Virus record (IMG/VR): IMGVR_UViG_3300029156_000001
Span: 1-64,000 of that record
Source of the DNA: a virus
Taxonomy: Duplodnaviria; Heunggongvirae; Uroviricota; Caudoviricetes
DNA length: 64,000 bases
Strand: one strand, 5' to 3'
Shown here: positions 1-64,000 of the stretch, one piece after another
How the letters are laid out: each line of letters starts with the position of its first letter
Numbering within the stretch: position 1 is the stretch's first letter
Notes under the pieces: generated by a model
The model's database searches: none
What the model was told of the DNA's origin: nothing
Seen by the model: the letters and a program-made list of their open reading frames with translations, nothing else
Position numbers and translations under genes: made by a program

Positions 1-882
1 TGCCCCTTGCATTTGTGGCACGCATAACATAGGGGCAACCCCATGAGTGCGTATTCAGGATCTCGGCAGATGTAACATCTGTCGCTATACACATCGGTAG
101 ACGTACACCATTTCTCTTCCGTCGTCTTTTTCTCTGTCGAATATGGATCGTGATACTGTGCTTCCGTCTTTTCCCTGGCACGCTCCGCTAGACCTTTTTC
201 TAGCATCCAATATGCCGGATCATCTTTTTTCATTTTAGCCATGTCAAACGCCTCGGCTCGGTCCTGGTGCAAAGCCCGTGAACCTTGTTCCGTCGTGGCA
301 AAGCTCGTCCATTTCGTTCATAGTATCAATATAGAAAACCTGTTTGCCACGATGGATGAGTCCATTAGTAAATAGATCTTCAATGACATCTTCTGCCGCA
401 TTTGTGATCGATATACACTGATGCTGTTCACACCGATCACGAATCACGATGCTCTCCACCCCGTTCGAGATAATGTCGTATGCAAATTTCATTTCTTTTT
501 TCGAACTGGCTTTTTCGGTTCTTCTACTTCTTCGGTAGGATCAGGGTCGATCCATTCTACAGTGCCTCGTCCCTCATGGCCATGAATTGTCATGAGTGTT
601 TTGATGTTGTCGTAGATAGCTACTGACCCCAGGTTTGATAGCCATGAAAAGACAATCTTACCATTAGTGAGTTCGCAACCTTCACCCACTACGCCCGTGC
701 CACTGACGCCTGAAACGTCTTCGGCACGGACGAAGTGGAAACGTCTGATACCCGGTTTGTTAGCATTCATAGTAAAGCTTTAGCAAGAGCAAATCCTCCT
801 GCGATGAGAACAGCAGAATAAAATACTACCTCTTGCCATGATGGCACGAGCTTAGTGAGATTACTACCCCAATCGCCAAGCA

Positions 883-2148
883 TTAGAAACCTGCTTTCTT
901 GAGGGCACGCATACGTGCCTGCTCCATTTTCTGTGCAATTTTAGCACCGTCCTTGAGGGCAGCAAACTCGTGGCCTCGGACCTGTCGCATAACTGCGGCA
1001 GCTTCAAGGAGACGATCACCCTGCGGATACTCAGCCCCAGCGTGTGTGGGACCTCGGCCACGGGCGTCGGCCTTCGAGGCCATGACTACCCTACGAGCAA
1101 GTAGGTCACCCTGTACGACTCCAAGTCGCATGAGTAAACGAACCTTTTTGGCGGGCTTCAAATCAATAAATCTATGTACATTCAGATGGTCCTTTGCCGT
1201 GACCGCTCCCACCTTGCGGTGGGTGTTCGGCACCCGCAAACGCTCACACATTGCATGCACCAGCGGTACACCCAAACGTTCGTGATCGTAGTGGTGTGGC
1301 AAATTGTCGTCCGGAGTGACGGCTTTACCCAAATCGTGAACTAGGGCCGCGAACATGGTTTCGTCGTCGGCCCCAAGCTCCACGGCTCGGTCGAGCACTT
1401 CTAGCGTGTGAACGTAGGCATCGCCCTCAGGATGATACTTCTCGGGCTGGATACGCCCCTGTAGTGCTGCGATTTCTGGAAAAGCAATCTCCAGGGCATT
1501 CATCTTTTCCAGGGCACAGAAGAACCGAGAGGGTTGCGGCGTACGTAGTGCCTTCTCAAGCTCTCCCCACAAACGCTCGCCCGGAAGGTCGAGAATTTCA
1601 GGCAGGGCTTCCTGAGCAGCAAGCACAAGACCAGCACTAATTTTCATTTCAAGCTGTGCCGCAAAACGAGCGGCACGCAGAACACGCAGGGGATCTTCTG
1701 CAAAATGATAACCCACGGGGGTAAGTGCCTTGTATTCAAGGTCTTCAACGCCACCGTAAGGATCGATGATGTTGCCCGTAAAAGGGTCCATTGCCATTGC
1801 GTTGATCGTAAGATCACGACGCCTGAGGTCTTCCTCAAGGGTCACGTCTTCGGTCTGACACTCGAAGCCTGTGTAGCCGGTGCCAGTCTTGCGTTCAAGG
1901 CGGGCCATAGCTACTTCGGCACCATCTACGGTCCATACTGGAAAGCTATCGCCAACCAGCTTACCGCCTTCGTCAGTCAGTAGAACTGCAATTCGGTGGG
2001 AGGTCATGCCGACCACCACGATATCCACATCCTTGGGTCTACGACCCAAGAGCATGTCTCGTACGTATCCGCCGACGATGTACGGCTGGCCGCCAGCGTC
2101 TCGGATCCGCTCACAAAGCGGTAGATACTTTTCGTGTCTCATGACCAC
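883..2148 (-). CDS. cca: CCA-adding tRNA nucleotidyltransferase with C-terminal HD domain (bifunctional Cca-like)
   Basis: N-terminal GGxVRDxLLG...DxD polymerase-beta head motif; RxxDxTINA motif; HD phosphohydrolase motif (HDLGK) in C-terminal half; 421 aa matches bacterial Cca length. Confidence 0.85.
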   Translation of the reverse strand: MVMRHEKYLPLCERIRDAGGQPYIVGGYVRDMLLGRRPKDVDIVVVGMTSHRIAVLLTDEGGKLVGDSFPVWTVDGAEVAMARLERKTGTGYTGFECQTEDVTLEEDLRRRDLTINAMAMDPFTGNIIDPYGGVEDLEYKALTPVGYHFAEDPLRVLRAARFAAQLEMKISAGLVLAAQEALPEILDLPGERLWGELEKALRTPQPSRFFCALEKMNALEIAFPEIAALQGRIQPEKYHPEGDAYVHTLEVLDRAVELGADDETMFAALVHDLGKAVTPDDNLPHHYDHERLGVPLVHAMCERLRVPNTHRKVGAVTAKDHLNVHRFIDLKPAKKVRLLMRLGVVQGDLLARRVVMASKADARGRGPTHAGAEYPQGDRLLEAAAVMRQVRGHEFAALKDGAKIAQKMEQARMRALKKAGF

Positions 2149-2521
2149 CTATTATAGCACCCAATGGTGCTAGTGTCAAGGTTTCTTTTCTTCGAATCTA
2201 CTACAATCCTTAACGTTGGCTACCACAATCGGGGGAGCTTCGATACCCGCTGGTCTCCAAAAACAGATTGTCTTGATTCGTTCGTGTTCGATGGTGTGTT
2301 CGATCAACTCACCTTCGCCCTCTGGGGGTGAAGGTGGGGCGTCCTGATATGGGGTGCCGTCGAAGATATCAAAATCATTGCTCGGAGGTTGGGGCAAACC
2401 CATTCCGCTCATGCCAGCATGATAAACTCGCTCTAATTCGCTTTCATGCACCGTCATGCCAAATCTACATTGCCAGCACTTACTACGTTTGGGATCTACT
2501 TGCGGCTCTTGTTCGTTCATA

Positions 2522-3004
2522 CTAAAAGATGGACATATCTGTCCACTCCACTTCGTCAGGATGGGGAGCGTAGCGTGCAATCTGCTTACGCAAGGTGTCC
2601 AACGGGACACTGTGCGTATTCCGTTGATGAAGCAACTCGGGATCCCAGGGGCCGGGAGAACGGATAATCTGTACCTCGTAACCATACTGGTCAGCAAGAT
2701 CCAAATACGGTTGCATTTCTTTAATGCGAGTGCTCGTGTTCGAGACAACTACGCACGGCACGTCATGAAACATAAGGTGTTCCACCTTAAGTTGACACAA
2801 ATGATGAGCCTGAGAAAGTTTACTGCTATCAAATTTGTATTTCGAACCCGATGATCTAATAAAGAATTCATCGGCTTCAAACCATGGCAACCCGTGACGA
2901 CCAGTTTCCCAAAAACTTTGAGATTCACTAGCAAGATGTCTAGCAATTGTGCTTTTGCCAGATCCGCTTATGCCACGAACAATGATTAGTTTACGTGTTT
3001 CCAT
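2522..3004 (-). CDS. P-loop kinase, polynucleotide kinase-like (candidate RNA 5'-kinase)
   Basis: Walker A GISGSGKST at the N-terminus; ~160 aa size typical of Pnk kinase domain/AAA_33; located in the tRNA-repair neighbourhood. Confidence 0.5.
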   Translation of the reverse strand: METRKLIIVRGISGSGKSTIARHLASESQSFWETGRHGLPWFEADEFFIRSSGSKYKFDSSKLSQAHHLCQLKVEHLMFHDVPCVVVSNTSTRIKEMQPYLDLADQYGYEVQIIRSPGPWDPELLHQRNTHSVPLDTLRKQIARYAPHPDEVEWTDMSIF

Positions 3005-3477
3005 TTTCTTTTATGTACAATATGTCCAACTGTTCTAGTGCAGACGTGATATTTCTGAGCTAGTAATCTGTAAGAACTACCGTTACGATGTTCGTTACGT
3101 ATTTGCTTGACTTGTTTTTCATTAAGCTTGGCGTTATGTCTATTAATGCCTCTAGTCATACAGGTTGCTGGCACACGGAATAGTCGTTGTTTTTGTGCTG
3201 CATCAATTGCATTATCTTTTTTGGTACCTAAAAACAAGTGATCTGGATTAACACATGGAGGATTGTCGCAACTATGACAAACACATAGGTCTTTAGGAAT
3301 GTCACCGTGATGTATGATCCACGAAACTATATGAGCTTTTCGCACCCGTCCTTGAAAACCAAACGTACCGTAATCATGTCTTTTAACACCGTTTCTAAAC
3401 AACCAGCAAGAGTTGGTCTTATCAACCTTGTCCCAAAAGCGGTCAAGGATTTGCTGATCGATCAGTTTTTTCTGCAT
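2986..3477 (-). CDS. HNH homing endonuclease (HNH_3 family with C-terminal HTH)
   Basis: CWxxxG...HIVSWxxxHG...CHxCDNPxCVNPDHLFLGTxxDN motif; C-terminal helix-turn-helix. Confidence 0.8.
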   Translation of the reverse strand: MQKKLIDQQILDRFWDKVDKTNSCWLFRNGVKRHDYGTFGFQGRVRKAHIVSWIIHHGDIPKDLCVCHSCDNPPCVNPDHLFLGTKKDNAIDAAQKQRLFRVPATCMTRGINRHNAKLNEKQVKQIRNEHRNGSSYRLLAQKYHVCTRTVGHIVHKRKWKHVN

Positions 3478-3714
3478 GCGAAAGACACCAATTACGAAAT
3501 GTTTTACGGGTCAAAAGCCAACAGACGCCGTTAGCTAGTCCAGTGGCGAGCAGATACAAGCAAAGTGCGATTACTATGACAAACTCTACCGTAAAATAGA
3601 AGAGAAAGCCCAAGAGTACCAGTAGCAGGATAATTTCTAACATACCACATTATATCTCAGGGCGGGCACTCTGTCAAGTGGCCCGCCCTGAAATGTTTTG
3701 TCAGGATTGAGGGA

Positions 3715-4119
3715 CTAGAAAAGCTTTTCGCCTTCGCCGCCACCCTCAGTTGCAGCAGCCACCGGCTCACCCTCAGCACCACCGTCTTCGCCACGTTGGG
3801 CATTCCCCGTGAAGAAGAAGCCGTTGACGTTTTCGAGCCGAACTTCAAGCTTGGAACGCTTTTGGCCGGTTTCCTTGTCTTCCCACTGGTTTTGCATAAG
3901 CTGACCACGAACGATCACTTGCTTACCCTTAACCAAATGCTGACCAATGACCTCGGCCTGTTTGCCGAAGCCAACACAATCTACAAACGTAGTAGTGCGG
4001 TACTCACCGAAGCCGTTGTTGACGGCGATAGAAAAGCGGGCGACGTTACTTTCGTCACCCATGACACGGGGGTTGTCAACTAGATTCCCCTGTAGAATTA
4101 CTTGGTTTAGATTACTCAT
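3715..4119 (-). CDS. ssb: single-stranded DNA-binding protein
   Basis: OB-fold SSB signature (VILxGNLxxDPxxR...G...ARFSIAVN...TxFxxCxxFGKxAE) with Gly-rich acidic tail. Confidence 0.8.
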   Translation of the reverse strand: MSNLNQVILQGNLVDNPRVMGDESNVARFSIAVNNGFGEYRTTTFVDCVGFGKQAEVIGQHLVKGKQVIVRGQLMQNQWEDKETGQKRSKLEVRLENVNGFFFTGNAQRGEDGGAEGEPVAAATEGGGEGEKLF

Positions 4120-4126
4120 AGTTTCC

Positions 4127-4507
4127 TCAGACAGTAGTTTGATTACGTTTTTTCGCCACGATTTCAGCTAGGGCACCCTCACGAGTAAGGGTTCCTGCGT
4201 CGATGCGGGCTTTTTGTTCACGAGATACACGGAACCGACACGGCACACCAATGGCCGCTTCGGTTTTTGCAGAGAAGTTATCGGGCGTTAGATCGGGATC
4301 GAAATAGACGCTATCGGGAACTGCGGGACGACGACTTTGTAGTTTTTGAAGACCACCACCCGCCAACCACTCTTGGAACGCCTGTTCACGATTAAGGGCT
4401 CCAGACGCAATACGCTCTTTCATTTCACGCGACACACGGAATCGTAGTCCAGTCTGTGCCGTGAAGTTATCAGCAGTAAGATCACTCATAGTATATTTTA
4501 CCTCCAT
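4127..4507 (-). CDS. hypothetical protein with internal tandem duplication
   Basis: two copies of a ~45 aa unit (F-R-V-S-R-E-x-K-x-R-I-x-x-G-x-L-x-R-E); sits immediately downstream of ssb. Confidence 0.4.
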   Translation of the reverse strand: MEVKYTMSDLTADNFTAQTGLRFRVSREMKERIASGALNREQAFQEWLAGGGLQKLQSRRPAVPDSVYFDPDLTPDNFSAKTEAAIGVPCRFRVSREQKARIDAGTLTREGALAEIVAKKRNQTTV

Positions 4508-4750
4508 TGATCAGGTACACTTACATTATGACACGATAGAGGCAAACTGTAAGGTAGATTCTAGGGTTTTCTTGGGACGTAAGTTGTTGTGTGCCATGAC
4601 GTTAGACCGGGGGTCATCTGGATATGTTGGGAACCCAATGGATCCTTGAACATCGGAGGAGTAGGGTTTTGGAGATCTTCCCTACTCACGACATTCGGTG
4701 TCTCATCCCCAGAATTGCTAGAAGTGTCCAATTAGGCCATAAGGGGATTT

Positions 4751-5899
4751 TTAGTGAAACTCACTTCCTCCCTTTCGGAGCAAATAAGCATCAGACACAA
4801 TTTTGAAGATCATGCGTTTGGGATTCGGGTCTTTTGACCCCTTGCCCCAAGTGCGTTCAATGTGCCAGGGTCGCACCACGACTCCTTCGCGAATATGGCT
4901 ATCTTCGAAGGTGGTGTCGCCCTGGGCTTCTTCTACCAATTGCTCGAAATCGAACACGCCTCGTGTGAGCACGGGCACCAGAGGTAGGCCATATTCCTTT
5001 TCTAGATACTCAAGCGTTGACCACGGCAAGTATTGACCGTTTAGGGAAATGTCGAATACACGATATCCCTTCTCGCTCTTGGCTCCATAGTGAAGATCCT
5101 GTACTCCCGCACCATAGATTTCACCAAAGATAAGGACGGAGTTGAGTTCGCCGTCCATGTCACGGCCCCATGCATGCACGGCCCACTCGAAGATACGTCC
5201 GAGTAGATCGTAGTGCAATTCTGCCGGTAGCCCATAGACGCCGCAGTCTCCGGGGTCACGCTGAGTACGATGCGTTCCGGTTACGAATTCGAAGTTCGTA
5301 TCACGCCAACCCCGGAAATGGATGCCGTGACAGCTATCGCGGCCTTCGTCCGTGGCATCGATGCCGATACGACGAACCCACCCAATACGGCTGTTGGTGC
5401 CATGAATCTTCTCTGTTACGACGATGGGTTCGCCGTAACAGAATTTATCTCTATGATTACGGAGATTTTGGATATCCGTGTAACGGTGGAAAAGCGGGTG
5501 TTCGTACCGCATCTGTCCCGCCGACATACCAGCAGGAGGAGCGGGCGGCTCATATTTCGTGATACCGTAATGTTCGCTCAAATCGGCACCGATTTCGGCA
5601 CCGCTTTCGTTGGGAACAAGAAATCCGAAGCTCACGACTTGTCGGAGTCGGGCAGCCCTAACGCGGCCAGAGTCCGCGTTCTTTTTGAAGGCAAGATACT
5701 GAGCTACGCCCCACTCCTCGGCCTGAGGCCGGGGAACCATACTATCAGGCTGTACGTGTACTAGAACGTCCCCAACGCTATGGGTATCCTTGCCTACGAT
5801 CACATCCCAGCCGCCGACCGTGGCCACTTCCAGCCGGTCAGCGTTCGGGTGCGGCTTGATCGCTTCGATGGCGACCGGCTGTACTACTAGTTCACTCAC
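4751..5899 (-). CDS. RNA ligase (Rnl2-like nucleotidyltransferase) fused to N-terminal tRNA-binding (CsaA/Trbp111/Myf-type) domain
   Basis: N-terminal ~110 aa with HPNADRLxV...G...VIVG...GDxV OB-fold tRNA_bind signature. Then motif I EKIHGTN (identical to T4 Rnl2), FGEIYGxGxQ motif, EGVVVRP motif IV and C-terminal K-x-K motif V. Confidence 0.75.
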   Translation of the reverse strand: MSELVVQPVAIEAIKPHPNADRLEVATVGGWDVIVGKDTHSVGDVLVHVQPDSMVPRPQAEEWGVAQYLAFKKNADSGRVRAARLRQVVSFGFLVPNESGAEIGADLSEHYGITKYEPPAPPAGMSAGQMRYEHPLFHRYTDIQNLRNHRDKFCYGEPIVVTEKIHGTNSRIGWVRRIGIDATDEGRDSCHGIHFRGWRDTNFEFVTGTHRTQRDPGDCGVYGLPAELHYDLLGRIFEWAVHAWGRDMDGELNSVLIFGEIYGAGVQDLHYGAKSEKGYRVFDISLNGQYLPWSTLEYLEKEYGLPLVPVLTRGVFDFEQLVEEAQGDTTFEDSHIREGVVVRPWHIERTWGKGSKDPNPKRMIFKIVSDAYLLRKGGSEFH

Positions 5900-6215
5900 T
5901 CTGGAAACGCTTTCTGATATCGCCGCCGATACCCCTTAATCCTTTTTCAAGATCATCTGCAAGCTGATCCTTGTCCACACGATCGAGAACGTCTCTTGCT
6001 TCCTCCCCAACAGATTGACGAACCTTGTCTACCATTTCAACGGCTTGTTCTGCCGTATCATTAGCTTTTTCAAGGTTATCATTGAGGCGTTTTACTTGAA
6101 AACACGCGAGCAGTAGCACGGCTACGGCAGCGACAATTAGAATAACTCGGGATCTTTTCATTCGCTTTCGCTCATAGTATTTTGGTGAGGGCGGCGAGAC
6201 TCGAACTCGCAACAT
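5892..6215 (-). CDS. small signal-anchored membrane protein
   Basis: N-terminal basic stretch followed by single hydrophobic helix (VILIVAAVAVLLLACF). Confidence 0.35.
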   Translation of the reverse strand: MLRVRVSPPSPKYYERKRMKRSRVILIVAAVAVLLLACFQVKRLNDNLEKANDTAEQAVEMVDKVRQSVGEEARDVLDRVDKDQLADDLEKGLRGIGGDIRKRFQSE

Positions 6216-6259
6216 CTAGCTTCTAAGGCTAGCGACTCTTCCAATTGGCCTACGCCCCC
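6183..6259 (-). tRNA. tRNA, short variable arm, apparent anticodon UAG (Leu-type) with A73 and encoded CCA
   Basis: hand fold: acceptor GGGGGCG/CGCCCTC, T-arm GCGAG-TTCGAGT-CTCGC, anticodon arm CTAGC-CTTAGAA-GCTAG; body resembles Trp-type tRNA. Confidence 0.55.
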
Positions 6260-6272
6260 GTATTTTGTGTTT

Positions 6273-6350
6273 TGGTGAGGTAGGTGGGAGTCGAACCCAC
6301 AAACTTCTAGTTTTTGAGACTAGTGACTCTGCCAATTGGCCTACTACCTC
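6273..6350 (-). tRNA. tRNA, short variable arm, apparent anticodon CAA (Leu-type) with A73 and encoded CCA
   Basis: paralog of the 6183-6259 tRNA (same D-arm TAGGCCAATTGG); anticodon arm CTAGT-CTCAAAA-ACTAG; T-arm GTGGG-TTCGACT-CCCAC. Confidence 0.55.
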
Positions 6351-6360
6351 ATTTGGGAGT

Positions 6361-6912
6361 TTACTCCCAGATGTATCTTTCTCCGTTCCAGCGACGACGC
6401 TTGGATTGTTCTTCTGGAAATCTAAAAGTGCCGATCACTCCTGGGGTCATGAGATCGGGTTGAAAGTTTTTACCGTATTGTTCTCGAAGCTCGGCGGTGT
6501 CTACGAGTTTCAGTTGTGGTTCCTGCGTCTCGACACAGGGGTTCCCATCTAGATCGAGGGCCTTTCCCCAATCTTTTAGAGTTGGCTTTGGCCATTCCAT
6601 TTTGCCTGCCGGTGCGTTATAGATACGATGGATACTGGCATCGAACTTGAGTTCGGTCACGGGGATCGGATCGTCCTTTCGAAGAACCGTATCAGGAGCA
6701 ACGATTAGCCATACGCTAACCAAACCCATGTTAATTAGTTGTTCTTGGGTGTAGGTGTCCGAGGCTTGTGGCGGCCCCAGAAGCTTGCCGTCGAGCCATT
6801 GATACACATAGGCTTCGTCTTCGCCGGGTTGACTATGCCAGCTACGAACAATCGTCATTTCGAAACGCTCGCCATCAGGGTCATAACTATTACCACAGTA
6901 TCTAACTTGCAT
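6361..6912 (-). CDS. hypothetical protein
   Basis: 183 aa ORF, tightly packed with neighbours on same strand. Confidence 0.4.
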   Translation of the reverse strand: MQVRYCGNSYDPDGERFEMTIVRSWHSQPGEDEAYVYQWLDGKLLGPPQASDTYTQEQLINMGLVSVWLIVAPDTVLRKDDPIPVTELKFDASIHRIYNAPAGKMEWPKPTLKDWGKALDLDGNPCVETQEPQLKLVDTAELREQYGKNFQPDLMTPGVIGTFRFPEEQSKRRRWNGERYIWE

Positions 6913-7441
6913 CGTTCAAAATCCTAATTGCCTTCGCGGCGTGCCGCTCAGTTAAACCGTCTTTGAAACTTGTGTGAACAAAGTTTTGTCTCTGTGAAGG
7001 TAACATGTCCGAATCATCATCAAGGATAACGAATTCACGTTCGAGACGAGGAAACTCTGCTTCGTGTTCTTTTAGCCAAAGTGCAATCTCGTCTCCACGC
7101 TCAGGACGATGTGGCTTACCCCACGTATCGTTGACCTGTCCCTGGAAGCTTTCATGTAGGGTGCCTTGTTCGGCTTGCCACACTATACTCAAATCTTTGG
7201 TTTGAGAATGGATTGTAATGTCTCGCTCAGCGAGCCATTTTGTGAGTTTTTTGCGGCCACGACCATTGAACATTCGCCACGTTGACGATAACACCACGAT
7301 TGCATTAGTTTCTTGTACGATCCGTTGAAGACGGTCGCACATATCGGGACACAATGTTGCAACGCTGTCAGCGTGTGGACCCGTCCAGGTCTTCTGACAG
7401 TTGAGAACTCCGTCCACATCTAGGAAGATGATTTTGTGCAT
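6902..7441 (-). CDS. HAD-superfamily phosphatase (polynucleotide 3'-phosphatase-like)
   Basis: N-terminal motif I FLDVDGVL (DxDGT-type), later SSTW and DDD motifs typical of HAD/PNK phosphatase domain. Confidence 0.55.
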   Translation of the reverse strand: MHKIIFLDVDGVLNCQKTWTGPHADSVATLCPDMCDRLQRIVQETNAIVVLSSTWRMFNGRGRKKLTKWLAERDITIHSQTKDLSIVWQAEQGTLHESFQGQVNDTWGKPHRPERGDEIALWLKEHEAEFPRLEREFVILDDDSDMLPSQRQNFVHTSFKDGLTERHAAKAIRILNDAS

Positions 7442-7531
7442 TACCAGAGGAGATCTTCGGTCTGTTGCTCTGTAATCTTCATGGTGTCATTATACGCCCT
7501 AACGAGCGTAAGTCAAGCTCTTTTTAGTGAA

Positions 7532-7608
7532 TGGTCCGACTAGCAGGATTCGAACCTGCACTCGATGGGCTCTCGACCCACCTCCTCTGCCAATTGGGAT
7601 ATAGTCGG
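7532..7608 (-). tRNA. tRNA, C1-G72 acceptor, apparent anticodon GAG with C33 (identity uncertain)
   Basis: perfect 7-bp acceptor CCGACTA/TAGTCGG, T-arm GCAGG-TTCGAAT-CCTGC, encoded CCA; anticodon loop TCGAGAG is atypical. Confidence 0.5.
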
Positions 7609-7691
7609 ATGGTGGGCCTCCGAGGTAATGCTCCCCGTTCTTCTGGTTAAAAGCCAGTTGCTTCACTTTAAAAGCTTGAAGCCCTTTTGTT

Positions 7692-7768
7692 TGGTACGGG
7701 CAGAAGGATTTGAACCCTCGTAAATCGGTTTAGAAGACCGATGCATTAGTCCACTATGCTATGCCCGC
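7692..7768 (-). tRNA. tRNA-Arg (anticodon UCU)
   Basis: acceptor GCGGGCA/TGCCCGT, D-stem GCAT/ATGC, anticodon arm TCGGT-CTTCTAA-ACCGA, T-arm GAGGG-TTCAAAT-CCTTC, encoded CCA. Confidence 0.7.
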
Positions 7769-7795
7769 ATTCTTCGTTCTAACGAACGAAGTGAG

Positions 7796-7871
7796 TGGTC
7801 GGTCCCCTGGGGTACGATCCCAGATCTGACAGATTAAGAGTCTGCTATGTTGCCAATTACACCAAGGACCG
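7796..7871 (-). tRNA. tRNA, apparent anticodon CUU (Lys-type), atypical T-loop
   Basis: acceptor CGGTCCT/GGGACCG, D-stem GTGT/ACAT, anticodon arm GCAGA-CTCTTAA-TCTGT, T-arm CTGGG-ATCGTAC-CCCAG (non-canonical T-loop). Confidence 0.4.
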
Positions 7872-8251
7872 TTTTCTAGAAGTAGTCGTCGTAATCGATT
7901 GGCTCTTTTCGTTTCTCGGGGTGCTCGTCATAATACTTACCTAGATCGCGAGCCCATTCCTGATAAAATGAAAGAGGTAATTGTTTCTGTTCTTTGACAG
8001 GGCGTTCTTTACTTGTTTCAATGGCAACTGCGGCCCCCAGAAACGCTGCTATAAAAGTACCAATCATCTGGAATTTTTTGCTGATCTCTTGGAGATCGCA
8101 GAGCATTGCTGATCACAAAAATGTAGTTCGTCTTCGCAGTTGCAATGATAGGCCCATCCGAAGATGCCATCCCACCAAAATGGTTGACATCCATTCGCTT
8201 CTGCTAGTTTTTTGATTTCCCTATCGATTTCTTCGGGCATTTTGATTATGG

Positions 8252-8674
8252 TCATCTGATCGCCTCTGCAAATGCATTCAGGCCCTCTTGTGTGTCGATG
8301 TGGTAGCAATTAGGCGTACCGCCTTCGGGCCACCATTCATCCGGTGCGGGACAACCACAGTGACCCGCTACGCGAACTACTGTACCGTGCGTTTCATGAA
8401 GCTTAATGGCTTGTTCCATCGTAAGCGAAACACGGGCCGGTGCTTTCCAGGTGGCCACCCAATAGTACCACGCTCGCGTGAGCGTCCAGCCGCCCTGACA
8501 CTCTTTGGTTCCGTCAGGACCGGAACCAAGATAGCCCACAATGTTGGATCGCACCTCACCTTTGCTTCGTAAGCACTCGGGCCAAGGATCTCGGATAGGA
8601 ATACCGGCTTCAATCAATTCGTTGGTGCATTCAACATCAACGATTTCAGGTTCTTCACCAGCTAAATTCTTCAT
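8252..8674 (-). CDS. hypothetical protein (Cys/Trp-rich)
   Basis: 140 aa ORF upstream of tRNA-Ile; no recognisable motif. Confidence 0.35.
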   Translation of the reverse strand: MKNLAGEEPEIVDVECTNELIEAGIPIRDPWPECLRSKGEVRSNIVGYLGSGPDGTKECQGGWTLTRAWYYWVATWKAPARVSLTMEQAIKLHETHGTVVRVAGHCGCPAPDEWWPEGGTPNCYHIDTQEGLNAFAEAIR

Positions 8675-8682
8675 GGTGTATT

Positions 8683-8760
8683 TGGTCCGAGAGGGAGGAT
8701 TTGAACCTCCGCATCACGACTTATCAGGCCGTTGCCTTGACCAGACTTGGCTACTCTCGG
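8683..8760 (-). tRNA. tRNA-Ile (anticodon GAU)
   Basis: acceptor CCGAGAG/CTCTCGG, anticodon arm ACGGC-CTGATAA-GTCGT, T-arm GGAGG-TTCAAAT-CCTCC, encoded CCA. Confidence 0.6.
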
Positions 8761-8761
8761 T

Positions 8762-9034
8762 TTATAGCAGTCCACTAATGCGTGCTGCTTGTGCGGGCGT
8801 AAAAGGCCGCATGTTTTCGTAGTTGGAATTACCCGCGAGACGCTCGACCACTTCGACGCCATCGTACAGAGTGGCAAACCACAAGATATATCCCATAGGA
8901 GCAAATTGCTCTTGAAGTTTACGAACTTCTTGACGGGCCTCGTCAATGTTATTGACTTCAATATGAATATCTGAATCGCGGCTCGTAAAGGTGCCGTTGT
9001 GGATGCCCCACGCAAGTCTTAGTGTCTTATTCAT
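8762..9034 (-). CDS. hypothetical protein
   Basis: 90 aa ORF between tRNA genes. Confidence 0.3.
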   Translation of the reverse strand: MNKTLRLAWGIHNGTFTSRDSDIHIEVNNIDEARQEVRKLQEQFAPMGYILWFATLYDGVEVVERLAGNSNYENMRPFTPAQAARISGLL

Positions 9035-9375
9035 TTTACTACCAGTCCATAGCGTGATTTAATAGTAGCAGATTCTAGAACTACAACACGATCTTCTGGT
9101 TCAATGTAGACGCACAATAGGTCGCAAGTTGTATTATCGAAAGGAATTCGTTTTGTTCCTGATCTGTTCGGACGATGAGACTTAAGGGTAACAATCCATC
9201 CTGTGTCTTCTGGAGTTTTTGTTCTAGTTGACTTAACTTGAACTCGTTGCAGTCTATCTTTGTAGACAACTAAGTCAAAAGGAGCTTTGCCAGATGTGTC
9301 CATAAAGACAAAGTATCCCTGAGCGGCGAAATGTGCCGCACTTTTAAGCTCACCAATAGTTCCTAAATCAGACAT
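9031..9375 (-). CDS. hypothetical protein
   Basis: 114 aa ORF; start overlaps stop of upstream gene (coupled). Confidence 0.35.
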   Translation of the reverse strand: MSDLGTIGELKSAAHFAAQGYFVFMDTSGKAPFDLVVYKDRLQRVQVKSTRTKTPEDTGWIVTLKSHRPNRSGTKRIPFDNTTCDLLCVYIEPEDRVVVLESATIKSRYGLVVK

Positions 9376-9382
9376 ATATTTT

Positions 9383-9469
9383 TGGCGGAAGGTAGAGAGA
9401 ATCGAACCCCGGGCCTTTTACAACCCCCCTGGTATTCAACACCAGTTTGTCACCTTGACGGTACCTTCC
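9383..9469 (-). tRNA. tRNA-Ser (anticodon UGA), type II
   Basis: 87 nt, acceptor GGAAGGT/ACCTTCC, anticodon arm CTGGT-GTTGAAT-ACCAG, long variable arm, T-arm GGGG-TTCGATT-CTCT, encoded CCA. Confidence 0.6.
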
Positions 9470-9944
9470 ATTTTTATTCGTGACTCAATCGACGCACGTT
9501 ACCTAGTGCCTGATGCATGGCACGAGTATAACCTTCCCAAAAGCGATAATCACTCAGGCGAGCACGAAAAGCGTCACAGTCCTTATCGCCAATTTCAGTG
9601 AGTTCCTTTTCAGCGGAAGCGGCACGCTCTTGGGCCGACTTGAGTTCTTCCTCAAGCTCCGCAACGATGCCCTTGTACTCGAACTTACTGAGCACGACGC
9701 TTTAGTCCCCGCTTTGACCAAGGGGCTCGTTGACTCTTACGTTGCTCACGCCGACGGGCTTTGATAAAGCTCTCTTCGTTGGCCTCTTGGGTCGGACGCG
9801 GCATATAGCCACGGAGCCAACGAAGGATGGTTTCGTTCACAAGCTCACCATTACGTCGAGCTTCCATCAGAGACGCGATGGCGTCCTTGGGCGTCACTTT
9901 GCCCTTTTTGACCCGTTCGCGTAGCGAACCTTCTTTCAACAGAC

Positions 9945-10421
9945 TCATTCTAAGTCCTCCGGAAAATGTTTTTTGGTTATAACCTCCCCGATACCGAGAT
10001 CGAGGATGTCTCGCAGTAGTCGTTGTACGTCACCATCATACGGTGCTTTGAGCCGTACGTCAAGCCAAGAGTAGAATTTTTCGTCTTCGACTATCTCGAT
10101 CTCGGTATCGGGGAGATCTTCAAAGTAATCTGCGTCCGTTCCGGCCGCAGGCCGGATCCGAATGATGATGTCACTCTTGCGAGAAGTAGAAGGGCGTGGG
10201 CCTTTTGTTGTTTTGGTCTCACGGATATTCGCCTTAGGCGAAGTTCCGTCATTTTGGAAATTTTGCGGCCCACCCCTTAGTCTACTCTGCAACGCCTCCT
10301 CAGGCGACAGCCCGAGGCTGATCTCTTCTTTTGTACGTCGGAAACGCTTTTCACCAGTCACAGCCTTGTACGACTCAATGTCGTGGATCTGGGCCGCGTG
10401 TTCGGGAGTGATTTCATTCAT
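9945..10421 (-). CDS. hypothetical protein
   Basis: 158 aa ORF. Confidence 0.35.
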   Translation of the reverse strand: MNEITPEHAAQIHDIESYKAVTGEKRFRRTKEEISLGLSPEEALQSRLRGGPQNFQNDGTSPKANIRETKTTKGPRPSTSRKSDIIIRIRPAAGTDADYFEDLPDTEIEIVEDEKFYSWLDVRLKAPYDGDVQRLLRDILDLGIGEVITKKHFPEDLE

Positions 10422-10464
10422 GACACCCTAGTATAGCACGCAAAGCGTGCTGGTCAAGTTATTT

Positions 10465-10552
10465 TGGAAGTAAGTGTGGGATTCGAACCCACGGGGCTGT
10501 TACACCCGGCAGCTTAGCAAGCTGCTACAATAAGCCACTCTGTCAACTTACC
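10465..10552 (-). tRNA. tRNA-Ser (anticodon GCU), type II
   Basis: 88 nt, anticodon arm GCAGC-TTGCTAA-GCTGC, long variable arm, T-arm GTGGG-TTCGAAT-CCCAC, encoded CCA. Confidence 0.6.
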
Positions 10553-10559
10553 ATTATTT

Positions 10560-10634
10560 TGGAGACCGGGGTGCGAATCGAACGCACGTATGAAGGGTTG
10601 CAGCCAACAGCCTAAGCCACTCAGCCACCCGGCC
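10560..10634 (-). tRNA. tRNA, possibly Cys (anticodon GCA?) with U73; anticodon stem poorly paired
   Basis: acceptor GGCCGGG/CCCGGTC (G2-U71), T-arm GTGCG-TTCGATT-CGCAC, U73 discriminator, candidate loop CTGCAAC. Confidence 0.35.
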
Positions 10635-10910
10635 TAATTTACGGCATTGAAATGTGTTCTGTTGATAGATAGATGGTTCCGTCACGACTCCATGTACAAT
10701 ACCACCCTAAAGCAGCAAGGTGTTCTTCGATCAACTCTTTTCTGGTATTGCCATATATGTTTACGTGTGCATATAATTTACCTTGACGTAAACGTTTGGC
10801 AATAGTACGCAAAGCACGTCGAACTTCCTTTTGGAGTGTTTTTTGCTTGCGTTTTTCATACATGGGCAGATACTTGTCGGTAAACTGTCGTGTTGTCGGA
10901 ATTTTTACCA

Positions 10911-11477
10911 TCATCCAATCTCCAAATCTAATTTTTCGAAACCACGATCTTCTACCAACTCCAAGTCCGTTCCGGACTTGAGCATACGATCATACAATAC
11001 AATCGAGACAGCTACGGCGAGATTGGTGCAATGTCGCGACGGGATTTGAATAAAGTGATGACAGTGTTGAAGCGTCACACGCTCTAGGCCACCGTCTTCG
11101 GGACCGAAGACGTAGATGGCATTTTTAGGATGTTCAAACGTCGTCAAGGGCTGGGTGCCCGGCGTGATCTCTACGGCTACCGGAACGGCGTCTTGAAATT
11201 GATCAAAGGGTCTGTCATACTGCCTAAGCTCAACGTCCGCATAGCCCTTCATGCGTTCCTCGCGGGGCAGACGATGCTTGCGATTCATGGAGACGCGGTT
11301 GCCCGTGTACCACAGTTGCCCCATTCCGAAGCACGAACAAGACCGTAGGACAGCACCGACATTACGAGCGTGCTTCGGATTAGTTAGGACGACGGCAGGA
11401 GGTACGCCGAACTTCTTTTTGCCCGGCTCAAAGGACTCCATGTCGCGAGTGAGTTTATCACGTAGTTTGTTGGTCAT
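10911..11477 (-). CDS. SpoU/TrmH-family RNA 2'-O-methyltransferase
   Basis: NVGAVLRSCSCFG motif (SPOUT class N-x-GA-x-x-R-x-x-x-x-FG), 188 aa. Confidence 0.65.
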   Translation of the reverse strand: MTNKLRDKLTRDMESFEPGKKKFGVPPAVVLTNPKHARNVGAVLRSCSCFGMGQLWYTGNRVSMNRKHRLPREERMKGYADVELRQYDRPFDQFQDAVPVAVEITPGTQPLTTFEHPKNAIYVFGPEDGGLERVTLQHCHHFIQIPSRHCTNLAVAVSIVLYDRMLKSGTDLELVEDRGFEKLDLEIG

Positions 11478-11759
11478 CCCACAACTCTTTCAGAAATCTG
11501 GGTGGAAAAGCTTTCTTTTTACGTCTACACCAGTCAAATACAAAATCCCATTGACGTTGCGAAGGAAATGCTGGTTTGCTCGCCAAGTAAAACCAATTGA
11601 ACTTATCGATGCCTGGATCACCCTTCAAAGTCATGAAACCTCGACGCTCTACCTCTGCCTCGCCCTTTTGGCCAACGAGATCAAAGGCTAGATCACAGTG
11701 GCCCCAGGCATGACAAGCGTGAAACGTGCCATCGCGGGCAAGGTATCCGAGTTCAGGTT

Positions 11760-12182
11760 TCATGACACATCCTTTATTCGTCGTTGTTTGTCACAATGTT
11801 TACACTCATCATTAAGACCAAAGGGTTTACTGGCGTTTTTAGAAAAGGTATTGTGAGGTAGGTAAATACGACATCTGTAGCATCGAATATTACCATCTAT
11901 GTCAGTAATTCTCCGTCCTCGCCTACCGGCTTCACTATTGCATGTCTTGTGTGAAAGTGCAACGTTATTTACATCAAAGAAAAGCACCTGAGGGTTGTTA
12001 CTGTCCAGCCAACTAACCTTGTGGTCAATTGACATATCTTGTGGCCTTTCGATAATTTGACCACATCTATAGCATGTTGTCAATCTTAATCGCTGAGCAA
12101 AACTATACAGTAAAGCTTTTACTAGCCTGTTGGTAGCGGTACCTATAGGCATGCCCAACTGCTGTCTTTTCTTTTTGCTCAT
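11760..12182 (-). CDS. HNH endonuclease (start trimmed to internal Met to avoid overlap)
   Basis: CYRCG...IDHKVSWLDSNN...N...HKTCN HNH motif; ORF track extends to 12437 but overlaps the next gene. Confidence 0.55.
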   Translation of the reverse strand: MSKKKRQQLGMPIGTATNRLVKALLYSFAQRLRLTTCYRCGQIIERPQDMSIDHKVSWLDSNNPQVLFFDVNNVALSHKTCNSEAGRRGRRITDIDGNIRCYRCRIYLPHNTFSKNASKPFGLNDECKHCDKQRRIKDVS

Positions 12183-12262
12183 GTTGGTTACGGGGCTGAG
12201 AATTGCACTCAGTTCCCTTGATTCAAAGTCAAGGATGTTTCTGTTACACCACCCCGTAGTGA

Positions 12263-12595
12263 TTACTTTTTGCGGCGGGCCGCAGATTCGCGACGACGAC
12301 GACGCTCTCTCTTTTTCTTCGCGGAGTATTTGGCCAAGCCACCAATTACACCAACGAAAACGCATGCCGCCAGGAATAGTACCATGATGGCGGCGACAAA
12401 GGCGAGCGGTCCCCAAAAGGGACAAGTCACCCACCACCAGGACCAGCCAGCGACGACGCCGACTTCCCCAAGTTTGAGTCCGACGAACAGCAGGCCAAGC
12501 AGGCCAAGAATAGGAAATGCGGGGCGAGCGGTTTCGGTAGACATGATTTTCTTCCGTTTGTTCGGCTTAGGAGCCGAGGTCATAGTAAGTTTCAT
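12263..12595 (-). CDS. small membrane protein (two TM helices, basic C-terminus)
   Basis: hydrophobic segments GLLGLLFVGL and FVAAIMVLFLAACVFVGVIGGL followed by KKKRERRRRRE. Confidence 0.4.
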   Translation of the reverse strand: MKLTMTSAPKPNKRKKIMSTETARPAFPILGLLGLLFVGLKLGEVGVVAGWSWWWVTCPFWGPLAFVAAIMVLFLAACVFVGVIGGLAKYSAKKKRERRRRRESAARRKK

Positions 12596-12648
12596 GCCCT
12601 ATTATACTCGCTCTGCTCGTGAAGTCAAACTTTAACTTCGAAATGTTC

Positions 12649-12722
12649 TGGCGACCCCAGGGAGTATCGATCTCCCGCTACCACCGTGACAGGGTGGCGT
12701 TCTACCATTAAACTATGGAGTC
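12649..12722 (-). tRNA. tRNA-Asp (anticodon GUC)
   Basis: acceptor GACTCCA/TGGGGTC, D-stem GTTT/GAAC, anticodon arm CCACC-CTGTCAC-GGTGG, T-arm GGGAG-ATCGATA-CTCCC, encoded CCA; 5' 15 nt overlap the last codons of pyrB. Confidence 0.65.
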
Positions 12723-13523
12723 AAGTGATGTTGCTAGTAAGGTTTTGCGTATTTGAAGACCGTATGCGACTTGCTTAAAATACACAGCCCTTTTGTCTTG
12801 TTCAATTGCGTTCGGCAATTCTTGTGTGCGTGGTAGTGGATGCATGATGATGGCATCTTCCTTAATATCAGGAAGCATTTTCTCCTCCATCCCATACAAG
12901 ACACCTTCTCTTTTGAGAGAGCGTTCCGTTTGTGGTCGTGTCATGTAAATGACATCGGCTTTGCCAATTTCATTGATATCTGGAAAATCAAAGATGTCCT
13001 GCTTGACAACCTCGACATCAAATTGATTTAGAACAGCAATGAATGAATTGATTGTACGGGCGTTTTCCAGGTCTCCCCAGATCAGAACCCTGTTGCCGTC
13101 GATCCTGCCCTTTTCTCGCCAGATAGTATAGGCGTCCGTTAGAGCCTGCGTTGGGTGACTACCGATGCCATCACCGGCATTGATGATAGGAACGGCTGCT
13201 ACTTCGGCAGCTTTTTGTGCGGCCCCCATTTCTGGATGCCTTAGCACAATAATATCGGCGTAGTTGCCCACGACCTTAATAGTATCTTCTAAAGATTCGC
13301 CTTTGGTAGTCGAGCTAGACGCAGTAGCATTCTCTACGGTAATGACGCCCCCGCCTAACCTAAGTGCGGCCGACTCAAACGACAATCGTGTTCTGGTGGA
13401 TGGCTCGTAAAAGAGAGTGGCTAAAACAAACGGATCACACTCGGCCACTTCGGCAGCAGACGTATGGAAGATCCTTTCTAGCGTATCTCTAGAAAACTGA
13501 TCGGCTTTTAGAATGTGCTTCAT
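12708..13523 (-). CDS. pyrB: aspartate carbamoyltransferase catalytic chain
   Basis: STRTR carbamoyl-phosphate binding motif, HPTQALTD, C-terminal HPLPR (ATCase rather than OTCase); ATG at 13521-13523 preferred over the TTG listed at 13541. Confidence 0.75.
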   Translation of the reverse strand: MKHILKADQFSRDTLERIFHTSAAEVAECDPFVLATLFYEPSTRTRLSFESAALRLGGGVITVENATASSSTTKGESLEDTIKVVGNYADIIVLRHPEMGAAQKAAEVAAVPIINAGDGIGSHPTQALTDAYTIWREKGRIDGNRVLIWGDLENARTINSFIAVLNQFDVEVVKQDIFDFPDINEIGKADVIYMTRPQTERSLKREGVLYGMEEKMLPDIKEDAIIMHPLPRTQELPNAIEQDKRAVYFKQVAYGLQIRKTLLATSLDSIV

Positions 13524-13527
13524 GTTT

Positions 13528-13601
13528 TGGCAGGGGATCAACGAATCGAACGCTGGTCTTCGGGTTTGGAATCCGATATGTTACCACTACACCAATCCCC
13601 T
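13528..13601 (-). tRNA. tRNA-Trp (anticodon CCA)
   Basis: A1-U72 and G73 as in E. coli tRNA-Trp, acceptor AGGGGAT/ATCCCCT, anticodon loop TTCCAAA, T-arm CAGCG-TTCGATT-CGTTG, encoded CCA. Confidence 0.65.
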
Positions 13602-13735
13602 ATATTTCATAATGACACTTAAGATACCAAAGTGTAGTTTATCTGGCACTATGATTGGTGCCGCCCCCAGGTAACGCTCCTGGTCCCCCTGGGTTTCAAC
13701 CAGATGTGCAAGACTTCTACACCAAGGCGGCGATT

Positions 13736-14869
13736 TTACGGCAGGTCGATAGGATCTCGAAAGACGATACCACCTACGAAAATTCGTGGAATCTGATCGT
13801 CCGTCCGATCAAAGAATCGAACGGTCAATATTTTTCCAATGTACTGTTGTCGTTCTTCGTACTGCCGACGACGTTCCGGCATGGAACCCTTCCAAAGACA
13901 CTCAAAGGTTGCATCCGTCACGTCATTGCGACAGACAAAGACGGCATGACCCTTCATTTTACCTATACCATCGATCACGTCTACCACTTCGAACTCGGCA
14001 TCTTGAAACTCTTTCACTTTCAAGAGTTCAGCAGAACGATATCCCCAAATGTATGTGCCGTTATGACTTCGTAGAATAGCACCCTCATATCCCCGCGTTA
14101 CAAACGTGCCATATGCTGACCACATATCAGTTTCGTTTGCAACCAGGACGGTTGGCACCCTTTCCACATTCTTACTTGGCTGGAAATGAGGTTTGAGATA
14201 AAGAGCGTCGGAGCGAGCCTTCCATGAGAGAGTGTCGTCCCCTAGTACCACCGGCATATCGTAAACATGAAAGATGAGTCGGGCACTTTCGGGCTTATAC
14301 GATTTAGTGCCGGGGACCGCCGATTTTGCCCAAGACGTAATTCGCTGACATGATTCTCCGTGAGTGTATAGTTCGCCATCTAGAGTGATACCTTCGGGCA
14401 GCCAGTTGGCAAGCTGTTCTTGTACCAGGGGGATCGTCCACGGCTTCCCTTGGCGGGAGGTCAGGGCGATACTACCATCGGCGGCCCTCTGAGCAAGGCA
14501 ACGTACCCCATCTAGCTTAGGCTGAATGTCTACGCCGCCTTCATAACTAAGATTTTTCCTTTTCGAGCCCTTGAAAGAATGGGCCAACATAGGCAAGGGT
14601 AGTTGCTCTTGAGCATCCTCTGGAGTAAGCGAGTATTTCCGCTCTAGTTTATATGTGTGTAGCGACTGTGCCTCCAGTACGGCTTGCTCGTCGGGAGTAG
14701 TAGCATTCTTACGTCCCGCGTTCTTTGCCTCGGCTGTCTTACGACTGATTTGAAGCTTACCCCCGACGGTGCCATATTCCGTCAGGATATCTGCACCGTC
14801 GGTGAAGACTCGCCACTGACGGAGATCGCCGCCTTTAGCTTTGTGAAACAGTGTAGGTAGTTTTTGCAT
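13736..14869 (-). CDS. ATP-dependent DNA ligase (T7-type)
   Basis: motif I KLDGVRCLA (K-x-D-G-x-R), motif IV EGAILR, motif V LLKVKEF; 377 aa. Confidence 0.8.
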   Translation of the reverse strand: MQKLPTLFHKAKGGDLRQWRVFTDGADILTEYGTVGGKLQISRKTAEAKNAGRKNATTPDEQAVLEAQSLHTYKLERKYSLTPEDAQEQLPLPMLAHSFKGSKRKNLSYEGGVDIQPKLDGVRCLAQRAADGSIALTSRQGKPWTIPLVQEQLANWLPEGITLDGELYTHGESCQRITSWAKSAVPGTKSYKPESARLIFHVYDMPVVLGDDTLSWKARSDALYLKPHFQPSKNVERVPTVLVANETDMWSAYGTFVTRGYEGAILRSHNGTYIWGYRSAELLKVKEFQDAEFEVVDVIDGIGKMKGHAVFVCRNDVTDATFECLWKGSMPERRRQYEERQQYIGKILTVRFFDRTDDQIPRIFVGGIVFRDPIDLP

Positions 14870-15134
14870 TGGTGATTTTCAGCCAGCGGATCAAATGTTT
14901 GACAGTTGTGGGACCAATGAAACAGTGTCCTTCGCCAAAGGTGTCATGCACAAGCCTGTGACATGGTTTACAAAGGCCAATTGTGATGGCACCCTTACGT
15001 CTGGAAAGAAGGTGCTCGTTGAACCTAGGATCCTTACGTGGCACCATATGATGCCGCGTAAAATCGTCCTTTTTGCACGGTCCACAAGCTCGACAAGTGG
15101 GAGGATAGAGCCATTTGCGTTTTTTAGCCATCAA
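14835..15134 (-). CDS. small HNH endonuclease
   Basis: CxxCxxC ... HHMVPR ... CKPCHRLVH zinc-ribbon HNH signature. Confidence 0.6.
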   Translation of the reverse strand: MMAKKRKWLYPPTCRACGPCKKDDFTRHHMVPRKDPRFNEHLLSRRKGAITIGLCKPCHRLVHDTFGEGHCFIGPTTVKHLIRWLKITNAKTTYTVSQS

Positions 15135-15382
15135 TCAACCCTACTGAGAATGTAGTCTTCTTCGAGAGCGTCCCATAGCCATTGTACTGCTAGTGACTTA
15201 GATGAAAAACCAGGACTGAGTTCTTCATAAAAGCGTTTATACTGGACGTTTTTGATGCCGGTCCACCACAATCCCTTATGTTTAAAAACGGCGTACTGGC
15301 CATTGTCAAAGGTTGATATCTTCATAGTGTTTGGTAGGCCCGGAAGGAATTGCACCCTCATCTGATGGTTCGTAGCCACCAA
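15131..15382 (-). CDS. hypothetical protein
   Basis: 83 aa ORF translationally coupled to downstream HNH gene. Confidence 0.3.
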   Translation of the reverse strand: MVATNHQMRVQFLPGLPNTMKISTFDNGQYAVFKHKGLWWTGIKNVQYKRFYEELSPGFSSKSLAVQWLWDALEEDYILSRVD

Positions 15383-15696
15383 TGCTGTCTGTTACACCAC
15401 AGGCCCATTTGTTTCTGTTATTCTACACGCCGCAGGCGTGTTGGGGTGAAAGTTCGGTTCTGCCCCGAATCCTCTCGGGTCACAGCCGAGTAGGCTACTA
15501 TTACAACACAATCACCGTTCGCTCCGCTCACGGATTTAGATGTACCGCGAGCAGTCTTTCGAGCACCACAGACAAAACCTCTTCTGCAAGTAGATTCGTG
15601 TTGTCATGGTGTTCGTCTTACTAATCACCTTCCAGGCGGTCATATCATGAATGCCGAAGAAGCATATCACTTGACGCCACCACGGGCCGGTAAACA

Positions 15697-16365
15697 TCAG
15701 AATGAGTAGCCCAGAAGGACGAAGAGTGTACCGCCATTGAGGCTGGGGCTGTTCACGAAGATATCAGAGTCACTGGCTCCGAAGTGCTGCCGGTACAGAC
15801 CCGCGAGGCTCCAGTTGTCGGACATGAACCATCTGCTGCCGACTTGAGCGTACGGAGCATAGCCGGTGTCACGGTCACTGATAACAGACGTGTACGTGGG
15901 GTCGATGTCGGTATCGATACTGAAAGCCGAGACGCCACCACTAGCAAAAACTTGCCAACGATCAGTCAGCATCCAGTTTTTACGAAGGCCAAAGTAGAGT
16001 TCACGGACCGTCGAGGTTGTGTCACTCACGGGGCGGTTTTCGTAAAAGCCGTCGCTGGAAATGTTCTGGCCCAGCGAAAAGCCAACTTCCGGACCGAAGC
16101 CGTCCTTGCCGCAGAAATCGGCCTGGACGGTAAAAAGCTGTTGCTCGTCGGTTTGCTCCCAATCATTCTGGGCATCGTAGTTTCGCCAACCGTATCCGAT
16201 ATCGACGGTCGGGGCGAGTTGTCCTTGCGGGCCTTGACAGGCGGCGAGGAGGACTAGGGTTGCCGTAGCAAGTAGTAGATTCTTCATGCGTGCATTATAC
16301 TGCACGCATGGAGGGTTGTCAACCTTCTTCTGCTTCAATTTGTTGCAGGGCGTGTGCTTTGGCAA
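15697..16365 (-). CDS. outer-membrane beta-barrel protein with lipoprotein-type signal (Lom/Ail/OmpX-like)
   Basis: signal peptide with LAAC lipobox, alternating amphipathic beta-strand pattern, aromatic-rich, C-terminal ...GYSF (terminal Phe typical of OM beta-barrels). Confidence 0.5.
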   Translation of the reverse strand: MPKHTPCNKLKQKKVDNPPCVQYNARMKNLLLATATLVLLAACQGPQGQLAPTVDIGYGWRNYDAQNDWEQTDEQQLFTVQADFCGKDGFGPEVGFSLGQNISSDGFYENRPVSDTTSTVRELYFGLRKNWMLTDRWQVFASGGVSAFSIDTDIDPTYTSVISDRDTGYAPYAQVGSRWFMSDNWSLAGLYRQHFGASDSDIFVNSPSLNGGTLFVLLGYSF

Positions 16366-16497
16366 TGCCTACCTCAGAGGCAAACTTGAAAGCGAAAATT
16401 AGGACTGTGCCTGTAATTACCGCAATTAGGACTTTTGAAGTGTTTTCGTTGATTTCGATTTTCATTAATCTCGTGCCTCGACTAGAGTGGTCGGGAA

Positions 16498-16570
16498 CCC
16501 GAGAATCGCACTCGGAGCTTCGGCTTATGAGGCCGACGTGTTACTGTTACACCAATTCCCACTCGTTTTA
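16498..16570 (-). tRNA. tRNA-Met (anticodon CAU), elongator or Ile2-type
   Basis: D-stem GTGT/ACAC, anticodon arm TCGGC-CTCATAA-GCCGA, T-arm CCGAG-TGCGATT-CTCGG, encoded CCA. Confidence 0.55.
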
Positions 16571-16786
16571 CTCATGATAGTAAAATTGTGCATTACGACT
16601 AAGATCCTGCATCGCCTGTCTTAGAACGAGAGTGTGTTCATCAGGACCGCGATCCCAAATAAAACATTCCATCGCGGCGTGCCGACAGGCATTAGGCATG
16701 TAGATGCTACCATTCCGAAGAGGGGTTTCAAAATCAGGAATGATAGCTACAACAGCATTAAAGAGATCTTCTTTAGAATATTGCAT
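16568..16786 (-). CDS. hypothetical protein (start trimmed to internal Met)
   Basis: ORF track start 16822 would overlap the upstream tRNA; internal Met at MQYSKEDLF avoids the overlap. Confidence 0.3.
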   Translation of the reverse strand: MQYSKEDLFNAVVAIIPDFETPLRNGSIYMPNACRHAAMECFIWDRGPDEHTLVLRQAMQDLSRNAQFYYHE

Positions 16787-16802
16787 AGTGTTTGGTAGGG
16801 TA

Positions 16803-16881
16803 GGTGGGAGTCGAACCCACAAACGACGCAGATTTTAAGTCTACCGGCGATGCCAATTAGCCTACTACCCCGCTTGTTTCT
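16803..16881 (-). tRNA. tRNA, short variable arm, apparent anticodon UAA (Leu-type) with A73 and encoded CCA
   Basis: paralog of the 6183/6273 tRNAs: acceptor GGGGTAG/CTACCCT, D-arm TAGGCTAATTGG, anticodon arm GTAGA-CTTAAAA-TCTGC, T-arm GTGGG-TTCGACT-CCCAC. Confidence 0.5.
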
Positions 16882-17326
16882 TTTTCAAGGCAATTGTGCC
16901 TTCGCGTACCCTAACACGATACCCATTATCGGTCCAGAAAGCACATTCGTCAACAGCGTCTTGGCGTCTGCCAATTGTGACCTGTAAGGCTTGCCAAGGC
17001 TCGTTGTCGGCATTGCGGCCCAGAATGATCCAGACGGGTTCGCTAGTCTCCACGGACTTCCCCTTCTATACGATCAAAGTCTTGCATGGCCGCATGAGCT
17101 TCGTAGTAGCCGTTATTGGTGCCGGGGCTGGTACTGGACTTTTTGATGGCCAATACAAGGTTGCTTAGGCCACGAAATACCCGAATCCATTGATCTCGTG
17201 AGAGCGAGAAGGGCTGTTCGGGTGTACTCGCAGGACCAGATTTGATCAGCCAGTCTTGGTTTTCGTCAGTCATACCCTACTATACCCCAGGAAGTGATGA
17301 TTGTCAAGCACTTCCTGGGGGTTGTT

Positions 17327-17404
17327 TGGTCGGAGCGGCTGGATTCGAACCAGCGTTCTGTAGCTTCCAAGGCCACCGAGGACTCCAGACTCCTCCACGC
17401 TCCG
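17327..17404 (-). tRNA. tRNA-Pro (anticodon UGG)
   Basis: C1-G72 as in bacterial tRNA-Pro, D-stem GAGG/CCTC, anticodon arm GTGGC-CTTGGAA-GCTAC, T-arm GCTGG-TTCGAAT-CCAGC, encoded CCA. Confidence 0.7.
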
Positions 17405-17412
17405 ATTGTGAT

Positions 17413-17501
17413 TGGCTCATGGACTAGGGTTTGCACCTAGGGTGGGGATTACTCCCGCGAGCTTAACAGGCTCGTGCCTTCGACTACTCGGCCATCCATG
17501 A
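17413..17501 (-). tRNA. type II tRNA with Tyr-like body but anticodon GUU
   Basis: 89 nt, acceptor TCATGGA/TCCATGA, D-arm GCC-GAGTAGTCGAA-GGC, anticodon arm CGAGC-CTGTTAA-GCTCG (E. coli tRNA-Tyr has CUGUAAA), long variable arm, T-arm CTAGG-TGCAAAC-CCTAG, encoded CCA. Confidence 0.5.
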
Positions 17502-17504
17502 ATA

Positions 17505-17579
17505 TGGCTGGGATACTACGACTCGAACGTAGAATACAAGAGTAACAATCTTGCGTGTTACCAATTACACCATATCCCA
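17505..17579 (-). tRNA. tRNA-Asn (anticodon GUU)
   Basis: U1-A72 as in E. coli tRNA-Asn, D-stem GTGT/ACAC, anticodon arm CAAGA-TTGTTAC-TCTTG, T-arm CTACG-TTCGAGT-CGTAG, encoded CCA. Confidence 0.65.
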
Positions 17580-17585
17580 ATGTTC

Positions 17586-17661
17586 TGGTTGCGGGACTGA
17601 GATTCGAACTCAGGTTGCCGGATTCAGAGTCCGGAGTATTGGGCCTCTATACTATCCCGCG
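17586..17661 (-). tRNA. tRNA-Gln (anticodon CUG) with unpaired C1xA72
   Basis: acceptor CGCGGGA/TCCCGCA, D-stem GTAT/ATAC, anticodon arm CCGGA-CTCTGAA-TCCGG, T-arm CTGAG-TTCGAAT-CTCAG, encoded CCA. Confidence 0.6.
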
Positions 17662-17750
17662 TTTCAAAAGACGCGACCACTCGCCACCCACCCCGGATTA
17701 CCTCCTACGGAGGAGAGCCGGGCCTAAGCCTTGTCCGTCGCGTCTTTGTT

Positions 17751-18011
17751 TTATCTATTTGCCTCGCGAAGAATGGCGTCTACTTCATCCATGTCTGGAC
17801 TACTTGTGTTATGCCAATAGAAGCACGTTCTACAACAGTAGGGACGAATACCCTCTCGACTATCGGCTTCTCGTGCCGCTTTGGCAGATTTATAAGCCCT
17901 CTTGCTGTAGCAACGTTTTTCAAGCCGTTCTTTTTTGAGTTGTCTTTTAGATTTCATTGTTTTGGTAGGCAATGAGGGTAACGATCCCCCGTCTTTGGTA
18001 TGTAACACCAA
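17751..18011 (-). CDS. hypothetical zinc-finger protein
   Basis: 86 aa, CC...C...H cluster near C-terminus (YCCRTCFYWH). Confidence 0.3.
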   Translation of the reverse strand: MVLHTKDGGSLPSLPTKTMKSKRQLKKERLEKRCYSKRAYKSAKAAREADSREGIRPYCCRTCFYWHNTSSPDMDEVDAILREANR

Positions 18012-18026
18012 TGTTCTTCCATTGAA

Positions 18027-18419
18027 CTAATCGCCCTCTTGTTCCGTCTTCGGAACATTGTCTGAATGCGGTGCTACCGCTTGCCACTGTACATCGTTAT
18101 AAGGATCTGACAAATCGTCACAGTAATGGGTTTGCTTGGAACGATTGAACGTTAAGCGTCCCTCTCGATGCAGTTTGCCTTTGTCAAATTTGAAACGCAG
18201 GCACGATTTGTAGCCCGCTTGAGTATTTGGCTCGAAAAAGATACGGACCGCTTCATATAGGTGGACCGGCGGAAAAACTAGGCCATCTTCCTCAAACGAA
18301 GGAATGGTAAATTTGATCCACCAATAACCTTCGCTGCCGGCACTGATCCACTGTTCATAAGTGGGAGGGTTGTTTTGCCACGTCATGCCACAGTATAGCA
18401 CTCGATGGTGGCATGTCAA
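18027..18419 (-). CDS. hypothetical protein
   Basis: 130 aa ORF in co-directional gene string. Confidence 0.35.
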   Translation of the reverse strand: MTCHHRVLYCGMTWQNNPPTYEQWISAGSEGYWWIKFTIPSFEEDGLVFPPVHLYEAVRIFFEPNTQAGYKSCLRFKFDKGKLHREGRLTFNRSKQTHYCDDLSDPYNDVQWQAVAPHSDNVPKTEQEGD

Positions 18420-18685
18420 GCTATGACTTCAAATTCTTCTAGAAGCCATACCTCATCATCAACCCATTCGGACCAACCATCGAAGAGAATCTCAATAGAC
18501 CAACGTTCTGGTCCGTTTTCCTTAATTCTCACTTGACAACCCTCATGTTGTCCTTGTGTCCTAAGGTCAGCCTGTAAATCTTGCTGGATAAATGCGATTG
18601 CTTTTTGCTTATCTAGATAGATATCAATATTTTGTGGTGAACAATCGACCGAATCCCACCCTCGTCTAACAAGATATACTTTCAT
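18416..18685 (-). CDS. hypothetical protein
   Basis: 89 aa ORF, start/stop coupled with neighbours. Confidence 0.3.
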   Translation of the reverse strand: MKVYLVRRGWDSVDCSPQNIDIYLDKQKAIAFIQQDLQADLRTQGQHEGCQVRIKENGPERWSIEILFDGWSEWVDDEVWLLEEFEVIA

Positions 18686-18945
18686 GAGATTCTAATCTTA
18701 ATTTTGCGATAAACACCACTTTTTGCTGTTAGGTGATGCAAATGCACAAGATTCAAATACTCAAGAAACTCCTGTTTGTTACGATAAACAATATGGGGAC
18801 ATTTTCCGCTTTTGTTTTTTAGTATCCATTGATCATTTTCTACGCAGACAATGTACTTCTCTTGAATTTCATCTTTGAGCACCCATGCGACATGATCACC
18901 TGGGTCTACATCGTAAATGAGTGGGCTGTTATCTAGTATTAGCAT
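18682..18945 (-). CDS. hypothetical protein
   Basis: 87 aa ORF, coupled. Confidence 0.3.
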   Translation of the reverse strand: MLILDNSPLIYDVDPGDHVAWVLKDEIQEKYIVCVENDQWILKNKSGKCPHIVYRNKQEFLEYLNLVHLHHLTAKSGVYRKIKIRIS

Positions 18946-19019
18946 ATTAATGTTTTGGAGCCGGTTCCCGGTACCGCCCCGGGGGCTAAAGCTTACAAGG
19001 CAATTGTTTTACTATTAAA

Positions 19020-19391
19020 CTAAACCGGCTTACGCCTAATGCGTTTGGCGTTTTTGTGTGATTTGAAAGCACGGCAAATACTGCATCTACAGCCACCATC
19101 ATACTTTCTATTTGTACCATGTTTTGCTGGTGGAATCTGACTAATGGTTTTAGCAAGATGACATGGGTGGCATAAAACTTGACACTTCGCAAGTTCTTTT
19201 TGTAGTCTCTTTTCGGACCAAGACCAAACTCTATGTTCTATTTTTTGACTAGGATCAATATGATCAACCTCTAGTCTTTTACTGGAGCCACACTTTACAC
19301 AAGGACCATTTTTCTCTAGCCAATCAGCACGTCGTCGAGCCACCATGAGACGCTGATATTCTCGTTGTTTATTTGGATCCTTGTATGGCAT
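19020..19391 (-). CDS. HNH endonuclease
   Basis: CVKCGS...EVDHIDPS...CHPCH motif. Confidence 0.7.
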   Translation of the reverse strand: MPYKDPNKQREYQRLMVARRRADWLEKNGPCVKCGSSKRLEVDHIDPSQKIEHRVWSWSEKRLQKELAKCQVLCHPCHLAKTISQIPPAKHGTNRKYDGGCRCSICRAFKSHKNAKRIRRKPV

Positions 19392-19623
19392 ATGGACTAA
19401 AAGACATCAGGCACTTTCCATGTATCTTTCCAAATTGGTGCTCGAAAAACACGATCTTCTTTTGTGTTGTGCCATGCTCCGCATGAACATGGGCCATCAT
19501 CAAGATCGCATTCTGATCCGTTACGTCTTTTCCATCCTGTGCGTTCGTCCGTTTCCCAATCGGTATCGAAGACCGCTTCTAGGTAACCATCTTCGCGATA
19601 TACACATCTGGTGATAGCCATAA

Positions 19624-19929
19624 CTATTTGTACAGCTTAAAGCTTTCGAAAAGTTCAGGCCACTCTTTACGGGGACAGAATGCGACCGCAACAGTTTCGT
19701 GACCAATGACGGATTCCGTGATGACAACGTGATTGTCCGCGTTAGACATAGCTTGTGCTAATTCTGCATCGTTTACGATACAGGTGACCTTCCTAAAGGA
19801 GTCCGCAAGCCATCGTTGCATATCTCGATGGCCCGCATACTTGAGAAAGCAAGCCACCGAGGCGTGAGCGACACCATTTATTGCATACCCAAGGGGTACG
19901 TCTTCTCGCACCAGAATATACATTTTCAT
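19624..19929 (-). CDS. peptidyl-tRNA hydrolase, PTH2 family
   Basis: KMYILVREDVxLGxxxxGVAHASVA aligns with PTH2 MxLVVRxDLxMGKGKxAAQCSHA; C-terminal ...FKLYK matches PTH2 C-terminus (...LKLY); ~100 aa size. Confidence 0.7.
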   Translation of the reverse strand: MKMYILVREDVPLGYAINGVAHASVACFLKYAGHRDMQRWLADSFRKVTCIVNDAELAQAMSNADNHVVITESVIGHETVAVAFCPRKEWPELFESFKLYK

Positions 19930-19941
19930 GTCGCTACTCTC

Positions 19942-20286
19942 CTAATTATTGTAAGCCTTACGGCCAAAAAGTCGTACTGCACGGTACATCATATGACGTT
20001 TAATTAAACCTACCCCCGACTCTTTCATGACACGTAAAAAGATGCCGTCTGCATCCTTGCGTGATACCTCATGTGAGGAATAGAGCCAATCATGTAGGAC
20101 TGCCGCCTTGGTATACTTGCCTGTGGGCGGCACAATGTTCCAGAATGCACGGGGCACACTGGCAAAGTCTGTTGTAAATGAAGCGGGAACAACAAAAGTA
20201 TCTCTAGCACCCTCGTACACGAGATCTTGCAGTAGTTCCCATCTGTCGTTTTTACCCTCTTTAACGTGAAGCTCTGTTACGAACAT
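19942..20286 (-). CDS. DUF1353-family phage protein
   Basis: TDFASVPR...W...P..G.Y..AAVLHDWLY pattern characteristic of DUF1353. Confidence 0.45.
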   Translation of the reverse strand: MFVTELHVKEGKNDRWELLQDLVYEGARDTFVVPASFTTDFASVPRAFWNIVPPTGKYTKAAVLHDWLYSSHEVSRKDADGIFLRVMKESGVGLIKRHMMYRAVRLFGRKAYNN

Positions 20287-20333
20287 ATTATCCCCCCTTT
20301 TTTATTAGGACCCATAAGATAATACGCTAAGAG

Positions 20334-20408
20334 TGGTACTCCGAGAGGGTATCGATCCCTCTTCTCCACCTTGAAAGGGTGGTATCCTAGCCAGTAGACG
20401 ACCGGAGC
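20334..20408 (-). tRNA. tRNA-Glu (anticodon UUC)
   Basis: acceptor GCTCCGG/TCGGAGT, anticodon arm CCACC-CTTTCAA-GGTGG, T-arm GAGGG-ATCGATA-CCCTC, encoded CCA. Confidence 0.6.
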
Positions 20409-20439
20409 TATCGGGCGGCGATGCCGCCCTCAAAGTTAT

Positions 20440-20517
20440 TGGTCTGCGGTGTGAGAATCGAACTCACCCGGAGAGATCAGGCCCCGACTCTCCCCTTAGG
20501 GAGTTCCCTGACCGCAG
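20440..20517 (-). tRNA. tRNA-like element with canonical acceptor/T-arm but unresolvable D/anticodon arms (possible pseudo-tRNA)
   Basis: acceptor CTGCGGT/ACCGCAG, T-arm GTGAG-TTCGATT-CTCAC, encoded CCA; interior contains GGAGAG...CTCTCC stem enclosing a 12-nt loop instead of a 7-nt anticodon loop. Confidence 0.35.
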
Positions 20518-20840
20518 TATTCTTCACGAAGCTCGCGAAGGGCAATTTTGTAGAGACGATAGTATTCGCTATCATCAGGTAGGCCGTGACGGTAATCCGA
20601 ACCACGAAGTTCGTGATATAGATTTAGGGCGGCGGTGATCTTGGGCTTCCTTCTTTGTGCCATGTTGGCCGCCCTAAAGGATTCCTTAAGCTTCACTCGT
20701 TGAGCAGTAGGAATGTCGCTCCAGCTAACGTCGCCCCAACTGGTGCGGGGGAACTTAGGAAGCGGACCAGTCTTACGTTCAGACTTTAGTTGTACTTGCT
20801 CGACTGCCAGATCTTTGATTAGTTGTTTCAATTCTCTCAT
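20496..20840 (-). CDS. hypothetical protein
   Basis: 114 aa ORF; 3' end overlaps the tRNA-like element. Confidence 0.3.
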   Translation of the reverse strand: MRELKQLIKDLAVEQVQLKSERKTGPLPKFPRTSWGDVSWSDIPTAQRVKLKESFRAANMAQRRKPKITAALNLYHELRGSDYRHGLPDDSEYYRLYKIALRELREEYCGQGTP

Positions 20841-20944
20841 ATCTATTCTCCATTTAAAGCGTTTACTTGAAATACAAAAACAGATATGGTGTCACGGTGG
20901 TCTATGTGTCTACGACATGATTTGCCTTTCGGGCAAAGAGTTGA

Positions 20945-21020
20945 TGGAGGGCACGGTGAGGTTCGAACTCACATCTTCCCGGTTTAGAGCCGGGTGCATT
21001 TCCACTAATGCTACGTGCCC
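20945..21020 (-). tRNA. amber suppressor tRNA (anticodon CUA), U73
   Basis: fully canonical 76-nt fold: acceptor GGGCACG/CGTGCCC, D-arm GCAT-TAGTGGAA-ATGC, anticodon arm CCCGG-CTCTAAA-CCGGG (U33, anticodon C-U-A, A37), T-arm GTGAG-TTCGAAC-CTCAC, encoded CCA. Confidence 0.65.
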
Positions 21021-21147
21021 CTACTCCCCGCTAACGGGGGAATTGTAAATGGCTGCCCTGGTTATGTTGCTTCCTTAGGAATTCAGATATCATGCAAGAA
21101 AACTGGCTACAGCCGCATTTGTTTCTGCCGCTTTTGCGGCAGTTGAG

Positions 21148-21223
21148 TGGTGGAAAGCTGGGGAATCGAACCCCACACACGGAGCTTGCAAAGCTCTGTC
21201 GCCTCCTTGGTACATGGCCCCCC
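21148..21223 (-). tRNA. tRNA-Ala (anticodon UGC), G3-U70
   Basis: acceptor GGGGGGC/GCTTTCC with G3-U70, anticodon arm (A)GAGC-TTTGCAA-GCTC(C), T-arm TGGGG-TTCGATT-CCCCA, ends CCACCA; D-arm poorly defined. Confidence 0.45.
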
Positions 21224-21234
21224 CATTATAAGCG

Positions 21235-21312
21235 AGTGACTAGGATTCGAACCTAGATCGTGAGCGTCAATAAGACTGGCCAGTCTGGGTGCTCATGTGT
21301 TACCGTTACACT
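21235..21312 (-). tRNA. tRNA-like element with expanded (~25 nt) anticodon-region loop; possible pseudogene
   Basis: T-arm CTAGG-TTCGAAT-CCTAG, D-arm GTGT-AACGGTA-ACAC, acceptor AGAGTGA/TCACTCG, no encoded CCA; TGAGC...GCTCA stem encloses 25 nt including palindrome AGACTGGCCAGTCT. Confidence 0.3.
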
Positions 21313-22664
21313 ATCACTCTATTCTCATATGTCTTTTACAGCATCTTCCGGAAGCTTCGTCTGTTTCTGTTACACTGACGTTGACATAATCGAAGTTCTA
21401 AAACTCGAAAAAGGTAGGACTTGCACCCACCAGCGGTTGTACGACCTATTTAGCTGCCTAATATTTTACGAGGACTCGAACCTCTTACCCTCCAAGGGAA
21501 TGCCGAATCGAACGGCTAACTGCTATTTTCATTTTCGAGCGTTTTGAAACGCAGGCACGACTGGAATCGAACCAGTATTTCCCTGCCGGGCGTACTATCC
21601 ATATTATACTACGTCTTAGTCCTGCGTTGAAAGATAGAGCATCTTGCGATCCCCTTCGTTTGTTTCGCTAGGATTCGCTGTAAATTCTTTCAAGGGCTTC
21701 CACACCCTCACCGGATCGTACGAACCCCGGCGGCTTCTACAACTATTACTATCCACAAACAAACTGAGGCTACGTCACACCTGTCGCAAGTTCACGTAGT
21801 CAGGTTCAGAAGGCATCGGCAATGTACTAGTCATTGCTTACTGAATTCATTTCCTTCGTCTGCCATACTCTATTGTACTATTGTAGGGGTTAAGGACTCC
21901 CTACGAGCCCCAATTTTGGTAACCACTGAAATTGGAAACGGGGCCGATTCACCTTTTTGGATCCACACTTTTATCTTGTCGGCAAAACCATTAGTGTTCT
22001 TAAATCTCGCACCGATCTAGTATAGGCAGCATTCCCGTGGTGACACACGGTCTCTTGCCACAACCTTAATCGTACGCTTCGGATGCGTCACCATCCATCC
22101 CTGTACTCGCTCATCCAGCTTCCGCAACGCTAGTGGATACCAGCCTTGCCGAAGGCAAGCTTTTCTCTATCCTGCGGCACACCCGAAGGCGACCGACTAA
22201 CAGCCTCAGCCCGGCCAAGAGCATAAGGTTTAATGTCCGGAGAACTCGGACAATACGTTCGCTTCGCTCACGAAGCGTTGATTTTGCGGGTTATGGGCCT
22301 CCCGCCAGCCACCTAAGAGTAACCGTCCGCTTTGACGTAACGAGACAGCAAGCGTAGCCGTCTCCCTCTTTCGGTCGTTCGATTTTGGAGCAAAAGCTCC
22401 AAGGAATATATCGTGCCGGTAGCTAAGCGGCAGCCGGTGATCGCTAATACAGGCCAAGTTTCCATCGATGTTTCCATCGTGTACTGACAAGCTGGTGGCT
22501 GGACGATACGTCCCTTACAGCAGCGGACGCTGAGCGTCTCCGCTGCCGTAGAGGTGATCCCGAGTTGTCGGATGGCATCGCTGCCAGAGCCCGAGGTATT
22601 GCCGCCTCACGATCCCCTGCGAAAAGCAGGCTAGACCCGGCTCGTCACGTCACCGCGACAGGAC

Positions 22665-22692
22665 ATTATACACCGACCAAGGCCAATGTCAA
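22665..22692 (-). promoter_or_regulatory. strong sigma70-type promoter (TTGACA-17-TATAAT) firing into the ORF-free region 22660-21330
   Basis: minus-strand sequence TTGACATTGGCCTTGGTCGGTGTATAAT (plus-strand reverse complement at 22665-22692). Confidence 0.6.
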
Positions 22693-22703
22693 GCTGTCCC
22701 TAG

Positions 22704-22728
22704 AAAAAATCAACCCGGCACTTCCGGG
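22704..22728 (-). terminator. intrinsic terminator downstream of HNH gene
   Basis: hairpin CCCGGAAGTGCCGGG followed by TTGATTTTTT on the minus strand. Confidence 0.6.
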
Positions 22729-22770
22729 TCTGAGATAAATATACACTACACGAGACGGTTTGTCAAACAC

Positions 22771-23250
22771 CTAATCTATATCTTTCCACCTTCGTCTGTG
22801 GATGATATGGGCTACCATTGTCTTAGAAATGCCAAACAGTACAGCAATCTTCATCTGGGACATACCATCGGAGGCAGATTGTCGGATTGCGATAACGTCC
22901 TTAATCGTCAGTTTTGCCCTCATTTGTGGGGCACGTCCTTTATCCATCATATCACGGATATTGGTCTTTTGGGTGCCCTGAAACAAATGATCTGGTCGTA
23001 CGCACCTTCGATTATCGCACTCGTGTAAAATATATTGATCGTCTAAGGTGCCATACGTAAGTCGCCAGGACATACGATGGGCACCGATTGTGCCTTCTGA
23101 TCTGCGACCAAGTGCAAACCACCCATAGCCATTTGGATAAAGTGCTCCGGTCCACTCCCAACATTGAGTAGACATATTGCTATCTACACCAAATATACCA
23201 GAGTGTTTATTGACCTTGGCCCAAAAACGATCTTCGATTGATTTTTTCAT
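22771..23250 (-). CDS. HNH homing endonuclease (HNH_3 family with C-terminal HTH)
   Basis: CWEWTG...AHRMSW...HxCDNRRCVRPDHLFQGTQKTN motif; paralog of the 2986-3477 endonuclease. Confidence 0.8.
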   Translation of the reverse strand: MKKSIEDRFWAKVNKHSGIFGVDSNMSTQCWEWTGALYPNGYGWFALGRRSEGTIGAHRMSWRLTYGTLDDQYILHECDNRRCVRPDHLFQGTQKTNIRDMMDKGRAPQMRAKLTIKDVIAIRQSASDGMSQMKIAVLFGISKTMVAHIIHRRRWKDID

Positions 23251-23314
23251 ATACGGATTTAGGGGTGGACAGTCCGAAGACTGGCCACCCCTAGCAACAA
23301 GGAAAGGTTATTTC

Positions 23315-24163
23315 TTATAGACGAATGATGAAGCCCCCGGCTCCAGCGGCGGGATCCGTGTCGTCGTCGTAGTCGTCTTCATCGAAAACGTAACAGGTCT
23401 CTTCCTCTTCCTCAACCTCCGTCTCGTCGTAGAGCGGACTTTGGAGGATGGTCGCGTGATCGACCTCGCGGAGCACTTCGTATTTGCAGACCCGGAGCTT
23501 CTGAGCGGAAGCGTAGGGCACGCTCACGCAGTCAGCGGGATCGACAGCAACCAGGACGACGCGACCGCCACTGGTAGCCCAGGACGACGCATAGCTCTGC
23601 GAGCCTACGTGATATCCGTACGAGCACGACTGACGGGCATCGTCGTCCACCTGATTACGCGGCATGGAAATCACTTTGCCCGGCGAGTTGTCAACCGTGC
23701 CAGTGTATCGATCAGTGAAATCACCGCTGATACCTTTGTAGCCAACGAAGCGTCCATCTTCCATGAGGGCCATGCCCTCATTTTCAAGGAAGCCATAAAG
23801 CTCCTCGACCGAACGACGCGACGGGTTGGACATGAGCCGCTCAAGGAACCGCACAAGCGGCTGGAACGGCAGACCTTGATTGAAGAATTGCGTAATGCGA
23901 GTGGCAACGGTGCCATGCACCGGCTCGCCATCGAAGGACACTTCACCGTATTGGTTAACGGTAACGTTGCCATCGGTATAGGTACTCATGGCTTGCGGAA
24001 TATCCACCAGCGTCGGGAGCACGTCCCAGGTCTTGTCACGAATCGCATCAAGAATGGCTTGATGGTTCGGGTGACTTTGACCAATCGAATGAGTTTGACC
24101 TTCGAGAATCAGGGTGACGTTGAGATCGCCCGTGATCAGGTACTTCGGTTGTTCAGTATTCAT
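23315..24163 (-). CDS. hypothetical protein with acidic C-terminal tail
   Basis: 282 aa; C-terminus EVEEEEETCYVFDEDDYDDDTD; coupled to downstream rIIA-like gene. Confidence 0.4.
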   Translation of the reverse strand: MNTEQPKYLITGDLNVTLILEGQTHSIGQSHPNHQAILDAIRDKTWDVLPTLVDIPQAMSTYTDGNVTVNQYGEVSFDGEPVHGTVATRITQFFNQGLPFQPLVRFLERLMSNPSRRSVEELYGFLENEGMALMEDGRFVGYKGISGDFTDRYTGTVDNSPGKVISMPRNQVDDDARQSCSYGYHVGSQSYASSWATSGGRVVLVAVDPADCVSVPYASAQKLRVCKYEVLREVDHATILQSPLYDETEVEEEEETCYVFDEDDYDDDTDPAAGAGGFIIRL

Positions 24164-24165
24164 GG

Positions 24166-26115
24166 TTAGGATCCCAATTCGTTTTTCATTTTGATGTATT
24201 CAAGTACATCTTTAAGGTCTGCGTATCGTAGGTTGATGTTACTGATCAGCGGATACCGCTGTCGGAAAAGGTCAAGGTAGTCCGGAGCTTCCGGAAGTGT
24301 CAGATCGAATCGTTGCAGTAACGTACGCCACTCATGCGGCGGCTGCTCCGTCCGTAGGAAGGCCACGACGTTCGTGCATGTTTCTGACAGACCGTCGATT
24401 CCATTAAGAAAACTACTCTCGTAAGGATTATAACTATCGTGATGCCATACGGCCCGGGTCATGTCGTTAGCTGTGGTGACGAAGGTTTCCATCGCTTTAC
24501 GGGCCAGCACTTCAAGGTCTTTCAGACCAAGGCCGTCTCGTAGTTTTTCATAGCGATTCATCGGCAGTCCGTACACCGTCTCGATACCAATGCTGGCAGC
24601 GATACGCTGAGCTTCGGAGGGATCCATATGAACCCCCATGAAAACAACATGGTATCCTCTACGTTGGACGCATGCTGCCTTGGTAGTGGTCACGTTGGCT
24701 TCGTCAACGTTTGTCCACTTCTCAGACATGCGACGAGCCCAGCCGTCACCAATTTGCTTAATGTAGGTACGGTTGCCACCGTTAGAGCCGCCGCCTCCGT
24801 TATTGCGGGGTGCTTGAGGAATTTCCGTTAGCTTGATCGCGGGCTCGCCCAGCATTTTAGCAAAGCGTGCTGCGTTTTCGATGGTGGCAAGATAGACAAT
24901 CGTGCCTCGCTCTTGGTTACGGATCCAGTGTCGCAGGTTGTTCTTAAGTCCTTGCCTAATGCTGCCGGGTTCTTCCACGTCGCATTCAACGAATGCATAT
25001 TGCGAACCCGAGTAAGGACGCAGATGACTCTCGAAACGGTCCTGCCCAACAAAAAGCTTATCTCCGCGAAGCTCCGCTTTACGAAGAGTGTAGACGCCTT
25101 CGCGTGCAGTCGGTAGCGAATTGACCGTAGCAGAAAAGTTAAGTAGGTTGCCAAATTGCTTAAGGGCAATCAAACGCTCCAGTAGGCTATTGCAATGTCC
25201 AAGCGAAGATTGAATTTTCTTGTTGACAATCTCCTGAGCTTCATTAATACGTTTTTGAATAGCGGCCACAGTGGCCTTATCGTATTGGAGTTCTTCTCGG
25301 CTCACGGCAGGCTGACACTCACCCACGGGCACGTACAGCACAAGCTCCGCAGATCGACCAAGCTTGTGTTCAATTTTGTTTTCTGAAACAGCGTAACACA
25401 CCTTGCCCATGACGACGCTGATTTTTCCAGCGGCATTCGCATCGCCATCGTAGATGGCCCAACCGTCACCCTCGTAGACCGGCTCTGCCTCTTCTTCGAA
25501 TTCAACACGGGCACCCGTGAAATTCGGCTTGACAGGGAAAAACCGGAAAACACTTTCGGCGTTACGTTGGAATTCGTATTGATCCCCAGGTCGCGTATCG
25601 AGACGAACCTCAAGGCCATCGGGCTCGTCAGTGGATTGCGTATTGACCAAAGCAATGGTCGGCTCACCCGTTTCGGCTTTAAATGCTGAATATGTACGAG
25701 CTTCGCCATTCAGATAAGCGACAACCGTAAACATATCGGTATAGGCAAAGGGCGATTTCGAGCCCAGGCCAAAGCCACCAGTCGCTTCTTCGGATTCACG
25801 ATTGATAGATTCGAAGTAAACGGTGTAAACATTGAGGATGGCGTCGTGATCGAGGCTCGGTCCGAAGTCGCGGATCGCGAACCAGGGCTCCATCGAGTTC
25901 GGAAGATGAACGTCGAAAGGCACGTCGGCCTTGCCGACCGCGATGTGGGCGTCTGCCGCGTTGGTGGAAAGTTCGCGGACGATGGCAAGCCTGGGATCCG
26001 TATAGAGCCCGTCGGACAGGATTTGGAACGCCTGGACGTTCGCTGCGATCCGGAAGGTTTGCTCCGGAAAGTCGCCTGAACGCTTAATGTCGCGTTTCTG
26101 AGAGGTGAGTTTCAT
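24166..26115 (-). CDS. rIIA: rIIA-like protein (HATPase_c N-terminal domain)
   Basis: N-terminus FRIAANVQAFQILSDGLYTDPRLAIVRELSTNAADAH aligns with T4 rIIA [37 protein letters not shown]; 649 aa. Confidence 0.6.
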   Translation of the reverse strand: MKLTSQKRDIKRSGDFPEQTFRIAANVQAFQILSDGLYTDPRLAIVRELSTNAADAHIAVGKADVPFDVHLPNSMEPWFAIRDFGPSLDHDAILNVYTVYFESINRESEEATGGFGLGSKSPFAYTDMFTVVAYLNGEARTYSAFKAETGEPTIALVNTQSTDEPDGLEVRLDTRPGDQYEFQRNAESVFRFFPVKPNFTGARVEFEEEAEPVYEGDGWAIYDGDANAAGKISVVMGKVCYAVSENKIEHKLGRSAELVLYVPVGECQPAVSREELQYDKATVAAIQKRINEAQEIVNKKIQSSLGHCNSLLERLIALKQFGNLLNFSATVNSLPTAREGVYTLRKAELRGDKLFVGQDRFESHLRPYSGSQYAFVECDVEEPGSIRQGLKNNLRHWIRNQERGTIVYLATIENAARFAKMLGEPAIKLTEIPQAPRNNGGGGSNGGNRTYIKQIGDGWARRMSEKWTNVDEANVTTTKAACVQRRGYHVVFMGVHMDPSEAQRIAASIGIETVYGLPMNRYEKLRDGLGLKDLEVLARKAMETFVTTANDMTRAVWHHDSYNPYESSFLNGIDGLSETCTNVVAFLRTEQPPHEWRTLLQRFDLTLPEAPDYLDLFRQRYPLISNINLRYADLKDVLEYIKMKNELGS

Positions 26116-26220
26116 GGTTTCCTTGTTGTTGTGCCCCCTTCATCGAGGACACCACATTATACGCCCTATCGGACATATGTCAAGCCGGGGCAAGTAAAAA
26201 CTCACCCCGGCTTGGATTGA

Positions 26221-27228
26221 TCAGTCTCGCTCAGGCGTGGGCATTTGCATAAGCAGCCCACCATTGAGCCCTTCGGAGCCACCCATAAACCATTGCGGGT
26301 ATTCTCCGTTCCACTGGTCCGCAAGTCGCATCTGGAGTTCGATCCTTTTCATTTCCAGAAACACGGGGTTGCTTTGAGCTTCCGCAGTAGCTTCGTTGAT
26401 GGACCGCAGGCCGTCCGCTTCACCTTGAGCGATCGTGCGTGCTTTTTCAGCAAAGGCCAAAGCTTCTTGTTCGATCTGAGCGTTCTTGTCGGTCTGTGCC
26501 TCTAGCAGAGCGGCGGCAACCACCTTCTCTTGCTGAGCCACGAACGTTGCGTTGATCGACTCTTGGATCTGAGGGTCTTCGTAGGTGAAGCCACCGAACA
26601 TACCGACAGTCGTAATGGTGATGCCGTACTGCTCAAAGAACGGAATGGTATCTGCCCTAATAGCCTCGATGATCTCGGTCTTTTCGGTACGCAAAAGATC
26701 CATGTTGGATCGTGCGGCCCTGTCGGCGGCAACCGCCTGGATGCGGGCACGAACCTCGGTATCCATAACGTCTGCCAGCGAACGGGCACGATACTGATAC
26801 AGGAATCTCGACGTATCTGCTTCCTCAACCTTGCCGGTTGCAGTAAACCCTACCGAGAAGCCGATGGAATCTTTGGACTCAATCCAGATAGCTTCATCCC
26901 TATCTGCGTTGGTGCCACCTTCGGCAACCCATTCACGAGTCACGGGGGTACGGTCAACAGTGATTACGCGAATCTGAGGCATGTACTCGCCAGTCAGATA
27001 AACGTAACCAGTTTTCACCCAGCGGTGCGGCACCTGGATCCGCTTGGTCGCAACCTTGCGGGTCTCAAGATACTCTTCCGAATCGAAGGAAACTTGATCA
27101 GCGTTATTGCTATCTAGCGGAATAACGTAAGCAGTCTCGGAGTTTTCGATAGTCTCGAACACCTGAGGCATGTACGGACGACAACTAGTAAGGCCAATAA
27201 TGACCAAGAGCGGCAGTAGGAATTTCAT
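26221..27228 (-). CDS. SPFH/band-7 domain lipoprotein
   Basis: signal peptide with LTSC lipobox; central SPFH-like region and Ala/Glu-rich coiled coil (EQEALAFAEKARTIAQGEADGLRSINEATAEAQ). Confidence 0.55.
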   Translation of the reverse strand: MKFLLPLLVIIGLTSCRPYMPQVFETIENSETAYVIPLDSNNADQVSFDSEEYLETRKVATKRIQVPHRWVKTGYVYLTGEYMPQIRVITVDRTPVTREWVAEGGTNADRDEAIWIESKDSIGFSVGFTATGKVEEADTSRFLYQYRARSLADVMDTEVRARIQAVAADRAARSNMDLLRTEKTEIIEAIRADTIPFFEQYGITITTVGMFGGFTYEDPQIQESINATFVAQQEKVVAAALLEAQTDKNAQIEQEALAFAEKARTIAQGEADGLRSINEATAEAQSNPVFLEMKRIELQMRLADQWNGEYPQWFMGGSEGLNGGLLMQMPTPERD

Positions 27229-27473
27229 GATGTGGTAATGGCCCTTTTGATAGCTCGGCCATAAAAAGCGAAAGTAGTGAGTAGAACGGCCACGGCACTA
27301 TAGATAGGCGTATTGGACCGAAGGGTCTGATTCAGGAACATGGAAGTGGACTCTTGAGAGCCGCCATTGACTTGTCGCATCGCGGCGTCGATCGCTTGGC
27401 TGGGATCAGCCTGCACGAAGAATGCCACGGCAATGATCGCCAGGACGACCAAGGTAAATAGAAAGTGTTTCAT
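27225..27473 (-). CDS. small two-TM membrane protein
   Basis: 82 aa, two hydrophobic helices; coupled between SPFH gene and Thg1-like gene. Confidence 0.4.
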   Translation of the reverse strand: MKHFLFTLVVLAIIAVAFFVQADPSQAIDAAMRQVNGGSQESTSMFLNQTLRSNTPIYSAVAVLLTTFAFYGRAIKRAITTS

Positions 27474-28147
27474 TGAGTGAATGTCTCGATGTAATCTCGT
27501 TGTTGGGTGAAGATGGGAATGTTCCTATCTACCCTTTTCCCTTTTTCAAGCACACAAAAACCACGCTTAAAATGCGTGGGTGTATCATTCCAGTTGGTAC
27601 CTTCTGCCATTAGCATATCTTGTAGATCGCTACAGGACTTATCCTGGCACTCTCGATGGCTGAAATTGGCACGGGCTACCATCTGAACAGAATTGCGAGT
27701 AGCATCCTGCTGTCTCCAAATGAAGTAGTTGGCCACCTCCTCACGAGGGAGGTTAAAGATACGGGCGTCGAATTGTGCCAATGGTTTCACCATTGGATTG
27801 CCTGCTCTCTTGTCTGCCGTTAGCATATACCTATTAAATGCGTTGGTTGACACCGATGCAGCAATTGATACCATTTTCTGAATATTGCCACCGAACCACG
27901 CCTGGGTATCAAGTGTATCATAATCAGTAATTAGAATAGAGATCTCGTCACTTTGACCATAGGCCAGTTTCGCACCTTGAATCTCTTGCATCAAAGAGGT
28001 TGCCGTCGCGACCATTGTATTGTGTAATGTCTGATCGAATGGCGTATCAAACCCACGAGTGTACGAGTGGAACGCTCGCCCATCGACACGTAGAATCGCA
28101 GGCATCCTACGTACGAGGGAGTGCTTCCACACGCCCTCGTACGTTTT
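27470..28147 (-). CDS. Thg1-like protein (tRNA-His guanylyltransferase family 3'-5' nucleotidyltransferase)
   Basis: ILRVDGRAFHxYTRGF...PFDxxLHNTM...LAYGQSDEISIL closely matches Thg1 VVVRLDGRNFHRF...AYGQSDEYSFVF; start placed at MKTYEG (28147) to abut the upstream gene stop. Confidence 0.75.
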   Translation of the reverse strand, partial: KTYEGVWKHSLVRRMPAILRVDGRAFHSYTRGFDTPFDQTLHNTMVATATSLMQEIQGAKLAYGQSDEISILITDYDTLDTQAWFGGNIQKMVSIAASVSTNAFNRYMLTADKRAGNPMVKPLAQFDARIFNLPREEVANYFIWRQQDATRNSVQMVARANFSHRECQDKSCSDLQDMLMAEGTNWNDTPTHFKRGFCVLEKGKRVDRNIPIFTQQRDYIETFTQ

Positions 28148-28158
28148 CATTCTGTCAC

Positions 28159-28869
28159 CTAAGCTTGTTCGGTCCATGCTTTGTCTCCAGTCCAGATGAT
28201 GTAGGTATAACTCTCGACAATCGGGCAGCAGTACCACTTGGTTCTACCCACAGTCCCCTGGTCGAAAGCATGATGGTGTCCGAAGAACCAATGCTTTGGT
28301 CTAAAGTGTTCACGGAGAGCTTCGAGCGATCGTTTGTCTCCTATGCCGAAGATTTCGTCACCATGACGTTCATCAGAATAGGGCACAGTATAAGGATGCT
28401 CGTGACTAAAGATTGCGTGAATGTCACCCTCGGTTTCGAGAGCGGCCATCACTTCACCATATTTAATGGTTTCTTGTGGCCACCAGCTTTTACCCTCGAT
28501 CCTATATGCCTTATCAATAGAGGAGGCACCACCGAAGAACATCATGCGGTATCCGTCCACTTCGAGGACGGAACCGCGTGGCATGTACGTCCAGCCGGGT
28601 TGCCACGCTCCACCGTCTTTTTCAAGCTGATCGAAATTCTCGTGGTTACCATCAAGCCAAAGCTTTTCGACCGCATGGTAGCGGTCGAGGAGATCGCCAG
28701 TGAAGAAGCCGCGACTGGCCTTGAAGGGTTTAGTGCCGGGCCAACCATACGAAAAGTCTCCCACCTGGACAATATGCGTAATGTCCGAGTGTTGACGCAT
28801 GGCTTTTGCAATCATGCGATTCAACGCATGCCACGATCCATGCACATCACCAATAATGAGAAACTTCAT
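28159..28869 (-). CDS. metallophosphoesterase (calcineurin-like phosphoesterase)
   Basis: GDVHG...VGDFxxxG...GNHE motifs in order. Confidence 0.7.
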   Translation of the reverse strand: MKFLIIGDVHGSWHALNRMIAKAMRQHSDITHIVQVGDFSYGWPGTKPFKASRGFFTGDLLDRYHAVEKLWLDGNHENFDQLEKDGGAWQPGWTYMPRGSVLEVDGYRMMFFGGASSIDKAYRIEGKSWWPQETIKYGEVMAALETEGDIHAIFSHEHPYTVPYSDERHGDEIFGIGDKRSLEALREHFRPKHWFFGHHHAFDQGTVGRTKWYCCPIVESYTYIIWTGDKAWTEQA

Positions 28870-29262
28870 TTAGAAAACTTGATTCAGTGATTCGGGCAGG
28901 GTTTTGATAAGGGCAGGAAAGGGTACTCGGTAAACGAATCCGTAAGCTGTTTTCAGGTCTCTCTCCATAGCCTCGGCGGCTGGAGTGTTCATGGAGTGAA
29001 TAACGATATCGGGATCTTCAACGAACCCTACGTTTTTCAGCATCCATCGAACGACTCCACTTCCGGTATTCTCGTTCGAAGGGTCCACGTAAGTCTCGCC
29101 GCCAAGGTCGTGATCCAGAAACACAACATCGTATTTCTGCATAGTGAGACACTGAATCGCTAGGCGAGCAGTCTTCACGATTTCAACGATACACCTTTCG
29201 CCAATCTTTTCGTTAAAGGCATCGATGCGTCGTTGGTCGTCTTCTAGAATCAGGATTCTCAT
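28870..29262 (-). CDS. stand-alone response-regulator receiver (REC/CheY-like) domain protein
   Basis: MRILILEDD ... DVVFLDHDLGG ... receiver-domain acidic pocket and conserved positions; ORF track N-terminal extension (29502) is low-complexity and overlaps another ORF, so start set at internal Met. Confidence 0.5.
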   Translation of the reverse strand: MRILILEDDQRRIDAFNEKIGERCIVEIVKTARLAIQCLTMQKYDVVFLDHDLGGETYVDPSNENTGSGVVRWMLKNVGFVEDPDIVIHSMNTPAAEAMERDLKTAYGFVYRVPFPALIKTLPESLNQVF

Positions 29263-29528
29263 ATCGTGGCTATCGTCATAATTGCGACGATAAGTGTAAG
29301 GACCCGCCAGGACACTGTGACTGTATAGTCTTTTTTGAGAGGTTCGATTGGCCCCGGCGGGTTGTTTTCTTGCATTTGAAGAAAGGCACGAGCCTTCCTT
29401 AGAGCGACGATCTGTCCCTTGTGATGCTCCACCGTTGGCTGGTGTAGTTTCTGTGGTCCTTCGTCGGCTCGGACGACCGCCTCGGCACGGGCGACCTCGC
29501 AATCGATCCAGTTGAGTACCGTTTTCAA
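29259..29528 (-). CDS. small membrane protein
   Basis: 89 aa, C-terminal TM helix VLTLIVAIMTIATI; ATGA start/stop overlap with REC gene. Confidence 0.3.
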   Translation of the reverse strand: MKTVLNWIDCEVARAEAVVRADEGPQKLHQPTVEHHKGQIVALRKARAFLQMQENNPPGPIEPLKKDYTVTVSWRVLTLIVAIMTIATI

Positions 29529-29794
29529 GACTCTTCTACGATAATGTCAATCCACGTTACATTCTTGGGATTGATACCTTGGGGGCGACCATCAACGAAG
29601 AGGCTCATTGTTTCCAGTTTGCCTACGTCCGCGAAGACACTGATGGCTTGCTGTATGGCTTCCTCAAGTTGAGCCTGATCAATGCTCGGATCTTCCTTTT
29701 GGGCTTCCTCAAGCATTTTCTGGCGACTTTGCTTATCGGAAGTGAGCGACGTACCGCCCGCGAAGTGAACAACGAATTGTAGTGATTCGATCAT
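29525..29794 (-). CDS. hypothetical protein
   Basis: 89 aa acidic ORF, coupled. Confidence 0.3.
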   Translation of the reverse strand: MIESLQFVVHFAGGTSLTSDKQSRQKMLEEAQKEDPSIDQAQLEEAIQQAISVFADVGKLETMSLFVDGRPQGINPKNVTWIDIIVEES

Positions 29795-29826
29795 AGTGCC
29801 TTATTATACCTCCGTGACGGCGGAAG

Positions 29827-30018
29827 TCAAGTCTTCTTCGGGTAATCGTTGCAATGGAAGCCCTCGCCACGGAAGATAATGCCCCCAAGGCGACTAATTT
29901 GCTTTACAAGCTTGAGTGCTCCGCACTCAGGACACTTACGTTTAGCACCCTCGGTGATCTTTTGCACGAATTCGCATTTGTGATCGCATTTACTACAACG
30001 ATATTCGTAGGTGGGCAT
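29827..30018 (-). CDS. FmdB-family zinc-ribbon protein
   Basis: MPTYEYRCxxCxHxxE...CPECG pattern diagnostic of FmdB/putative regulatory zinc ribbon. Confidence 0.55.
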   Translation of the reverse strand: MPTYEYRCSKCDHKCEFVQKITEGAKRKCPECGALKLVKQISRLGGIIFRGEGFHCNDYPKKT

Positions 30019-30332
30019 TACTTTGCTTCTCGTAGAAGTCTCGTGACGCGACCATATTCAGCGATGGCAAAATCGACAGCCCCCTCTAGGCCACCGGCTC
30101 GTCCTTTTTCGGTGCGGTCTTTTCCGTTTGGGGTACCGAATGCCATATCAAGACGAGTACGCATCCCGCAATAGGTCTTAGTGATACTACTGCATCGTCT
30201 ATTCTCTTGATCGGCACGTTCCTCGGCTGCTTCCAGGTTCTCTTTCAGTTCCCGGTTTTCGTCTTGTAGTCGTTTCGTATAAGCTCTGAGAGCTTCAATT
30301 TCTACATTGAGATCTGTAATTTCATCACTCAT
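30018..30332 (-). CDS. hypothetical coiled-coil protein
   Basis: 104 aa, heptad-like LxxLxxE pattern. Confidence 0.3.
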   Translation of the reverse strand: MSDEITDLNVEIEALRAYTKRLQDENRELKENLEAAEERADQENRRCSSITKTYCGMRTRLDMAFGTPNGKDRTEKGRAGGLEGAVDFAIAEYGRVTRLLREAK

Positions 30333-30654
30333 TTTTATCCTCGATTGTAGCTACACCAGCTAGGAAGGTTCCGAATAGACTCATGAGAATCATTCCGAAG
30401 TGACCCTCTTTCACGATCATTGCCGTTGTGATGGTTCCCATCACAAGGCAGGGGATCATATTAATTAGACGATGTTTCACAGCCCAACCGAGAGCCATGA
30501 GCCGTTCCTTGTCAGCGGCGGGCATTCGCTCCCAATTGGAGTCATTGAGAGAGGGGCCAAAAATCTCGTCGTGTGCGGCACCGCCAACGTGATCGTCACC
30601 AAATCCGTTACGTACAAGAATTTCGCACGTTTCTTTTAGCTGTTCGTAAGTCAT
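30325..30654 (-). CDS. hypothetical membrane protein
   Basis: 109 aa, two C-terminal hydrophobic helices. Confidence 0.3.
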   Translation of the reverse strand: MTYEQLKETCEILVRNGFGDDHVGGAAHDEIFGPSLNDSNWERMPAADKERLMALGWAVKHRLINMIPCLVMGTITTAMIVKEGHFGMILMSLFGTFLAGVATIEDKNE

Positions 30655-31290
30655 TAGTGCCCAATTGCAAATCCAGTAGTAATTGTGACGTTCGGCTTAA
30701 ACTCTTCGCCAGGATCGGGCGTATGGAGCGAAACCTCGTTCTCCTCAGTCGTGAAGATGCAGCCCTGGCTACTGTCCACGTAGATCTGGACCGGCAGATC
30801 GCCAGAGGGGTCGCACTCTTGGAGCTTACGGATTAGGTCGCTGGTTTTCATTCTCTCATCCATCCCACGGTTTCCTTGAGCCCCATTTCAAGCCTCTGCA
30901 TCGTTTGACAAACGACGCCGACATGGATGCCAAGACGTTCACTCGCGGCCCCAGGAGGGTCCTCTTCGTGAGCACAACTCACGAAAGCGATAAGAATGCG
31001 AGCCTCATCGGGTGACAAAGTAATGTCCACGGCTGTCGGTTGAATCTTCATGACTCAGTATAGCACAGATAGACTCTAAGTCAAGGTGTTATCTCTGATA
31101 TGTGCGGTCCGTTCATGGCTCGTTCGTACATAGCGTTCCACGGGACCGAGATACTGGATATCGGACCATTCTGTGCCGCTGTCTTGATCGCTGTGACCAA
31201 CCGTGGTACAGACGACCTCTTGCCCCTGAGCGTCGGCATAGGTGACGGTTCCACACAATTTTGCCATTTTGGCTGAGTACCATGCGTGCA

Positions 31291-31710
31291 TCATTCTTCT
31301 CCACAGCTATAAACAGTAATTTCTTTGCCCTTATATTTCATGGGCAGTCTGTCAGAATCTTCCCCATAAAGCATAATACCTCTGCATTCAGACTCATCAT
31401 TATGCTTATACATTTCACGCAAAATACGTCGGATCGTACCACCGTATTCGATAAAGTCATCTACGATCACGTATTGATCAAATAGATAGCCCTCAACCGT
31501 AAAAGAGGAATGAGTATTGTCGCCGGGCTTACGCACAATTGCGAAAGGTCGCTTGGTCTTGTTGGCCAGGGCAACACCCACAAGAATGCCGCTCAGGCCA
31601 GTACACACAATCCCCACATCGGCGGGTAGCTGTGTTGCAATACGATTTACTGCCTTCTTACGTTTTACCGTATCGAAAGCAATATCGTGGTATCCTGTAA
31701 GTAGTGTCAT
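31291..31710 (-). CDS. type I phosphoribosyltransferase domain protein
   Basis: PRPP-binding motif YVIVDDFIEYGGT. Confidence 0.55.
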   Translation of the reverse strand: MTLLTGYHDIAFDTVKRKKAVNRIATQLPADVGIVCTGLSGILVGVALANKTKRPFAIVRKPGDNTHSSFTVEGYLFDQYVIVDDFIEYGGTIRRILREMYKHNDESECRGIMLYGEDSDRLPMKYKGKEITVYSCGEE

Positions 31711-33295
31711 GGGTACTATTCCCGGTATTTCTCGGTCATATTCGTGGTTGTTTTGTCATTCATCGTGTCACCTTAGGGGAGTCTTGTTTCTTACGGCGTG
31801 TATTTTCCGCTTTATTTTCAAGCTTGATTCTTACATACGCTCATGTGAGAAGTCAAGTGCTTATCGCAAGAGATTGCCACCAAAAATGTGGCTATCGGGA
31901 TGGCTTTCAGCAAAATCACAAGCGGACGGATAGCTTTGGAAGTTCTCAATACAGAGGGCACCACCAGCACCCAGATAGACGACCCAATACATTTTAAGCC
32001 TCACGATCTCCAATGATCATAGTAGAACAGTGTTCGCGTCCAAGGTTTCCGAGAGTGTCAACAGGATGCATATAGCATACGGCAGCCCACACTGGCTTAT
32101 CGTTTATCCACCAAGGGAAGATGTAAGTTTTACCGACCTTCATTTTGAAGCAGGAACCCACCAAGCAACCCCAAACCCAAAGCCAAGAATGATGATAGCA
32201 AACGAGCGATAGCGATAATCCTCGTGGACGTGATCGCTGCCGATCCTGAGGCAATTGTCAATGCTGACGAAGCAGCAGCGGCGATTAATCTTAATCTCAG
32301 GGGTGTAGACCTGGATCTGGCGGCCACGCTTTTGATCTTCTAGGATCCTGTGTAGTTGTTAACCACAAGCTAGAGAGTTGGGACGGTTTGCCGTATTCGA
32401 TACGGCCTGAGATTGTGTGATGGCGGCTAACGTGCTTCATGCATTTACGTTCGAAGAATGCTCTGAGGGCTTGTTTCATCTTAGGTTCTATCTTTTTCGA
32501 GCACTCTTAAGATCTTCACAACCCTCCAAGAAGGCATGATAGAAGAAAACCTATGACAAGCATGATCGGGGTCAGTGGCAGTAATTTGAAAGATTTGTGT
32601 GCGGCCTTCCATAAGATGTATTGTTTTGACTTTGTATTCAGTTTTGGTTATCATTTATTTTCAAGCTCCTCAATCTTATACACAAGAGAAGCCATAGTAG
32701 AAACATCATCTGGATAGAGATGATCGAAGGCGACAAGAGCCTCATAGAGAAGCTCTAGCTCTTGTTGTGTTAGACTGAGTGTTTTCATTGCTTCGATCTC
32801 TTGGGCTGTCAGAATGGCATACCGCCGCCCACACACTCACTATACCATACATAGCCTCTAAGTCAAGGACTATCTGCCCCCAGCAACAAACGCCAGGATC
32901 ACAAAGAGGCACGCTGTCCCAATAATGAGCACGTCGCCCACCCAGGAGCCTCTGGTGCGGCACCCACAATGGATCCACTGGACCTTATCAGGGGGCATTT
33001 GTCCACTTACTACTCTATTGCAGTTACTACAGATGAGGGTGGTCGTTCGATGGCTTGAAAATGATTGATTCATAGTGTCTCAGTATAGCCGCTAACTGTC
33101 ACACGTCAAGTGAAAAATAGACCTTGACAATCAGAAGATTGAGTGTATTATCTGTTCGCTGACACCCATAAAGTGTCAGATGGAGCCCGGGATGGGCGAG
33201 GATGGCCCTGGCAAGGCTTGAAAAAGACAAATGTGGGGTTTGCAGCCGTCAAACCGGCCCAGAATGGGCTCATATGCGTTTTTCCTCGTATTTGC

Positions 33296-33324
33296 TTGAC
33301 TTGACCCGTATTAGAGTGTATAAT
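33296..33324 (+). promoter_or_regulatory. sigma70-type promoter (TTGACT-17-TATAAT)
   Basis: ttgacttgacccgtattagagtgtataat; first of the plus-strand early promoters. Confidence 0.5.
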
Positions 33325-33329
33325 CGCGT

Positions 33330-33509
33330 ATGCAAACATTCATCGTATATCAAGGCGAAGACGAACAACTCATCACGACCCCTGAAGCAGAGGCCGCGAT
33401 GCTACCGATTTACTTTATCGAAGGCGGGCGTAAGCTCGAAGACTACGATCGAGAAGAGTACACTTCTGAGGCTATCCAGGTGACTGTGAGTATGAGGTCG
33501 CGAGGATAA
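33330..33509 (+). CDS. hypothetical small protein (59 aa, below ORF-track cutoff)
   Basis: ATG 6 nt after -10 region; MQTFIVYQGEDEQL...; leaderless-type arrangement. Confidence 0.25.
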   Translation: MQTFIVYQGEDEQLITTPEAEAAMLPIYFIEGGRKLEDYDREEYTSEAIQVTVSMRSRG

Positions 33510-33523
33510 TCTTGAAAAGGAAT

Positions 33524-33551
33524 TGACAATCTGATCTGGTAGCGTATAATG
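33524..33551 (+). promoter_or_regulatory. sigma70-type promoter (TTGACA-16-TATAAT) for tRNA-fMet
   Basis: ttgacaatctgatctggtagcgtataat ~90 nt upstream of the plus-strand tRNA. Confidence 0.55.
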
Positions 33552-33639
33552 CTATGTCGCGTGATGGTCACTTTAAGCCGGGCCACCCCAAACGGATAAA
33601 AAAGCAGGGGAGACGCGACACAAGACAGAAACAATGGAT

Positions 33640-33716
33640 CGCGGAGTGGAGCAGCCCGGCAGCTCGCCAGCTTCATAAGCTGGAGGTCGTAGGTTCGAAT
33701 CCTACCTCCGCTACCA
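33640..33716 (+). tRNA. initiator-type tRNA-fMet (anticodon CAU), C1 unpaired with U72
   Basis: CGCGGAGTGGAGCAGCCCGGCAGCTCG... nearly identical in D-arm to E. coli tRNA-fMet (CGCGGGGTGGAGCAGCCTGGTAGCTCG), anticodon loop TTCATAA, T-arm GTAGG-TTCGAAT-CCTAC, 3' CTCCGCTACCA. Confidence 0.65.
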
Positions 33717-33881
33717 ACAATCGGTAGACACCCTTGAGCCCGACTCTACCGATTGCTGAAAAAGGGGCAAGAAAGAAGTGGACAAACCAATCGGGACCGT
33801 CGATTTTCCGCCGATTGTTACAAAACCACAGCCGTAGACGGACGGAAGCGGTGAACCTTGCGAGGTGACATCGCCCCCTTG

Positions 33882-33905
33882 GAGCCCCGTAAGGGGCTTC
33901 TTTTT
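33882..33905 (+). terminator. intrinsic terminator
   Basis: hairpin GAGCCCC-GTAA-GGGGCTT followed by CTTTTT. Confidence 0.55.
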
Positions 33906-33908
33906 ATT

Positions 33909-34442
33909 ATGCAGAGATTTTGGAACAAAGTACATAAACTACCGGGTGATGATGCTTGTTGGATATGGCAGGCCAGCCTCAATAGTGGTGGTTATGGACA
34001 GTTTAGATTTGATGGCAAGGTTCGCCGTGCTCATCAAGTTAGCTGGAAATTGGAGAAGGGCCAGTGGGCCCCTTACTTATGCCATACGTGTGATACACCC
34101 GCATGTGTCAATCCTGCTCACTTATATGAAGGTGACAATCAGGGCAATATGGACGATAAATATAAACGTGGTAGGTCCAATCATCGTACCAAATATAGTA
34201 ACCATCTTGTACGTCGTATTCGCCGTATGTATGCTGTCGGATTTTCCAGCACATATATCATAGAGCAATTACAATTACCTAATAGCACCGTACATAACAT
34301 TTTGAACGGTAATACTCGTAGGAGTGCCGGGGGTCCAATTAGACAACCTGGACAACGTTATTATGGTAATCGCTTCAAAAAGACAGATTCACAGAATCGT
34401 AGAAGTGTCAATCGGCCTCTTACTATGTCCCAAAAATCGTAG
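33909..34442 (+). CDS. HNH homing endonuclease (HNH_3 family)
   Basis: CWIWQASLNSGGYGQF...AHQVSW...CHTCDTPACVNPAHLYEGDNQGN; start set at MQRFWNKV right after the terminator. Confidence 0.75.
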   Translation: MQRFWNKVHKLPGDDACWIWQASLNSGGYGQFRFDGKVRRAHQVSWKLEKGQWAPYLCHTCDTPACVNPAHLYEGDNQGNMDDKYKRGRSNHRTKYSNHLVRRIRRMYAVGFSSTYIIEQLQLPNSTVHNILNGNTRRSAGGPIRQPGQRYYGNRFKKTDSQNRRSVNRPLTMSQKS

Positions 34443-35030
34443 GAGGCCCACATCAACCCTTACTGGGGGACCGGGGCTTTCCCGCTTGCACGGGCAGGGC
34501 TCCCGGCCCCGAAGGGCCGACTTCCGATACTCGGGATTGGGCGAAGTCACTACTCCCAATCGCGGAACCCCGTAGTGGCGAACAAGTCAGCGTGCGGGGT
34601 CTTCGTCCCTCAGGACGCATACAGTATAGCTCGAAAACGAGCGATGTCTACTCTTTTCGCTCAAAAATGTGAGCGAAGCTTTTGAGCATATCTGCCAATC
34701 GACTCAGATCCACGTCCCCACCGTTTCCAGCGTTGCGGATCTTCATGACGGCTTCGTGCCACTCTCTACAGAGTGTTGCTACGCTTTTCTGTTCCATGAC
34801 GACAGTATACCCGGGACTAAGCATCAGGCAAGTGCCAAGTATATACTTTTTTCTTTTTCCAGCTCGGTCGAAGACCGTCCTACCTATATGATAGTACAAC
34901 AGAGCATCGTTTTTCACGATAATCTCGAAAAAGATTTGACCCCTGGTCTACTTACGCTATACTCCTAGCGTCATCGCAATGGAGCGATGCAAAACAAAAC
35001 CAGCCCGCGTAGGGCGGAAAGAGACCAATC

Positions 35031-35249
35031 ATGGCCAAGTCCAAAAAGACCGAAGAGAAACGCGGCCGGGGCCGCCCCGCCAGCTTCCCGAACACCGATA
35101 CCGTCGCCCTCCTGGCTCGGATCCCTGTCGCGACCCGCGAGCAGCTCCGTCAGGTCGCAGAACGTCGCGAGGAGCCCATCAACGTCACGCTCAACCGTTT
35201 CATCGAGCAGGGTTTCAAGAACGCCACTCGCAGCCGCAAGAGTAGCTGA
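35031..35249 (+). CDS. small basic DNA-binding protein (AT-hook GRGRP plus RHH/Arc-like C-terminus)
   Basis: KRGRGRPAS AT-hook; C-terminal REQLRQVAERREEPINVTLNRFIEQG resembles ribbon-helix-helix. Confidence 0.35.
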   Translation: MAKSKKTEEKRGRGRPASFPNTDTVALLARIPVATREQLRQVAERREEPINVTLNRFIEQGFKNATRSRKSS

Positions 35250-35267
35250 GTCACTCCTACGCGGGAC

Positions 35268-35305
35268 TAAGGGTCACCCCTAAATGGGGGTGGCCCTTCT
35301 TTTTT
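35268..35305 (+). terminator. intrinsic terminator
   Basis: GGGTCACCCC-TAAAT-GGGGGTGGCCC hairpin followed by TTCTTTTTT. Confidence 0.65.
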
Positions 35306-35391
35306 CAGAATCCGCTTGCTTTCTCGCAAGCGGGAGGTATACTCTGGGGAATCGAGGGAAACGACCCTCACAACCCACTTAGGAGAACGAC

Positions 35392-36480
35392 ATGATCAAG
35401 GGATTTTTCAACCCCCGCACCGAAGGCGACACGTTCAAGGGTCTCGGTCTTGCGATGGGCATGGATGGCACCGTCGCGGACGCCATTCACCGTGACCTCT
35501 ACGGTTTCCTCAAGGCCGCAGGCCGAGACTACCACATCAAGAAAGTTCCGGCTTTCGACTGGTCCCCTGTCGGAGCGATGGATGCCGAGTCGGGCGAGAT
35601 GGTCCCCGGGGCCATCGAGGTCGAGAACCAGTATCACCTTCGCCGGTCGCACGATCACCGGATCGTGAGCCCCGGCACCGTCACCGATTCCTACGCTCCG
35701 CTGTCCCTCATGGACGTGGCCGAGGAGATCGCCCCCTGGGTCCAGGCCGGATGGGCTACCCCGGATGCCGTGTTCGAAGCCCGCAACGGCTCGCTCGAAG
35801 TCCTGGTCCTGCGTCTCGATGCGGGTATGGACGCGAACGAACTCCGCGATGGTGACTTCTATGTTCACTACATCGTGATTCAGAACCCGCACGGTCGGGG
35901 TGGCAAGGCCCGGGGCAAGATCATCAGCTTCCGGATCGTCTGTGCCAACACGTTCGCCGCCGCCGTTTCGGCCGCGAGTGACTTCACGATCACGCACCGG
36001 GTTGCGAAGGGCGATCCGGAGGAGCAAGCCGCGATCATGCAGGAGCGGACGAAGGAAGCGGTCGCTGCGTGGGAAAAGGTCCAGGCTCACATCGCTGACC
36101 TTGCCAAGCGGATCAACGTTTGGGCCGATGCCACGATCACTTTCGCGGACGCGGAGCACCTCACCGATCAACTTCTTGGCCTTGCCGACGGTGGGACGAA
36201 AACTCTCGCGGGCAAGGATGCCAGCGGACAAGCGAAGAACGATCGCGAGGCCGTCCTCGCCGCCTACGCCATGCCGCAGTACGGCACCAACGGGGCCACC
36301 GTTTACGATTGGATCAACGGTGTCACCTTCGTCAATTCCAGCCCGAACTCGGATCGGGTCAAGGGGTCCAAGGTCTCGATGATCGACCGGGTGGTCCGTA
36401 ACGTGGACCCGAACGGTACCGGCCTCAAGGTCGAGGTCAAGGCCCAGAAGGTTGTCGATGCCTTCCTCGGGGCCAAGTGA
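35392..36480 (+). CDS. hypothetical protein, possibly DUF932/TIGR03299 phage-plasmid-like family, in GC-rich island
   Basis: AGGAG RBS 8 nt upstream; 362 aa; ~65% GC versus ~50% elsewhere; family assignment from memory only. Confidence 0.4.
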   Translation: MIKGFFNPRTEGDTFKGLGLAMGMDGTVADAIHRDLYGFLKAAGRDYHIKKVPAFDWSPVGAMDAESGEMVPGAIEVENQYHLRRSHDHRIVSPGTVTDSYAPLSLMDVAEEIAPWVQAGWATPDAVFEARNGSLEVLVLRLDAGMDANELRDGDFYVHYIVIQNPHGRGGKARGKIISFRIVCANTFAAAVSAASDFTITHRVAKGDPEEQAAIMQERTKEAVAAWEKVQAHIADLAKRINVWADATITFADAEHLTDQLLGLADGGTKTLAGKDASGQAKNDREAVLAAYAMPQYGTNGATVYDWINGVTFVNSSPNSDRVKGSKVSMIDRVVRNVDPNGTGLKVEVKAQKVVDAFLGAK

Positions 36481-36501
36481 TAACACTCTCCGGGGTCGAG
36501 G

Positions 36502-36530
36502 TTGACAAACCTCGGCCCTGGAGGTATGTT
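36502..36530 (+). promoter_or_regulatory. sigma70-type promoter (TTGACA-17-TATGTT)
   Basis: gttgacaaacctcggccctggaggtatgtt immediately upstream of 36536 ORF. Confidence 0.45.
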
Positions 36531-36535
36531 ACATC

Positions 36536-36769
36536 ATGGCTCGCCATACTATCGGTAATCGGCGGGGTTCCGTTCGCGGTGCTCCCCCCGATGTCTACAT
36601 GGGCTTCATGGATGCGTCCGCTGGAGCCGAGGACGAGAAAGCTATCTGGGAGCCCGTGTTTCGCCTCCTCCGAAGTTGGGGAGGGTTCGCGGTCGCCTGG
36701 GTCCTGTTCTACTTTTTCATGGCAATTTTGTGGGCAATCGGTCTACTACCGGACGAGTTCGCAGGTTGA
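36536..36769 (+). CDS. small membrane protein
   Basis: 77 aa, C-terminal TM helix FAVAWVLFYFFMAILWAIGLL. Confidence 0.4.
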   Translation: MARHTIGNRRGSVRGAPPDVYMGFMDASAGAEDEKAIWEPVFRLLRSWGGFAVAWVLFYFFMAILWAIGLLPDEFAG

Positions 36770-36787
36770 GATAACCCGAGGGGCCGC

Positions 36788-36816
36788 TTGACAAAGGCGG
36801 CCCCTCGGTGTATACT
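36788..36816 (+). promoter_or_regulatory. sigma70-type promoter (TTGACA-17-TATACT) embedded in hairpin GAGGGGCCGC...GCGGCCCCTC
   Basis: cttgacaaaggcggcccctcggtgtatact; the -35 lies in the loop of a GC hairpin (terminator/promoter overlap). Confidence 0.45.
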
Positions 36817-36825
36817 AGAAGCGTT

Positions 36826-37047
36826 ATGAAGCTCGTCCCGAAAACCCGCAAGGGTAAGAACAAGATCGCTGAGGCGGGCACCGACCGCTGGCACGTCGTC
36901 GGCACGGCCGATAGCGTACAATGCCTTGGGAATCGTCCCGGCCTTTTGATCCGTCCGACGTTAGAACATCAGCCGCAACCCGATAAGCGGCGTTGGATTC
37001 TGGCCCAAAATGATCCTGATTTTGAGCTTGTCTGGGGAGAGGATTGA
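36826..37047 (+). CDS. hypothetical protein
   Basis: MKLVPKTRKGKNK... ATG 10 nt after -10; ORF track lists longer 36808 start. Confidence 0.35.
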   Translation: MKLVPKTRKGKNKIAEAGTDRWHVVGTADSVQCLGNRPGLLIRPTLEHQPQPDKRRWILAQNDPDFELVWGED

Positions 37048-37061
37048 GGGTATACTAAGCC

Positions 37062-37433
37062 ATGACCACTTATCGAATCAACTGGACGGATCGCACCGGC
37101 TACTACACCGAGATCGACGCCGATTCTCCCGAGGAGGCCCTGGAGTATTTCAACGATGGTCTCGACGGCGATGGCATCGAGCCCGACGGCTTCGCGGAAA
37201 GCGAGCCAGGCAGCATCGAGATCGCTCCGCTAGATAGTAACGGGGAGCCGATGGATCCGATCCCGCAGCCCCGTACCTTCGCGGCTCTCTTGTCGCTGCT
37301 TTGCTTGCATTGTCCCGAGGGGACGATGGGGGAGGACCTCGACGGGCAACTGGTATTCTATACCGGTCTAAAAGAAACGACCGACAGAAACGTCGAGGCT
37401 TTCAAACCTGAGGACGAGGACGAGAATCCCTAA
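37062..37433 (+). CDS. hypothetical acidic protein
   Basis: 123 aa, Asp/Glu-rich; preceded by GGTATACT -10. Confidence 0.4.
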   Translation: MTTYRINWTDRTGYYTEIDADSPEEALEYFNDGLDGDGIEPDGFAESEPGSIEIAPLDSNGEPMDPIPQPRTFAALLSLLCLHCPEGTMGEDLDGQLVFYTGLKETTDRNVEAFKPEDEDENP

Positions 37434-37636
37434 AAAAGTAGGAGTCTCAGAATAAGTAGTTACAGGGAGAGAGGGCGACCCTCTCCCCCTGGGGGCGGAA
37501 AACAATTCCCCTGCCATAATGGCATACGAAAATTCTTCCGGCTGCCAATTTGGCGTCCCGCCGGAAGGTACTCTCCAACGGTAACAGTATAGCTCCCTTT
37601 GGCCACTTGTCAAGCTGAAAAACATTTGGATTTTTC

Positions 37637-37665
37637 GTTTGCATTTCTCGCTCCGCGTGGTATAA
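37637..37665 (+). promoter_or_regulatory. early-promoter module TTGCATTTCT-N-TGGTATAAT
   Basis: tttgcatttctcgctccgcgtggtataat; member of reiterated promoter family. Confidence 0.5.
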
Positions 37666-37671
37666 TCTGGC

Positions 37672-38322
37672 ATGAAACGAACGATCAAAGCACTCACGGA
37701 AGCGGTCGGGGGGCTCTCGAATCCCTCGAAAATGCCCGGCCTTTCCTACGGTATCCCTGCCGCCGCCTGCCCCGTGGGGGCGATCTTGCGACGGAACCCG
37801 GATAGCGTATGCGGATCCTGCTACGCTCACGGGGGCATGTACAATTTTCCGGTCGTGAAAGCGGCCCTTGCTCGCCGCCTGGAAATTCTTTCCGCCGACC
37901 TCGACCAATGGCGTCGGGATATGACGGAACTTCTTTCCCGGAAGTACGCCCGCAAGGCTGGCGATGCGAAAGTTTTTCGCTGGCACGATAGCGGTGACCT
38001 CCAGGGTGCGGAACATCTTTCGGTCATCGTCCAGATCGCGAAAGATCTTCCCGATGTCCGGTTCTGGCTCCCCACGAAGGAATATCGTACCGTGCGGGAA
38101 TGGGTGCGGACGAATGGGGAATTTCCTTCCAACCTCACGGTACGGATTTCGGCCCCGATGATCGGAGCGGAAAGCATTTCCAGTATTCCGGGAACGGTCG
38201 GGTCTACCGTGAACACCGGAACGGGTTTCCAATGCCCCGCCTACTCCCAAGGGGGAGAGTGCAAAAATTGCCGAGCGTGCTGGAGTCAGGAAAACGTTTC
38301 AGTAAACTACCCCTTGCATTAG
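37672..38322 (+). CDS. hypothetical Cys-rich protein (KMPGLSYG...CPVG...CGSCYAHGG)
   Basis: 216 aa; conserved-looking Cys cluster; no confident family assignment. Confidence 0.45.
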   Translation: MKRTIKALTEAVGGLSNPSKMPGLSYGIPAAACPVGAILRRNPDSVCGSCYAHGGMYNFPVVKAALARRLEILSADLDQWRRDMTELLSRKYARKAGDAKVFRWHDSGDLQGAEHLSVIVQIAKDLPDVRFWLPTKEYRTVREWVRTNGEFPSNLTVRISAPMIGAESISSIPGTVGSTVNTGTGFQCPAYSQGGECKNCRACWSQENVSVNYPLH

Positions 38323-38542
38323 CGGCGGGACAGGGTATACTATCACGGTCGAAGGGCCACGAGGACCCGAGACCGTAGAATCGAGACCCGCTAGCGTCGA
38401 AACGCGGGGGACACCGATAGGCTCCAATCGTCCGAAACAAGGGGTGGCCGTGCGGGGTCTATATATGGCAAGCCGGAACCGCATTTTTCGGCTGCCGTTT
38501 CTCTGACGCCCTGAGAGACCGCAGGACGAGGGTGGCCCAAAC

Positions 38543-38601
38543 GTGCGTGGCTTAGCTACGCGGGCTGGCGGTGCTGCCGCGAGAGCGGCCCACAGGCCGC
38601 C
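38543..38601. repeat. GC-rich palindromic repeat element, copy A
   Basis: GTGCGTGGCTTAGCTACGCGGGCTGGCGGTGCTGCCGCGAGAGCGGCCCACAGGCCGCC; copies at 39851-39905 and 43001-43059. Confidence 0.55.
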
Positions 38602-38633
38602 ATATGACAAATGCAATTTCAAGCATTCTCCGC

Positions 38634-38661
38634 TTGACGTTTGGGTAAGCGGAGGTATAAT
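38634..38661 (+). promoter_or_regulatory. sigma70-type promoter (TTGACG-16-TATAAT)
   Basis: cgcttgacgtttgggtaagcggaggtataat upstream of 38670 ORF. Confidence 0.5.
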
Positions 38662-38669
38662 GTAGTGCA

Positions 38670-38993
38670 ATGACATACCGAGAAACAATCGCCTGGATTT
38701 GGGAACGACCCGCGAGGGCTCTCAAAATTTACTTCGGCGGAAGCCGTACCGCTGCCATTCAAGAAATGTGCATCGGTTGCGTGGGTACCGCTCAAGAGGC
38801 CAAGAAATGCGTTTGCATCGATTGCCCTCTCTGGCCCTTCCGTCCCGGTGCGACCCGTGGCGAGGTGCCCGACTTCGTGCCGACTGAGGCCGAGCTACGT
38901 GCCCTGGCCGATGCCAAGGTGCCCGATGCCGTGCGGGCCAATGCGGCCCGAATGGGGAAGGCACGAGCCAAGGGCCGCGAAGAAACTTCTTGA
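38670..38993 (+). CDS. hypothetical Cys-rich protein
   Basis: 107 aa; CIGCVG...CVCIDCPLW. Confidence 0.4.
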   Translation: MTYRETIAWIWERPARALKIYFGGSRTAAIQEMCIGCVGTAQEAKKCVCIDCPLWPFRPGATRGEVPDFVPTEAELRALADAKVPDAVRANAARMGKARAKGREETS

Positions 38994-39016
38994 CTTCCCT
39001 CGTCAATAGTGTATAC
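38989..39016 (+). promoter_or_regulatory. sigma70-type promoter (TTGACT-16-TATACT)
   Basis: cttgacttccctcgtcaatagtgtatact. Confidence 0.5.
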
Positions 39017-39168
39017 TATTGACGTGGGAAAGAAAAAGAAAGAACGACTCCCGGCTGAGGTCGAGGAACTCAAAGCACGGGCGGCGGGAATGGCATTCGC
39101 CACCCGTGGGCGTGCTCGCCGTTTCAAGGATCGTAAGAAAGACGCCGACCGTAAGGCGTGCCGAGGAA

Positions 39169-39357
39169 ATGAAGCAAAAAACCACGATAACGATTAGTCG
39201 CCACGAGCTACTGGGCATCATTCGGGCTCATATCAATCTCTCGCAAAAGACCGTGGCTATCATTCCGAATGATGCGACGATTTCCGTAGAAACGGGCGAG
39301 TGCTACAATGCGACCGTGGAGGATCATAATCCTCTGGAAATTTCCTGGGAATCCTAG
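39169..39357 (+). CDS. hypothetical protein
   Basis: 62 aa from ATG with GAGGAAATG RBS; preceded by a ~58 aa Lys/Arg-rich ORF starting GTG 39024. Confidence 0.3.
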   Translation: MKQKTTITISRHELLGIIRAHINLSQKTVAIIPNDATISVETGECYNATVEDHNPLEISWES

Positions 39358-39438
39358 TTGCCCCGTTGTCGTTTCGGTGGTATACTGTAGTGTCGTTCAA
39401 TGAGGGACGACAACGAGATAACACCGAAAAGGATTCTC

Positions 39439-39783
39439 ATGCAAACGATCACTCAAGAACAAGCCGCCGCACGCATCCGTCAGTCCCGGGGCCGTTTGTT
39501 CGGCGTCACGTTCGTCAAGCGTTCCGACGGCTCGCTTCGCAACCTCACCGGCCGCCGTGGTGTCACCGCTGGCGTCAAGGGTGGCGGTAGCGGCTCCAAG
39601 TTCAACGCTGCGGCCCACAACCTCCTGACCGTGGCCGAGTTCGTCACGGACGAGGACACCCCCAGGGATGCCAAGGGGCGTTTCAACGGGGCGGGTAGCC
39701 TGGGCTACCAGTACCGCCATATCCCGATCGAGGGGATCCGGTCGCTTCGGATCGGTGGCGAAACCTTCGCAGTCGAAGCCTAG
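39439..39783 (+). CDS. hypothetical protein (Gly-rich central loop)
   Basis: MQTITQEQ... with AAGGA RBS; promoter GGTGGTATACT at 39378-39386. Confidence 0.4.
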   Translation: MQTITQEQAAARIRQSRGRLFGVTFVKRSDGSLRNLTGRRGVTAGVKGGGSGSKFNAAAHNLLTVAEFVTDEDTPRDAKGRFNGAGSLGYQYRHIPIEGIRSLRIGGETFAVEA

Positions 39784-39850
39784 TCCAAAGAACGGCATCT
39801 GTAGCCACCCAGGCGGCCCGAAAGGGCCGCCCACTAGTAGCCACAAAAAT

Positions 39851-39905
39851 GTGCGTGGCTTAGCTACGCGGGCAGAGCCCGCGTGGGGGAGAGGGCCGCA
39901 CAAGC
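39851..39905. repeat. GC-rich palindromic repeat element, copy B (partial)
   Basis: GTGCGTGGCTTAGCTACGCGGGCAGAGCCCGCGTGGGGGAGAGGGCCGCACAAGC. Confidence 0.5.
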
Positions 39906-39931
39906 GGCTTGCTTGAAATCGAAAAATCTAT

Positions 39932-39960
39932 TTGCATTTCTAGCTTCGCTAAGGTATACT
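39932..39960 (+). promoter_or_regulatory. early-promoter module TTGCATTTCT-N-GGTATACT
   Basis: tttgcatttctagcttcgctaaggtatact. Confidence 0.5.
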
Positions 39961-39965
39961 GTGGC

Positions 39966-40169
39966 ATGAAGTACGTGATCAACAGAGGCCCCTTCGATGC
40001 CACCGTCGATGAGGCCCGTGAGAGTGGGCAGCGACTCGGCCAGTGGTTCGTAAACAACCTCCTGACTGATACGCTTGTCGAGGGCCGTGAGGATACGCCC
40101 CGCCTGTTCTACTGTGAGGATTGTGATTTTCCCACAGTAGTTCTTGACTTCGTGACGATTCTGGAGTAG
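39966..40169 (+). CDS. hypothetical protein
   Basis: MKYVINRGPFDATVDEARESGQRLGQWF...; 67 aa. Confidence 0.35.
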   Translation: MKYVINRGPFDATVDEARESGQRLGQWFVNNLLTDTLVEGREDTPRLFYCEDCDFPTVVLDFVTILE

Positions 40170-40178
40170 AATATAGTC

Positions 40179-40679
40179 ATGAAGCTGACAAAAGGAGCAA
40201 TTCTTGTGCGTGCTCGCCGCATCATCGATGAGACCATCGAGCGATGCCCGCAGTATGCGGACAAACTTCGGAGCATTCGTTTTGAGGTCTCGGGTCGCAT
40301 GACGGCCTGTGCTGGAAAAGCGTTCTACGCTCGCAACCTCGTCAAGCTCTCGCTGCCGTATTTCGCGGACGAGGGTAACGCCGACTCTCACCTGTTCGAG
40401 ACCGTTACACACGAGGCCGCTCACCTCGTCATGGGGCCGGGTTACGGTCATGGTGGCCTGTGGAAACGATGTCACCGGGAGATGGGTGGCAAGGGCGAAC
40501 GGTGTCATAGCCTGGAGCTTGCTAGTGGCTACACTCGCCGCAAGAGTCAAGCCCGGGTAGAGTCTCAATGTTCGCGGTGCGATCAGCCCATCACGCTCGG
40601 CCCACGCCAAGCCAAAAAGCATGAGGCCCTGAGAGCGGCGGGACGAGAGGGCTACCGTCACCGTCAGTGTCCGCGATAA
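40179..40679 (+). CDS. SprT-like zinc metalloprotease-domain protein
   Basis: HEAAHLV (HExxH) in SprT-like context, C-terminal Cys-rich zinc ribbon. Confidence 0.5.
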   Translation: MKLTKGAILVRARRIIDETIERCPQYADKLRSIRFEVSGRMTACAGKAFYARNLVKLSLPYFADEGNADSHLFETVTHEAAHLVMGPGYGHGGLWKRCHREMGGKGERCHSLELASGYTRRKSQARVESQCSRCDQPITLGPRQAKKHEALRAAGREGYRHRQCPR

Positions 40680-40699
40680 ACAAAATTCCCAGGGGTCGC

Positions 40700-40727
40700 T
40701 TGACTTTGCGACCCCTGGGAGTATAAT
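40700..40727 (+). promoter_or_regulatory. sigma70-type promoter (TTGACT-16-TATAAT)
   Basis: cgcttgactttgcgacccctgggagtataat. Confidence 0.5.
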
Positions 40728-40732
40728 GGGAC

Positions 40733-40942
40733 ATGAACTTCAACGGAGCAATGCGAAAAGATGCCGTGACCGTCAACGCCGACGGCACCTATACCGTCAA
40801 AGGTGGCGGGTGGTTCTGGGTACGCATCCAGCGGACGGATAGCGGCCTCTCCGTGATCGAGACTCCCCAGGGCATGATGGCTAAGCCAGCGGCCCGCCTG
40901 TTCGTGACACGGGCCAAGAGAACGGTCGAGAGACACTTTTGA
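40733..40942 (+). CDS. hypothetical protein
   Basis: 69 aa ORF 5 nt after -10. Confidence 0.35.
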   Translation: MNFNGAMRKDAVTVNADGTYTVKGGGWFWVRIQRTDSGLSVIETPQGMMAKPAARLFVTRAKRTVERHF

Positions 40943-41034
40943 CAATCTCACAATTCTATTTGCTTTTTCGAGCCCTGTGGGTATACTGTATTCATGTAAG
41001 CGAAATGGTACAAAGCAGATGGGGAAACCTGCGT

Positions 41035-41217
41035 GGCACTGATCCCCGAGACGCCCGAGGAACTCCGAGGGCTGCTCGCTGTCTATGGTGGCGAAGCCTA
41101 TTGCCCTGATTGTGAGGCTGCCCTAGACGACGTTCTAGCACCGGTCTGCCCCACCTGTGGGGAGGGTGTTGGTTGTGCCCCTGAGTATACGCCCGTGAGG
41201 GATAAACAATGAGTGCG
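41035..41217 (+). CDS. small zinc-ribbon protein with GTG start (not in ORF track)
   Basis: hand translation VALIPETPEELRGLLAVYGGEAYCPDCEAALDDVLAPVCPTCGEGVGCAPEYTPVRDKQ; two CxxC pairs; downstream of TGTGGGTATACT promoter. Confidence 0.3.
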
Positions 41218-41393
41218 GTCGAGAGATATCGGCACGCCGTTGCTGAGAAATCCAGAGCGGAAGAGTATCGTCGTACTGCTGTCCAGCATTGTGATACCTA
41301 CCGTGCAATACATCGGCTGCGATACTGGACAAATGAGGTCCGCGAAGCACTCGAAGCCCTTGACAAATCGTTATTGCGTGGTACAATAGAAGC

Positions 41394-41651
41394 ATGAAGC
41401 AACTAACACGAGATGAGGCCGAAGCACAGGCCACTCAGATTTTCTACAGAATCAACCTCCTGGCTGCCATGATGCAGCGAGTCTTGGTTGCTGCTGTTGC
41501 CAAGCCGCACGAAGCCCATTCATGGACCGTGGTTGGTAAGACCATCGAGGCCAGAGTGGCAAAGATGAAAGATACCTTCAAGCTGTTTGCCATGTGGGCT
41601 CTCCCGGAGTATACTGGCGACGATGCCCTCGATAACCAACAATCGTCTTAG
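41394..41651 (+). CDS. hypothetical protein
   Basis: 85 aa; overlaps stop of upstream 62 aa ORF (ATGA). Confidence 0.35.
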   Translation: MKQLTRDEAEAQATQIFYRINLLAAMMQRVLVAAVAKPHEAHSWTVVGKTIEARVAKMKDTFKLFAMWALPEYTGDDALDNQQSS

Positions 41652-41819
41652 GCGGTACGCCGCAAGGCACGAGCCTACGCCCGATGGTGACGCCTTAGAT
41701 GTGGGTGTGCAAATGGGCAAGGCTTGTGGCCTATTCGTGCTCCTGCTGCCCGTCTCAGTTTTCATAGCAATACTCTGGGTAGAACTTGCACAACGACTAG
41801 GGTAGAGTATACTAAAGAC

Positions 41820-41993
41820 ATGAAGCAACAAGCAGCAAGGTTTTGGGTGTGGAACGTGTATCGGTTGAGCGGTCGCCTCATTGATACCGTGTTCACGGTT
41901 CCCGACATGACCAACGAAGAAGTAACACGCGGCCTCATTGACCACGACGGCTACCCCGCCGATATCATCGTGAGACGTGAGGTGAAGCAGTAG
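41820..41993 (+). CDS. hypothetical protein
   Basis: MKQQAARFWVWNVYRL...; promoter TTGCAC-17-TATACT at 41785-41813. Confidence 0.35.
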   Translation: MKQQAARFWVWNVYRLSGRLIDTVFTVPDMTNEEVTRGLIDHDGYPADIIVRREVKQ

Positions 41994-41998
41994 AAACA

Positions 41999-42032
41999 CC
42001 GGGGGTTCAATTTCCCCCGATTCTTTGTCGTT
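41999..42032 (+). terminator. intrinsic terminator
   Basis: CCGGGGGTTCAATTTCCCCCG hairpin then ATTCTTTGTCGTT; second hairpin CCGGGGCGGCAGG...CTGTCGCCCCGG + TTATTT at 42041-42080. Confidence 0.5.
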
Positions 42033-42511
42033 GCTTCATACCGGGGCGGCAGGTTTGACGGCCTGTCGCCCCGGTTATTTGTGCCCCTAGGAACGTAGTT
42101 CCAGAAATCGTACGAGTGTCGAAATGTGCCTTTTAATGGGCTCATGCACCCTACCCCCGTACGCACTACTGCGTATGAAATTCTTTCCTAGGTACTAACC
42201 CCTAAGAAGAACTTTCCCTGTCATATTGACAGTGCGTCTGCCAGATTGGCAGGAAAATGTTTCAGGGTAGATTTGGCCGTTTCCTATCAGGTTTCCTAGC
42301 TCACACGTCGATAAGAGGGGTAGGCAAGGAGGACATAGAAAATGATTATCGCACTCGTTAGCATCGTGGCCCTTGAGGTACTCTACTGGATGGAGATGGC
42401 CGAGGTCCGCAAAATCTTGCGGCAATAATTTCCAGCAATCAATAATCAAGAATCACTGGCCAACAACCGATAAGGGGGTATACTGTGGCAACGGTAACGC
42501 AAGGAAACGGC

Positions 42512-42703
42512 ATGGATACATTCAAGGGACTGCTCCCCTCAGGGGATTGCATCGAGGCAACCCGCAAGCTCAAGGCCCTAGAGGCCGCCGCCAGCGATGG
42601 CCAGCCCGTCTATGCGGAGATGGCCGCCCGGATCGAGGCTCGCCGGATCGAGCGAGCACAAGCCCTCCTGAGAGCCGCTCTCAAGAAGGGGGCTCAGGGG
42701 TGA
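42512..42703 (+). CDS. hypothetical protein
   Basis: MDTFKGLLPSGDCIEATRKLKALEAAAS...; GGGGGTATACT -10 at 42478. Confidence 0.35.
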   Translation: MDTFKGLLPSGDCIEATRKLKALEAAASDGQPVYAEMAARIEARRIERAQALLRAALKKGAQG

Positions 42704-43000
42704 GGGGCTGGCGTAGGCGGTGGGTACGCTTGTGCCGATGGGTGACCCGGGCACCGGATAGGAGAAAATCCAGATAGCCCACAAGTATACCCCCGTGCCT
42801 ACCGATAAGGTAGGTATGGAAACGATCAAAGCAAACGGGAATATCATCCTCCTCCTGTCCTTCGTCTGCACTGTGGGGTACGGCCTTGTTCGCCTGGCCT
42901 CCATGCTGCAAACGCTCCAGCAAGGTTGATTTTTCAGAAACGGGCCTAGCCCACGCTATGATACGCCCCAATTGCCGTAGGTGAGAGGCCGCCTAAATCA

Positions 43001-43059
43001 GCGTAGCTTAGCCACGCGGGCGGGCGGTGCTGCTAGCACGGGCCACTAGAGGCCGCCTC
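43001..43059. repeat. GC-rich palindromic repeat element, copy C (core in inverted orientation)
   Basis: GCGTAGCTTAGCCACGCGGGCGGGCGGTGCTGCTAGCACGGGCCACTAGAGGCCGCC. Confidence 0.55.
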
Positions 43060-43099
43060 AGGGTAGATTAGATTTTTGCTATTTTCAGCTTGCATTTCT

Positions 43100-43127
43100 C
43101 CCCCTGTGGGGTATAATAGAATATGGA
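43100..43127 (+). promoter_or_regulatory. early-promoter module TTGCATTTCT-N-GGGTATAAT
   Basis: cttgcatttctccccctgtggggtataat. Confidence 0.5.
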
Positions 43128-43326
43128 AACAGAAACGCTCTACATCGTGGAACACGACGACTCCGACGACGACTGCAAGCGTAGTAGCTACTACCTCGCA
43201 CGCACACCCCACGCATGGCAGGATTCGGATTTCCTCGCCTGCCTCTCCATGTGTGCCCTCAGTTCGCGAGGGGTGGAGGAGAGGGCTCGCAAGCTGTACC
43301 CCACGGCCGATATCAGGTGGGCATAG
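43123..43326 (+). CDS. hypothetical acidic protein
   Basis: 67 aa, leaderless-like (ATG overlapping -10). Confidence 0.3.
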   Translation: METETLYIVEHDDSDDDCKRSSYYLARTPHAWQDSDFLACLSMCALSSRGVEERARKLYPTADIRWA

Positions 43327-43344
43327 GAATATTCGATTTCTAGC

Positions 43345-43372
43345 TTGCATTATCCCCCCACTGTGGTATACT
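43345..43372 (+). promoter_or_regulatory. early-promoter module TTGCAT-16-TATACT
   Basis: cttgcattatccccccactgtggtatact. Confidence 0.5.
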
Positions 43373-43416
43373 GTCAGCGAGTCAAGAGAACAACACCCCA
43401 CACAAGGAAACGAACC

Positions 43417-43650
43417 ATGCAACACGCGATCAACACGAAGGAAAACGGCGGCCGATTCCATGACAAGCACACCCTGGCCAACGCCCGGGAGTTCATGGCC
43501 CGCCGCAAGAGGGGTAATCAGGAAAAGGCTCCCCTTAGGCTCGTGGGCACCAATCAAGGTGGACGAGTCGAGGGGGGCCGCCTGTGCCTCACCCTGGAGG
43601 CCGCATTGACCGACATGGCCAAGATCATGGGCCGTGCCCCGAGCAAGTAG
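43417..43650 (+). CDS. hypothetical protein
   Basis: MQHAINTKENGGRFHDKHT...; AAGGAAAC RBS. Confidence 0.35.
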   Translation: MQHAINTKENGGRFHDKHTLANAREFMARRKRGNQEKAPLRLVGTNQGGRVEGGRLCLTLEAALTDMAKIMGRAPSK

Positions 43651-43749
43651 ACAGCACACGAGAGCCGTAAGTACGAATGGGTGAGGCCCACCAAAGCCTG
43701 TAAATCCTGAATCGCAGTAAGACTCTCTCGCACACGTTTCGTTTCCGTG

Positions 43750-43793
43750 GACCCCATCCTTTCCGGCCCGATCCGGAGGGTGTGGGGTTTTTT
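43750..43793 (+). terminator. intrinsic terminator closing the plus-strand early block
   Basis: CCCCATCC...CCGGCCCGATCCGG...GGGTGTGGGG hairpin followed by TTTTTT. Confidence 0.55.
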
Positions 43794-43871
43794 CGTTTAT
43801 GGGAAATTCTTTCCGCTCGGAGGGGCCCAGGGTACCTTATACACAGGGCGACACAGTTTTCCAGTTAGTAC

Positions 43872-44417
43872 CTACTCAGCTATTTCGGTGTGCGAACGGA
43901 CACCCAACACCTCAAGTGTTCGCAACTGCTCTACAGAATAGAATTCATGAGGCGGCTGTATACCTTTGGTGCCATTACAAATATCACAAAGAATTACGGC
44001 ATTACTATGAGTAAGCGGCATTCCTAGATGTTGTGGTACGTGATGATCAACCTGTAGGTCTCGATCTACCGTACCACAATTGAAGCATTTGTTTTCAAAG
44101 CGAGTGAAGACTTGTTCAAAATCCATGACCGCAAACGTTTCAATGACACCGTGCTTTTTACCGCGTCGTTTTACGCGACTAACACGGCTGACCATTTGGC
44201 GACGGCGAGCGTTTTGACGGTATAGAATAGCGTACTTTTCTTTGCCACCACCCTCATGATACTCTATGTGTTTCTGATGGCGATTTTTCTCATATGCACG
44301 ACTATTCTGTTCACTCAGGCATACACGACATAAGCGATGTTGACCGTCCTTCTGATATTTATCTTTACAGAAGTCTGTCGTAGGTTTCAAAGTCTTACAA
44401 CGCGAACACACTTTCAT
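43872..44417 (-). CDS. HNH endonuclease
   Basis: CFNCG...QVDHHVPQ...HSNAVILCDICN. Confidence 0.7.
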   Translation of the reverse strand: MKVCSRCKTLKPTTDFCKDKYQKDGQHRLCRVCLSEQNSRAYEKNRHQKHIEYHEGGGKEKYAILYRQNARRRQMVSRVSRVKRRGKKHGVIETFAVMDFEQVFTRFENKCFNCGTVDRDLQVDHHVPQHLGMPLTHSNAVILCDICNGTKGIQPPHEFYSVEQLRTLEVLGVRSHTEIAE

Positions 44418-44435
44418 TGATGAATCGTGTGCTTC

Positions 44436-46604
44436 TCAGGAACCATTATGTAGCCCCCAATACTGCAACATACCAATCAAGCCAATGGCCTGGGGTAGAT
44501 GGTCATTCCAACTTTGTTCAGACCACGAGAACAACCTAGACACTTTATCGCTATGTGTCTCGCGATAGTGCTTGGCGTGATTCAGCCAACGAACCATCCT
44601 ACGGCCACGACCAAGACCAATTTCGGCTTGGGCCGCTAGGCTCAAGACGAACCACCCTTGGAAGATTTCATTGCCACCCGTTGTCAGAGCACGAGAAAGT
44701 TCATCTTGACCCAACGGCGAGCCGTGATGGCGAGCCGTTGCTACAAACCACCTATAATTGTTGCCGTCGTAAATATCGCTCTCGAACAGTGACTCGGCGG
44801 CAACAAGAACACTACGAAGCAAAGCGTTCCCATAGCGACTATCTCTGCCCCTAAAAGCTACAGCGTACAGACACATCTTGGCATGCTGTTCAAAAGCAAG
44901 CTCAAACGCCTGGGCCGCATCATAGTCGGGCATGTCTGCCGTATCATAGACCTGACCCGCGTTCACGCGACTCAAGAAGCCGGTATCCATACTCGATTTC
45001 AAGATCGTCTCAGTCATCAACTTCATCCATGCATATAGATGACTGCGTGTCTCAATGTCCGCAATAGCATAATAGGAACAGATCGAATCAATCTGCCACA
45101 TTTGGTCACGACGCCAGTTCGTATGACCCTGAGCAGGATTCTCTGTCACAACGGCGGCAATCTCCGCAAGGGTCGAAAAACTACTCCAACCCTGTGGATT
45201 CGGGTAATTATGCAAGCAGAGCAAATTCACCTCTGCCGCCATCCTTAGTTCGTCCCTTGCGAGCGGATCGTTCGTCAGATACACCAACGCCTGCCACGGC
45301 TTATTATTCCTACACTGATGAGCACGGTCAATCGGGCGGTAGTCGGTGATACCATCATCTGCATCCCCTTCATTCCAATTTCCAGCCTCGCGGAACGCGG
45401 GGATAGCATTGACATGGAAGTCCATAGGAATAAAGTCGAACGGGACAAACCCATTATTTTCATGGGCCCAATCGTCTACTGTTTTAATAGTGCCATCGGC
45501 ACGATACATATTCCAAGCTTGACGCTCAGAATACATATGTGCTCGGAGTCTCTCTACAAGGATCGATTCCGAGCAGAGTTCATATCCAGAGTAGTGCCTG
45601 ATTTCAAAGCCACCGGGACCGCCTTGATTTTCTCTATGAATAGGATGGAACGGACCAAAGTTTATAGAGTAGATGCCGTGACCACCGTTCGTGCCCCCAC
45701 TCTCAAGTGCGGCACTTACATCCAGTGCCTTATCCAACAACTTTTCACGGATCGCTTCGCGTCCCGTGAAGTTTTGGTATTCGAAAGCGTTTGTGTAGCG
45801 ACCGATCCGAGTTTTTGTTACGCCGAAGGTCTCTTTCTGATGCCACGCATTAGAGAAACCAACTCCCCCATGCATCTTCTCCCAAGCAAGAGTATCAGGA
45901 GAGATTTCGCGGTTGACAATTAGGAGCCGTCGATGGAACGATGCTTGCTTGGGAAAGTAATGATGATATCCTGCATCTTCGCAAATCCAGAACACGTTGC
46001 CATTTCTCACACTGTCAATACGATTAGAACCCATACGGGGCACGATAGAAGCACGAGATTCAGTAGTGACTCTGAGATCGGTGAAGTAGACGCCGCCCAA
46101 TACACTTTCGACGTTCGCGTTAGAAACTCTCACGTCGAAAGAGAGGTTAGGGTCACCCTCCACAAACGTAAGGTAAATATGAACACCAAATAGCTTCCCA
46201 CCACGGCCATTATCAAGTTCTTTGAAACCACGAACGGTGGTGAGGAAGCGGCCTTCCTTCACTACGTCATAATCATCAGATTCCGTGAAGGTAGCCTGCC
46301 ACACTTGTCCATCGGTTGTTGTTGCGTCAACCGTAATCGGTGCGAAGTTACGCATCGGCGGTACGCCGACCTCGTAAGGGAATCGGGACTCTGTTACTTC
46401 GTAGGTAGACAGACCGCCGGGGTTTTTACTCGGGACGCGAGCAATAAGCTCTACCGAGTCTGATGCACCGTGGGCGTCCCTAGTGACAACCTGCTGTTGA
46501 CACGGGATGCCATCGATCAAATGCTGGCCCGCGTACTTCGTTGGTACAACGGCACGCAGGATGAAAGATTCCTCTGGCGAAGCCAGAACTTCAATCGTAC
46601 TCAT
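44436..46604 (-). CDS. large hypothetical protein (722 aa), possibly a carbohydrate-active or virion-associated protein
   Basis: long uninterrupted ORF; aromatic/Gly-rich with many W/Y/H; no motif I can name. Confidence 0.45.
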   Translation of the reverse strand: MSTIEVLASPEESFILRAVVPTKYAGQHLIDGIPCQQQVVTRDAHGASDSVELIARVPSKNPGGLSTYEVTESRFPYEVGVPPMRNFAPITVDATTTDGQVWQATFTESDDYDVVKEGRFLTTVRGFKELDNGRGGKLFGVHIYLTFVEGDPNLSFDVRVSNANVESVLGGVYFTDLRVTTESRASIVPRMGSNRIDSVRNGNVFWICEDAGYHHYFPKQASFHRRLLIVNREISPDTLAWEKMHGGVGFSNAWHQKETFGVTKTRIGRYTNAFEYQNFTGREAIREKLLDKALDVSAALESGGTNGGHGIYSINFGPFHPIHRENQGGPGGFEIRHYSGYELCSESILVERLRAHMYSERQAWNMYRADGTIKTVDDWAHENNGFVPFDFIPMDFHVNAIPAFREAGNWNEGDADDGITDYRPIDRAHQCRNNKPWQALVYLTNDPLARDELRMAAEVNLLCLHNYPNPQGWSSFSTLAEIAAVVTENPAQGHTNWRRDQMWQIDSICSYYAIADIETRSHLYAWMKLMTETILKSSMDTGFLSRVNAGQVYDTADMPDYDAAQAFELAFEQHAKMCLYAVAFRGRDSRYGNALLRSVLVAAESLFESDIYDGNNYRWFVATARHHGSPLGQDELSRALTTGGNEIFQGWFVLSLAAQAEIGLGRGRRMVRWLNHAKHYRETHSDKVSRLFSWSEQSWNDHLPQAIGLIGMLQYWGLHNGS

Positions 46605-46942
46605 CGTACTCCTCTTCCTCGGACGACAATAGTATTTCTAGTTCGGTATACACGTAGATCGCTGCCACGACGGCGTAGGTTCCAAGCATTCAAGGCGTCT
46701 CCGTAGGCGTAGTTTGAACGTTGTACAACAAAACGAGTCTGATCTCGTCTACGGAGATCGTGACGAATGTCGCGTCGGGCCTTACGGCGTTGAATTCGTT
46801 TGTCATGAGCAAGCTTTGCTTGCACGTTTCGGTAAACCGTCAGTTGTGCCGAGTACGAGCCATACTGGCTGTACTCGGGGATCGGCGGCTGTTGAGCAGT
46901 AGCGATACCGCATAGGAGTAGAATAGCAAGTAAGAATTTCAT
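46601..46942 (-). CDS. secreted basic protein
   Basis: cleavable signal peptide MKFLLAILLLCGIATAQQ; Arg-rich mature region. Confidence 0.4.
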   Translation of the reverse strand: MKFLLAILLLCGIATAQQPPIPEYSQYGSYSAQLTVYRNVQAKLAHDKRIQRRKARRDIRHDLRRRDQTRFVVQRSNYAYGDALNAWNLRRRGSDLRVYRTRNTIVVRGRGVR

Positions 46943-47216
46943 AGATTGCTCCAGTATCCCGTGCTAAGGTATTGGCTTTTCTGTTCAGAGGTAACTCTTT
47001 GATGAAGAGGAGAATGCTCGCCATCAAATTGGTATTCAGATTGTCCCGTCAGCGGGTCTCTCCAGATGGTATAGCCATCTGATTCACAGCGATAAATCTC
47101 AGTCATCGCTTCTCGGGCTCTCGATAGAGAGTCCGTAAGATCGTCTTTTTTCACCGCGAATTCGTCTCCTTTGACAACGCTGGTTGCCAAGCGGTTAATT
47201 AAGTCGTCCATCTCGC

Positions 47217-47918
47217 TCATTTTACATCCATTCTCCAGCGATCTCCGCTGGCATGGATTGTCCAGCCGGTGAACCGGCCTTTCAAATACTCCTCAACACT
47301 TGGTTGTGGGCATTCAGGTAACACTACATGATACTCAGTTGTGTCGGGATCGTAAAGGTCATCTAGCTGTTCTTCAATCCACTCCTCAAGCTTATTAGCT
47401 TGAGCCTGCTCTGTCGGCGTTAGCCGACAGGTTTCCTTCAAGACCTCTGCTGTTTCAACTACGGCCTGAGAGGCCATGATAGCGGCTTCGTTTGTTTTTT
47501 CTACCGCTTCGCGAACTTGATCAATGCCTTTGGATAGCCTCTGCCAATTTGGCGTAACCTCTTCGGAAGCCGGCATCTGTTTTGCCATAATCTCCTCGAT
47601 AGGAGTTTTGGGCACAGGCACTCGGTTCATCAGGTCACGCAATTCTTCAATTGTTGTCGGATTAGGGTCTCGCATGTCCACGACCTGTGTGATCATCTTG
47701 TCACTCTTAGGAAAATTCAAGGTCCATGATTTGTCACACTCTATTGCTTTATGTATCTCTTGTCCTTTGGAGATATTTTTAGTAGCTCGACCAAAAATCC
47801 AATCATTTGCAATATCGTAATGATTCTCGCAGTATTCGACCCATATTTGACCACTACGACTTACGCTTCCGGACGCCTCATGGTCGCAGAAGCGACACTT
47901 TACGAAGTGTTCTTTCAC
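47217..47918 (-). CDS. hypothetical protein with N-terminal zinc-binding motif
   Basis: CRFCDHEASG...YCENHYD; 233 aa. Confidence 0.4.
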   Translation of the reverse strand: MKEHFVKCRFCDHEASGSVSRSGQIWVEYCENHYDIANDWIFGRATKNISKGQEIHKAIECDKSWTLNFPKSDKMITQVVDMRDPNPTTIEELRDLMNRVPVPKTPIEEIMAKQMPASEEVTPNWQRLSKGIDQVREAVEKTNEAAIMASQAVVETAEVLKETCRLTPTEQAQANKLEEWIEEQLDDLYDPDTTEYHVVLPECPQPSVEEYLKGRFTGWTIHASGDRWRMDVK

Positions 47919-48053
47919 GCAATTTCCTCAGCAGATACTTCAATGACCTCGGTGTCATCTGTGATCACGGGGGACACACCGATGTCTTTAGCAATTTCCA
48001 TTGCTACAGATTCATTGTCAGCTTCAACAAGATACGTCTCACGTACCAGTTTT

Positions 48054-48506
48054 TCAATCACCACTCGATAGTTCGTCATACTCTTCTCCAAGGGCATCAG
48101 AGCCGCCTTTTATATTAGATGTGGGGTTCATTTGGCCACAAGTTGTACAGAATATAGCTGGCTGGACACAGGCCACAATTGAGAATCCTTCAATAAGCTC
48201 GGGATGAGGACATGATGCCTGTGCCATAATGAGTTCGAGTTCAACATCTTTTTGACGTTCTCGAATATCGGCTATCTTTTCTTTAAGCTTTTCCAGATCA
48301 AACTTGGACAATTGTAAAGGTTCCATTTCTGTTTTCTCGCAGCGTATACGAGTGTCTTTGTGATACAATGCCAAGGAAGCAACTTCGACAGGGATAGCTA
48401 TAATACGAACCATATTCGTCCGTGCCACTCTCTGACTTTCCAGATCCGTCACAAACGGCACACCTATGGGTATCAGTGACAGTGAGTTCCATACGGCGTT
48501 TATCAC
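48054..48506 (-). CDS. hypothetical zinc-ribbon protein
   Basis: 150 aa; CPHPELIEG...CTTCGQMNP. Confidence 0.35.
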   Translation of the reverse strand: MINAVWNSLSLIPIGVPFVTDLESQRVARTNMVRIIAIPVEVASLALYHKDTRIRCEKTEMEPLQLSKFDLEKLKEKIADIRERQKDVELELIMAQASCPHPELIEGFSIVACVQPAIFCTTCGQMNPTSNIKGGSDALGEEYDELSSGD

Positions 48507-48526
48507 CGTCTGCCTTTTCGGGGAGC

Positions 48527-49102
48527 TTACTCACGATACACCTCGTAACCAACGGTTTCGCGGGTTTGATCACCAACCATTTCGATCATATAGAATCGCG
48601 GAACATAAGTTGTAGCTTGAACCCCGTGCTCGTTGTCACGTAGCGACAACGTGTACGGAGCATTTCTCATGCCGGTTAGACCCGAGACAACAAAATAGTA
48701 GCCATACCCTGCATGCGGCAGAGAATAATCGTCTACGGTCAGTAAACCATCCACCCCTTCAAACCGACGGACAAAGACAACTGTTTTTGTATGATGTAGG
48801 TCACTTCGATAGACTTCGATTACCGGAATAACGGATTGATCTGTTTGAAGGGTGAAAGATACTACCGCATTCTGGTCTGGTAGCATGTGGAACCAGTCAA
48901 CGTCCATCCGGCCGCAAATGTCGGGCGGACTAAAGCTATTGACAACCGTAACAAAGTCTGCTTCGCGGGCACCATCATTGGGCTCGGTTTCAAACACACA
49001 AACAACATCATCCTCTCCCGGTGTCAACGTGGTTGACGCTCGCGAGGAGTCGTGACTACAGCCAACCAACAAAACACTGAACAAAATTGCAATAAGCTTC
49101 AT
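48527..49102 (-). CDS. lipoprotein
   Basis: MKLIAILFSVLLVGCS lipobox. Confidence 0.5.
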   Translation of the reverse strand: MKLIAILFSVLLVGCSHDSSRASTTLTPGEDDVVCVFETEPNDGAREADFVTVVNSFSPPDICGRMDVDWFHMLPDQNAVVSFTLQTDQSVIPVIEVYRSDLHHTKTVVFVRRFEGVDGLLTVDDYSLPHAGYGYYFVVSGLTGMRNAPYTLSLRDNEHGVQATTYVPRFYMIEMVGDQTRETVGYEVYRE

Positions 49103-49680
49103 ACTTTCCAGCCCTTCGGATCATTCAAAAATCTCAGGTCACCAGTAATTTCTACGGGGCCACCATACATATCGACCCCGACATCGTAACGCTTTTTGCC
49201 CTTCATTTCGCGGGCATGGCTAGCGGAATATCCATTGTGCTGATGACCATGTAGATGGACGGCCCCGTGAAACTTACCATTCCAGTCATTCATGGGATAG
49301 TGGCACATCACGAAATGCGTACCGTCGATTTCGACCTCATGGATATCATCTAGAATTTCAACTTCTAGTGAGTAATCCTCTACAATCTTTTTCAAGCCAC
49401 TCGTGCCGAATTTCGGCACGGGCCTATCGTGGTTCCCCAGGACAACACGCTTTTTGCCATGTAGCATGCTCATCTTGTCAGCGATAAACCCATCCGTGGC
49501 CGGAGGGCCCATTCCAAAATCGCCAAGAAAGTAGATGATGTCGTCGTCGGCCACTAGAGCGTTCCAACGATTGATCATGTACGTGTCCATCTCGGGTTGG
49601 CTCGCGAACGGTCGCGAGACAAACCGAATGATGTTTTTATGTCCAAAGTGCGTGTCGGACGTTACAAAGATGCGGCTCAT
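49099..49680 (-). CDS. metallophosphoesterase (Ser/Thr phosphatase-like)
   Basis: TSDTHFGH...LGDFG...GNHD...HGHQH motifs. Confidence 0.7.
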   Translation of the reverse strand: MSRIFVTSDTHFGHKNIIRFVSRPFASQPEMDTYMINRWNALVADDDIIYFLGDFGMGPPATDGFIADKMSMLHGKKRVVLGNHDRPVPKFGTSGLKKIVEDYSLEVEILDDIHEVEIDGTHFVMCHYPMNDWNGKFHGAVHLHGHQHNGYSASHAREMKGKKRYDVGVDMYGGPVEITGDLRFLNDPKGWKV

Positions 49681-49686
49681 ACTAGT

Positions 49687-50022
49687 TCACTTTTTATCAA
49701 ACACGGTTTCGAAATCAATCCAAGTGAGCGGATTCCACCATCTAAACGATGACATTTTGCGGGTGACCAGTTTTCCAACAAACAGCGACCAATCATCACT
49801 GGCTTTGTAATTTCTTTCTGGCACAGGTTCACCACACACGGGACAAACCATTTCATGTACATGAAACAGGCTTCCATGTGGCACGTACGTATACCAACCA
49901 CACGTATTATGCTGTAGGTAATGTCTATAAACTTCCGAAGGAGAGACTCGCACTATATTAACCCCACTTGGGAAAGATGTCCCCATCATATAGCCCCAGC
50001 ACTTCGCCGTCGTAGATAACAC
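49687..50022 (-). CDS. hypothetical zinc-ribbon protein
   Basis: CPVCGEPVPERN; 111 aa. Confidence 0.3.
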   Translation of the reverse strand: MLSTTAKCWGYMMGTSFPSGVNIVRVSPSEVYRHYLQHNTCGWYTYVPHGSLFHVHEMVCPVCGEPVPERNYKASDDWSLFVGKLVTRKMSSFRWWNPLTWIDFETVFDKK

Positions 50023-50430
50023 CTACCGCCTCACAGATGGCCTTGGCTTCTGATTCATTTACGGCATCAAACGACTCTAGAAATCGCCTACAGGGTCCTT
50101 CGTAACCATACTCCAGGCCGTTGCAGCCCATAGTTTCGTCCACGACGAGCATAATACTTGAATACGTCTTCATGCCACTAGACTAGTTTTCATTTTGGTA
50201 GGTTCATCACCCGTTGGGTGTTTAATTGTGTTTCAAGATCAAGAGAAAGGTTATACACTTCATCTACACGTTGCATAGATGCACTACAGACTTCGTTATA
50301 CTTACGGCGACACTCCTCATCGCCGCGACAGTAAATTGGATAGTTGTCATAGTCAAAGGTGTCTACAGCGACGATGAGGTAGTCTGCTTCTACTGTTTTG
50401 GCGTCAGTCAGCCAGCGTTCAATATCTGTT

Positions 50431-51060
50431 CTACTTGCTGTCATGGCTTATCTGGATTACGGCGTCAATAGTTTTTAGTCGTTGTAACAGGTCAGGCGAC
50501 TGTAGTCGTACGTACGGAATGTCATTCCATTCAAGTAACATGGCAATTCCATGAGTAATTGTCTGTAGAGTTTGCATATCGAGCGATTTGCGTACGCCAT
50601 CACTCTCAATGAGGTCTTCGTGAGGATCAATAAGAAAAACAAGGGCTCCTGGTTCCTGTAGGGAGTCCAGGTATTCCTTAGAGCGTCGATACTCTGCTCC
50701 TGCGTTAGTGGCAAACAACGCCGCATAGACCAGATTGTCCGGACCTCTGTCAAAAACAATGCCAGGGGCATGCAGATCGGCTGCATTCTTGAGGGCACAC
50801 TCATGATTCTCACGATGGCGTTTCGCCACCGTGGCTTGAAATGCATCAGCACTCAGGGCGTTAGCACTAAATGAACTCAGTTCTACGTTACCTTCTTCAA
50901 TGATCTCGCGAGCGGCCTCTTCCACGGTCAGGAAACCATGTCGTAGCGAGAGTTCTTTGAGCAAGGTTGATTTGCCGCAACTGTGGGCCCCGCAGAGATA
51001 GATACGTGTGAGCATCATCCCTGCCCCGTCACAGGGCAGAGTCGCCCTTCCTGCATGCAT
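50431..51060 (-). CDS. P-loop NTPase/kinase (AAA-like nucleoside or nucleotide kinase)
   Basis: Walker A GAHSCGKST; probable true start at MMLTRIYLCG. Confidence 0.45.
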   Translation of the reverse strand: MHAGRATLPCDGAGMMLTRIYLCGAHSCGKSTLLKELSLRHGFLTVEEAAREIIEEGNVELSSFSANALSADAFQATVAKRHRENHECALKNAADLHAPGIVFDRGPDNLVYAALFATNAGAEYRRSKEYLDSLQEPGALVFLIDPHEDLIESDGVRKSLDMQTLQTITHGIAMLLEWNDIPYVRLQSPDLLQRLKTIDAVIQISHDSK

Positions 51061-51356
51061 TTACGATTGAATCGCCGTATACGCCACTTTTGATACCAGG
51101 ACACTCTGCGGTCGCATGGCACCAATACAACATCGCGAGCCGCTGCGGCGTCGAGCGTGTTCATCATACGCTGCTCTGTATCTTCGATGGATCCGCCAGC
51201 AGCAACAAGGTGCCCATCTAGGAGACACATTTCGAAGATCGGGCCCGCCGCTCGGTTTTCCTCGGCTGAGTTGTCAAGCACAAACCAATTACGGAGAGTG
51301 ATCTCATACCACACTTCGCCATAGTGCTCGTGATCTAAGTAGTTTCTATACGCCAT
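51015..51356 (-). CDS. hypothetical protein
   Basis: 113 aa ORF. Confidence 0.3.
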   Translation of the reverse strand: MAYRNYLDHEHYGEVWYEITLRNWFVLDNSAEENRAAGPIFEMCLLDGHLVAAGGSIEDTEQRMMNTLDAAAARDVVLVPCDRRVSWYQKWRIRRFNRKCMQEGRLCPVTGQG

Positions 51357-51717
51357 AAAAGTGTCCCGCTGTCAAAACAAGGCACGCAGTATGTGCCAAT
51401 TGGTCAAGTCCGATTACTTTCCAGAATGCGTACAATCGTTGTTCGCGATGATATGTTCCGGCCAACCGACTAGAGAGCCAATCTGTAGGCCAGTGAAGCA
51501 TACCATTAAAACACGCGAATGCAAGTCCAAAGGTAGAAGAATCCGCTATTTCTGTGGGCAAGAGCATTGCCCACAGAACTAGGATATATATACAAACGTG
51601 AGTAGTCAGCGTATTGTTACATTTACTTTTTGTGAGCCCCGTCTTCGTGCTCTGAAAAACAAAGTCCGCAACGAAGTGGGCGAACAAAAGCCAAATGACA
51701 AGATATACGTCAATCAT
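51346..51717 (-). CDS. DUF3307-like membrane protein
   Basis: HFVADFVFQ motif (HxxxDFxxQ) in N-terminal TM helix, three further TM segments. Confidence 0.4.
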   Translation of the reverse strand: MIDVYLVIWLLFAHFVADFVFQSTKTGLTKSKCNNTLTTHVCIYILVLWAMLLPTEIADSSTFGLAFACFNGMLHWPTDWLSSRLAGTYHREQRLYAFWKVIGLDQLAHTACLVLTAGHFYGV

Positions 51718-52885
51718 TGAGTGCCTTCACTAGTTCGTTCGAGATATGCTCACACATGATATCCACAAGAAACTGATCCCACCACTTAGCGTCTACCCTA
51801 TCGGGTAGAGTAGATTGTTGAGCTTGTAGCTCAACGAAGGCCAAATCGGTATCGAGAATCCCCTGTACTGTTTCAAGCGGCACGCGACCTTGTTTGATAT
51901 CTAGCAACAAGGGGGCGTCCGCGAGAGGGAAATTCACGCGACCAAAGGACAAGAGTTCAATCAACTCCTTAGACACGCGAACCGCGTGACTAAGGGCTTT
52001 CCAGTCCACGCCTTCGCTGTCCGCTGCGGCGTGAGCACGTTTACCGTAACGATCGATCGCCTTCTGGATTGATTCGCGTACCAGTTCAATCCTAGTTGTA
52101 TCACCAAACCACTTGCCACCAATTTGCACTTCTAGAACCTTTTGGGGATTCGTACGACAGTCCTGGATGGCGTTTTGTAGATAAGGATTGAGTGCCTCAA
52201 GACGCAATGCTTGCTCTAGAGGTTCGTCGTCTGAATACGCATGCAGAATAGCTACAGCATTTTGTAGTTGATTCAGTCTGTCGCCTTTCATACTGTACTT
52301 CGCGGCTTGACCGCGAGCATACCCAATAAAAGCATTCATCTGTTTAGAGAGTAGTCTATCGCGATCAGCGATAATACGATCCCACACCCATCCGTTTTTA
52401 GGATCCTTATAGACGCAATTCTCAGGTGCGAAAAGCATATCGACTGCTACAGTCTGCCCTTGCGTTGCCAAACGCAAGAAGTGATGTAAACTGTAATACT
52501 CGCAGTCGAGTTCGCCAGCTTCGTTTTTGCGGGTATCATCGCTGGGAGACGATGAGGCAGTTTTGGGGATTCGCCCCAATAGAACCTCCTCTATCGTAGG
52601 CAGGAAGATACCCTTATAGTCTAAATCCGAAGAGGGGGTCGAAGTTCCGTACAGATGGCTGCCGAACTTGATCTCGCAAATCAGATTCATCGGTCTTAAT
52701 GTGTTCATCGTACCATGCCTTGAAAAGATGTAGGGCGTCTTCCTCGGAGTACGACGTAAAGCTGCCATACTCAGTAAACGTAATTCGGACGGATGTACCA
52801 GCAGACGATTCAGCTTCCGAGCCGCGATAGGAATGAGTTTTCTTATCGGAAGTGTCACAGGTCTCTGACCACCACGAGACTTCAT
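51710..52885 (-). CDS. Pol-beta-superfamily nucleotidyltransferase domain protein
   Basis: FGSHLYGTSTPSSDLDY (GS-x9-13-D-x-D) minimal NTase motif near N-terminus; 391 aa with uncharacterised C-terminal region. Confidence 0.45.
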   Translation of the reverse strand: MKSRGGQRPVTLPIRKLIPIAARKLNRLLVHPSELRLLSMAALRRTPRKTPYIFSRHGTMNTLRPMNLICEIKFGSHLYGTSTPSSDLDYKGIFLPTIEEVLLGRIPKTASSSPSDDTRKNEAGELDCEYYSLHHFLRLATQGQTVAVDMLFAPENCVYKDPKNGWVWDRIIADRDRLLSKQMNAFIGYARGQAAKYSMKGDRLNQLQNAVAILHAYSDDEPLEQALRLEALNPYLQNAIQDCRTNPQKVLEVQIGGKWFGDTTRIELVRESIQKAIDRYGKRAHAAADSEGVDWKALSHAVRVSKELIELLSFGRVNFPLADAPLLLDIKQGRVPLETVQGILDTDLAFVELQAQQSTLPDRVDAKWWDQFLVDIMCEHISNELVKALND

Positions 52886-53163
52886 ACTGGTACATGATGG
52901 CCAAGGTCCATCTCTTTTAGCGTAAAGAAGAGTTCACCAAATACATAAAGGATTTGTTCTCCGCACTCCTCTTCGGCCGCCTGATGAATCCAGTAACAAG
53001 ACTGACACATCGCGTAGTGACTCCATCTACCGTCCCAGAGTCCAGTATGTTTCTTGTATTGTTCACCAACACCCATTGTCCGTCTACACTCGACACACTG
53101 ACGGGGTTTGCGAGCCTTGACGACCTTGGTCTCGTATACGTCAGGAAGATCAACGTCCATCAT
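52882..53163 (-). CDS. hypothetical zinc-binding protein
   Basis: CVECRR...CQSCYWIH; 93 aa. Confidence 0.3.
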   Translation of the reverse strand: MMDVDLPDVYETKVVKARKPRQCVECRRTMGVGEQYKKHTGLWDGRWSHYAMCQSCYWIHQAAEEECGEQILYVFGELFFTLKEMDLGHHVPV

Positions 53164-53542
53164 CTACCTGCTCAAATGTAAAGCCGTAGATACGCTCAAG
53201 TTCTTTCACAATTGCAATGAAGTGTGGCATTGCCGAATCTTTGCCCGCCTTCACGAGATTCGATTGAGCAACCGCTAACTGAGCCAACATAAGTGCATAT
53301 GACTCATCAGTTACACAACAAGGACCTGAATACCGTTCGTCGTGCCGAATGCGTAGTGGCTTATTATCGGGATTTTTTCTTGTCATTGACAATATTTTGT
53401 AGAAGAAGCGTTAGAGATACTGCCATCATGGCCACATCTTTGGGATGGCCAATCCGCCAAGTGTCTCCAGTGCTCCTATTTCTGAGAAACATACCTTGCG
53501 GCATTTCCTCAATTTCGTATTCTTCACCAGTTTTCAAGAGGG

Positions 53543-54058
53543 TCACGCTAAAATCTCTCTCAGGTCAAACTCTTGCATAGAGCAATCTTGTTCTTTTGCG
53601 TAGTCGATGCAGTTTTTTGTTCCGCCCGGCAGACCAGGAAAGCAATAGGCTGCCAACTTGTCACAGTGTTGTACCATCCACTCATTGCGTTTCTGCAACT
53701 TCGCAGCGGAGTACCCAGGCTCACAAACATACCGCACGCAAGAGCACTTGTCAAGAAGATCCCGATATTTCTGCCGCGAAGCGGCAGGCCACTTTGAATC
53801 ATATCCCTCAAACGGCAGAGCAACCGTAATTGGCAAATTCAGATGGAGGCCCACCTGGATCCAGAATTGGTCAATCCCAAGTGCTCCACCTGAGATAAGG
53901 GAAAGTTCAGGATCTCCACTTTTCTCATTTTCGAGAAATGCGAGCATGTTGCGACGGATTGCCCTGAAGTTATCTAGGGCGTCATAGCCGCCCAGCTTAT
54001 CTGGCCTAGGGCCCGTTACTGCTATCTTCATGTAGTTGAATACCGTAGTTTTGACCAC
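53543..54058 (-). CDS. SLOG/YpsA-like (DUF1273) Rossmann-fold protein
   Basis: GGALGIDQ motif in Rossmann-like context; family assignment tentative. Confidence 0.35.
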   Translation of the reverse strand: MVKTTVFNYMKIAVTGPRPDKLGGYDALDNFRAIRRNMLAFLENEKSGDPELSLISGGALGIDQFWIQVGLHLNLPITVALPFEGYDSKWPAASRQKYRDLLDKCSCVRYVCEPGYSAAKLQKRNEWMVQHCDKLAAYCFPGLPGGTKNCIDYAKEQDCSMQEFDLREILA

Positions 54059-54428
54059 GCTTACAGAACACCCATGTAAGTCGCTGGGTCTTGCCGTTTG
54101 TGATCGTAGTCGTTTGAAAAAGCTTCAAGAGGTCCGTCATGAACATTGTGTATTCGGTGCCGCGATCATCTTGAAAGTCAAAGTTTGCTGCGGACCGACC
54201 ACGGGAGAATCCGGTGATCGTCAGAACGGCATCAAATGGCTCGTTCGCACGCCAGTCGGGTGACACATCGATTCGTGTTGCTGCCTTGCCAGCGGCGTTA
54301 CCAAACTTGCGTTCAACCGCCAACCAAGACTCGTATGTATTACCCTTGTATGTCCACGCATACATACGCTCTGGGTAATACATGGGTTGACCCGTTCTAG
54401 GATTGAACGGAATATCCCCCTTATACAT
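54006..54428 (-). CDS. hypothetical protein
   Basis: 140 aa ORF. Confidence 0.3.
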   Translation of the reverse strand: MYKGDIPFNPRTGQPMYYPERMYAWTYKGNTYESWLAVERKFGNAAGKAATRIDVSPDWRANEPFDAVLTITGFSRGRSAANFDFQDDRGTEYTMFMTDLLKLFQTTTITNGKTQRLTWVFCKRGQNYGIQLHEDSSNGP

Positions 54429-55048
54429 CAGGCAAACCTCGTCGGCGGCCCCACGGGCGGTCCATCATATTCCTTCTTTTTGACTTCTGCCACGGCGTCA
54501 ACACTAAACGCACGCCGCTCCTCTTTTCGCGACTGTACCTCAGCGGCCTTCCACCCACGGTTGCGGTAGAATCCCCATTGCCTTCTTTTTAAGCCAAATC
54601 GAATAAACAAACTCCACGCACCGGCTTCGCCCTCCGGGATTGTGATACGGTGAGCATCATGCTTCGTACGTAGTTTGCAAATGGGATGTAACGGACGGCG
54701 TAGATAAGTCACCGAAGGTCCATACGGAACAGATCTCCGCTCGGGCTGTTCTTCAAGGTACGATCCATTGAGTAGAATACTCAAGCTATTCCACGGATGA
54801 TCATGTAGGCCGTCATCGTCACCGGCCCAGAACCGATGGAGATAGATACCAAGCCAAGGCGTCGATAGGACATAGAATCGTTCTAGATAGTCTTCTTGTT
54901 TTCCGTCGCGTTCGCGACGAATCATACGTCTACAGCTTCGACGTTTTCCATTAGAATCTACTCTTTCCTTAGACTCAAGATATGCCGCTAGTCGTTCGTA
55001 CCATTTACGTGGTGTGGTGTCGTGGGTCATTATCGAGCCTCCCTTCAT
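54428..55048 (-). CDS. hypothetical protein
   Basis: 206 aa ORF. Confidence 0.35.
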   Translation of the reverse strand: MKGGSIMTHDTTPRKWYERLAAYLESKERVDSNGKRRSCRRMIRRERDGKQEDYLERFYVLSTPWLGIYLHRFWAGDDDGLHDHPWNSLSILLNGSYLEEQPERRSVPYGPSVTYLRRPLHPICKLRTKHDAHRITIPEGEAGAWSLFIRFGLKRRQWGFYRNRGWKAAEVQSRKEERRAFSVDAVAEVKKKEYDGPPVGPPTRFA

Positions 55049-55568
55049 CTTGAAGTTCTATCTCATCTGCCGTGGTGGTGTGCCACGGCAGATAATCTAC
55101 TTGAACGCCTGCCTGTTCCAGAAGTTCTAGACCTAGTGCCCGAGAGGGACCACTGTGCCCTGGATATGGATATAGTTCTGCATACACGACACGAACGATT
55201 TTTGCCTGAATGATGAGTTTGGCACATTCAAGACAGGGTGTGAGTGTCGTATAGATGGTTCCACTAATAGAACTCGTTGTCGAACGAGCGACCTTCATAA
55301 TGGCATTGGCCTCGGCATGCAGACATTCTGGCTTCGTAACAAGTCTTGTACATGTTCGCGTGACGCCAAGCTCTACAAACTCCTCGTACTCTTCCATCGT
55401 CTCAGGACTATTATCAAATCCCTCGGGCATACCGTTTACGCCCTCGAACCGACCCCCTTCGGGAACGACAAGTAGGGCACCCACCTTTTTACGTGTTGCG
55501 TGCGATAGCTCAGCAAACGCAAAAGCACTTTTCATGTAGGCGTTATCTAGATCTGATTGTTTTGCCAT
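55005..55568 (-). CDS. deoxycytidylate (dCMP) deaminase
   Basis: HAEANAI...PCLECAKLI zinc-binding deaminase motifs. Confidence 0.8.
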   Translation of the reverse strand: MAKQSDLDNAYMKSAFAFAELSHATRKKVGALLVVPEGGRFEGVNGMPEGFDNSPETMEEYEEFVELGVTRTCTRLVTKPECLHAEANAIMKVARSTTSSISGTIYTTLTPCLECAKLIIQAKIVRVVYAELYPYPGHSGPSRALGLELLEQAGVQVDYLPWHTTTADEIELQDEGRLDNDPRHHTT

Positions 55569-55762
55569 GTGATTTCTTAAAAGGGTCTAGCATATTTGCG
55601 GCCTTAGTTGGGCCGAACAAGGAACTCATTTCTTTCTTGATGCCATCAAGAAAGGCTCTTGCAATAGCATCGAAGAAAACCTCTTCATCGATTTCAGGAC
55701 AATGATGGGCGGCCTTCGAAGCAAAGCTTCGAAATGCTCCAAGTTCCTGTTGCATGATCCGC

Positions 55763-56284
55763 CTAGCTCGGAGTCGGGCTACCGTCGTCGGGTCCGGGGT
55801 TTGCCCTGTATTCGAATTGTTTGATTTGTTCAATGTACTTTTCTTTGAGTTTGTCGTAAATTTCCTCGACGGCCATTTCGGGATTGTCTTGTGTGACACT
55901 TCTCACTAAGCGTGCCATCAAGGAAAACTGCTTGTTGATACTGATGAAATCTGCGGCCAATCGTTTTGTTAGCTGTCCGATAGCAAGCTGGAGACCAAGA
56001 TGTTGTGACTTGTCTAAGCTAGATTTCACAATGTCAAACTGCCTACGCTTTAGGGCCGTCTCAGTGGGCTCATCAGTCCAAAAGATTTCGCCTTCTTCTT
56101 CAAGCGATTGATAGATCTTGTGTGCGTGTGGCCTATCATCGGCCTCAACCATTACACCACTATATTGCATCTGAGCGGGGCGAAAGTGTCTGCGAACAAA
56201 CTCCTCCATATTAGTTTCATCCACATATAGATTGAACTTGGTATTGGAGGGGTCTCTCATCACGTACACATAAAACTTTGTCAT
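55763..56284 (-). CDS. hypothetical protein
   Basis: 173 aa ORF. Confidence 0.35.
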   Translation of the reverse strand: MTKFYVYVMRDPSNTKFNLYVDETNMEEFVRRHFRPAQMQYSGVMVEADDRPHAHKIYQSLEEEGEIFWTDEPTETALKRRQFDIVKSSLDKSQHLGLQLAIGQLTKRLAADFISINKQFSLMARLVRSVTQDNPEMAVEEIYDKLKEKYIEQIKQFEYRANPGPDDGSPTPS

Positions 56285-56724
56285 TTTTGTACCAGTACAA
56301 ATCGATCGCCTTCTAAGATCGAATCAACTACGGGGCGTATCTGACGTTCCCAATTGAGACCACCAAGACCGCAGCCTAGTTGCGGCAGGAAGATGGAACG
56401 ATGGTCACCAACATCTCCTAAGATTCTAGCGAGATCCACAAGTTCATGACAGCCTTGTTCAACCCATCGCATCTGAGACGGTCTACGCCAATTGTGTTTT
56501 GTTGGCAAACAGATGATCGGGTTGTCCACATATAGGCGACTATCAAATTGACGAATGTGGTTACCGAGACGCTTTGGCAATTCTGGAAAACGCTCGGCAG
56601 CATCTTTCGCTAGACCGGCCCCCATGACCGCCGTTTCATCATGACGAACGCATGTGTTCGTGGGAATGACTACCCAGCCATCTTCGGCGGCCTCTTGCCA
56701 AATGTCACCTTGTATATATCGCAT
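56281..56724 (-). CDS. macro-domain protein (ADP-ribose binding/hydrolase)
   Basis: IQGDIWQ...VVIPTNT...GAGLAKD pattern of macro domains. Confidence 0.6.
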   Translation of the reverse strand: MRYIQGDIWQEAAEDGWVVIPTNTCVRHDETAVMGAGLAKDAAERFPELPKRLGNHIRQFDSRLYVDNPIICLPTKHNWRRPSQMRWVEQGCHELVDLARILGDVGDHRSIFLPQLGCGLGGLNWERQIRPVVDSILEGDRFVLVQK

Positions 56725-56766
56725 CGTACGTATTATACACTGATCTGGCAGAAAGTCAAGAAGATT

Positions 56767-57408
56767 TTAGCGGACATTGCTCAGGCCAAGGGTCTTCAAG
56801 TCCTTTTTGCCTAGCTGACGTTGACGAACCTTGGTCTCGCCATCCACGGTACGATACTCGTGACGGCCCGTCAAGAAGCTCCAATACTTCTCACGTTCCT
56901 CAGTTTTCTTGTACCACACCTCGAACCAGCAATCATTGATGCGTTCAAACCTACGACCGTCGCACTCACACTTATCCTTATCGACCTTCGGACGATAGCG
57001 ATAACGGTCGTAAGCGTGCTCACGAAGAAGACCATGTTCGTCTTCGTAGAACGGACCAGGAAGACGCCAACGACTATTCAGAGACGCGATGTACTCCGAG
57101 TATCTCTGAACTTCCATCCAGAAGTGGTCGCGGGCGTGCCAGCCACGCAGGGAGCGAGCGTCGGCATGCTCGCAGAATTCGCTGTAAATCTTGTCCAGCG
57201 GTCGGCCCACTTGCTTGCGGAGCCACTTGGTTAGCGGCTGGATACGGTCACCAAAGCTCAGGCCCCAACCATCCCACCGTCTCTTCATGCCTTCCTTCTC
57301 AGGAAGGTCCTCCAGGCGACTGTCAGTCGCCTGGGTTTTCTTCTTCCGACTGTATCCCCGGCCCCGTCGGCCGGTGTCGATGATCACATCCTTCATGTCC
57401 GAACGCAT
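56767..57408 (-). CDS. hypothetical protein
   Basis: 213 aa ORF. Confidence 0.35.
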   Translation of the reverse strand: MRSDMKDVIIDTGRRGRGYSRKKKTQATDSRLEDLPEKEGMKRRWDGWGLSFGDRIQPLTKWLRKQVGRPLDKIYSEFCEHADARSLRGWHARDHFWMEVQRYSEYIASLNSRWRLPGPFYEDEHGLLREHAYDRYRYRPKVDKDKCECDGRRFERINDCWFEVWYKKTEEREKYWSFLTGRHEYRTVDGETKVRQRQLGKKDLKTLGLSNVR

Positions 57409-57821
57409 GATACGATTCCTTTTTTACTGCCTCAAGAATTACAGATAATTCGGCAGCCCTCGTATCTAGGTGCAAGTGCTCGGCTTCGTGCTGTCGTTTC
57501 CGATAGGACGCAAGGCGATGACTTAGCCAGCTAACTAGAGCTTCTTTATCCAACAGTGGACGCAGATTGGAGCTTAAACTCGACCGTCAAACCGTCTGTA
57601 GTTTCTAAACATTTGACTCTTACTAAGACTTCGGCACTTTCGTCGCCCGTAATCTTAGGTCGTAGCCAAGCATTCATTAGAGGTTTAACAAGGTCAATGT
57701 GCCGACGCTGTTGGTCGTTGGCAAACTCAATTCCATTTGCGACAGAACGGCGAATTTTGCCATTCTGGATAAGTACGGTGCTACTGTATTTGGTTTTCAG
57801 CATACAAGCATGATACAGCAG

Positions 57822-58538
57822 TTAGTCAATGTTGTCAAGTTCACATGCCTGAATCTTAGACGTTAAGTGACTCTTTGTCCAATAGGTAAGCAGATGATGT
57901 TTCGCAATCATGACCTCTATGGGGGACAACGTTTTTTGAGGGTTCTTACTGATAGATTTGGGATACATGACAAATTTCTGAGCGTTAATCCCTACATCCA
58001 ATACAAGATATCCAGTAAGTCCCTGTTCATCGAAACCAACGACATGAGGCACACCTAACATATGTCCTAATTCGTGCAGGCTGACAGCATAAGCTTTAGC
58101 GGGGTTAGTTTCTAACCTATCAGCATCAAGAACAATCCGTTCATATTTTGGATACCAAACACCAATGAGATCGGGCCTAGATGATCCATAAGTGAAGGAC
58201 TGTAGGTCTGCCAAATGGATCTCAATAACGTGTTTTCGATACGAGAGTGTCCTAAAGATAGCGTTAGTGTCTTTGTATAGGGTCCACCGTATAGGCAAGT
58301 GCCTAGCCCACTCTTCTAAAGCTTTTTCTAGATTGGCCCAGGTTACAGGATATGTAGCGATCTGATCCTCAAAAACCGCGATCTCCATGTTGATATAAAA
58401 CATATCGCTCACTGGAGATACAATTTGGGGCTCAACCAAATACTCACGAGTTACGTTTGTCATCGCGGACGGGGCAAAGCAGCTACCCACGATTGTCAAT
58501 AGTATGCCTAGGGCGGCCTGTCGTACTTTCATGAGCAT
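57822..58538 (-). CDS. secreted metzincin-type zinc metalloprotease
   Basis: signal peptide; HELGHMLGVPH (HExxHxxGxxH). Confidence 0.6.
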   Translation of the reverse strand: MLMKVRQAALGILLTIVGSCFAPSAMTNVTREYLVEPQIVSPVSDMFYINMEIAVFEDQIATYPVTWANLEKALEEWARHLPIRWTLYKDTNAIFRTLSYRKHVIEIHLADLQSFTYGSSRPDLIGVWYPKYERIVLDADRLETNPAKAYAVSLHELGHMLGVPHVVGFDEQGLTGYLVLDVGINAQKFVMYPKSISKNPQKTLSPIEVMIAKHHLLTYWTKSHLTSKIQACELDNID

Positions 58539-59032
58539 ATCTCCGTTAGCCTATAGCAATCGCCGCTCTCCAGAGCGGCTATCTCATCACTACCGTTAAA
58601 GAATACTCTAACGACAAAACCAGAAAAAGCTTGAAAAAACAAGTTTGTGTGTACTATGTGTTTATGGCCGCCTTCTTAACGGCCATATCTCTTCGAAGCA
58701 CAGGCTTCGCTTCGCATGACCCTGCCACAGCCTACTGGGGCTATGGTATCAAGAAATGGACACTTTGTCAAGCACTTTCGCATGGAAACATCGATTCACG
58801 CAGAGCAGGATTTTGAGAGTTTTCCGGACAAGCTTCCGGAGGATGTCATCATGGTTCATTTCAAGATGGTGGGAGTTGGACCGAATACTTTAAAGAGAGC
58901 CGAGCACCTTGGGCCTAAGATTTGTCAGATTGTTCGCGAACAGCCCGGGTTTTTTGTTATGAGCCGAGGAGGCTCCGGTTTACGAGAGGCCATGCATGAC
59001 CTCGTGGACCGTTTTTGTGATGCACAAGAAGG

Positions 59033-59434
59033 ATGCGAATGAAACAGTGTGCTAAATGTGATGACACGAAGCCCCTCAACGAGTTTTATGTAAACGTTAA
59101 GATGTGTAGCGGCAGGCATAGTTATTGCAAGTCATGCTGTAGAAAAGACAAACAACGTAAAAGAGACGTTACAAAAGATGCAGTTTTTAACTCTTATGGC
59201 GGCTATGTTTGTGCGTGCTGTGGTGAAACAGAACCTAACTTTTTAACAATAGATCATATGAATAATGATGGAGCGGCTCATCGCAAGAGTATCAATGGTG
59301 GCGGCACTCGGTTGTACGATTGGTTGAAGGCCCGCGATTTCCCTGATGGTTACCAAGTGTTATGTCTAAATTGTAACATGGGTAAATATCGAAATGGTGG
59401 CGTTTGTCCACATCAAAGTGCCGCAACCGTGTAA
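59033..59434 (+). CDS. HNH endonuclease
   Basis: CAKCD...CKSCC...CACCG...IDHMNNDG...CLNCN. Confidence 0.7.
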   Translation: MRMKQCAKCDDTKPLNEFYVNVKMCSGRHSYCKSCCRKDKQRKRDVTKDAVFNSYGGYVCACCGETEPNFLTIDHMNNDGAAHRKSINGGGTRLYDWLKARDFPDGYQVLCLNCNMGKYRNGGVCPHQSAATV

Positions 59435-59443
59435 GGAGACAGA

Positions 59444-59794
59444 ATGAATCAGAAAAATAAGAGATCGAGAGATCGTAAACGTGTACAGAACCTTGATGGT
59501 TCTGTTATGAATACTGGCGGCCACGTAGTTTCACATAGCCGTGACGCCGCACCTGTTGTCCGTACGCCTCAGAAGGCGACTGGCGATGTGCCCGCTGAAA
59601 ACACTAAAGGGATCGCTAAGGCTTCTCCGTTTTTCAAGAAGGTAGCAGAGGTTGTAAAGCCTAAGTCCAAGGAAGAAGAAAAGAAGGCTATCGCTAAGGC
59701 AACTGAAAAGGTGATCGAAAAGAAGACCCCTGAGAAAAAGTCCGTTATCTCTCAAGACAGAACGCAAGACGTAGACGGAGACGAATCTAACTAA
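59444..59794 (+). CDS. Lys-rich basic protein (possible histone-like or nucleic-acid binding)
   Basis: KKAIAKATEKVIEKKTPEKK low-complexity basic tail. Confidence 0.35.
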   Translation: MNQKNKRSRDRKRVQNLDGSVMNTGGHVVSHSRDAAPVVRTPQKATGDVPAENTKGIAKASPFFKKVAEVVKPKSKEEEKKAIAKATEKVIEKKTPEKKSVISQDRTQDVDGDESN

Positions 59795-60387
59795 TGACAA
59801 TTAGTGGTGTAGCGGCCTCTGGCACCCCCTCCTATGCCGACGTACAGGATGTCATTGAGGCGATTGTCTATAAAGAAGGACGTAGACAGCCGATCCCTGG
59901 GATGGATTTTGAAGATACCGCCCAGGAAGTTCGGTTGGAATGTATCCGTGTGTTACAGTTCTATGACGCTTCACGTATTGGGCCATCGCCATACAAGTAT
60001 CTACAAACATGCGTACGAAACTTTCTGTTCAACAAGCGTCGTGGCATCTGGGTTCCAAACAACCCGCCATGTGTGCGATGTCCCCTGTGGGACAAGGTTC
60101 GAAAGACTTGTACCATTGATGAAGTAGGGTGCGACAAGATTGATCAGTATAGACAAAACATGGCAACAAAGGCGGACCTACGACGGCCCCGCTCTTTGCA
60201 ATTTGATGTCTCTGATAATCAACACGAGGAAGATGTGGATGCTATGGTGTTAGATCAAAGTATTCGCGATGCTCTGCCGTCGCACCTAATTGATGCCTAC
60301 AATAAGATGTTGGCGGGTGAAAAGATCCCTCAGCGTTTCAAGAAGCAGATTCGCGATATTGCCACAGGAGTCATTAACAATGCCTAA
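59794..60387 (+). CDS. possible sigma-factor-like protein (sigma70 region-2-like segment plus Cys4 cluster)
   Basis: EDTAQEVRLECIRVLQFYD...CVRNFLFNKRR resembles ECF region 2; weak. Confidence 0.3.
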   Translation: MTISGVAASGTPSYADVQDVIEAIVYKEGRRQPIPGMDFEDTAQEVRLECIRVLQFYDASRIGPSPYKYLQTCVRNFLFNKRRGIWVPNNPPCVRCPLWDKVRKTCTIDEVGCDKIDQYRQNMATKADLRRPRSLQFDVSDNQHEEDVDAMVLDQSIRDALPSHLIDAYNKMLAGEKIPQRFKKQIRDIATGVINNA

Positions 60388-61150
60388 GATCTTCCCTGAA
60401 GAAGAGAAGTCACGGGTGCGGTCTTTGGCCGACGAAGGGCACAGTCATGCCGAGATTGCTCGGAAGATGAAAGAGGAGTTCCCTGCCAACTGGAGTGCCA
60501 AGAACGCCAATCGCACGGTGGCCAGCGTACTCAAGAAGGCCGACGAGACTCTCAGTCGTACAGAGGACAAAACGCTTGACGAGATGACACGGGAGGAGCG
60601 ATTCCTCTTCATCGAACATAGACTACAGAACAGTCCTCGTTTCAGAATGACTTTCAAGAGCTTTGGCGGCGACGAGAAGGAACTCTTCATTTCAGAATAC
60701 CTCTCTGTGATCAAATCAACAGATACTCTAACGGAGGTTGAGGAACAGGCCGTGTTCGCGGCCATCCTAGAGTTAATTTTGGCTTTTCAAGCACTCAACA
60801 GAAAAGAACAAGAGGAAAAGTGGCGGGACGAATCATTGAATGGTGATATTCCTGAAGGCGATCCTAAGTATCGTCGTCATGTAGACAATAAATATCAACA
60901 GGAATATGATCAGCACATGAAGCTCTATCAAAAAGGCATGAGTGAGCTGAAGATGTCTCGTGCTCAACGACTCAAAGAGGTACGCTCTCAGAAGCAAACT
61001 CTTGTTGACTTGGCTGAAGCTTTGTCGCAAAAGAATGCTCAGGCCGAGGTGGCCGACGAGATTGAGCGTCTCTCGAAAGTTAAAGACGAAGAACTACAGA
61101 AACTATTGGAGGGTGGACATGTCCACGGGGTCTTTGAACAATACAACTAA
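60380..61150 (+). CDS. HTH plus coiled-coil protein (function unknown)
   Basis: N-terminal HSHAEIARKM helix-turn-helix; long coiled-coil C-terminus; start set at MPKIFPEE. Confidence 0.35.
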   Translation: MPKIFPEEEKSRVRSLADEGHSHAEIARKMKEEFPANWSAKNANRTVASVLKKADETLSRTEDKTLDEMTREERFLFIEHRLQNSPRFRMTFKSFGGDEKELFISEYLSVIKSTDTLTEVEEQAVFAAILELILAFQALNRKEQEEKWRDESLNGDIPEGDPKYRRHVDNKYQQEYDQHMKLYQKGMSELKMSRAQRLKEVRSQKQTLVDLAEALSQKNAQAEVADEIERLSKVKDEELQKLLEGGHVHGVFEQYN

Positions 61151-62087
61151 ACAACTCAAAATCGCAATGCTCTATGCTTCCTGGGAAAAGTTCGGGGAGA
61201 AGTGGTGTACGCCAGAATCGGTTCGTTCAGAACTGGCACATCGAGGCCATGACATTCGTACATACAATCTATACCACGACGAAGGACGCCTATTTCCTGA
61301 TAACGTTAGGCACTATTCCAATCAAGGCATGAACCAACTCATGCAAGATTTCCGTACTAATCAATTCACACCAGACCTCATCTTCGTGATGGATTATGGA
61401 CCGTGGGACGCTATCCAATTTGATAAGCGATACTTCCCCGGTGTTGTGTTGATTAAAGAAGCTGGAGATGAGCCTCAAAGTCATAGGCAACATTTTTCAG
61501 CGGCCCCGAGAGTGCATATGATGCTTTCGCCTGATAGAGAGTGTGTGAACCGCTACCATACATGCGGCTACGATGCACGCTATTGGACGCACTTTGCCGA
61601 CACTCGGATTTTCTATCCTCGTCCCGACGTTAAGGTCGATTTTGATTGTGTGACCACATGTGGTCCGCGTGGCGGCGGTTTGACGGAGGAGATTCAAAGT
61701 GCTCTTGGGGGCTCTTTCAATAACGAGAGATACTTCTATGATGTTGAGCATGCCAAAAGGCTATGCATGGGAAAGATGGTTTTCCAGTGTTCACAATACA
61801 AAGAAGTGACTCGTAGGATTTTTGAAGGTATGGCTTGTGGCAAGCTTGTCATCACTGACCGCTTGCCACAGGAAACCGGTCTGTCAGAGATGTTTGTCGA
61901 GGGCGAGGATATCATCTACTATGATGATGCTCAAGATGCCATCGAGAAGATTCGTTACTACGCCTCGCATGACGCGGAGCGAGAAGCTATTGCTCGGCGT
62001 GGCTATGAAAAAGTATTAGCTGAACATACTCAAGTTCAGCGTTGCGATGTCATTGAACAATGTGTTGAAGAAGTGGTGCTAGTGTGA
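61119..62087 (+). CDS. CgeB-like glycosyltransferase (GT1-fold C-terminal domain)
   Basis: GMACGKLVITD...EGEDIIYYDD...ARRGYEKVLAEHT typical of DUF3880/CgeB-type GT. Confidence 0.5.
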   Translation: MSTGSLNNTTKQLKIAMLYASWEKFGEKWCTPESVRSELAHRGHDIRTYNLYHDEGRLFPDNVRHYSNQGMNQLMQDFRTNQFTPDLIFVMDYGPWDAIQFDKRYFPGVVLIKEAGDEPQSHRQHFSAAPRVHMMLSPDRECVNRYHTCGYDARYWTHFADTRIFYPRPDVKVDFDCVTTCGPRGGGLTEEIQSALGGSFNNERYFYDVEHAKRLCMGKMVFQCSQYKEVTRRIFEGMACGKLVITDRLPQETGLSEMFVEGEDIIYYDDAQDAIEKIRYYASHDAEREAIARRGYEKVLAEHTQVQRCDVIEQCVEEVVLV

Positions 62088-62374
62088 AATATACCCCCAG
62101 ACTTGATTTTGTTCTAGTACGCATGGATGAGCCCAATGCAGAATCTAAGGGTGGCATTCTGCTGCCCGAGTCTGCTAGAGAGGACCGTGTGCCGGGTGAA
62201 GTCTTGGCTATTGGCCCTGGACGACCCACTGAGCATGGTGCAGTCATCAAGGTAGACGACATTGAGATTAGTGATCGTGTCATCTTCAATAAGTTTACCG
62301 CGTATGAACTAGACGAAGATGAGCGACTTTATATTGTGCGTGGACATGACATTACGTGCAAGGTGAGTGAATGA
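62084..62374 (+). CDS. groES: co-chaperonin GroES
   Basis: ILLPESA...GEVLAIGPG...VxxGDRVIFNK; 96 aa. Confidence 0.75.
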   Translation: MKYTPRLDFVLVRMDEPNAESKGGILLPESAREDRVPGEVLAIGPGRPTEHGAVIKVDDIEISDRVIFNKFTAYELDEDERLYIVRGHDITCKVSE

Positions 62375-63180
62375 CGAGCAGCGATAGACACCTTTCTTCT
62401 AACGTACAGCGTTGGCACTATGGCGTACAACGCTATAAAGAGAACAGAGACGTGTTCTGTGAACGCGGACTATTCTCTATTGTAGTGCTTGCTCATGGTA
62501 GACCAGAGGTTACACGAAGCACGGTACTTGGTACTCTGCAAAATGTAGCTATGTTTGCTGGCGAGGTTGAGTGGATCTTCATTGAGAATGGTGGCTGTGA
62601 TGCCAACTATGAGTTCTTTCAGGGTTTAAATCTTGATAGAAAAGTTGTGGTTCGACAAAGTAACTACGGCATCAATGAGGCACTCAACCAAGGCTGGGCT
62701 CTGTCGCGTGGCGAATATGTTATGATCCTTGAAAACGATTGGGAGACCCAGGTGTCAGAGAACTTCTTGAGCGTAGCTCAAGATATTTTCTGTGATCAGC
62801 CGCTCGTGGGTATGATTCAACTGCGGGATCCCCGTGACCCAAATGAAAATCATGGCTTAGGCAAGCCGCTGTATAATCCTTGGACGTGTGATCCCTCCCT
62901 TATTCATGACTTTGGTGTCACAATGAGTCGTCAACGGACTTCGAGTAACCATACCTATTTAGTGGCCAATCATCCTCACGGCTTCAATAATAACCCGATC
63001 ATTGTTCGTAAAGAGGTCTACCGTGAGTGTGGAGCATATCCTGAAGCTGAAGTTGGATGTGATCCTAGACATGGTGAGACAGAGTATTCTGAACGAGTTT
63101 CTAAAACTGGCTGGCTAACAGCCTATATTGGTTTGCCCCTGTATCATCACATGGGGCGAGTACAAACGGTGGCAACATGA
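62371..63180 (+). CDS. glycosyltransferase family 2
   Basis: FSIVVLAHGRPE...NGGCD...ILENDW motifs. Confidence 0.5.
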   Translation: MTSSDRHLSSNVQRWHYGVQRYKENRDVFCERGLFSIVVLAHGRPEVTRSTVLGTLQNVAMFAGEVEWIFIENGGCDANYEFFQGLNLDRKVVVRQSNYGINEALNQGWALSRGEYVMILENDWETQVSENFLSVAQDIFCDQPLVGMIQLRDPRDPNENHGLGKPLYNPWTCDPSLIHDFGVTMSRQRTSSNHTYLVANHPHGFNNNPIIVRKEVYRECGAYPEAEVGCDPRHGETEYSERVSKTGWLTAYIGLPLYHHMGRVQTVAT

Positions 63181-63467
63181 TTGAATTTAACGACGGCGTG
63201 TTCCGTGGAACGCCCTATCAGTTTGAAAACAGCAGTGGCGACAACAACAGTTACGTCTATACCGAACCGTGGCCGTGGGTCTGTCCAAAGCCACGCGTTG
63301 AACCCTTCACGATCACCACAAGCACAATTTGTGCTTGTGGGGGTAAGTCTGCACGCGAGAAGGTGCAAGAGGAAATTCTAAATAAGATGGCTGAGGCCGT
63401 CGAGAACGACGACCTCAAGAAAGCTCGTGAGCTGGCGAAGCTCGCGAAAGCATTGAAGGAGATGTAA
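63177..63467 (+). CDS. hypothetical protein
   Basis: 96 aa; coupled (ATGA). Confidence 0.3.
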   Translation: MIEFNDGVFRGTPYQFENSSGDNNSYVYTEPWPWVCPKPRVEPFTITTSTICACGGKSAREKVQEEILNKMAEAVENDDLKKARELAKLAKALKEM

Positions 63468-63715
63468 TGGTAAATCAAGGTGACAGAGTAAATTTGGGTG
63501 ACCGCGAAGCGGTCGTAACGAGTACGTGGGGCCAAGGTAAGCATCGTGCGTATGCTCTTGATGATGGTACTACTGTGCTTGATTTGACGGAAGATCAGGT
63601 TGTTAGTCGTGGTAATACCACGACTACAAGTACGCCACCTACTGTTTCTAGGTGGCCCATGACAACCAGAGAAGATTTTGATGAAGAAGAAGACGAAACC
63701 GATCTTAGTGATTGA
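63467..63715 (+). CDS. hypothetical protein
   Basis: 82 aa; coupled. Confidence 0.3.
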   Translation: MVNQGDRVNLGDREAVVTSTWGQGKHRAYALDDGTTVLDLTEDQVVSRGNTTTTSTPPTVSRWPMTTREDFDEEEDETDLSD

Positions 63716-64000
63716 TACCAGGGAGAAGACCCCCTGGGACTTTAGTTACGACGATGCGTTTGAGCGTGTTGTTTATCGTAAACTTGATTCTGGTGACTAC
63801 AGTATTGAGGGTATGGAGAACATCATTGTTGTTGAACGTAAAGCGTCTGTGGATGAACTCTATAACAACTTCTTGAAAGAGAAGAAGCGTCGTATCTATG
63901 CGGAGTTTGAAAGACTGGAGAACCACCCTTTCAAGTTCTTGGTTGTCGAAGCTACATGTGAAGACATCATGAATCCACATCAGTATTACGTTAATAAGAA
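63705..64000 (+). CDS. partial CDS (5' part), non-ATG start, continues beyond window
   Basis: open plus-strand frame ...DTREKTPWDFSYDDAFERVVYRKLDSGDYSIEGMENIIVVERK... runs to the window end; the listed minus-strand ORF here is probably its antisense shadow. Confidence 0.3.

Follow-up and report, generated by a model that had tools for sequence, protein, structure and literature searches.

Genomic setting

The window, by which we mean the whole 64,000-nucleotide stretch of DNA that was analyzed, comes from an uncultivated phage whose genome of ~170 kb carries ~27 tRNA genes and ten genes of RNA-repair type. The longest contig with identical proteins measures 168,763 bp, contigs of close relatives reach 158 kb (L084), and contigs with homologues of the metallophosphoesterase described below reach ~180 kb. 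We infer that the window represents the early region of the phage genome and that the host is Gram-negative.

Protein families were called at the curated gathering cut-offs of Pfam, and matches from NCBIfam, PHROG, the PDB and AlphaFold/Foldseek were added. All eight ORFs that a sequence-only reading had named as a tRNA repair and maintenance toolkit lie on the minus strand where it had placed them, except that the Thg1-like gene starts at position 28150 and not at 28147. Each of the eight matches its proposed family above the Pfam gathering threshold, the subtype of the RNA ligase excepted. Two further genes, encoding cREC and RlaP, were absent from that list. Catalytic motifs are seen in the CCA enzyme, RNA ligase, HAD protein, metallophosphoesterase and cREC. 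The toolkit genes are separated by unrelated ones, which encode an SSB, an ATP-dependent DNA ligase (13736–14869), aspartate carbamoyltransferase, an outer-membrane β-barrel protein and rIIA/rIIB, and by four interspersed HNH-type endonuclease genes, a fifth of which lies outside the toolkit region (43872–44417).

Candidate RNA-repair and tRNA-maintenance enzymes

The gene at 883–2148 (minus strand) encodes a class II CCA-adding enzyme with a C-terminal HD phosphohydrolase domain. Pfam detects the PolyA_pol head (3e-24), PolyA_pol_RNAbd (8e-9) and HD (2e-8), and the motifs GGYVRD, DVD, RRRD, EDPLR and VHDLG are present. The alignment to NCBIfam NF008137 is full-length (3–402 of 409), with a score of 379 bits that stays under the cut-off of 451, and we class the protein by its sequence as being of the E. 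coli Cca type (‘multifunctional CCA addition/repair protein’). The neighboring P-loop polynucleotide 5′-kinase-like protein (2522–3004, minus strand; Pfam AAA_33, 3e-9) stands alone, with no fused phosphatase domain. Its top PDB match is the kinase domain of T4 Pnk (residues 2–139, E 2e-5), and it has homologues in 817 phage records, the best of which, in Aeromonas phages, adjoin a ‘putative RNA ligase 1’ gene.

The ATP-dependent RNA ligase (4751–5899, minus strand) consists of an N-terminal OB fold and a nucleotidyltransferase domain, as in the DraRnl/NgrRnl (Rnl5) type. It matches PF09414 (RNA_ligase, 3e-18) and PF21189 (PHA02142 OB, 2e-14), displays the motifs KIHG, EIYG and EGVVV, and has the Naegleria Rnl5 ligase (5COT) as its top PDB match. 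The Rnl2 type to which it had been assigned was rejected, as the protein scores 25.8 bits against the Rnl2 model (cut-off 197.15) but 156.8 bits against the DraRnl/Rnl5 equivalog TIGR02306 (cut-off 151.15). In a relative (L098), a 69% identical orthologue lies 8.5 kb from the PTH2 gene. By established biochemistry, ligases of the Rnl5 type act on nicks in duplex RNA, which they seal; they are not known to close breaks in the anticodon loop, a point against the repair role proposed below.

A free-standing HAD phosphatase from the ‘Swiss army knife’ family of RNA-repair proteins (6902–7441, minus strand; HAD_SAK_2, 1e-28, aligned over 1–139 of 139) carries the motif DVDGV and a distal DDD and is a candidate 3′-phosphatase. 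Its gene overlaps by 11 nt that of p183 (6361–6912, minus strand), a 183-aa protein with no match in Pfam, PHROG or NCBIfam, and the two are probably translationally coupled because of this overlap. A near-perfect σ70 promoter with 11 of 12 matches (7516–7489) precedes the HAD gene, and no terminator-like site was found across the whole genes on the minus strand from this promoter to the RNA ligase. HAD, p183, two tRNA genes with Leu anticodons, p107 and the ligase are thus likely to form one transcription unit.

The more distant RlaP (RNA-ligase-associated Pol-β) nucleotidyltransferase (51710–52885, minus strand; PF10127, 8e-13; phrog_388, 8e-82) is of the T4 NrdC.11 type and has homologues in 1,726 phage records. 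RlaP attaches one or two NMPs to the 3′-OH of damaged RNA (PMC12776372), and this biochemistry supports a role in repair.

Two proteins are harder to place. The SpoU/TrmH-class RNA 2′-O-methyltransferase (10911–11477, minus strand; PF00588, SpoU_methylase, 4e-21) matches TrmJ/YjtD (2e-11), RlmB (3e-9) and TrmL (2e-6) in NCBIfam, all far under their cut-offs, and TrmJ (7e-5) and TrmL-type (2e-3) structures in the PDB, which weakly suggests TrmJ and TrmL, enzymes of the anticodon loop, as its nearest counterparts. Only two of 50,697 phage records contain a homologue, the better match (57% identity) being in a 595-kb uncultured phage. The PTH2-fold protein (19624–19929, minus strand) is short (101 aa) and divergent, although it exceeds the PF01981 cut-off of 23 bits (32.1 bits, 1.4e-7). 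Its AlphaFold model has a pLDDT of 95, and Foldseek matches 1–13 in the PDB are all Pth2 proteins (TM 0.72–0.80). Homologues with 62–84% identity occur on many metagenomic contigs; H22, K47 and E72 are invariant in the family, and Tyr or Phe replaces the usual GK lysine. We regard the protein as a putative peptidyl-tRNA or N-acyl-aminoacyl-tRNA hydrolase, although sequence inspection finds neither the canonical Lys nor the DAG motif, which counts against such a role.

The Thg1-like gene (27470–28150, minus strand) starts with an ATG at 28148–28150, preceded by an AGGTGA ribosome-binding site, and encodes a bacterial-type Thg1-like protein (TLP), a template-dependent 3′-5′ nucleotidyltransferase (PF04446, 2e-31, on 27470–28237). 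It matches the Bacillus thuringiensis TLP (4KGK) over its full length at 1.7e-63, whereas eukaryotic Thg1 reaches only ~1e-10. Its homologues number 164 phage records and at least 225 IMG/VR loci.

The cREC and metallophosphoesterase pair

Next to the Thg1-like gene lie genes for a metallophosphoesterase (MPE; 28159–28869, minus strand; PF00149, Metallophos, 1e-13) and, with zero spacer, a 130-aa ‘cyclic-phosphate processing receiver’ domain protein, cREC (28870–29262, minus strand; PF20274, cREC_REC, 3e-15). The 130-aa form of cREC, which begins at M81, is identical to a database protein (P0001), agrees with an independent gene call, and shows the acidic residues typical of a receiver domain (EDD and LDHD). 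The MPE has all five motifs of its family (GDVHG, GDF, GNHE, HEH and GHHH) and an AlphaFold model with a pLDDT of 96, whose best PDB folds are the phosphodiesterases Dbr1 (1e-10), then Mre11, GpdQ and Rv0805; the names of its top 50 PDB matches include neither λ phosphatase nor any entry of the Pnkp type.

Both closest relatives keep cREC and MPE translationally coupled, in the order cREC-MPE-NUDIX-x-NAMPT. In two further contexts (L094 and L096) cREC adjoins NAMPT or NAPRTase, and in a Myrna-like mycobacteriophage the MPE gene lies near phosphoribosyltransferase and ‘nicotinate ribosyltransferase’ genes. In a different phage lineage, cREC sits within an array of 18 tRNA genes with an RNA ligase nearby, which speaks for a tie to tRNA repair. 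Because of the NUDIX and NAMPT neighbors in relatives, the pair fits NAD+/ADP-ribose processing better than RNA 3′-end healing. It is more likely to be part of such a processing module that merely adjoins the Thg1-like gene here, and the earlier proposal that the MPE is a 3′-end healing enzyme is doubtful given this context and its fold neighbors.

The same observations bear on whether the gene set has a common function at all. It could consist of accessory genes that were acquired independently and have unrelated roles: cREC-MPE would process cyclic nucleotides or signals derived from NAD+/ADP-ribose, the kinase would partner the ATP-dependent DNA ligase at DNA ends, the HAD protein would serve as a nucleotide phosphatase, and the SpoU enzyme would target rRNA. 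We consider this improbable for the set as a whole, since HAD_SAK_2, RlaP, the Rnl5 ligase, the Thg1-like protein, the CCA enzyme and PTH2 are RNA- or tRNA-specific families, kinase homologues adjoin RNA ligases, and the HAD gene, the ligase and two tRNA genes share one likely transcription unit.

tRNA genes

ARAGORN finds 25 tRNA genes in the window, 24 of them in an array among protein genes on the minus strand (6183–21320) and one at 33640 on the plus strand. Rfam adds a tRNA-Thr(tgt) (18956–19029, minus strand), which bears out the earlier count of at least 22 among the toolkit genes, and a relaxed ARAGORN run yields two weaker intergenic candidates, Lys(ttt) at 7610–7684 and Ser(tga) at 9383–9469. 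No tRNA for His, Gly or Tyr was found within the window. A conserved, covarying and unannotated structured RNA lies at 22011–22256.

Twenty-five of the 26 tRNAs encode their 3′ CCA, and the acceptor stems are fully paired save those of Gln(ctg), an initiator-like Met and an aberrant tRNA at 21232–21320. The maturation of the phage tRNAs therefore requires neither the CCA enzyme nor the Thg1-like enzyme, and the former would serve repair instead. This weighs against a housekeeping role in which the enzymes service the large tRNA set and a high translational load with no host nuclease involved, by checking the quality of tRNA ends, modifying tRNAs, and recycling the peptidyl-tRNA that drops off at rare or suppressed codons. 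Such a role would fit the embedding of toolkit genes in the tRNA array. Furthermore, an amber-suppressor tRNA in the window and short release-factor-like genes adjoining PTH2 in relatives suggest manipulation of translation, the drop-off products of which would need a hydrolase, and general quality control is an established function of E. coli Cca and of bacterial Thg1-like proteins (PMC3701042). However, Cca and Pth are already available from the host, and the combination of kinase, 3′-phosphatase and ligase is sensible only for RNA broken to 5′-OH and 3′-phosphate ends. Such ends are the signature of metal-independent nucleases. Pure housekeeping is, on balance, unlikely.

Transcription and inheritance

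A perfect σ70 promoter (2179–2151) lies just upstream of the CCA gene, and another σ70-type promoter (29803–29830, minus strand, 11 of 12 matches) heads the run p89-p89-cREC-MPE-TLP-p82-Band7, in which junctions overlap or span at most 8 nt. Perfect 12/12 σ70 sites occur seven times in 34 kb, against ~0.01 expected by chance. By promoter prediction, the toolkit is transcribed early, from several promoters of host type, and does not form one operon.

The nearest cultured-phage relatives are Caulobacter and Brevundimonas jumbo phages for the ligase, ~145 kb enterobacterial phages for the CCA enzyme, Vibrio and RB43-like phages for the HAD protein, Stenotrophomonas, Xanthomonas and Bacillus phages for the Thg1-like protein, and actinophages for the MPE. 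These differing phage groups indicate separate acquisitions. With separate predicted transcription units and best relatives that differ gene by gene, the toolkit genes are not one inherited unit. This mosaic is compatible with unrelated roles. Of 80 IMG/VR loci with a Thg1-like gene, only 4–5 have any given partner within 10 kb of it. In relatives, the synteny of the Thg1-like, PTH2-like and ligase genes and the tRNA array is kept. Against unrelated roles, the otherwise unrelated Variovorax phage V45v66 has only six detectable genes in common with the window, four of which belong to the toolkit (kinase, ligase, PTH2-like and Thg1-like; hypergeometric P ~3e-4, in a test biased because enzymes remain detectable longer than small orphan ORFs).

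Proposed mechanism

On paper, the kinase, phosphatase, ligase, CCA enzyme, Thg1-like protein and PTH2 cover every repair step, as had been claimed. We propose, with moderate confidence, that a loose set of end-healing, sealing and terminal-nucleotide-restoring enzymes keeps the tRNA pool usable under host attack, be it by cleaving, trimming or blocking tRNAs. The HAD-SAK phosphatase and the HD domain of the CCA enzyme would open and remove 2′,3′-cyclic or 3′-phosphate ends, the T4-Pnk-like kinase would phosphorylate 5′-OH ends, and the Rnl5-type ligase would seal the breaks. Lost nucleotides could be restored by RlaP at internal 3′ ends, by the CCA enzyme at the CCA end and by the TLP at the 5′ end. 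The PTH2-like protein would release stalled peptidyl- or N-acylated aminoacyl-tRNAs, and the SpoU enzyme may block metal-independent anticodon nucleases by 2′-O-methylation of tRNA. Unrepairable tRNAs would be replaced by those of the phage. Counter-defense against host tRNA nucleases is the best-fitting explanation and a plausible one, which we infer from the protein families, but the genes that would carry it out do not constitute a single unit.

Relation to described systems

The set had been thought undescribed as a unit. However, Iyer et al. 2021 (PMC7824862, section 3.4.9) already describe one ensemble for RNA repair and ribosome rescue in large phages. It comprises phage tRNAs, ATP-grasp RNA ligases, polynucleotide kinase, cRec, RlaP, CCA-adding enzyme, Thg1 and PTH2, together with HAD (including the Swiss-army-knife type), calcineurin-like and HD phosphatases (PMC7824862). 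The gene set described here is thus a further, rich example of a known system: its functional composition is the same as that of the published ensemble, and its only addition is the SpoU methyltransferase.

Families of the RNA-repair genes

All credible genes from position 1 to about 32 kb lie on the minus strand. The sequence-only reading had named eight enzyme families here, and a Pfam scan, the HMM check it had itself proposed, recovered all eight with matches above the gathering score: a PolyA_pol head with an RNA-binding domain and an HD domain (883-2148, the CCA-adding enzyme), an AAA_33 P-loop kinase (2522-3004), an RNA_ligase domain with a PHA02142 OB fold N-terminal to it (4751-5899), a full-length HAD_SAK_2 phosphatase (6902-7441, 1e-28), a SpoU_methylase (10911-11477), a PTH2 protein (19624-19929), a Thg1 protein (27470-28237 for the ORF as scanned) and a Metallophos protein (28159-28869), all on the minus strand. 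Two further genes of the same strand, absent from that list, complete the set: a 130-aa cREC protein (PF20274, 28870-29262) and an RlaP nucleotidyltransferase (51710-52885). Almost every other ORF of 66 aa or more was scanned as well, and no RtcB, 2H, KptA, Macro, NUDIX or NAMPT protein was found in the window.

The minus strand also encodes an aspartate carbamoyltransferase (12708-13541), an AAA_28 (NadR-like) kinase (50431-51060), a YpsA SLOG-family protein (53543-54058), a dCMP/cytidine deaminase (55005-55568), five HNH-type homing endonucleases (2986-3477, 11760-12437, 19020-19391, 22771-23250 and 43872-44417) and an outer-membrane β-barrel protein (15697-16365), the last of which suggests a Gram-negative host. 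A GroES homologue is found among the small ORFs. The GC content is 0.55-0.58 at positions 36000-44000 compared to about 0.49 elsewhere; short ORFs overlap on both strands of this stretch, and only two of their products match PHROG families, both of unknown function.

Ligase, kinase and phosphatase

The ligase had been called Rnl2-type, an assignment that has to be withdrawn. It scores 25.8 bits against TIGR02307, the cut-off of which is 197.15, and its extra domain is an N-terminal OB fold (PF21189), whereas Rnl2 consists of a nucleotidyltransferase domain followed by an Rnl2-specific C-terminal domain. Against TIGR02306, the NCBIfam equivalog for the Deinococcus DRB0094 ligase, the protein scores 156.8 bits and so exceeds the cut-off of 151.15. 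A sequence search of the PDB yields just the Naegleria Rnl5 structures as relatives, the best being NgrRnl (5COT) with an alignment that spans the OB domain and motif I. The KxxG lysine (K164-IHG), E260 and an EGVVV motif can be read in the sequence. We assign the enzyme, on these sequence features, to the DraRnl/NgrRnl (Rnl5) type, in which the OB domain is likewise N-terminal. Ligases of this type seal 3′-OH/5′-PO4 nicks with RNA on the 3′-OH strand.

The 160-aa kinase comprises a kinase domain alone and lacks the fused C-terminal HAD 3′-phosphatase domain of a Pnkp. Its P-loop reads GSGKST, and among PDB structures the kinase domain of T4 Pnk comes closest (residues 2-139, 2e-5), a weak match in which the position of the catalytic Asp is ambiguous. 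The HAD phosphatase aligns to PF18143 over profile positions 1-139 of 139 and carries a D8-V-D10-G-V nucleophile motif and a distal DDD.

Terminal nucleotidyltransferases and tRNA genes

The class II CCA enzyme aligns along its entire length with NF008137, the model of the E. coli-type multifunctional CCA addition/repair protein (379 bits, below the cut-off of 451), and keeps the GGxVRD, DxD, RRD and EDxxR motifs and the HD dyad. These features identify it as a putative divergent orthologue of the E. coli-type Cca, which may add CCA or just CC or A. The Thg1-like protein (TLP) starts at an ATG at position 28150 with an AGGTGA site upstream. It aligns end to end with the Bacillus thuringiensis TLP (PDB 4KGK, 1.7e-63), the RxDG and SDEIS segments being conserved, whereas its similarity to eukaryotic Thg1 is just about 1e-10 (5e-10 for human THG1), which makes it a bacterial-type TLP; the match to PF04446 is at 2e-31. 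Enzymes of this class perform template-dependent 3′-5′ addition onto 5′-truncated tRNA. Bacterial-type TLPs have been shown to repair 5′-truncated tRNAs (PMC3701042, PMC4820378). RlaP matches PF10127 with 49.1 bits (cut-off 23) and phrog_388 at 8e-82, and recent work has demonstrated that this family extends the 3′ ends of damaged RNA by one or two nucleotides (PMC12776372).

At least 22 tRNA genes had been anticipated, and the window holds more. ARAGORN finds 25, of which 24 lie on the minus strand (6183-21320) and one on the plus strand at 33640, and Rfam adds a tRNA-Thr (18956-19029); relaxed ARAGORN settings add two intergenic candidates. A 3′ CCA is encoded in 25 of the 26, and the acceptor stems are fully paired except in Gln(ctg), an initiator-like Met and one aberrant tRNA, to which the 1:72 mismatches are confined. 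In Gln(ctg) and the initiator-like Met such a mismatch is expected as an identity feature. We considered whether the CCA enzyme is needed to mature the phage tRNAs and the TLP to edit the 5′ ends of mismatched ones. Since CCA is encoded and the stems are paired, both ideas were rejected: the tRNAs of the window, among which no tRNA-His was found, would require neither enzyme for maturation, which favors a repair role for both.

Several of the tRNA genes are unusual. The initiator-like tRNA-Met(cat), which has a C1-U72 mismatch (33640-33716, plus strand), lies opposite to the array, at a switch in gene orientation and beside perfect σ70 promoters (33523-33550). An amber-suppressor tRNA with the anticodon CUA (20945-21020, minus strand) is conserved in relatives (L086, L087, L097-L099 and L101). 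Recoding of TAG by this tRNA was rejected, as TAG is the stop codon of 10 of the 27 confidently assigned genes of this region. In L097 and L098, a short gene of the release-factor type (PCRF + RF-1, 186-205 aa) lies near the PTH2-like gene; no such gene was found in the window. A tRNA-His is present in relatives and was not found in the window. The aberrant tRNA-like gene (21232-21320, minus strand, Rfam tRNA 45.9 bits) has 25 nt in place of the 7-nt anticodon loop, an A1-G72 mismatch and a C73 discriminator, and is the only one without an encoded CCA; ARAGORN reads it as Leu(cag) or as Asn(att) with an intron. A class II tRNA with a GUU (Asn) anticodon (17413-17501, minus strand) adjoins a normal tRNA-Asn(GUU). 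It has a long variable arm (86-89 nt overall), a Ser/Tyr-like D-arm and a G73 discriminator, and it is kept in relatives (L097, 14169-14257; L098, 11433-11518). Finally, four tRNAs with Leu anticodons (tag, caa, gag and taa at 6183-6259, 6273-6350, 7532-7608 and 16793-16871, respectively, minus strand) are just 74-76 nt long without CCA and so lack the long variable arm of bacterial tRNA-Leu. Comparable short ‘Leu’ tRNAs occur in L086, L087, L097 and L098.

PTH2-like protein and SpoU methyltransferase

The PTH2-like protein is short and divergent (32.1 bits, 23-bit Pfam cut-off). A structure model built with 21 homologues has a pLDDT of 95, and Pth2 proteins occupy all of the first 13 places among its PDB fold hits; as modeled, the protein has the PTH2 fold. 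We took the positions of the GK (catalytic Lys) and DAG-T (Asp) motifs to be those of archaeal Pth2. In the phage family, the GK lysine is replaced by Tyr, Phe, His or Leu, and the invariant residues are Glu72 at the acidic catalytic position, H22 and K47. The clade matches one phage record.

The SpoU protein scores 75.9 bits against PF00588 (cut-off 29.7) and falls far below the cut-offs of all subfamily equivalog models, the nearest of which, TrmJ and TrmL, give weak matches. TrmJ and TrmL are anticodon-loop enzymes. SpoU is rare in phages, matching two of 50,697 phage records.

The cREC-metallophosphoesterase pair

The cREC (cyclic-phosphate processing receiver) gene lies directly upstream of the metallophosphoesterase (MPE) gene. 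Its true extent is 28870-29262; the product equals a database entry, and a separate gene call agrees. The protein scores 56.9 bits against PF20274 (cut-off 27) and has the receiver-type acidic residues (EDD and LDHD); no histidine-kinase partner is present in the seven contexts seen. The MPE carries all five metal-binding motifs of its family, the residues of which are invariant across 36 homologues. A sequence search finds no PDB match, and the top folds for its structure model (pLDDT 96) are the phosphodiesterases Dbr1, Mre11, GpdQ and Rv0805, and also LpxH.

The MPE had been put forward as a candidate for 3′-end healing. Its motifs agree with this proposal, but it bears no specific resemblance to the Pnkp module and is not linked to the kinase or the ligase. 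A Pnkp-like or λ-phosphatase-like enzyme is not supported, as the fold search shows no such resemblance and the conserved neighbors are cREC, NUDIX and NAMPT. In both closest relatives (the viral loci L084 and L085) the gene order is cREC-MPE-NUDIX-x-NAMPT-x-TLP. The segment encoding NUDIX, a 98-aa product (p98), NAMPT and a product of 332-388 aa, at 5262-8593 of L084 and 7111-10502 of L085, is missing from the window (28150-28159). It is thus the absence of an NAD+ salvage segment that brings cREC-MPE up against the TLP gene, and a conserved cREC-MPE-TLP RNA module was rejected, as the relatives carry NUDIX, NAMPT and two unknown genes between MPE and TLP. The cREC-MPE pair of the window is orthologous (56-63% identity) to the pairs that precede NUDIX and NAMPT in the relatives. 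Elsewhere, cREC adjoins NUDIX-NAMPT (L094) or NAPRTase, with NADAR and RlaP nearby (L096). In L086/L087 it sits within an array of 18 tRNA genes, where an RNA ligase is 1.3 kb and an NMNAT-NUDIX gene 4 kb away. Considering (i) the NUDIX/NAMPT context in relatives and (ii) the phosphodiesterase-like fold of the MPE, we move the pair towards NAD+/ADP-ribose or cyclic-phosphate processing, functions that Iyer et al. (2021, PMC7824862) regard as overlapping with RNA repair.

Promoters and transcription units

Seven perfect (12/12) σ70 sites occur in 34 kb, compared to about 0.01 expected by chance. On the minus strand, a σ70 promoter immediately precedes the CCA gene (2179-2151), the HAD gene (7516-7489, 11/12), rIIA (26183-26156) and the run p89-p89-cREC-MPE-TLP-p82-Band7 (29830-29803, 11/12), in which p89 and p82 denote products of 89 and 82 aa. 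The HAD gene, the ORFs p183 and p107, two tRNAs with Leu anticodons and the ligase gene probably make up one transcription unit, and the repair genes as a whole do not form a single operon. From the placement of these promoters, the set looks like early genes read by the host RNA polymerase. Early expression fits a counter-defense role, yet the same is equally true of most early phage genes.

The small membrane protein p82 and an SPFH/Band-7 protein (26221-27473, minus strand) are encoded between TLP and rIIA-rIIB (24166-26115 and 23315-24163, respectively, minus strand). The order TLP … rIIA-rIIB is also found in the Stenotrophomonas jumbo phage RAS14.

A probable structured RNA ahead of the tRNA genes

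On the minus strand, 1.45 kb without a credible ORF (21321-22770) separate an HNH gene from the tRNA array. Two σ70 consensus promoters open this stretch, at 22766-22738 and 22692-22665, the latter perfect. About 250 nt of it (22011-22256) form a core whose nucleotide sequence is conserved in four relatives (nhmmer E ~1e-27). There the core always lies just downstream of rIIB, although the rIIB proteins are only 44-63% identical. RNAalifold predicts 68 base pairs from the five sequences, 25 of which show compensatory changes. The stretch has no Rfam 15 match at E ≤ 1, and a covariance model of the core retrieves just these five copies from 1.9 Mb of compared loci. An intron-containing tRNA or a group I intron could in principle fill such a gap; relaxed ARAGORN finds no matching acceptor stem, Rfam is silent at this threshold, and both were rejected. 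The core at 22011-22256 probably represents a hitherto undescribed structured RNA that heads the tRNA array.

In the four relatives, only short intergenic DNA separates rIIB from the RNA; in the window, the HNH gene at 22771-23250 lies in that place. At 21420-21590 of the minus strand, four T-arm-like hairpins follow one another, GGTTCGATTCC, CCGTTCGATTCGG, GGTTCGAGTCC and GGGTGCAAGTCC, none of them embedded in a complete tRNA; a T-run after the last one makes it resemble a terminator. The hairpins could be decayed tRNAs or part of the long RNA.

Relatives and co-occurrence of the repair genes

A megablast search with 11 kb of the window found no close relative among GenBank phages, and pattern scans of IMG/VR with cREC, SpoU, the ligase and the RNA motif gave no matches. 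Many metagenomic contigs of about 137-182 kb carry MPE homologues, and the PTH2-like protein, too, is kept on contigs that reach 165 kb and more. Identical proteins occur on contigs of up to 168,763 bp, which may be incomplete. The window is syntenic with L084 (labeled a Hydrogenophaga metagenome-assembled genome, a label that points to Comamonadaceae such as Hydrogenophaga), L085/L099, L097 and L098 at 38-79% protein identity, the shared genes being those for TLP, rIIA and rIIB, the PTH2-like protein and the Rnl5 ligase, along with the tRNA array and its amber suppressor.

A conserved operon centered on Thg1 was rejected, as each partner lies within 10 kb of the TLP gene in only 4-5 of 80 viral loci. 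Furthermore, the best relatives among cultured phages differ in phage group from gene to gene. In favor of a unit, Variovorax phage V45v66 shares only six detectable genes with the window, four of which encode the kinase, ligase, PTH2-like protein and TLP (P ~3e-4, in a test biased by the better conservation of enzymes compared to small ORFs). With just six matching ORFs, this phage was rejected as a relative of the window phage. As the relatives of each gene belong to a different phage group and the partners are rare near TLP, the genes do not constitute an inherited unit, and the set is best summarized as a functionally coherent guild of separately mobile genes.

A candidate counter-defense

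The central observation of the sequence-only reading, a dispersed set of tRNA repair and maintenance genes interleaved with a tRNA array, holds. Its interpretation as a multi-layered counter-defense is partly supported. We infer a mechanism of repair from the families to which the proteins belong, their conserved motifs, the positions of the promoters and the co-occurrence of the genes. A more ambitious scheme would unite the dispersed genes in one ‘repair and immunize’ pathway, which would heal broken tRNAs, restore both of their ends and seal the breaks. SpoU would then 2′-O-methylate the repaired tRNAs and render them resistant to re-cleavage, as Hen1 does in Pnkp-Hen1, and the structured RNA (about 250 nt, possibly up to about 1.25 kb), transcribed from the perfect promoter, would act as a scaffold for the pathway or a decoy for tRNA nucleases, for which the Ro/Y-RNA platform offers a comparable case. 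We regard this scheme, with its SpoU step and its RNA component, as improbable.

Defenses that target tRNA are now seen as common and include PrrC, RloC, PARIS, some retrons, Cas13 collateral cleavage and VapC-like toxins. To our knowledge, the means by which phages survive them have been little tested outside T4 and T5. The window presents an unusually full set of candidate counter-measures, in about 50 kb and behind host-type early promoters, from a phage family that is abundant in metagenomes (dozens of contigs of 137-182 kb). It is also a compact source of enzymes: a candidate split heal-and-seal system formed by a stand-alone kinase, a SAK-type HAD phosphatase and an Rnl5 ligase and, further, a phage TLP, a divergent PTH2 and a rare phage SpoU methyltransferase. 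Two corrections matter here, namely the type of the ligase and the shift of cREC-MPE towards NAD+/ADP-ribose metabolism.

Comparison with known systems

The set had been thought undescribed as a unit; this does not stand, as the same ensemble was reported for jumbo phages by Iyer, Anantharaman, Krishnan, Burroughs and Aravind (Iyer et al. 2021, Viruses 13:63, PMC7824862, section 3.4.9). Their RNA-repair and ribosome-rescue ensemble includes tRNAs, ATP-grasp RNA ligases, polynucleotide kinases, HAD phosphatases including those of the Swiss-army-knife family, calcineurin-like and HD phosphatases, cRec, RlaP, the CCA-adding enzyme, Thg1 and PTH2, and its rationale is the reversal of host attacks on tRNA (PMC7824862). 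The window resembles it in component list and proposed role, and shows the same co-occurrence of a tRNA array with a ligase, a kinase, a phosphatase, terminal nucleotidyltransferases and PTH2. The published ensemble is said to build on earlier work, cited by its authors as their reference 178. The concept is thus already known, and the value of the window is that of a well-annotated example. It differs from the published cases in that the contigs with identical proteins (the longest 168,763 bp) or with MPE homologues (about 137-182 kb), possibly incomplete, are below the usual 200-kb limit of jumbo phages, its ligase is Rnl5-type where the paper stresses Rnl1, Rnl2 and RtcB, and it has a SpoU 2′-O-methyltransferase, which is missing from the list in section 3.4.9. 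With the phage NAD+ salvage/ADP-ribose modules that contain cRec (section 3.4.8 of the same paper, PMC7824862) the window shares the orthologous cREC-MPE pair, whereas NUDIX and NAMPT are missing at the locus and were not found anywhere in the 64 kb.

The T4 system of Pnkp and Rnl1, which restores PrrC-cleaved tRNA-Lys, likewise combines a 5′ kinase and a 3′ phosphatase with a subsequent ATP-dependent ligase. Here, however, the kinase and the HAD phosphatase are separate genes 4 kb apart, the latter is of the SAK and not of the T4 Pnkp family, and the ligase is Rnl5-type with an N-terminal OB domain. The parallel with the bacterial Pnkp-Hen1 ‘repair and immunize’ system lies in end healing, ligation and a 2′-O-methyltransferase that could block re-cleavage of the tRNA. 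In contrast to that system, the methyltransferase has the SpoU/TrmH knotted fold and is not Hen1, there is no fused Pnkp-type protein, the SpoU gene lies 5-8 kb from the ligase and kinase genes in a different transcription unit, and the MPE is unlike the Pnkp phosphatase in the fold search. The TLP differs from its Bacillus thuringiensis homologue (4KGK; PMC3701042) in being phage-encoded. What is new here is the phage lineage, an Rnl5-type ligase in this role, the rare SpoU gene and the divergent PTH2 clade.

Follow-up and report, generated by a model that had tools for sequence, protein, structure and literature searches.

RNA ligases of the Rnl5 family have been defined by the Shuman laboratory as proteins with an N-terminal OB domain and a C-terminal nucleotidyltransferase domain, with nothing past motif V (PMC4408790, PMC7261155). 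This fusion of OB domain and ligase is ancient and is widespread in bacteria, phages and eukaryotes (PMC4408790). The founding member, DraRnl (DR_B0094), is encoded in a radiation-induced operon on a megaplasmid of Deinococcus radiodurans; it is a monomer, needs RNA only on the 3'-OH side of the nick and accepts DNA as the 5'-PO4 and template strands (PMC5397189). Mutation of DraRnl revealed that T163/K165/H167/G168, E230, E305 and K326 are essential, and its N-terminal module was described as a putative homologue of the OB fold of PheRS beta (B2 domain) by Raymond & Shuman in 2007 (PMC1807946). Deletion of the N domain from DraRnl or from NgrRnl, the structural prototype of the family (5COT), lowers nick sealing and adenylylation about ten- to twenty-five-fold, and sealing at a pre-adenylylated nick, the third step, is unaffected (PMC1807946, PMC4408790). 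In the Michaelis complex of NgrRnl, the N-domain residues R4, D53 and K121 engage the ATP gamma-phosphate and its metal (PMC7261155). What Rnl5 enzymes do in the cell has been described as uncharted, and the sole genetic phenotype, known for DraRnl, has to do with recovery after ionising radiation and not with tRNA; deletion of the gene delays the reassembly of the genome (PMC5397189).

The locus considered here lies in a window of 64,000 nucleotides from a virus of the Caudoviricetes (positions 1 to 64,000 of IMG/VR record IMGVR_UViG_3300029156_000001). Megablast of window positions 1-24000 against isolate phage genomes gave no match, so the phage is not a known isolate. The six-frame list of open reading frames contains one unbroken frame at 4751-5899 on the minus strand, whose product begins MSELVVQP, and translation of the plus strand across the same interval meets many stops. 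The start of this frame overlaps the stop of the preceding ORF by 8 nt, and the N-terminus MS[ED]L is common to the ligase and its homologues in the alignment; the gene model is therefore sound and the ligase gene is real. The ORF list and the motif positions thus confirm the ligase that the first-pass annotation had placed here, together with its named motifs. The gene and its parts are as follows.

4751..5899, minus strand: complete gene for an RNA ligase of 382 aa, assigned to the Rnl5 family by sequence (GTG start at 5899, stop codon 4751-4753)
5546..5899, minus strand: N-terminal OB domain, aa 1-118, the signature module of Rnl5, with a fold like that of tRNA_bind
5831..5851, minus strand: HPNADRL motif, aa 17-23, between OB strands 1 and 2 (from alignments)
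5543..5566, minus strand: GITKYEPP linker, aa 112-119, with the invariant K115 (from the phmmer alignment to 5cot and the homologue alignment)
4754..5503, minus strand: nucleotidyltransferase (adenylyltransferase) domain, aa 133-382
5393..5413, minus strand: motif I, EKIHGTN, aa 163-169, with K164 as the predicted AMP-accepting lysine
5294..5371, minus strand: hairpin insert of ~26 aa after motif I, aa 177-202
5111..5128, minus strand: motif III, FGEIYG, aa 258-263, with E260
5045..5056, minus strand: motif IIIa, FDIS, aa 282-285
4868..4891, minus strand: motif IV, REGVVVRP, aa 337-344, with E338
4793..4810, minus strand: motif V, IFKIVS, aa 364-369, with K366

Profile searches divide the protein into the two modules of an Rnl5 enzyme in the order OB module, then nucleotidyltransferase domain. 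PF21189 ('PHA02142 OB-fold') covers aa 11-96 with E 2.4e-14 and PF09414 (RNA_ligase), a match that the first-pass annotation had asked to be checked, covers aa 157-347 with E 3.2e-18, while PHROG 968 'RNA ligase' spans aa 9-377 (E 1.5e-47). The NCBIfam equivalog model TIGR02306 (RNA_lig_DRB0094), centred on DraRnl of Deinococcus, gave 156.8 bits (E 6e-46), a small margin over its cutoff of 151.15. The C-terminus lies 16 aa past K366 of motif V, carries no appended domain and aligns with that of DraRnl. Among PDB sequences, significant relatives are confined to the RNA ligase of Naegleria gruberi (5COT and other entries), matched at E 1e-9 by the single sequence (phmmer) and at E 1e-28 by a 40-sequence profile, aligned through motif IV. 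DraRnl was found on D. radiodurans MP1 by tblastn against the plasmids, at ~30% identity over aa 16-381, or 96% of the query (E 9e-18). PF09511 (RNA_lig_T4_1) has no match in the ligase; membership of Rnl1 was rejected for this reason and for want of the C domain. Identity to the characterised Rnl5 enzymes amounts to 23-31%, and on these comparisons the ligase is best described as a fairly divergent new member of the already described Rnl5 (DraRnl/NgrRnl) family, with the fold and the conserved catalytic residues of that family.

Among 40 homologues, E163, K164, H166 and G167 are invariant, and T162/K164/H166/G167, E260, F282-D283, E338 and K366 show little or no variation. Motif I falls on T163/K165/H167/G168 of DraRnl in the direct alignment. 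In motif III, the invariant G259, E260 and G263 are aligned to NgrRnl GEIIG (E227) and DraRnl E230; in motif IIIa, the invariant F282 and D283 are aligned to NgrRnl FDIY; in motif IV, the invariant E338, G339 and V341 are aligned to DraRnl E305 (EGVVV) and NgrRnl REGLVFK; and the invariant K366 of motif V is aligned to DraRnl K326 (VKLISDAY). The equivalent of motif Ia, G208-T209-H210, is placed by an approximate alignment only, and S185/K186 of DraRnl, which MAFFT put unreliably opposite the insert, were set aside. In the N domain, three residues promoting adenylylation in the relatives are conserved as R79 (DraRnl R79), D52 (NgrRnl D53) and K115 (NgrRnl K121), and K115 is invariant in the 40 homologues. 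R79 of DraRnl is the one family-conserved residue of the N domain and is kept in the phage ligase in the direct alignment. NgrRnl R4 has no counterpart in the phage ligase, and DraRnl K26 and Q31 are replaced by T27 and D32; these positions are variable across the Rnl5 family too.

The likeness to DraRnl extends to the domain order, the lack of a C-terminal appendage, HPNA[DE]RL in both proteins, motif I of the form T-E-K-x-H-G, the glutamate of motif III, EGVVV in motif IV and the lysine of motif V. Nevertheless, the phage ligase exceeds DraRnl by ~40 aa, carrying inserts of ~26 aa behind motif I and of 7 aa ahead of motif V, and it is encoded in a tRNA/RNA-repair island rather than in a bacterial operon. 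NgrRnl, at 23% identity, differs further in having KLDGS as motif I and AGAEAIE in place of the HPNAD motif. The insert after motif I is gapped in most rows of the 40-homologue alignment and is present only in some close homologues; the structure model gives it a coil and a helix at 192-202 with a pLDDT of about 83. The insert (..IGIDATDEGRDSCHGIHFRGWRDTN..) contains an HFxxWRD element that recurs across the homologues sharing it.

The first-pass annotation had read motifs I, III, IV and V as those of an Rnl2-type ligase, and considered the architecture unfamiliar among characterised ligases. The motifs are present, and EKIHGTN matches motif I of T4 Rnl2. The nucleotidyltransferase core is closely similar to that of T4 Rnl2 and trypanosome REL1, both Rnl2 and Rnl5 are nick-sealing enzymes, and the profile matches T4 Rnl2 at E 4e-11. 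An Rnl2-family ligase of the T4 Rnl2/REL1 type that newly acquired an N-terminal domain would account for these likenesses. However, the Rnl2 model TIGR02307 gave 25.8 bits against a cutoff of 197, the C-terminal helical domain of Rnl2 is absent, and Rnl2 enzymes lack the N-terminal OB domain found here. Membership of Rnl2, and with it a novel fusion, is refuted by these tests, and the reading is left with hardly any probability. The family is Rnl5, whose model is passed, and the architecture is the hallmark of DraRnl and NgrRnl and is annotated in many phages; it had seemed unfamiliar since the comparison covered Rnl1, Rnl2 and Rnl3 only. The earlier interpretation was therefore partly supported, being right in the types of domain and wrong in the claim of novelty.

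The N domain had also been described as a tRNA-binding OB fold of the CsaA/Trbp111 type. Pfam tRNA_bind (PF01588), the family of Trbp111, CsaA, YgjH, the MetRS C-terminal domain, PheRS beta B2 and EMAPII/Arc1p, gave no match to aa 1-119 even at E<=10, so the direct check of the proposal failed; its kinship appears when homologues are included. A profile of 20 homologous N domains matched, in the PDB sequence set, MetRS-C (E 1.2e-4 and 2e-4), PheRS beta (3e-3), 3bu2 (8e-3) and E. coli YgjH (9.5e-3), and 9 of these 20 N domains have sub-threshold tRNA_bind matches of their own, the best at E 7.6e-4. By hhalign, the N domain aligns with YgjH at a probability of 81.6% over 27 columns around HxNADKL. 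The likeness to tRNA_bind proteins is limited to ~27-50 residues around the HPNAD strand, and the domain has the OB-fold subtype of the tRNA_bind family, HPNAD-type strand included. The N domain and the tRNA_bind OB fold are thus diverged relatives, and this part of the earlier description stands; by structure, the domain has its place among the tRNA-binding OB folds. The motif is found in YgjH, MetRS-C and PheRS beta, and DraRnl has HPNAERL at the same site, so HPNADRL is a family trait and not a peculiarity of this protein. The kinship itself is not new, since it was stated for DraRnl in 2007. A search for literature on PHA02142, or linking NgrRnl with tRNA binding, found nothing. One homologue had been automatically named 'tRNA-binding EMAP/Myf-like protein' by JGI.

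The surroundings of the gene recall the T4 Pnkp-Rnl1 pathway and the toolkits of jumbo phages, which comprise a Pnk-like kinase, a HAD phosphatase, a CCA-adding enzyme, RlaP, Rnl1 and tRNAs and have been described as phage counter-defence against tRNA-cleaving host nucleases (PMC7824862). The corresponding features of the window are the following.

883..2148, minus strand: CCA-adding tRNA nucleotidyltransferase with HD domain (PF01743, PF12627, PF01966; PHROG 2244)
2522..3004, minus strand: P-loop kinase akin to the kinase domain of T4 polynucleotide kinase and, by association, a candidate for healing 5' ends
6183..21320, minus strand: 24 tRNA genes in an array that starts 284 nt upstream of the ligase (ARAGORN; Rfam RF00005)
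6902..7441, minus strand: HAD_SAK_2 ('Swiss-army-knife') phosphatase, putative 3'-end healing partner (PF18143, E 1.1e-28)
10911-11477, minus strand: SpoU methyltransferase
13736-14869, minus strand: DNA ligase
51710-52885, minus strand: RlaP-family (RNA-ligase-associated Pol-beta) nucleotidyltransferase, ~46 kb from the ligase

The kinase matches Pfam AAA_33 and PHROG 505 (polynucleotide kinase), and its best matches among PDB sequences are T4 Pnk 1ly1/1ltq (E 2e-5). The CCA-adding enzyme was also matched by NF008137 at E 2e-113, under the cutoff of that model. A role for SAK HAD phosphatases in phage RNA repair has been discussed (PMC7824862). Unlike in T4 Pnkp, the kinase and the phosphatase are separate proteins here, and the functional link of this whole gene set to such pathways is suggested by context only. 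An HNH endonuclease gene and an SSB gene, the latter two genes (~630 nt) away, lie on the same strand as the ligase. An Rnl1-type ligase (PF09511, EKLDGS motif) is encoded ~1.2-2.3 kb beyond window position 1 (L001 17100-18164), and a 74%-identical relative has its genes in the same order; an HNH gene precedes the Rnl1-type gene. The phage thus has two different RNA ligases as well as a DNA ligase. The pair of Rnl5 and Rnl1-type enzymes mirrors the Rnl2 and Rnl1 pair of T4, with the nick-sealing slot taken by an Rnl5-type and not an Rnl2-type enzyme. Taken together, the surroundings suggest a role of the ligase in phage RNA repair. Two small minus-strand ORFs were seen in the same region. The 126-aa ORF at 4127-4507, immediately downstream of the ligase, has an internal duplication, with DNF[TS]A.T...RFRVSRE.K.RI..G.L.RE.A occurring twice, and no Pfam match; the 93-aa ORF at 489-770, just downstream of the CCA-adding enzyme, has a precomputed Pfam match to Acb5 (PF26761).

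In the tRNA array, an Rfam match of 43.9 bits at 18959-19029 on the minus strand is absent from the ARAGORN calls and probably brings the array to 25 or more tRNA genes on this strand. Introns that need a splicing ligase were considered for the over-long tRNAs (89-93 nt; Asn, Lys, Ile) and rejected, as 17413-17501 has an intact anticodon loop. This 89-nt minus-strand tRNA, called Asn(GTT), has a D arm of the Ser/Leu/Tyr type, a long variable arm and an encoded CCA, and its extra length is the class-II-like variable arm and not an intron; a normal tRNA-Asn(GTT) of 75 nt lies directly beside it at 17505-17579. Over-long Asn, Lys and Ile(TAT) tRNAs are also found in related phages (L007 4021-4113, L009 1711-1799, L010 608-696). 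A tRNA with a CUA anticodon at 20945-21020 (minus strand; ARAGORN 'Pyl', Rfam tRNA 61.6 bits) is a potential amber suppressor, and CUA tRNAs lie 1-2 kb downstream of Rnl5 homologues in two unrelated loci (L030 12098-12172, L039 7429-7503). The tRNA region further contains, on the minus strand, a gene for an outer-membrane beta-barrel (OMP_b-brl) protein at 15697-16365 and an aspartate/ornithine carbamoyltransferase-like gene (PF02729 + PF00185) at 12708-13541, whose position between tRNA-Asp and tRNA-Trp is unusual for an auxiliary metabolic gene.

The two-domain architecture is found in nearly all of the 120 homologues listed, the few lacking PF21189 being mostly truncated, and in 440 phage records, many of them annotated 'RNA ligase'. 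For instance, PaP1 gp079 is annotated 'DRB0094 family', and CcrColossus gp167 is another annotated homologue. Neighbourhoods were compared in 80 IMG/VR loci whose ligase homologues are 29-59% identical to that of the window. Kinship among several of the 80 is probable, and the counts of neighbouring genes, obtained by tblastn, are lower bounds. At least 20 of the 80 loci have a kinase homologue no further than 10 kb from the ligase; in at least 10 it is the direct upstream neighbour of the ligase, within 700 nt and in the same orientation. Within 10 kb of the Rnl5 homologue, Rnl1 was found in at least 8 loci, the CCA-adding enzyme in 8, DNA ligase in 6 and RlaP in 5, and tRNA arrays of at least 8 genes were found in 11. 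In the paired loci (L066, L069, L070, L071, L073, L076, L079, L080, L081, L084), 37-675 nt separate the end of the kinase gene from the start of the ligase gene, and the ligases are only about 30% identical to that of the window. An array of 13-25 tRNA genes often directly precedes the pair, as does, in some cases, a phage tmRNA gene; tmRNA genes no more than 10 kb from the Rnl5 homologue were seen at L052 16412-16759, L066 2378-2753, L077 5297-5771 and L079 3716-4101. The association of Rnl5 with kinase and tRNA genes is suggestive, not proven.

The reading that we regard as highly probable for the whole locus is that of an ATP-dependent, nick-sealing Rnl5 ligase, carried by a large phage rich in tRNA genes, whose OB domain aids adenylylation and which works within an RNA-repair toolkit. 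From the biochemistry of the family, we infer both its reaction chemistry and the role of its N domain. By homology, K164 of motif I would attack ATP to form ligase-AMP, the AMP would be passed to the 5'-phosphate at the nick, and the 3'-OH of an RNA strand would then attack, sealing the nick within a duplex. The OB domain would close down on the active site and bring the pyrophosphate leaving group of ATP into the right orientation through D52, R79 and K115, and would support nick sealing as in DraRnl and NgrRnl. This classic three-step pathway through K164-AMP is the best supported, owing to the N-domain data on the relatives, the match of D52 and K115 and the invariance of K115. By analogy with these enzymes, the most likely role of the OB domain is thus to aid lysine adenylylation and nick sealing, and a role as an independent tRNA-targeting module is less likely. 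Judged from gene context only, the ligase may provide the sealing step of a phage toolkit for the repair of RNA, probably tRNA, in which its partners would be the T4-Pnk-like kinase, the HAD_SAK_2 phosphatase, the CCA-adding enzyme, RlaP and the separate Rnl1-type ligase. The latter could, however, handle anticodon-loop breaks alone, which counts against this reading, as does the DraRnl phenotype, which does not concern tRNA.

Two other readings were weighed. If the N-terminal OB were a tRNA-binding module of the Trbp111/CsaA type, the protein would be a dedicated tRNA ligase with its specificity in aa 1-110. The profile matches to MetRS-C, PheRS beta, 3bu2 and YgjH, the sub-threshold tRNA_bind matches among homologous N domains and the JGI name of one homologue all point that way, as does the position of the gene, which abuts a tRNA array of a kind that also flanks distant homologues. 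However, the ligase itself is below the Pfam threshold, the similarity is confined to the surroundings of the HPNAD strand, and a nearby tRNA array is lacking from 69 of the 80 homologous viral loci. Unlike the proteins of the tRNA_bind family, moreover, this N domain is fused to a ligase and serves in the characterised relatives to position ATP: the mapped contacts are with the gamma-phosphate and metal, and loss of the domain affects adenylylation and overall sealing and spares step 3. DraRnl and NgrRnl also seal generic nicked duplexes. Trbp111/CsaA-type proteins bind tRNA as dimers, and the monomeric state of DraRnl, by analogy, would argue against this mode of tRNA binding for the N domain. 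Dedicated tRNA targeting therefore seems unlikely to us.

A role on DNA is a live rival, to which we give about the same low probability. The ligase would then act in the replication, recombination or repair of phage DNA, sealing nicks with a ribonucleotide 3'-OH where the DNA is RNA-primed or contains ribonucleotides. The tolerance of DraRnl for DNA strands and the delayed genome reassembly of its deletion mutant are consistent with such a role, and so are several neighbours: the SSB gene close to the ligase, the gene for an ATP-dependent DNA ligase that directly adjoins the Rnl5 gene in the relatives L008 and L010, and the replication genes near the Rnl5 gene of PaP1. The neighbours in the window are nevertheless mainly RNA-directed (tRNAs, CCA-adding enzyme, Pnk-like kinase, SAK HAD phosphatase, SpoU and Rnl1), the pair of kinase and ligase genes recurs in distant phages, and the phage has a DNA ligase of its own. 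A nick-sealing Rnl5 ligase within an RNA-repair toolkit remains the preferred reading.

The fusion of OB domain and ligase is by itself textbook Rnl5, and phage homologues have already been annotated. What the locus adds, together with about a dozen distant phage loci, is an Rnl5 gene beside a T4-Pnk-like kinase and a large tRNA array. The repair of tRNA/RNA by phages, as a counter to host nucleases, thereby becomes a concrete physiological hypothesis for the Rnl5 family, whose chemistry is well understood. A more specific proposal, which we put forward tentatively and consider improbable as it stands, is that in tRNA-island phages the Rnl5 OB domain keeps an affinity for tRNA and the enzyme is a dedicated nick sealer in structured regions of tRNA, downstream of the Pnk-like kinase and complementing Rnl1. 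If this were true, the recurring order of tRNA array, kinase and Rnl5, seen with ligases that are ~30% identical, would be the footprint of a tRNA role, and the Rnl5 family would gain its first defined natural substrate.

What the first reader, a model, noticed from the sequence alone, without database searches (positions are those of the whole stretch)
6183..16881. Paralogous Trp-like tRNAs with short variable arms carrying Leu-type anticodons (UAG, CAA, UAA, plus GAG)
Three paralogs (6183-6259, 6273-6350, 16803-16881) share an E. coli tRNA-Trp-like body (D-arm TAGGCYAATTGG) and are 74-76 nt with short variable arms. Their 7-nt anticodon loops read CUUAGAA, CUCAAAA and CUUAAAA, giving anticodons UAG, CAA and UAA. 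All have A73 (the Leu discriminator) rather than the G73 of Trp. A fourth short-variable-arm tRNA (7532-7608) has loop UCGAGAG (GAG). Bacterial tRNA-Leu is normally type II with a long variable arm. These genes are therefore either an anticodon-switched family with unusual identity or a systematic misfold on my part.
Basis: seen in the sequence. Interest (0 to 1): 0.6.

Follow-up and report, generated by a model that had tools for sequence, protein, structure and literature searches.

The report
Phage leucine tRNAs lacking long arm
Four genes in this phage's tRNA cluster encode leucine tRNAs without the long extra arm that bacterial leucine tRNAs normally carry; this compact form is common in phages and actinobacteria, so it is real but not a new kind of tRNA.

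Summary
ARAGORN and the Rfam tRNA covariance model both place UAG, CAA, GAG and UAA at positions 34-36 of four minus-strand tRNAs. They are 77-79 nt with encoded CCA, have 5-7 nt variable loops and carry A73.

The "Trp-like body" is only a shallow resemblance. All four have the tRNA-Leu architecture and the E. coli LeuRS identity set: a 3-bp D-stem with unpaired 13:22, a 9-nt D-loop AAUUGGNAN, U8:A14, A15:U48, G18G19, A20a and A73. They lack G73, the 13-22 pair and the CCA anticodon of tRNA-Trp.

They belong to a large, strongly covarying family:
- at least 119 viral contigs;
- KVP40-like and T5-like phages, including an E. coli K-12 phage;
- bacterial tRNA arrays;
- the chromosomal tRNA-Leu(UAA) of many Actinomycetota.

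A class I tRNA-Leu is published for Streptomyces coelicolor. In one conserved gene, Leu codons align with Leu in distant homologues, so there is no sign of recoding.

The most likely reading is genuine leucine tRNAs charged by the host LeuRS, which does not need the long arm. Charging, and any benefit of losing the arm, are inferred. Verdict: new members of a known kind.

The parts
6183..6259 (-). Class I-shaped tRNA-Leu(UAG), 77 nt with encoded CCA. Loop CUUAGAA (A37), variable loop AUGUU, A73, D-arm GGCCAAUUGGAAGAGUC with C13.A22.
   Evidence: ARAGORN; Rfam 55.9 bits; parsed. A syntenic ortholog with compensatory stem changes sits next to the RNA ligase gene in relative L256.
6273..6350 (-). 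Class I-shaped tRNA-Leu(CAA), 78 nt. Loop CUCAAAA, variable loop AAGUUU, A73.
   Evidence: ARAGORN; Rfam 53.6 bits; parsed. It is 93% identical over 42 nt to the 77-nt tRNA-Leu(CAA) of a KVP40-like Vibrio phage.
7532..7608 (-). Class I-shaped tRNA-Leu(GAG), 77 nt. Loop UCGAGAG with the unusual C33, variable loop CGAGU, A73. Same D-arm architecture (UCCCAAUUGGCAGAGGA) but a separate lineage, about 0.5 identical to the other three.
   Evidence: ARAGORN; Rfam 49.8 bits with alignment. The same UCGAGAG loop occurs in viral locus L057.
16793..16871 (-). Class I-shaped tRNA-Leu(UAA), 79 nt. Loop CUUAAAA, 7-nt variable loop GUCGUUU, G1.U72, A73. Paralog of the CAA gene.
   Evidence: ARAGORN; Rfam 48.6 bits with alignment. 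It shares a 26-nt identical stretch with the CAA gene.
6183..21320 (-). The phage tRNA cluster that holds the four genes. It has about 25 tRNA genes on one strand, interspersed with small ORFs and HNH endonuclease genes, and no canonical long-arm tRNA-Leu.
883..2148 (-). CCA-adding/repair enzyme of the E. coli type with an HD domain (context: tRNA maturation and repair).
   Evidence: Pfam PolyA_pol, PolyA_pol_RNAbd and HD; NCBIfam PRK10885, 379 bits.
4751..5899 (-). RNA ligase (context: tRNA repair), immediately downstream of the UAG and CAA genes.
   Evidence: Pfam RNA_ligase and the PHA02142 OB domain. The same neighbourhood occurs in relatives L255, L256 and L258.
6902..7441 (-). HAD domain protein of the 'Swiss Army Knife' RNA-repair type, lying between the CAA and GAG genes.
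   Evidence: Pfam HAD_SAK_2, E = 1e-28.
10911..11477 (-). SpoU/SPOUT 2'-O-methyltransferase-like protein inside the tRNA cluster. Its target is unknown. It gives a weak full-length match to the TrmL profile and a partial match to TrmJ.
   Evidence: Pfam SpoU_methylase, E = 4e-21; NCBIfam and PDB matches far below cut-offs.

Best explanation
The four genes encode genuine leucine tRNAs (UAG, CAA, GAG, UAA) that have the compact class I shape instead of the long variable arm. Together they can read all six Leu codons.

Proposed mechanism:
1. They are transcribed as part of the phage's one-strand tRNA cluster and already carry CCA.
2. The host leucyl-tRNA synthetase charges them. In bacteria this enzyme reads A73 and the shape of the tRNA core (U8:A14, A15:U48, G18G19, A20a, and the T/D-loop contacts). 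It does not read the anticodon or the long arm.
3. They supply leucine decoding for phage mRNAs. Leu is 8.3% of codons; CUA is 17% and UUG 16% of Leu codons.

They sit in a genome region that also carries tRNA repair enzymes, so the supply probably matters when host tRNAs are scarce or cut.

Shown here: the fold, the anticodons, the identity nucleotides, family-wide conservation and covariation, and the Leu meaning of the codons.

Inferred: charging by LeuRS, expression, and any advantage of lacking the arm.
For: **Fold and anticodons.** ARAGORN and the Rfam covariance model agree on both.

**Identity features.** All four have A73, U8, A14, A15, U48, G18G19, A20a, a canonical UUCGA T-loop, a 3-bp D-stem with unpaired 13:22, and a 17-nt D-arm. 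These are the E. coli tRNA-Leu determinants. The long arm and anticodon are dispensable there, and variants lacking both arms are still charged (review PMC9976931).

**Comparison set not selected by my pattern.** I examined 83 short-arm Leu-anticodon tRNAs that were merely neighbours in the fetched viral loci.

| Feature | Short-arm Leu (83) | tRNA-Trp, same loci |
|---|---|---|
| A73 | 98% | 0% |
| 13:22 unpaired | 99% | 2% |
| A15 | 100% | - |
| U48 | 98% | - |
| A20a | 100% | - |

- The long-arm tRNA-Leu of the same loci show the same values as the short-arm set.

**Specificity of the signature.** The full signature occurs in 158 of 200 short-arm Leu tRNAs. In every other short-arm (class I) isotype it occurs in at most 2 tRNAs.

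**Covariation.** In 98 sequences, 98.7% of cells are paired, all 20 pairs show double-sided changes, and the score is 1.04 against 0.24 for shuffles and about 0.15 for slid controls.

**Interchangeability.** Relatives of this phage carry either form for the same anticodon:
- UAA is long-arm in L003 and short-arm in L257 and in the window.
- CAA is long-arm in L258 and short-arm in the window.
- The L256 ortholog of the UAG gene has compensatory changes in three stems.

**Arm loss follows synthetase tolerance.** In the same viral loci, tRNA-Ser (98 of 100) and tRNA-Tyr (28 of 29) keep the long arm. Their synthetases need it; LeuRS does not.

**Codon meaning.** In the CCA-enzyme gene, sites encoded by CUA, CUC, CUG and UUG align with Leu in 71%, 59%, 72% and 56% of residues of 38 distant homologues. 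The background Leu frequency is 10%.

**Occurrence elsewhere.**
- Many Actinomycetota have this kind of tRNA as the single chromosomal tRNA-Leu(UAA), with a nearly identical D-arm.
- It is also found in phages of E. coli K-12, Salmonella, Vibrio, Proteus and Xanthomonas.
- S. coelicolor LeuRS charges its short-arm tRNA-Leu(CAA) (PMC6614811).
Against: - No charging or expression data exist for these genes.
- E. coli LeuRS failed to charge the short-arm tRNA-Leu(CAA) of S. coelicolor (PMC6614811). That tRNA is reported to have C48 rather than U48 and an 18-nt D-arm. The failure still shows that a proteobacterial LeuRS does not accept every short-arm tRNA-Leu.
- The host is unknown. An OMP beta-barrel protein and an E. 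coli-type CCA enzyme point only to a Gram-negative host.
- The GAG tRNA has C33 instead of the near-universal U33.
- The UAG tRNA has A37 where bacterial CUN-reading tRNA-Leu has G37 (m1G).
- Whole-body similarity of the UAG and CAA genes is marginally higher to E. coli tRNA-Trp than to tRNA-Leu.
- The codon-meaning test rests on one gene (7-15 sites per codon, only one UUA site). It cannot exclude low-level misincorporation.
Confidence: 0.8

Rival explanations
1. The compact shape is itself an adaptation. Phage tRNA-Leu lost the long variable arm so that host defence nucleases or toxins that recognise or cut the variable arm of class II tRNAs cannot disable it. The tRNAs would still work as ordinary leucine tRNAs. 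This adds to the best explanation rather than replacing it.
For: [quoted passage not shown]
- The genes lie among tRNA-repair genes: CCA enzyme, RNA ligase, HAD_SAK_2, a kinase-like AAA_33 protein and RlaP.
- The anticodon loops also differ from host-type loops (A37/A38 in the UAG tRNA, C33 in the GAG tRNA). Others attribute such changes to nuclease evasion (Sf14 paper PMC12482277).
- The short-arm form is frequent in phages of hosts whose own tRNA-Leu is long-armed, such as E. coli K-12.
Against: - No nuclease that targets the tRNA-Leu variable arm was identified here or in the papers read.
- Actinomycetota use the same form as a housekeeping chromosomal tRNA. The shape therefore needs no conflict to exist.
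- The arm could be lost neutrally, because LeuRS does not need it.
- Relatives of this phage mix both forms.
Confidence: 0.2
2. One reading: the genes descend from a tRNA-Trp-like class I tRNA, acquired Leu anticodons, and carry a non-leucine or ambiguous identity, so that Leu codons are recoded or mistranslated.
For: - The UAG and CAA genes are slightly more similar overall to E. coli tRNA-Trp (0.74, 0.67) than to tRNA-Leu (0.70, 0.64).
- A BLAST of the two genes hit Salmonella and Pseudomonas-phage tRNA-Trp at about 75% identity.
- E. coli tRNA-Trp also has the AAUUGG D-loop and U48.
Against: - TrpRS needs G73 and the CCA anticodon, and both are absent.
- The 13-22 pair and 16-nt D-arm of tRNA-Trp are replaced by the Leu-type unpaired 13:22 and 17-nt D-arm.
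- There is no G3:U70 (Ala), no G-1 (His) and no long arm (Ser).
- The other A73-using synthetases read anticodon bases that do not fit (established identity rules, PMC9976931).
- Leu codons align with Leu in homologues.
- The UAA and GAG genes are not closest to Trp.
Confidence: 0.04
3. The molecules are not used in translation. They act as uncharged decoys or sponges for host tRNA-targeting nucleases, or as other tRNA-like regulators.
For: - Their neighbours are RNA-repair genes.
- The window also holds several clearly aberrant tRNA-like genes: a 25-nt anticodon loop at 21232-21320, and non-canonical T-loops.
- The GAG gene has C33.
Against: - A decoy would not need A73, encoded CCA, a 7-nt anticodon loop and the full LeuRS core set. 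These are conserved in 93-100% of family members.
- A decoy would not need a complementary set of four anticodons covering all Leu codons.
- The same tRNA form is the sole chromosomal tRNA-Leu(UAA) in many Actinomycetota.
Confidence: 0.07
4. Artefact: mispredicted folds or decaying pseudogenes.
For: RNAfold's minimum-energy structures for the CAA and UAA genes are not cloverleaves.
Against: - Covariance-model scores are 20-27 bits above the gathering score.
- Covariation across the family is strong.
- A syntenic ortholog carries compensatory changes.
- The acceptor stems are intact and CCA is present.
Confidence: 0.02

Closest known systems
Type I tRNA-Leu(CAA) of Streptomyces coelicolor (Nucleic Acids Res 2019, PMC6614811)
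   Same: It is a bacterial tRNA with a Leu anticodon and a 5-nt variable loop, and a bacterial LeuRS charges it with leucine. Streptomyces loci from the genome scan show the D-arm GCCCAAUUGGCAG(C/U)AGGC, close to the window's GGCCAAUUGGCAGAGUC.
   Different: - It is chromosomal, not phage-borne.
- It has an 18-nt D-arm and is reported to have C48.
- A73 is not an identity element for its LeuRS.
- E. coli LeuRS does not charge it.
- The window's genes have U48 and a 17-nt D-arm, and they come as a set of four isoacceptors.
Chromosomal short-arm tRNA-Leu(UAA) of Actinomycetota (Nocardia, Mycobacterium, Gordonia, Rhodococcus, Arthrobacter, Rothia), found here by the genome scan
   Same: It has the same architecture: U8 A9, D-arm GCCCAAUUGGCAGAGGC with C13.A22, a 5-nt variable loop ending in U48, and A73. 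Body identity to the window's CAA and UAA genes reaches 0.71.
   Different: - It is a single-copy housekeeping gene in high-GC Gram-positive genomes.
- CCA is often not encoded.
- The window's phage probably infects a Gram-negative host.
Short-arm tRNA-Leu genes annotated in GenBank phages: KVP40-like and T5-like Vibrio phages, T5-like Escherichia and Salmonella phages (e.g. IrisVonRoten/Bas32), Proteus phage Stubb, Xanthomonas phage X1
   Same: They are 77-nt tRNA-Leu genes (UAA, CAA, UAG or CAG) in phage tRNA clusters, with A73, A15:U48 and the AAUUGGNAN D-loop. The window's CAA gene is 93% identical over 42 nt to the KVP40-like one.
   Different: - They come from other phage lineages.
- Many belong to a subtype with U8 G9 and G13.A22, closer to E. 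coli tRNA-Leu.
- The records call them tRNA-Leu without comment on the shape.
- T5 itself has a long-arm tRNA-Leu(UAG).
Canonical class II tRNA-Leu of E. coli (leuT, leuW, leuZ, leuX, leuU)
   Same: A73, U8:A14, A15:U48, G18G19, A20a, a 17-nt D-arm with a 3-bp stem and unpaired 13:22, and Leu anticodons.
   Different: - They have a 13-15-nt variable arm, against 5-7 nt here.
- They have G9 and G13.A22, against A9 and C13.A22 (U13.C22 in the UAA gene).
- The CUN readers have G37, against A37 here.
Engineered minimal E. coli tRNA-Leu lacking the variable and anticodon arms (Larkin et al. 2002, as summarised in PMC9976931)
   Same: They show that bacterial LeuRS charges and edits tRNA-Leu without the long arm, provided A73 and the D/T-loop tertiary contacts are kept. 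This is exactly the set conserved here.
   Different: They are laboratory constructs, not natural genes, and they have no decoding function.
Animal mitochondrial tRNA-Leu (class I shape)
   Same: It is a leucine tRNA without a long arm, and A73 and A14 are its identity elements.
   Different: It comes from organellar, reduced tRNAs with a dedicated synthetase, and it has no sequence relationship to these genes.

Membership tests
tRNA (Rfam RF00005) | Score above the curated gathering threshold, with a full-length cloverleaf alignment and a 7-nt anticodon loop | tested here: met
   The four genes score 55.9, 53.6, 49.8 and 48.6 bits against a threshold of 29, over model positions 1-71.
Bacterial tRNA-Leu (E. 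coli LeuRS identity set) | Discriminator A73 | tested here: met
   All four genes have A73. In the family, 98% of the 83 pattern-independent tRNAs have it.
Bacterial tRNA-Leu (E. coli LeuRS identity set) | Core tertiary elements: U8:A14, A15:U48 Levitt pair, G18G19 and A20a in a 9-nt D-loop, and a T-loop able to form U54:A58 and G19:C56 | tested here: met
   All are present by sequence in the four genes. In the pattern-independent family set they are 96-100% conserved. The determinants are listed in PMC9976931.
Bacterial tRNA-Leu (E. coli LeuRS identity set) | 3-bp D-stem with a non-Watson-Crick 13:22 | tested here: met
   The four genes have C.A, C.A, C.A and U.C. The covariance model flags 13:22 as non-standard in all four.
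Bacterial tRNA-Leu (E. coli LeuRS identity set) | Long (class II) variable arm. It is characteristic of the family but is not an identity element in E. coli. | tested here: not met
   The variable loops are 5, 6, 5 and 7 nt.
Bacterial tRNA-Leu (E. coli LeuRS identity set) | Leucylation by LeuRS | not testable with these tools
   This needs an aminoacylation assay. Indirect support comes from Leu codons aligning with Leu in homologues.
Type I (short-arm) tRNA-Leu of bacteria and phages | Leu anticodon, a variable loop of 8 nt or less, and the Leu-type D-arm and discriminator | tested here: met
   The family alignment is gapless with the UAG and GAG genes included, and it covaries strongly.
tRNA-Trp | G73 discriminator and CCA anticodon (TrpRS determinants) | tested here: not met
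   The genes have A73 and anticodons UAG, CAA, UAA and GAG. The phage has its own tRNA-Trp with G73 at 13528-13601.
tRNA-Trp | 4-bp D-stem with a paired 13-22 and a 16-nt D-arm | tested here: not met
   E. coli trpT has GUUC...GAGC with C13-G22. Among phage tRNA-Trp, 98% pair 13:22, against 2% for short-arm Leu.
allo-tRNA (8/4 or 9/3 acceptor/T-stem tRNAs, Mukai 2017) | Acceptor stem of 8-9 bp with a T-stem of 3-4 bp, a long variable arm, and a long D-stem with a tetraloop | tested here: not met
   The four genes have the standard 7/5 arrangement, a short variable loop and a 9-nt D-loop.

The most novel reading that the evidence does not exclude
In phage tRNA clusters the class I/class II shape rule may be generally loosened as part of the arms race over tRNAs. 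Under this reading, tRNA-Leu sheds its long arm because LeuRS tolerates the loss, and so escapes host factors that recognise class II variable arms. Some tRNA-Asn, tRNA-Lys and tRNA-Pro gain long arms, for example the 89-nt tRNA with a GUU anticodon at 17413-17501. The short-arm tRNA-Leu would then be a counter-defence device. It would also be a natural test of whether proteobacterial LeuRS really charges only long-arm tRNA-Leu, as reported for E. coli LeuRS on the Streptomyces substrate.
Probability: 0.15. Interest if true: 0.7.

Novelty: new member of a known kind. Interest (0 to 1): 0.35.

Why it matters
For this window, the result means the four genes can be annotated as tRNA-Leu. There is no case for codon reassignment.

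More broadly, textbooks and the one paper found on the subject treat short-arm tRNA-Leu as an oddity of mitochondria and of Streptomyces coelicolor. The scans here suggest a much wider spread:
- It is the usual tRNA-Leu(UAA) across Actinomycetota.
- It is common in phage tRNA clusters and bacterial tRNA arrays.
- It occurs in phages of E. coli K-12, whose own tRNA-Leu are all long-armed and whose LeuRS was reported to charge only long-arm substrates.

That makes two questions directly testable with available strains. Does proteobacterial LeuRS charge these tRNAs? Does losing the arm protect them from tRNA-cutting defence systems?

Tried and rejected
- **Megablast against GenBank phages.** The 17-kb cluster gave no match. 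The phage is uncultured. Only distant protein similarity (about 35% for rIIA) to roseophages and T4-like phages was found.
- **Whole-body identity to E. coli tRNAs.** It proved non-diagnostic. The nearest isotype for the 200 viral short-arm Leu tRNAs scatters over Leu 71, Thr 33, Phe 19, Trp 19 and others. I relied on architecture and identity positions instead.
- **RNAfold minimum-energy folds.** They do not give cloverleaves for the CAA and UAA genes. I rejected this as evidence because the covariance model and covariation are decisive.
- **ARAGORN's 89-nt 'tRNA-Leu(CAG)' at 21232-21320.** I considered it as the phage's canonical long-arm tRNA-Leu and rejected it. Rfam aligns it as a class I body with a 25-nt anticodon-loop insert, and it has no CCA.
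- **Encoding-contig look-up for P0006.** This is the Hydrogenophaga-labelled MAG protein. The look-up found nothing, so host inference stays weak.
- **Literature searches.** Five searches for phage tRNA-Leu with a short variable arm found no paper describing it. The only hit for 'type I tRNALeu' is the Streptomyces paper. The paper on cyanobacterial tRNA arrays does not mention the variable arm.
- **Amber recoding.** I considered it because of the CUA tRNA. TAG ends 25 of 110 ORFs, and treating it as sense gives no special gain.
- **SpoU methylase as a TrmL orthologue.** Such an enzyme would act on tRNA-Leu CAA/UAA. The score is far below the cut-off, so no assignment was made.

Full report
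**1. What is there**

ARAGORN finds 25 tRNA genes in the window, 24 of them on the minus strand between 6183 and 21320. Rfam adds one more at 18959-19029.

Four carry leucine anticodons and are short:

| Coordinates (minus strand) | Anticodon | Length |
|---|---|---|
| 6183-6259 | UAG | 77 nt |
| 6273-6350 | CAA | 78 nt |
| 7532-7608 | GAG | 77 nt |
| 16793-16871 | UAA | 79 nt |

The Rfam tRNA covariance model scores them 55.9, 53.6, 49.8 and 48.6 bits against a threshold of 29. It aligns the loops CUUAGAA, CUCAAAA, UCGAGAG and CUUAAAA with UAG, CAA, GAG and UAA at positions 34-36.

All four have A73, an encoded CCA and variable loops of 5-7 nt.

The UAG, CAA and UAA genes are paralogs. They share 0.67-0.78 body identity, and CAA and UAA share an identical 26-nt stretch. 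The GAG gene has the same architecture but is only about 0.5 identical to them.

There is no ordinary long-arm tRNA-Leu in the window. ARAGORN's 89-nt 'Leu-CAG' at 21232-21320 is a class I body with a 25-nt insert in the anticodon loop and no CCA.

**2. Context**

The window comes from an uncultured large phage:
- It has no megablast hit among GenBank phages.
- Its rIIA-like protein is about 35% identical to those of roseophages and T4-like phages.
- An identical CCA-enzyme sequence sits on a 168,763-bp contig.

The tRNA cluster is embedded in tRNA maturation and repair genes:
- an E. coli-type CCA-adding/repair enzyme
- an AAA_33 kinase-like protein
- an RNA ligase
- a HAD_SAK_2 protein
- a SpoU-type methyltransferase
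- RlaP
- HNH endonucleases

An OMP beta-barrel protein and the CCA enzyme type point to a Gram-negative host. This is a hint only.

**3. Leu-like or Trp-like?**

I fetched E. coli K-12 tRNAs of all 20 isotypes. By crude identity, leaving out the anticodon and variable region, the results are:

| Window gene | Identity to E. coli tRNA-Trp | Identity to E. coli tRNA-Leu(UAG) |
|---|---|---|
| UAG | 0.74 | 0.70 |
| CAA | 0.67 | 0.64 |

- The UAA and GAG genes are not closest to Trp.

E. coli tRNA-Trp and tRNA-Leu share the AAUUGGUAGA D-loop and U48. They differ as follows:

| Feature | tRNA-Trp | tRNA-Leu |
|---|---|---|
| D-arm length | 16 nt | 17 nt |
| Positions 13 and 22 | C13-G22, paired | G13.A22, unpaired |
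| Discriminator | G73 | A73 |

All four window genes have the Leu form: a 17-nt D-arm, three D-stem pairs, an unpaired 13:22 (C.A three times, U.C once), A14, A15, G18G19, A20a, U48 and A73. The covariance model flags 13:22 as non-standard in each.

These are the published determinants for E. coli LeuRS. The same review states that neither the anticodon nor the long arm is needed, and that variants lacking both arms are still charged if A73 and the D/T-loop contacts are kept (PMC9976931).

**4. The family**

BLAST of the two adjacent genes against GenBank phages hit 77-nt genes annotated tRNA-Leu in KVP40-like and T5-like Vibrio phages, and genes annotated tRNA-Leu in Lactobacillus and Gordonia phages.

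The pattern comprised the AAUUGG D-loop at Leu spacing, an NAR anticodon, a 4-7 nt variable loop and the T-loop.

ARAGORN on all loci held at that point (these 119 plus the window and five loci fetched earlier) gave 200 short-arm and 38 long-arm tRNAs with Leu anticodons.

My pattern fixed part of the D-loop and A37, so I separated out the 83 short-arm Leu tRNAs that do not match it and were found only as neighbours. Their values are:

| Feature | 83 pattern-independent short-arm Leu | tRNA-Trp, same loci |
|---|---|---|
| A73 | 98% | 0% |
| 13:22 unpaired | 99% | 2% |
| A14 | 96% | - |
| A15 | 100% | - |
| U48 | 98% | - |
| GG in the D-loop | 100% | - |
| A20a | 100% | - |

- The long-arm tRNA-Leu of the same loci match the short-arm values.

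The full signature occurs in 158 of 200 short-arm Leu tRNAs and in at most 2 members of any other class I isotype.

A gapless alignment of 98 distinct members, including the window's UAG and GAG genes, shows strong covariation:
- 98.7% of cells are paired.
- All 20 pairs show double-sided changes.
- The covariation score is 1.04, against 0.24 for shuffles and about 0.15 for slid controls.

In several tRNA-rich viral loci, three or four short-arm Leu genes are present and no long-arm one.

In the same loci, tRNA-Ser (98 of 100) and tRNA-Tyr (28 of 29) keep their long arms. This fits the fact that their synthetases use the arm and LeuRS does not.

**5. Relatives of this phage**

Loci around CCA-enzyme homologues of 59-77% identity carry both forms interchangeably:
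- L256 has a syntenic short-arm tRNA-Leu(UAG) next to the RNA ligase gene. It has compensatory changes in the acceptor, anticodon and T stems, and G37 instead of A37.
- L255 and L257 have short-arm UAG and UAA genes.
- L003 has a long-arm UAA gene beside a short-arm UAG gene.
- L258 has a long-arm CAA gene.

This pattern is what functional equivalence predicts.

**6. Cells**

About three quarters of the 80 titles shown are Actinomycetota. These include Nocardia, Mycobacterium, Gordonia, Rhodococcus, Arthrobacter/Pseudarthrobacter, Rothia and Streptomyces.

In 91 loci the short-arm gene is the only tRNA within 8 kb. It is an ordinary chromosomal gene, usually tRNA-Leu(UAA), or CAA in Streptomyces. 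Its D-arm GCCCAAUUGGCAGAGGC is almost the same as the window's GGCCAAUUGGCAGAGUC.

A dozen loci are tRNA arrays. One example is Cylindrospermum, with 26 tRNAs and five short-arm Leu genes.

The only paper I found on the subject shows that S. coelicolor LeuRS charges its short-arm tRNA-Leu(CAA). It treats this as exceptional. It also reports that E. coli LeuRS does not charge that substrate (PMC6614811).

Against that, T5-like phages of E. coli K-12 and Salmonella carry the short-arm form. There were 426 matching phage records, including 112 Escherichia and 215 Salmonella phage records. IrisVonRoten/Bas32 has a 77-nt tRNA-Leu(UAA) with the full signature. T5 itself has a long-arm tRNA-Leu(UAG).

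**7. What the codons mean**

Crude ORF calling gives Leu at 8.3% of codons. The shares are CUU 0.24, CUC 0.20, CUA 0.17, CUG 0.16, UUG 0.16 and UUA 0.07. The four anticodons cover all six codons.

In the CCA-enzyme gene, sites encoded by CUA, CUC, CUG, CUU and UUG align with Leu in 71, 59, 72, 39 and 56% of the residues of 38 distant homologues. Most of the rest are other hydrophobic residues. The background Leu frequency is 10%.

This is one gene with few sites and only one UUA site. It gives no hint of reassignment.

**8. Explanation and rivals**

The best-supported reading is that these are genuine leucine tRNAs in class I shape. The host LeuRS would charge them through A73 and the tRNA core, and they would serve phage translation. 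I put this at about 0.8.

Charging, expression and any benefit of the shape are inferred, not shown.

The main caveats are:
- the E. coli LeuRS result on the Streptomyces substrate
- C33 in the GAG tRNA
- A37 in the UAG tRNA
- the unknown host

Rival readings:
- **Counter-defence.** Losing the arm might protect the tRNA from defence nucleases that cut variable arms. There is a precedent for tRNA-Tyr with retron-Eco7 and Septu (PMC13096335), and the genomic context fits. However, no such nuclease is known for tRNA-Leu, and Actinomycetota use the same shape as a housekeeping tRNA. I give this about 0.2, as an addition to the main reading.
- **Trp-derived, non-Leu identity.** Contradicted by the identity positions and the codon test (0.04).
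- **Uncharged decoy.** Hard to square with conserved A73, CCA, the LeuRS core set and a complementary anticodon set (0.07).
- **Artefact.** Excluded (0.02).

**9. Verdict**

The 'unusual identity' reading is not supported.

The genes are new members of a known, though little discussed, kind of tRNA. GenBank records for many phages already annotate them as tRNA-Leu without comment on their shape.

The wider pattern seems not to be described in the literature I could search. That pattern covers phage clusters, tRNA arrays, the whole of Actinomycetota, and phages of hosts that have only long-arm tRNA-Leu. It is worth a short note and a charging experiment.

Noticed in passing
window 17413-17501 (-), next to 17505-17579 (-); also L038 1556, L067 2611, L107 9718, L003 6769, L256 6074, L257 3645: An 89-nt tRNA has a long class II-type variable arm (CGGGAGUAAUCCCCACC) but an Asn anticodon (GUU) and an Asn-type acceptor (U1-A72, G73). 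It lies directly beside a normal 75-nt tRNA-Asn. Similar long-arm tRNAs with Asn, Lys (UUU/CUU), Pro, Gln, Thr and Trp anticodons recur in other viral loci and in three relatives of this phage. The class I/II rule is therefore broken in the opposite direction too.
   Followed up: partly
window 20945-21020 (-): A tRNA with the amber-suppressor anticodon CUA (ARAGORN calls it 'Pyl') has discriminator U73 and scores 61.6 bits in Rfam. ORF statistics give no sign that TAG is read as sense: TAG ends 25 of 110 ORFs.
   Followed up: partly
window 21232-21320 (-): A tRNA-like gene has normal acceptor, D and T arms but 25 nt in place of the 7-nt anticodon loop. The insert contains the palindrome AGACUGGCCAGUCU. 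There is no CCA. It may be a small intron or a non-decoding tRNA-like RNA. ARAGORN mislabels it tRNA-Leu(CAG).
   Followed up: partly
window 18959-19029 (-): This is an extra tRNA-Thr(UGU) with discriminator U73 and the aberrant T-loop GGCGGUA. Rfam finds it (43.9 bits) but ARAGORN misses it.
   Followed up: partly
window tRNAs at 7796, 12185, 12649, 13656, 15332, 16488, 17413, 17963, 20334 (-); L255 1648 and 3513: About ten tRNAs of the cluster have non-canonical elbows. Their T-loops are UGCAAUU, UGCGAUU, AUCGAUA, AUCGUUA or AGCGUUA instead of UUCRANY. Several have D-loops without GG (GUGUAACAG...). The pairing of D-loop ACAG with T-loop UGCAAUU recurs in a relative, so it looks like a conserved variant of the D/T-loop contact.
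   Followed up: no
window 7532-7608 (-); L057 264; L168 (Cylindrospermum tRNA array): The tRNA-Leu(GAG) has C33 (loop UCGAGAG) instead of the near-universal U33. The identical loop occurs in an unrelated viral contig. C33 also occurs in the GAG tRNA of a cyanobacterial tRNA array (CCGAGGA). It therefore seems to be a recurrent feature rather than a lesion.
   Followed up: partly
about 20 viral loci, e.g. L046 11033, L104 929, L117 7477: These loci carry 90-96-nt tRNAs with anticodon UAU (AUA codon). They have a conserved 24-nt variable arm (UUAGCGCCAGAUUAGCGUUCUUGA) and a short stem-tetraloop D-arm. They look like the allo-tRNA(UAU) described by Mukai et al. 2017.
   Followed up: partly
genome loci L135-L254 (e.g. 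L138 Mycobacterium, L144 Nocardia, L140 Paenarthrobacter, L169 Rothia): The chromosomal single-copy tRNA-Leu(UAA) of many Actinomycetota is short-armed. The one paper found treats this form as a peculiarity of Streptomyces coelicolor tRNA-Leu(CAA).
   Followed up: partly
window 10911-11477 (-), 12708-13541 (-), 15697-16365 (-): Protein genes inside the tRNA cluster include a SpoU/SPOUT 2'-O-methyltransferase-like protein, an aspartate/ornithine carbamoyltransferase-like protein, and an outer-membrane beta-barrel domain protein. The methyltransferase gives a weak full-length match to the TrmL profile, and a homologue lies in relative L256. The beta-barrel protein suggests a Gram-negative host.
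   Followed up: partly
L260 689-765 (Xanthomonas phage X1): A 77-nt tRNA has the His anticodon GUG and C73 but a Leu-type D-arm (UG UCGGAAUUGGUAGACGA) and variable loop AGUUU. It sits right after a short-arm tRNA-Leu(CAG) and may be an isotype switch from a Leu body.
   Followed up: no
window 36000-44000: This stretch has higher G+C (0.55-0.58, against about 0.49 elsewhere) and positive GC skew. Long ORFs overlap on both strands at 35368-36486.
   Followed up: no
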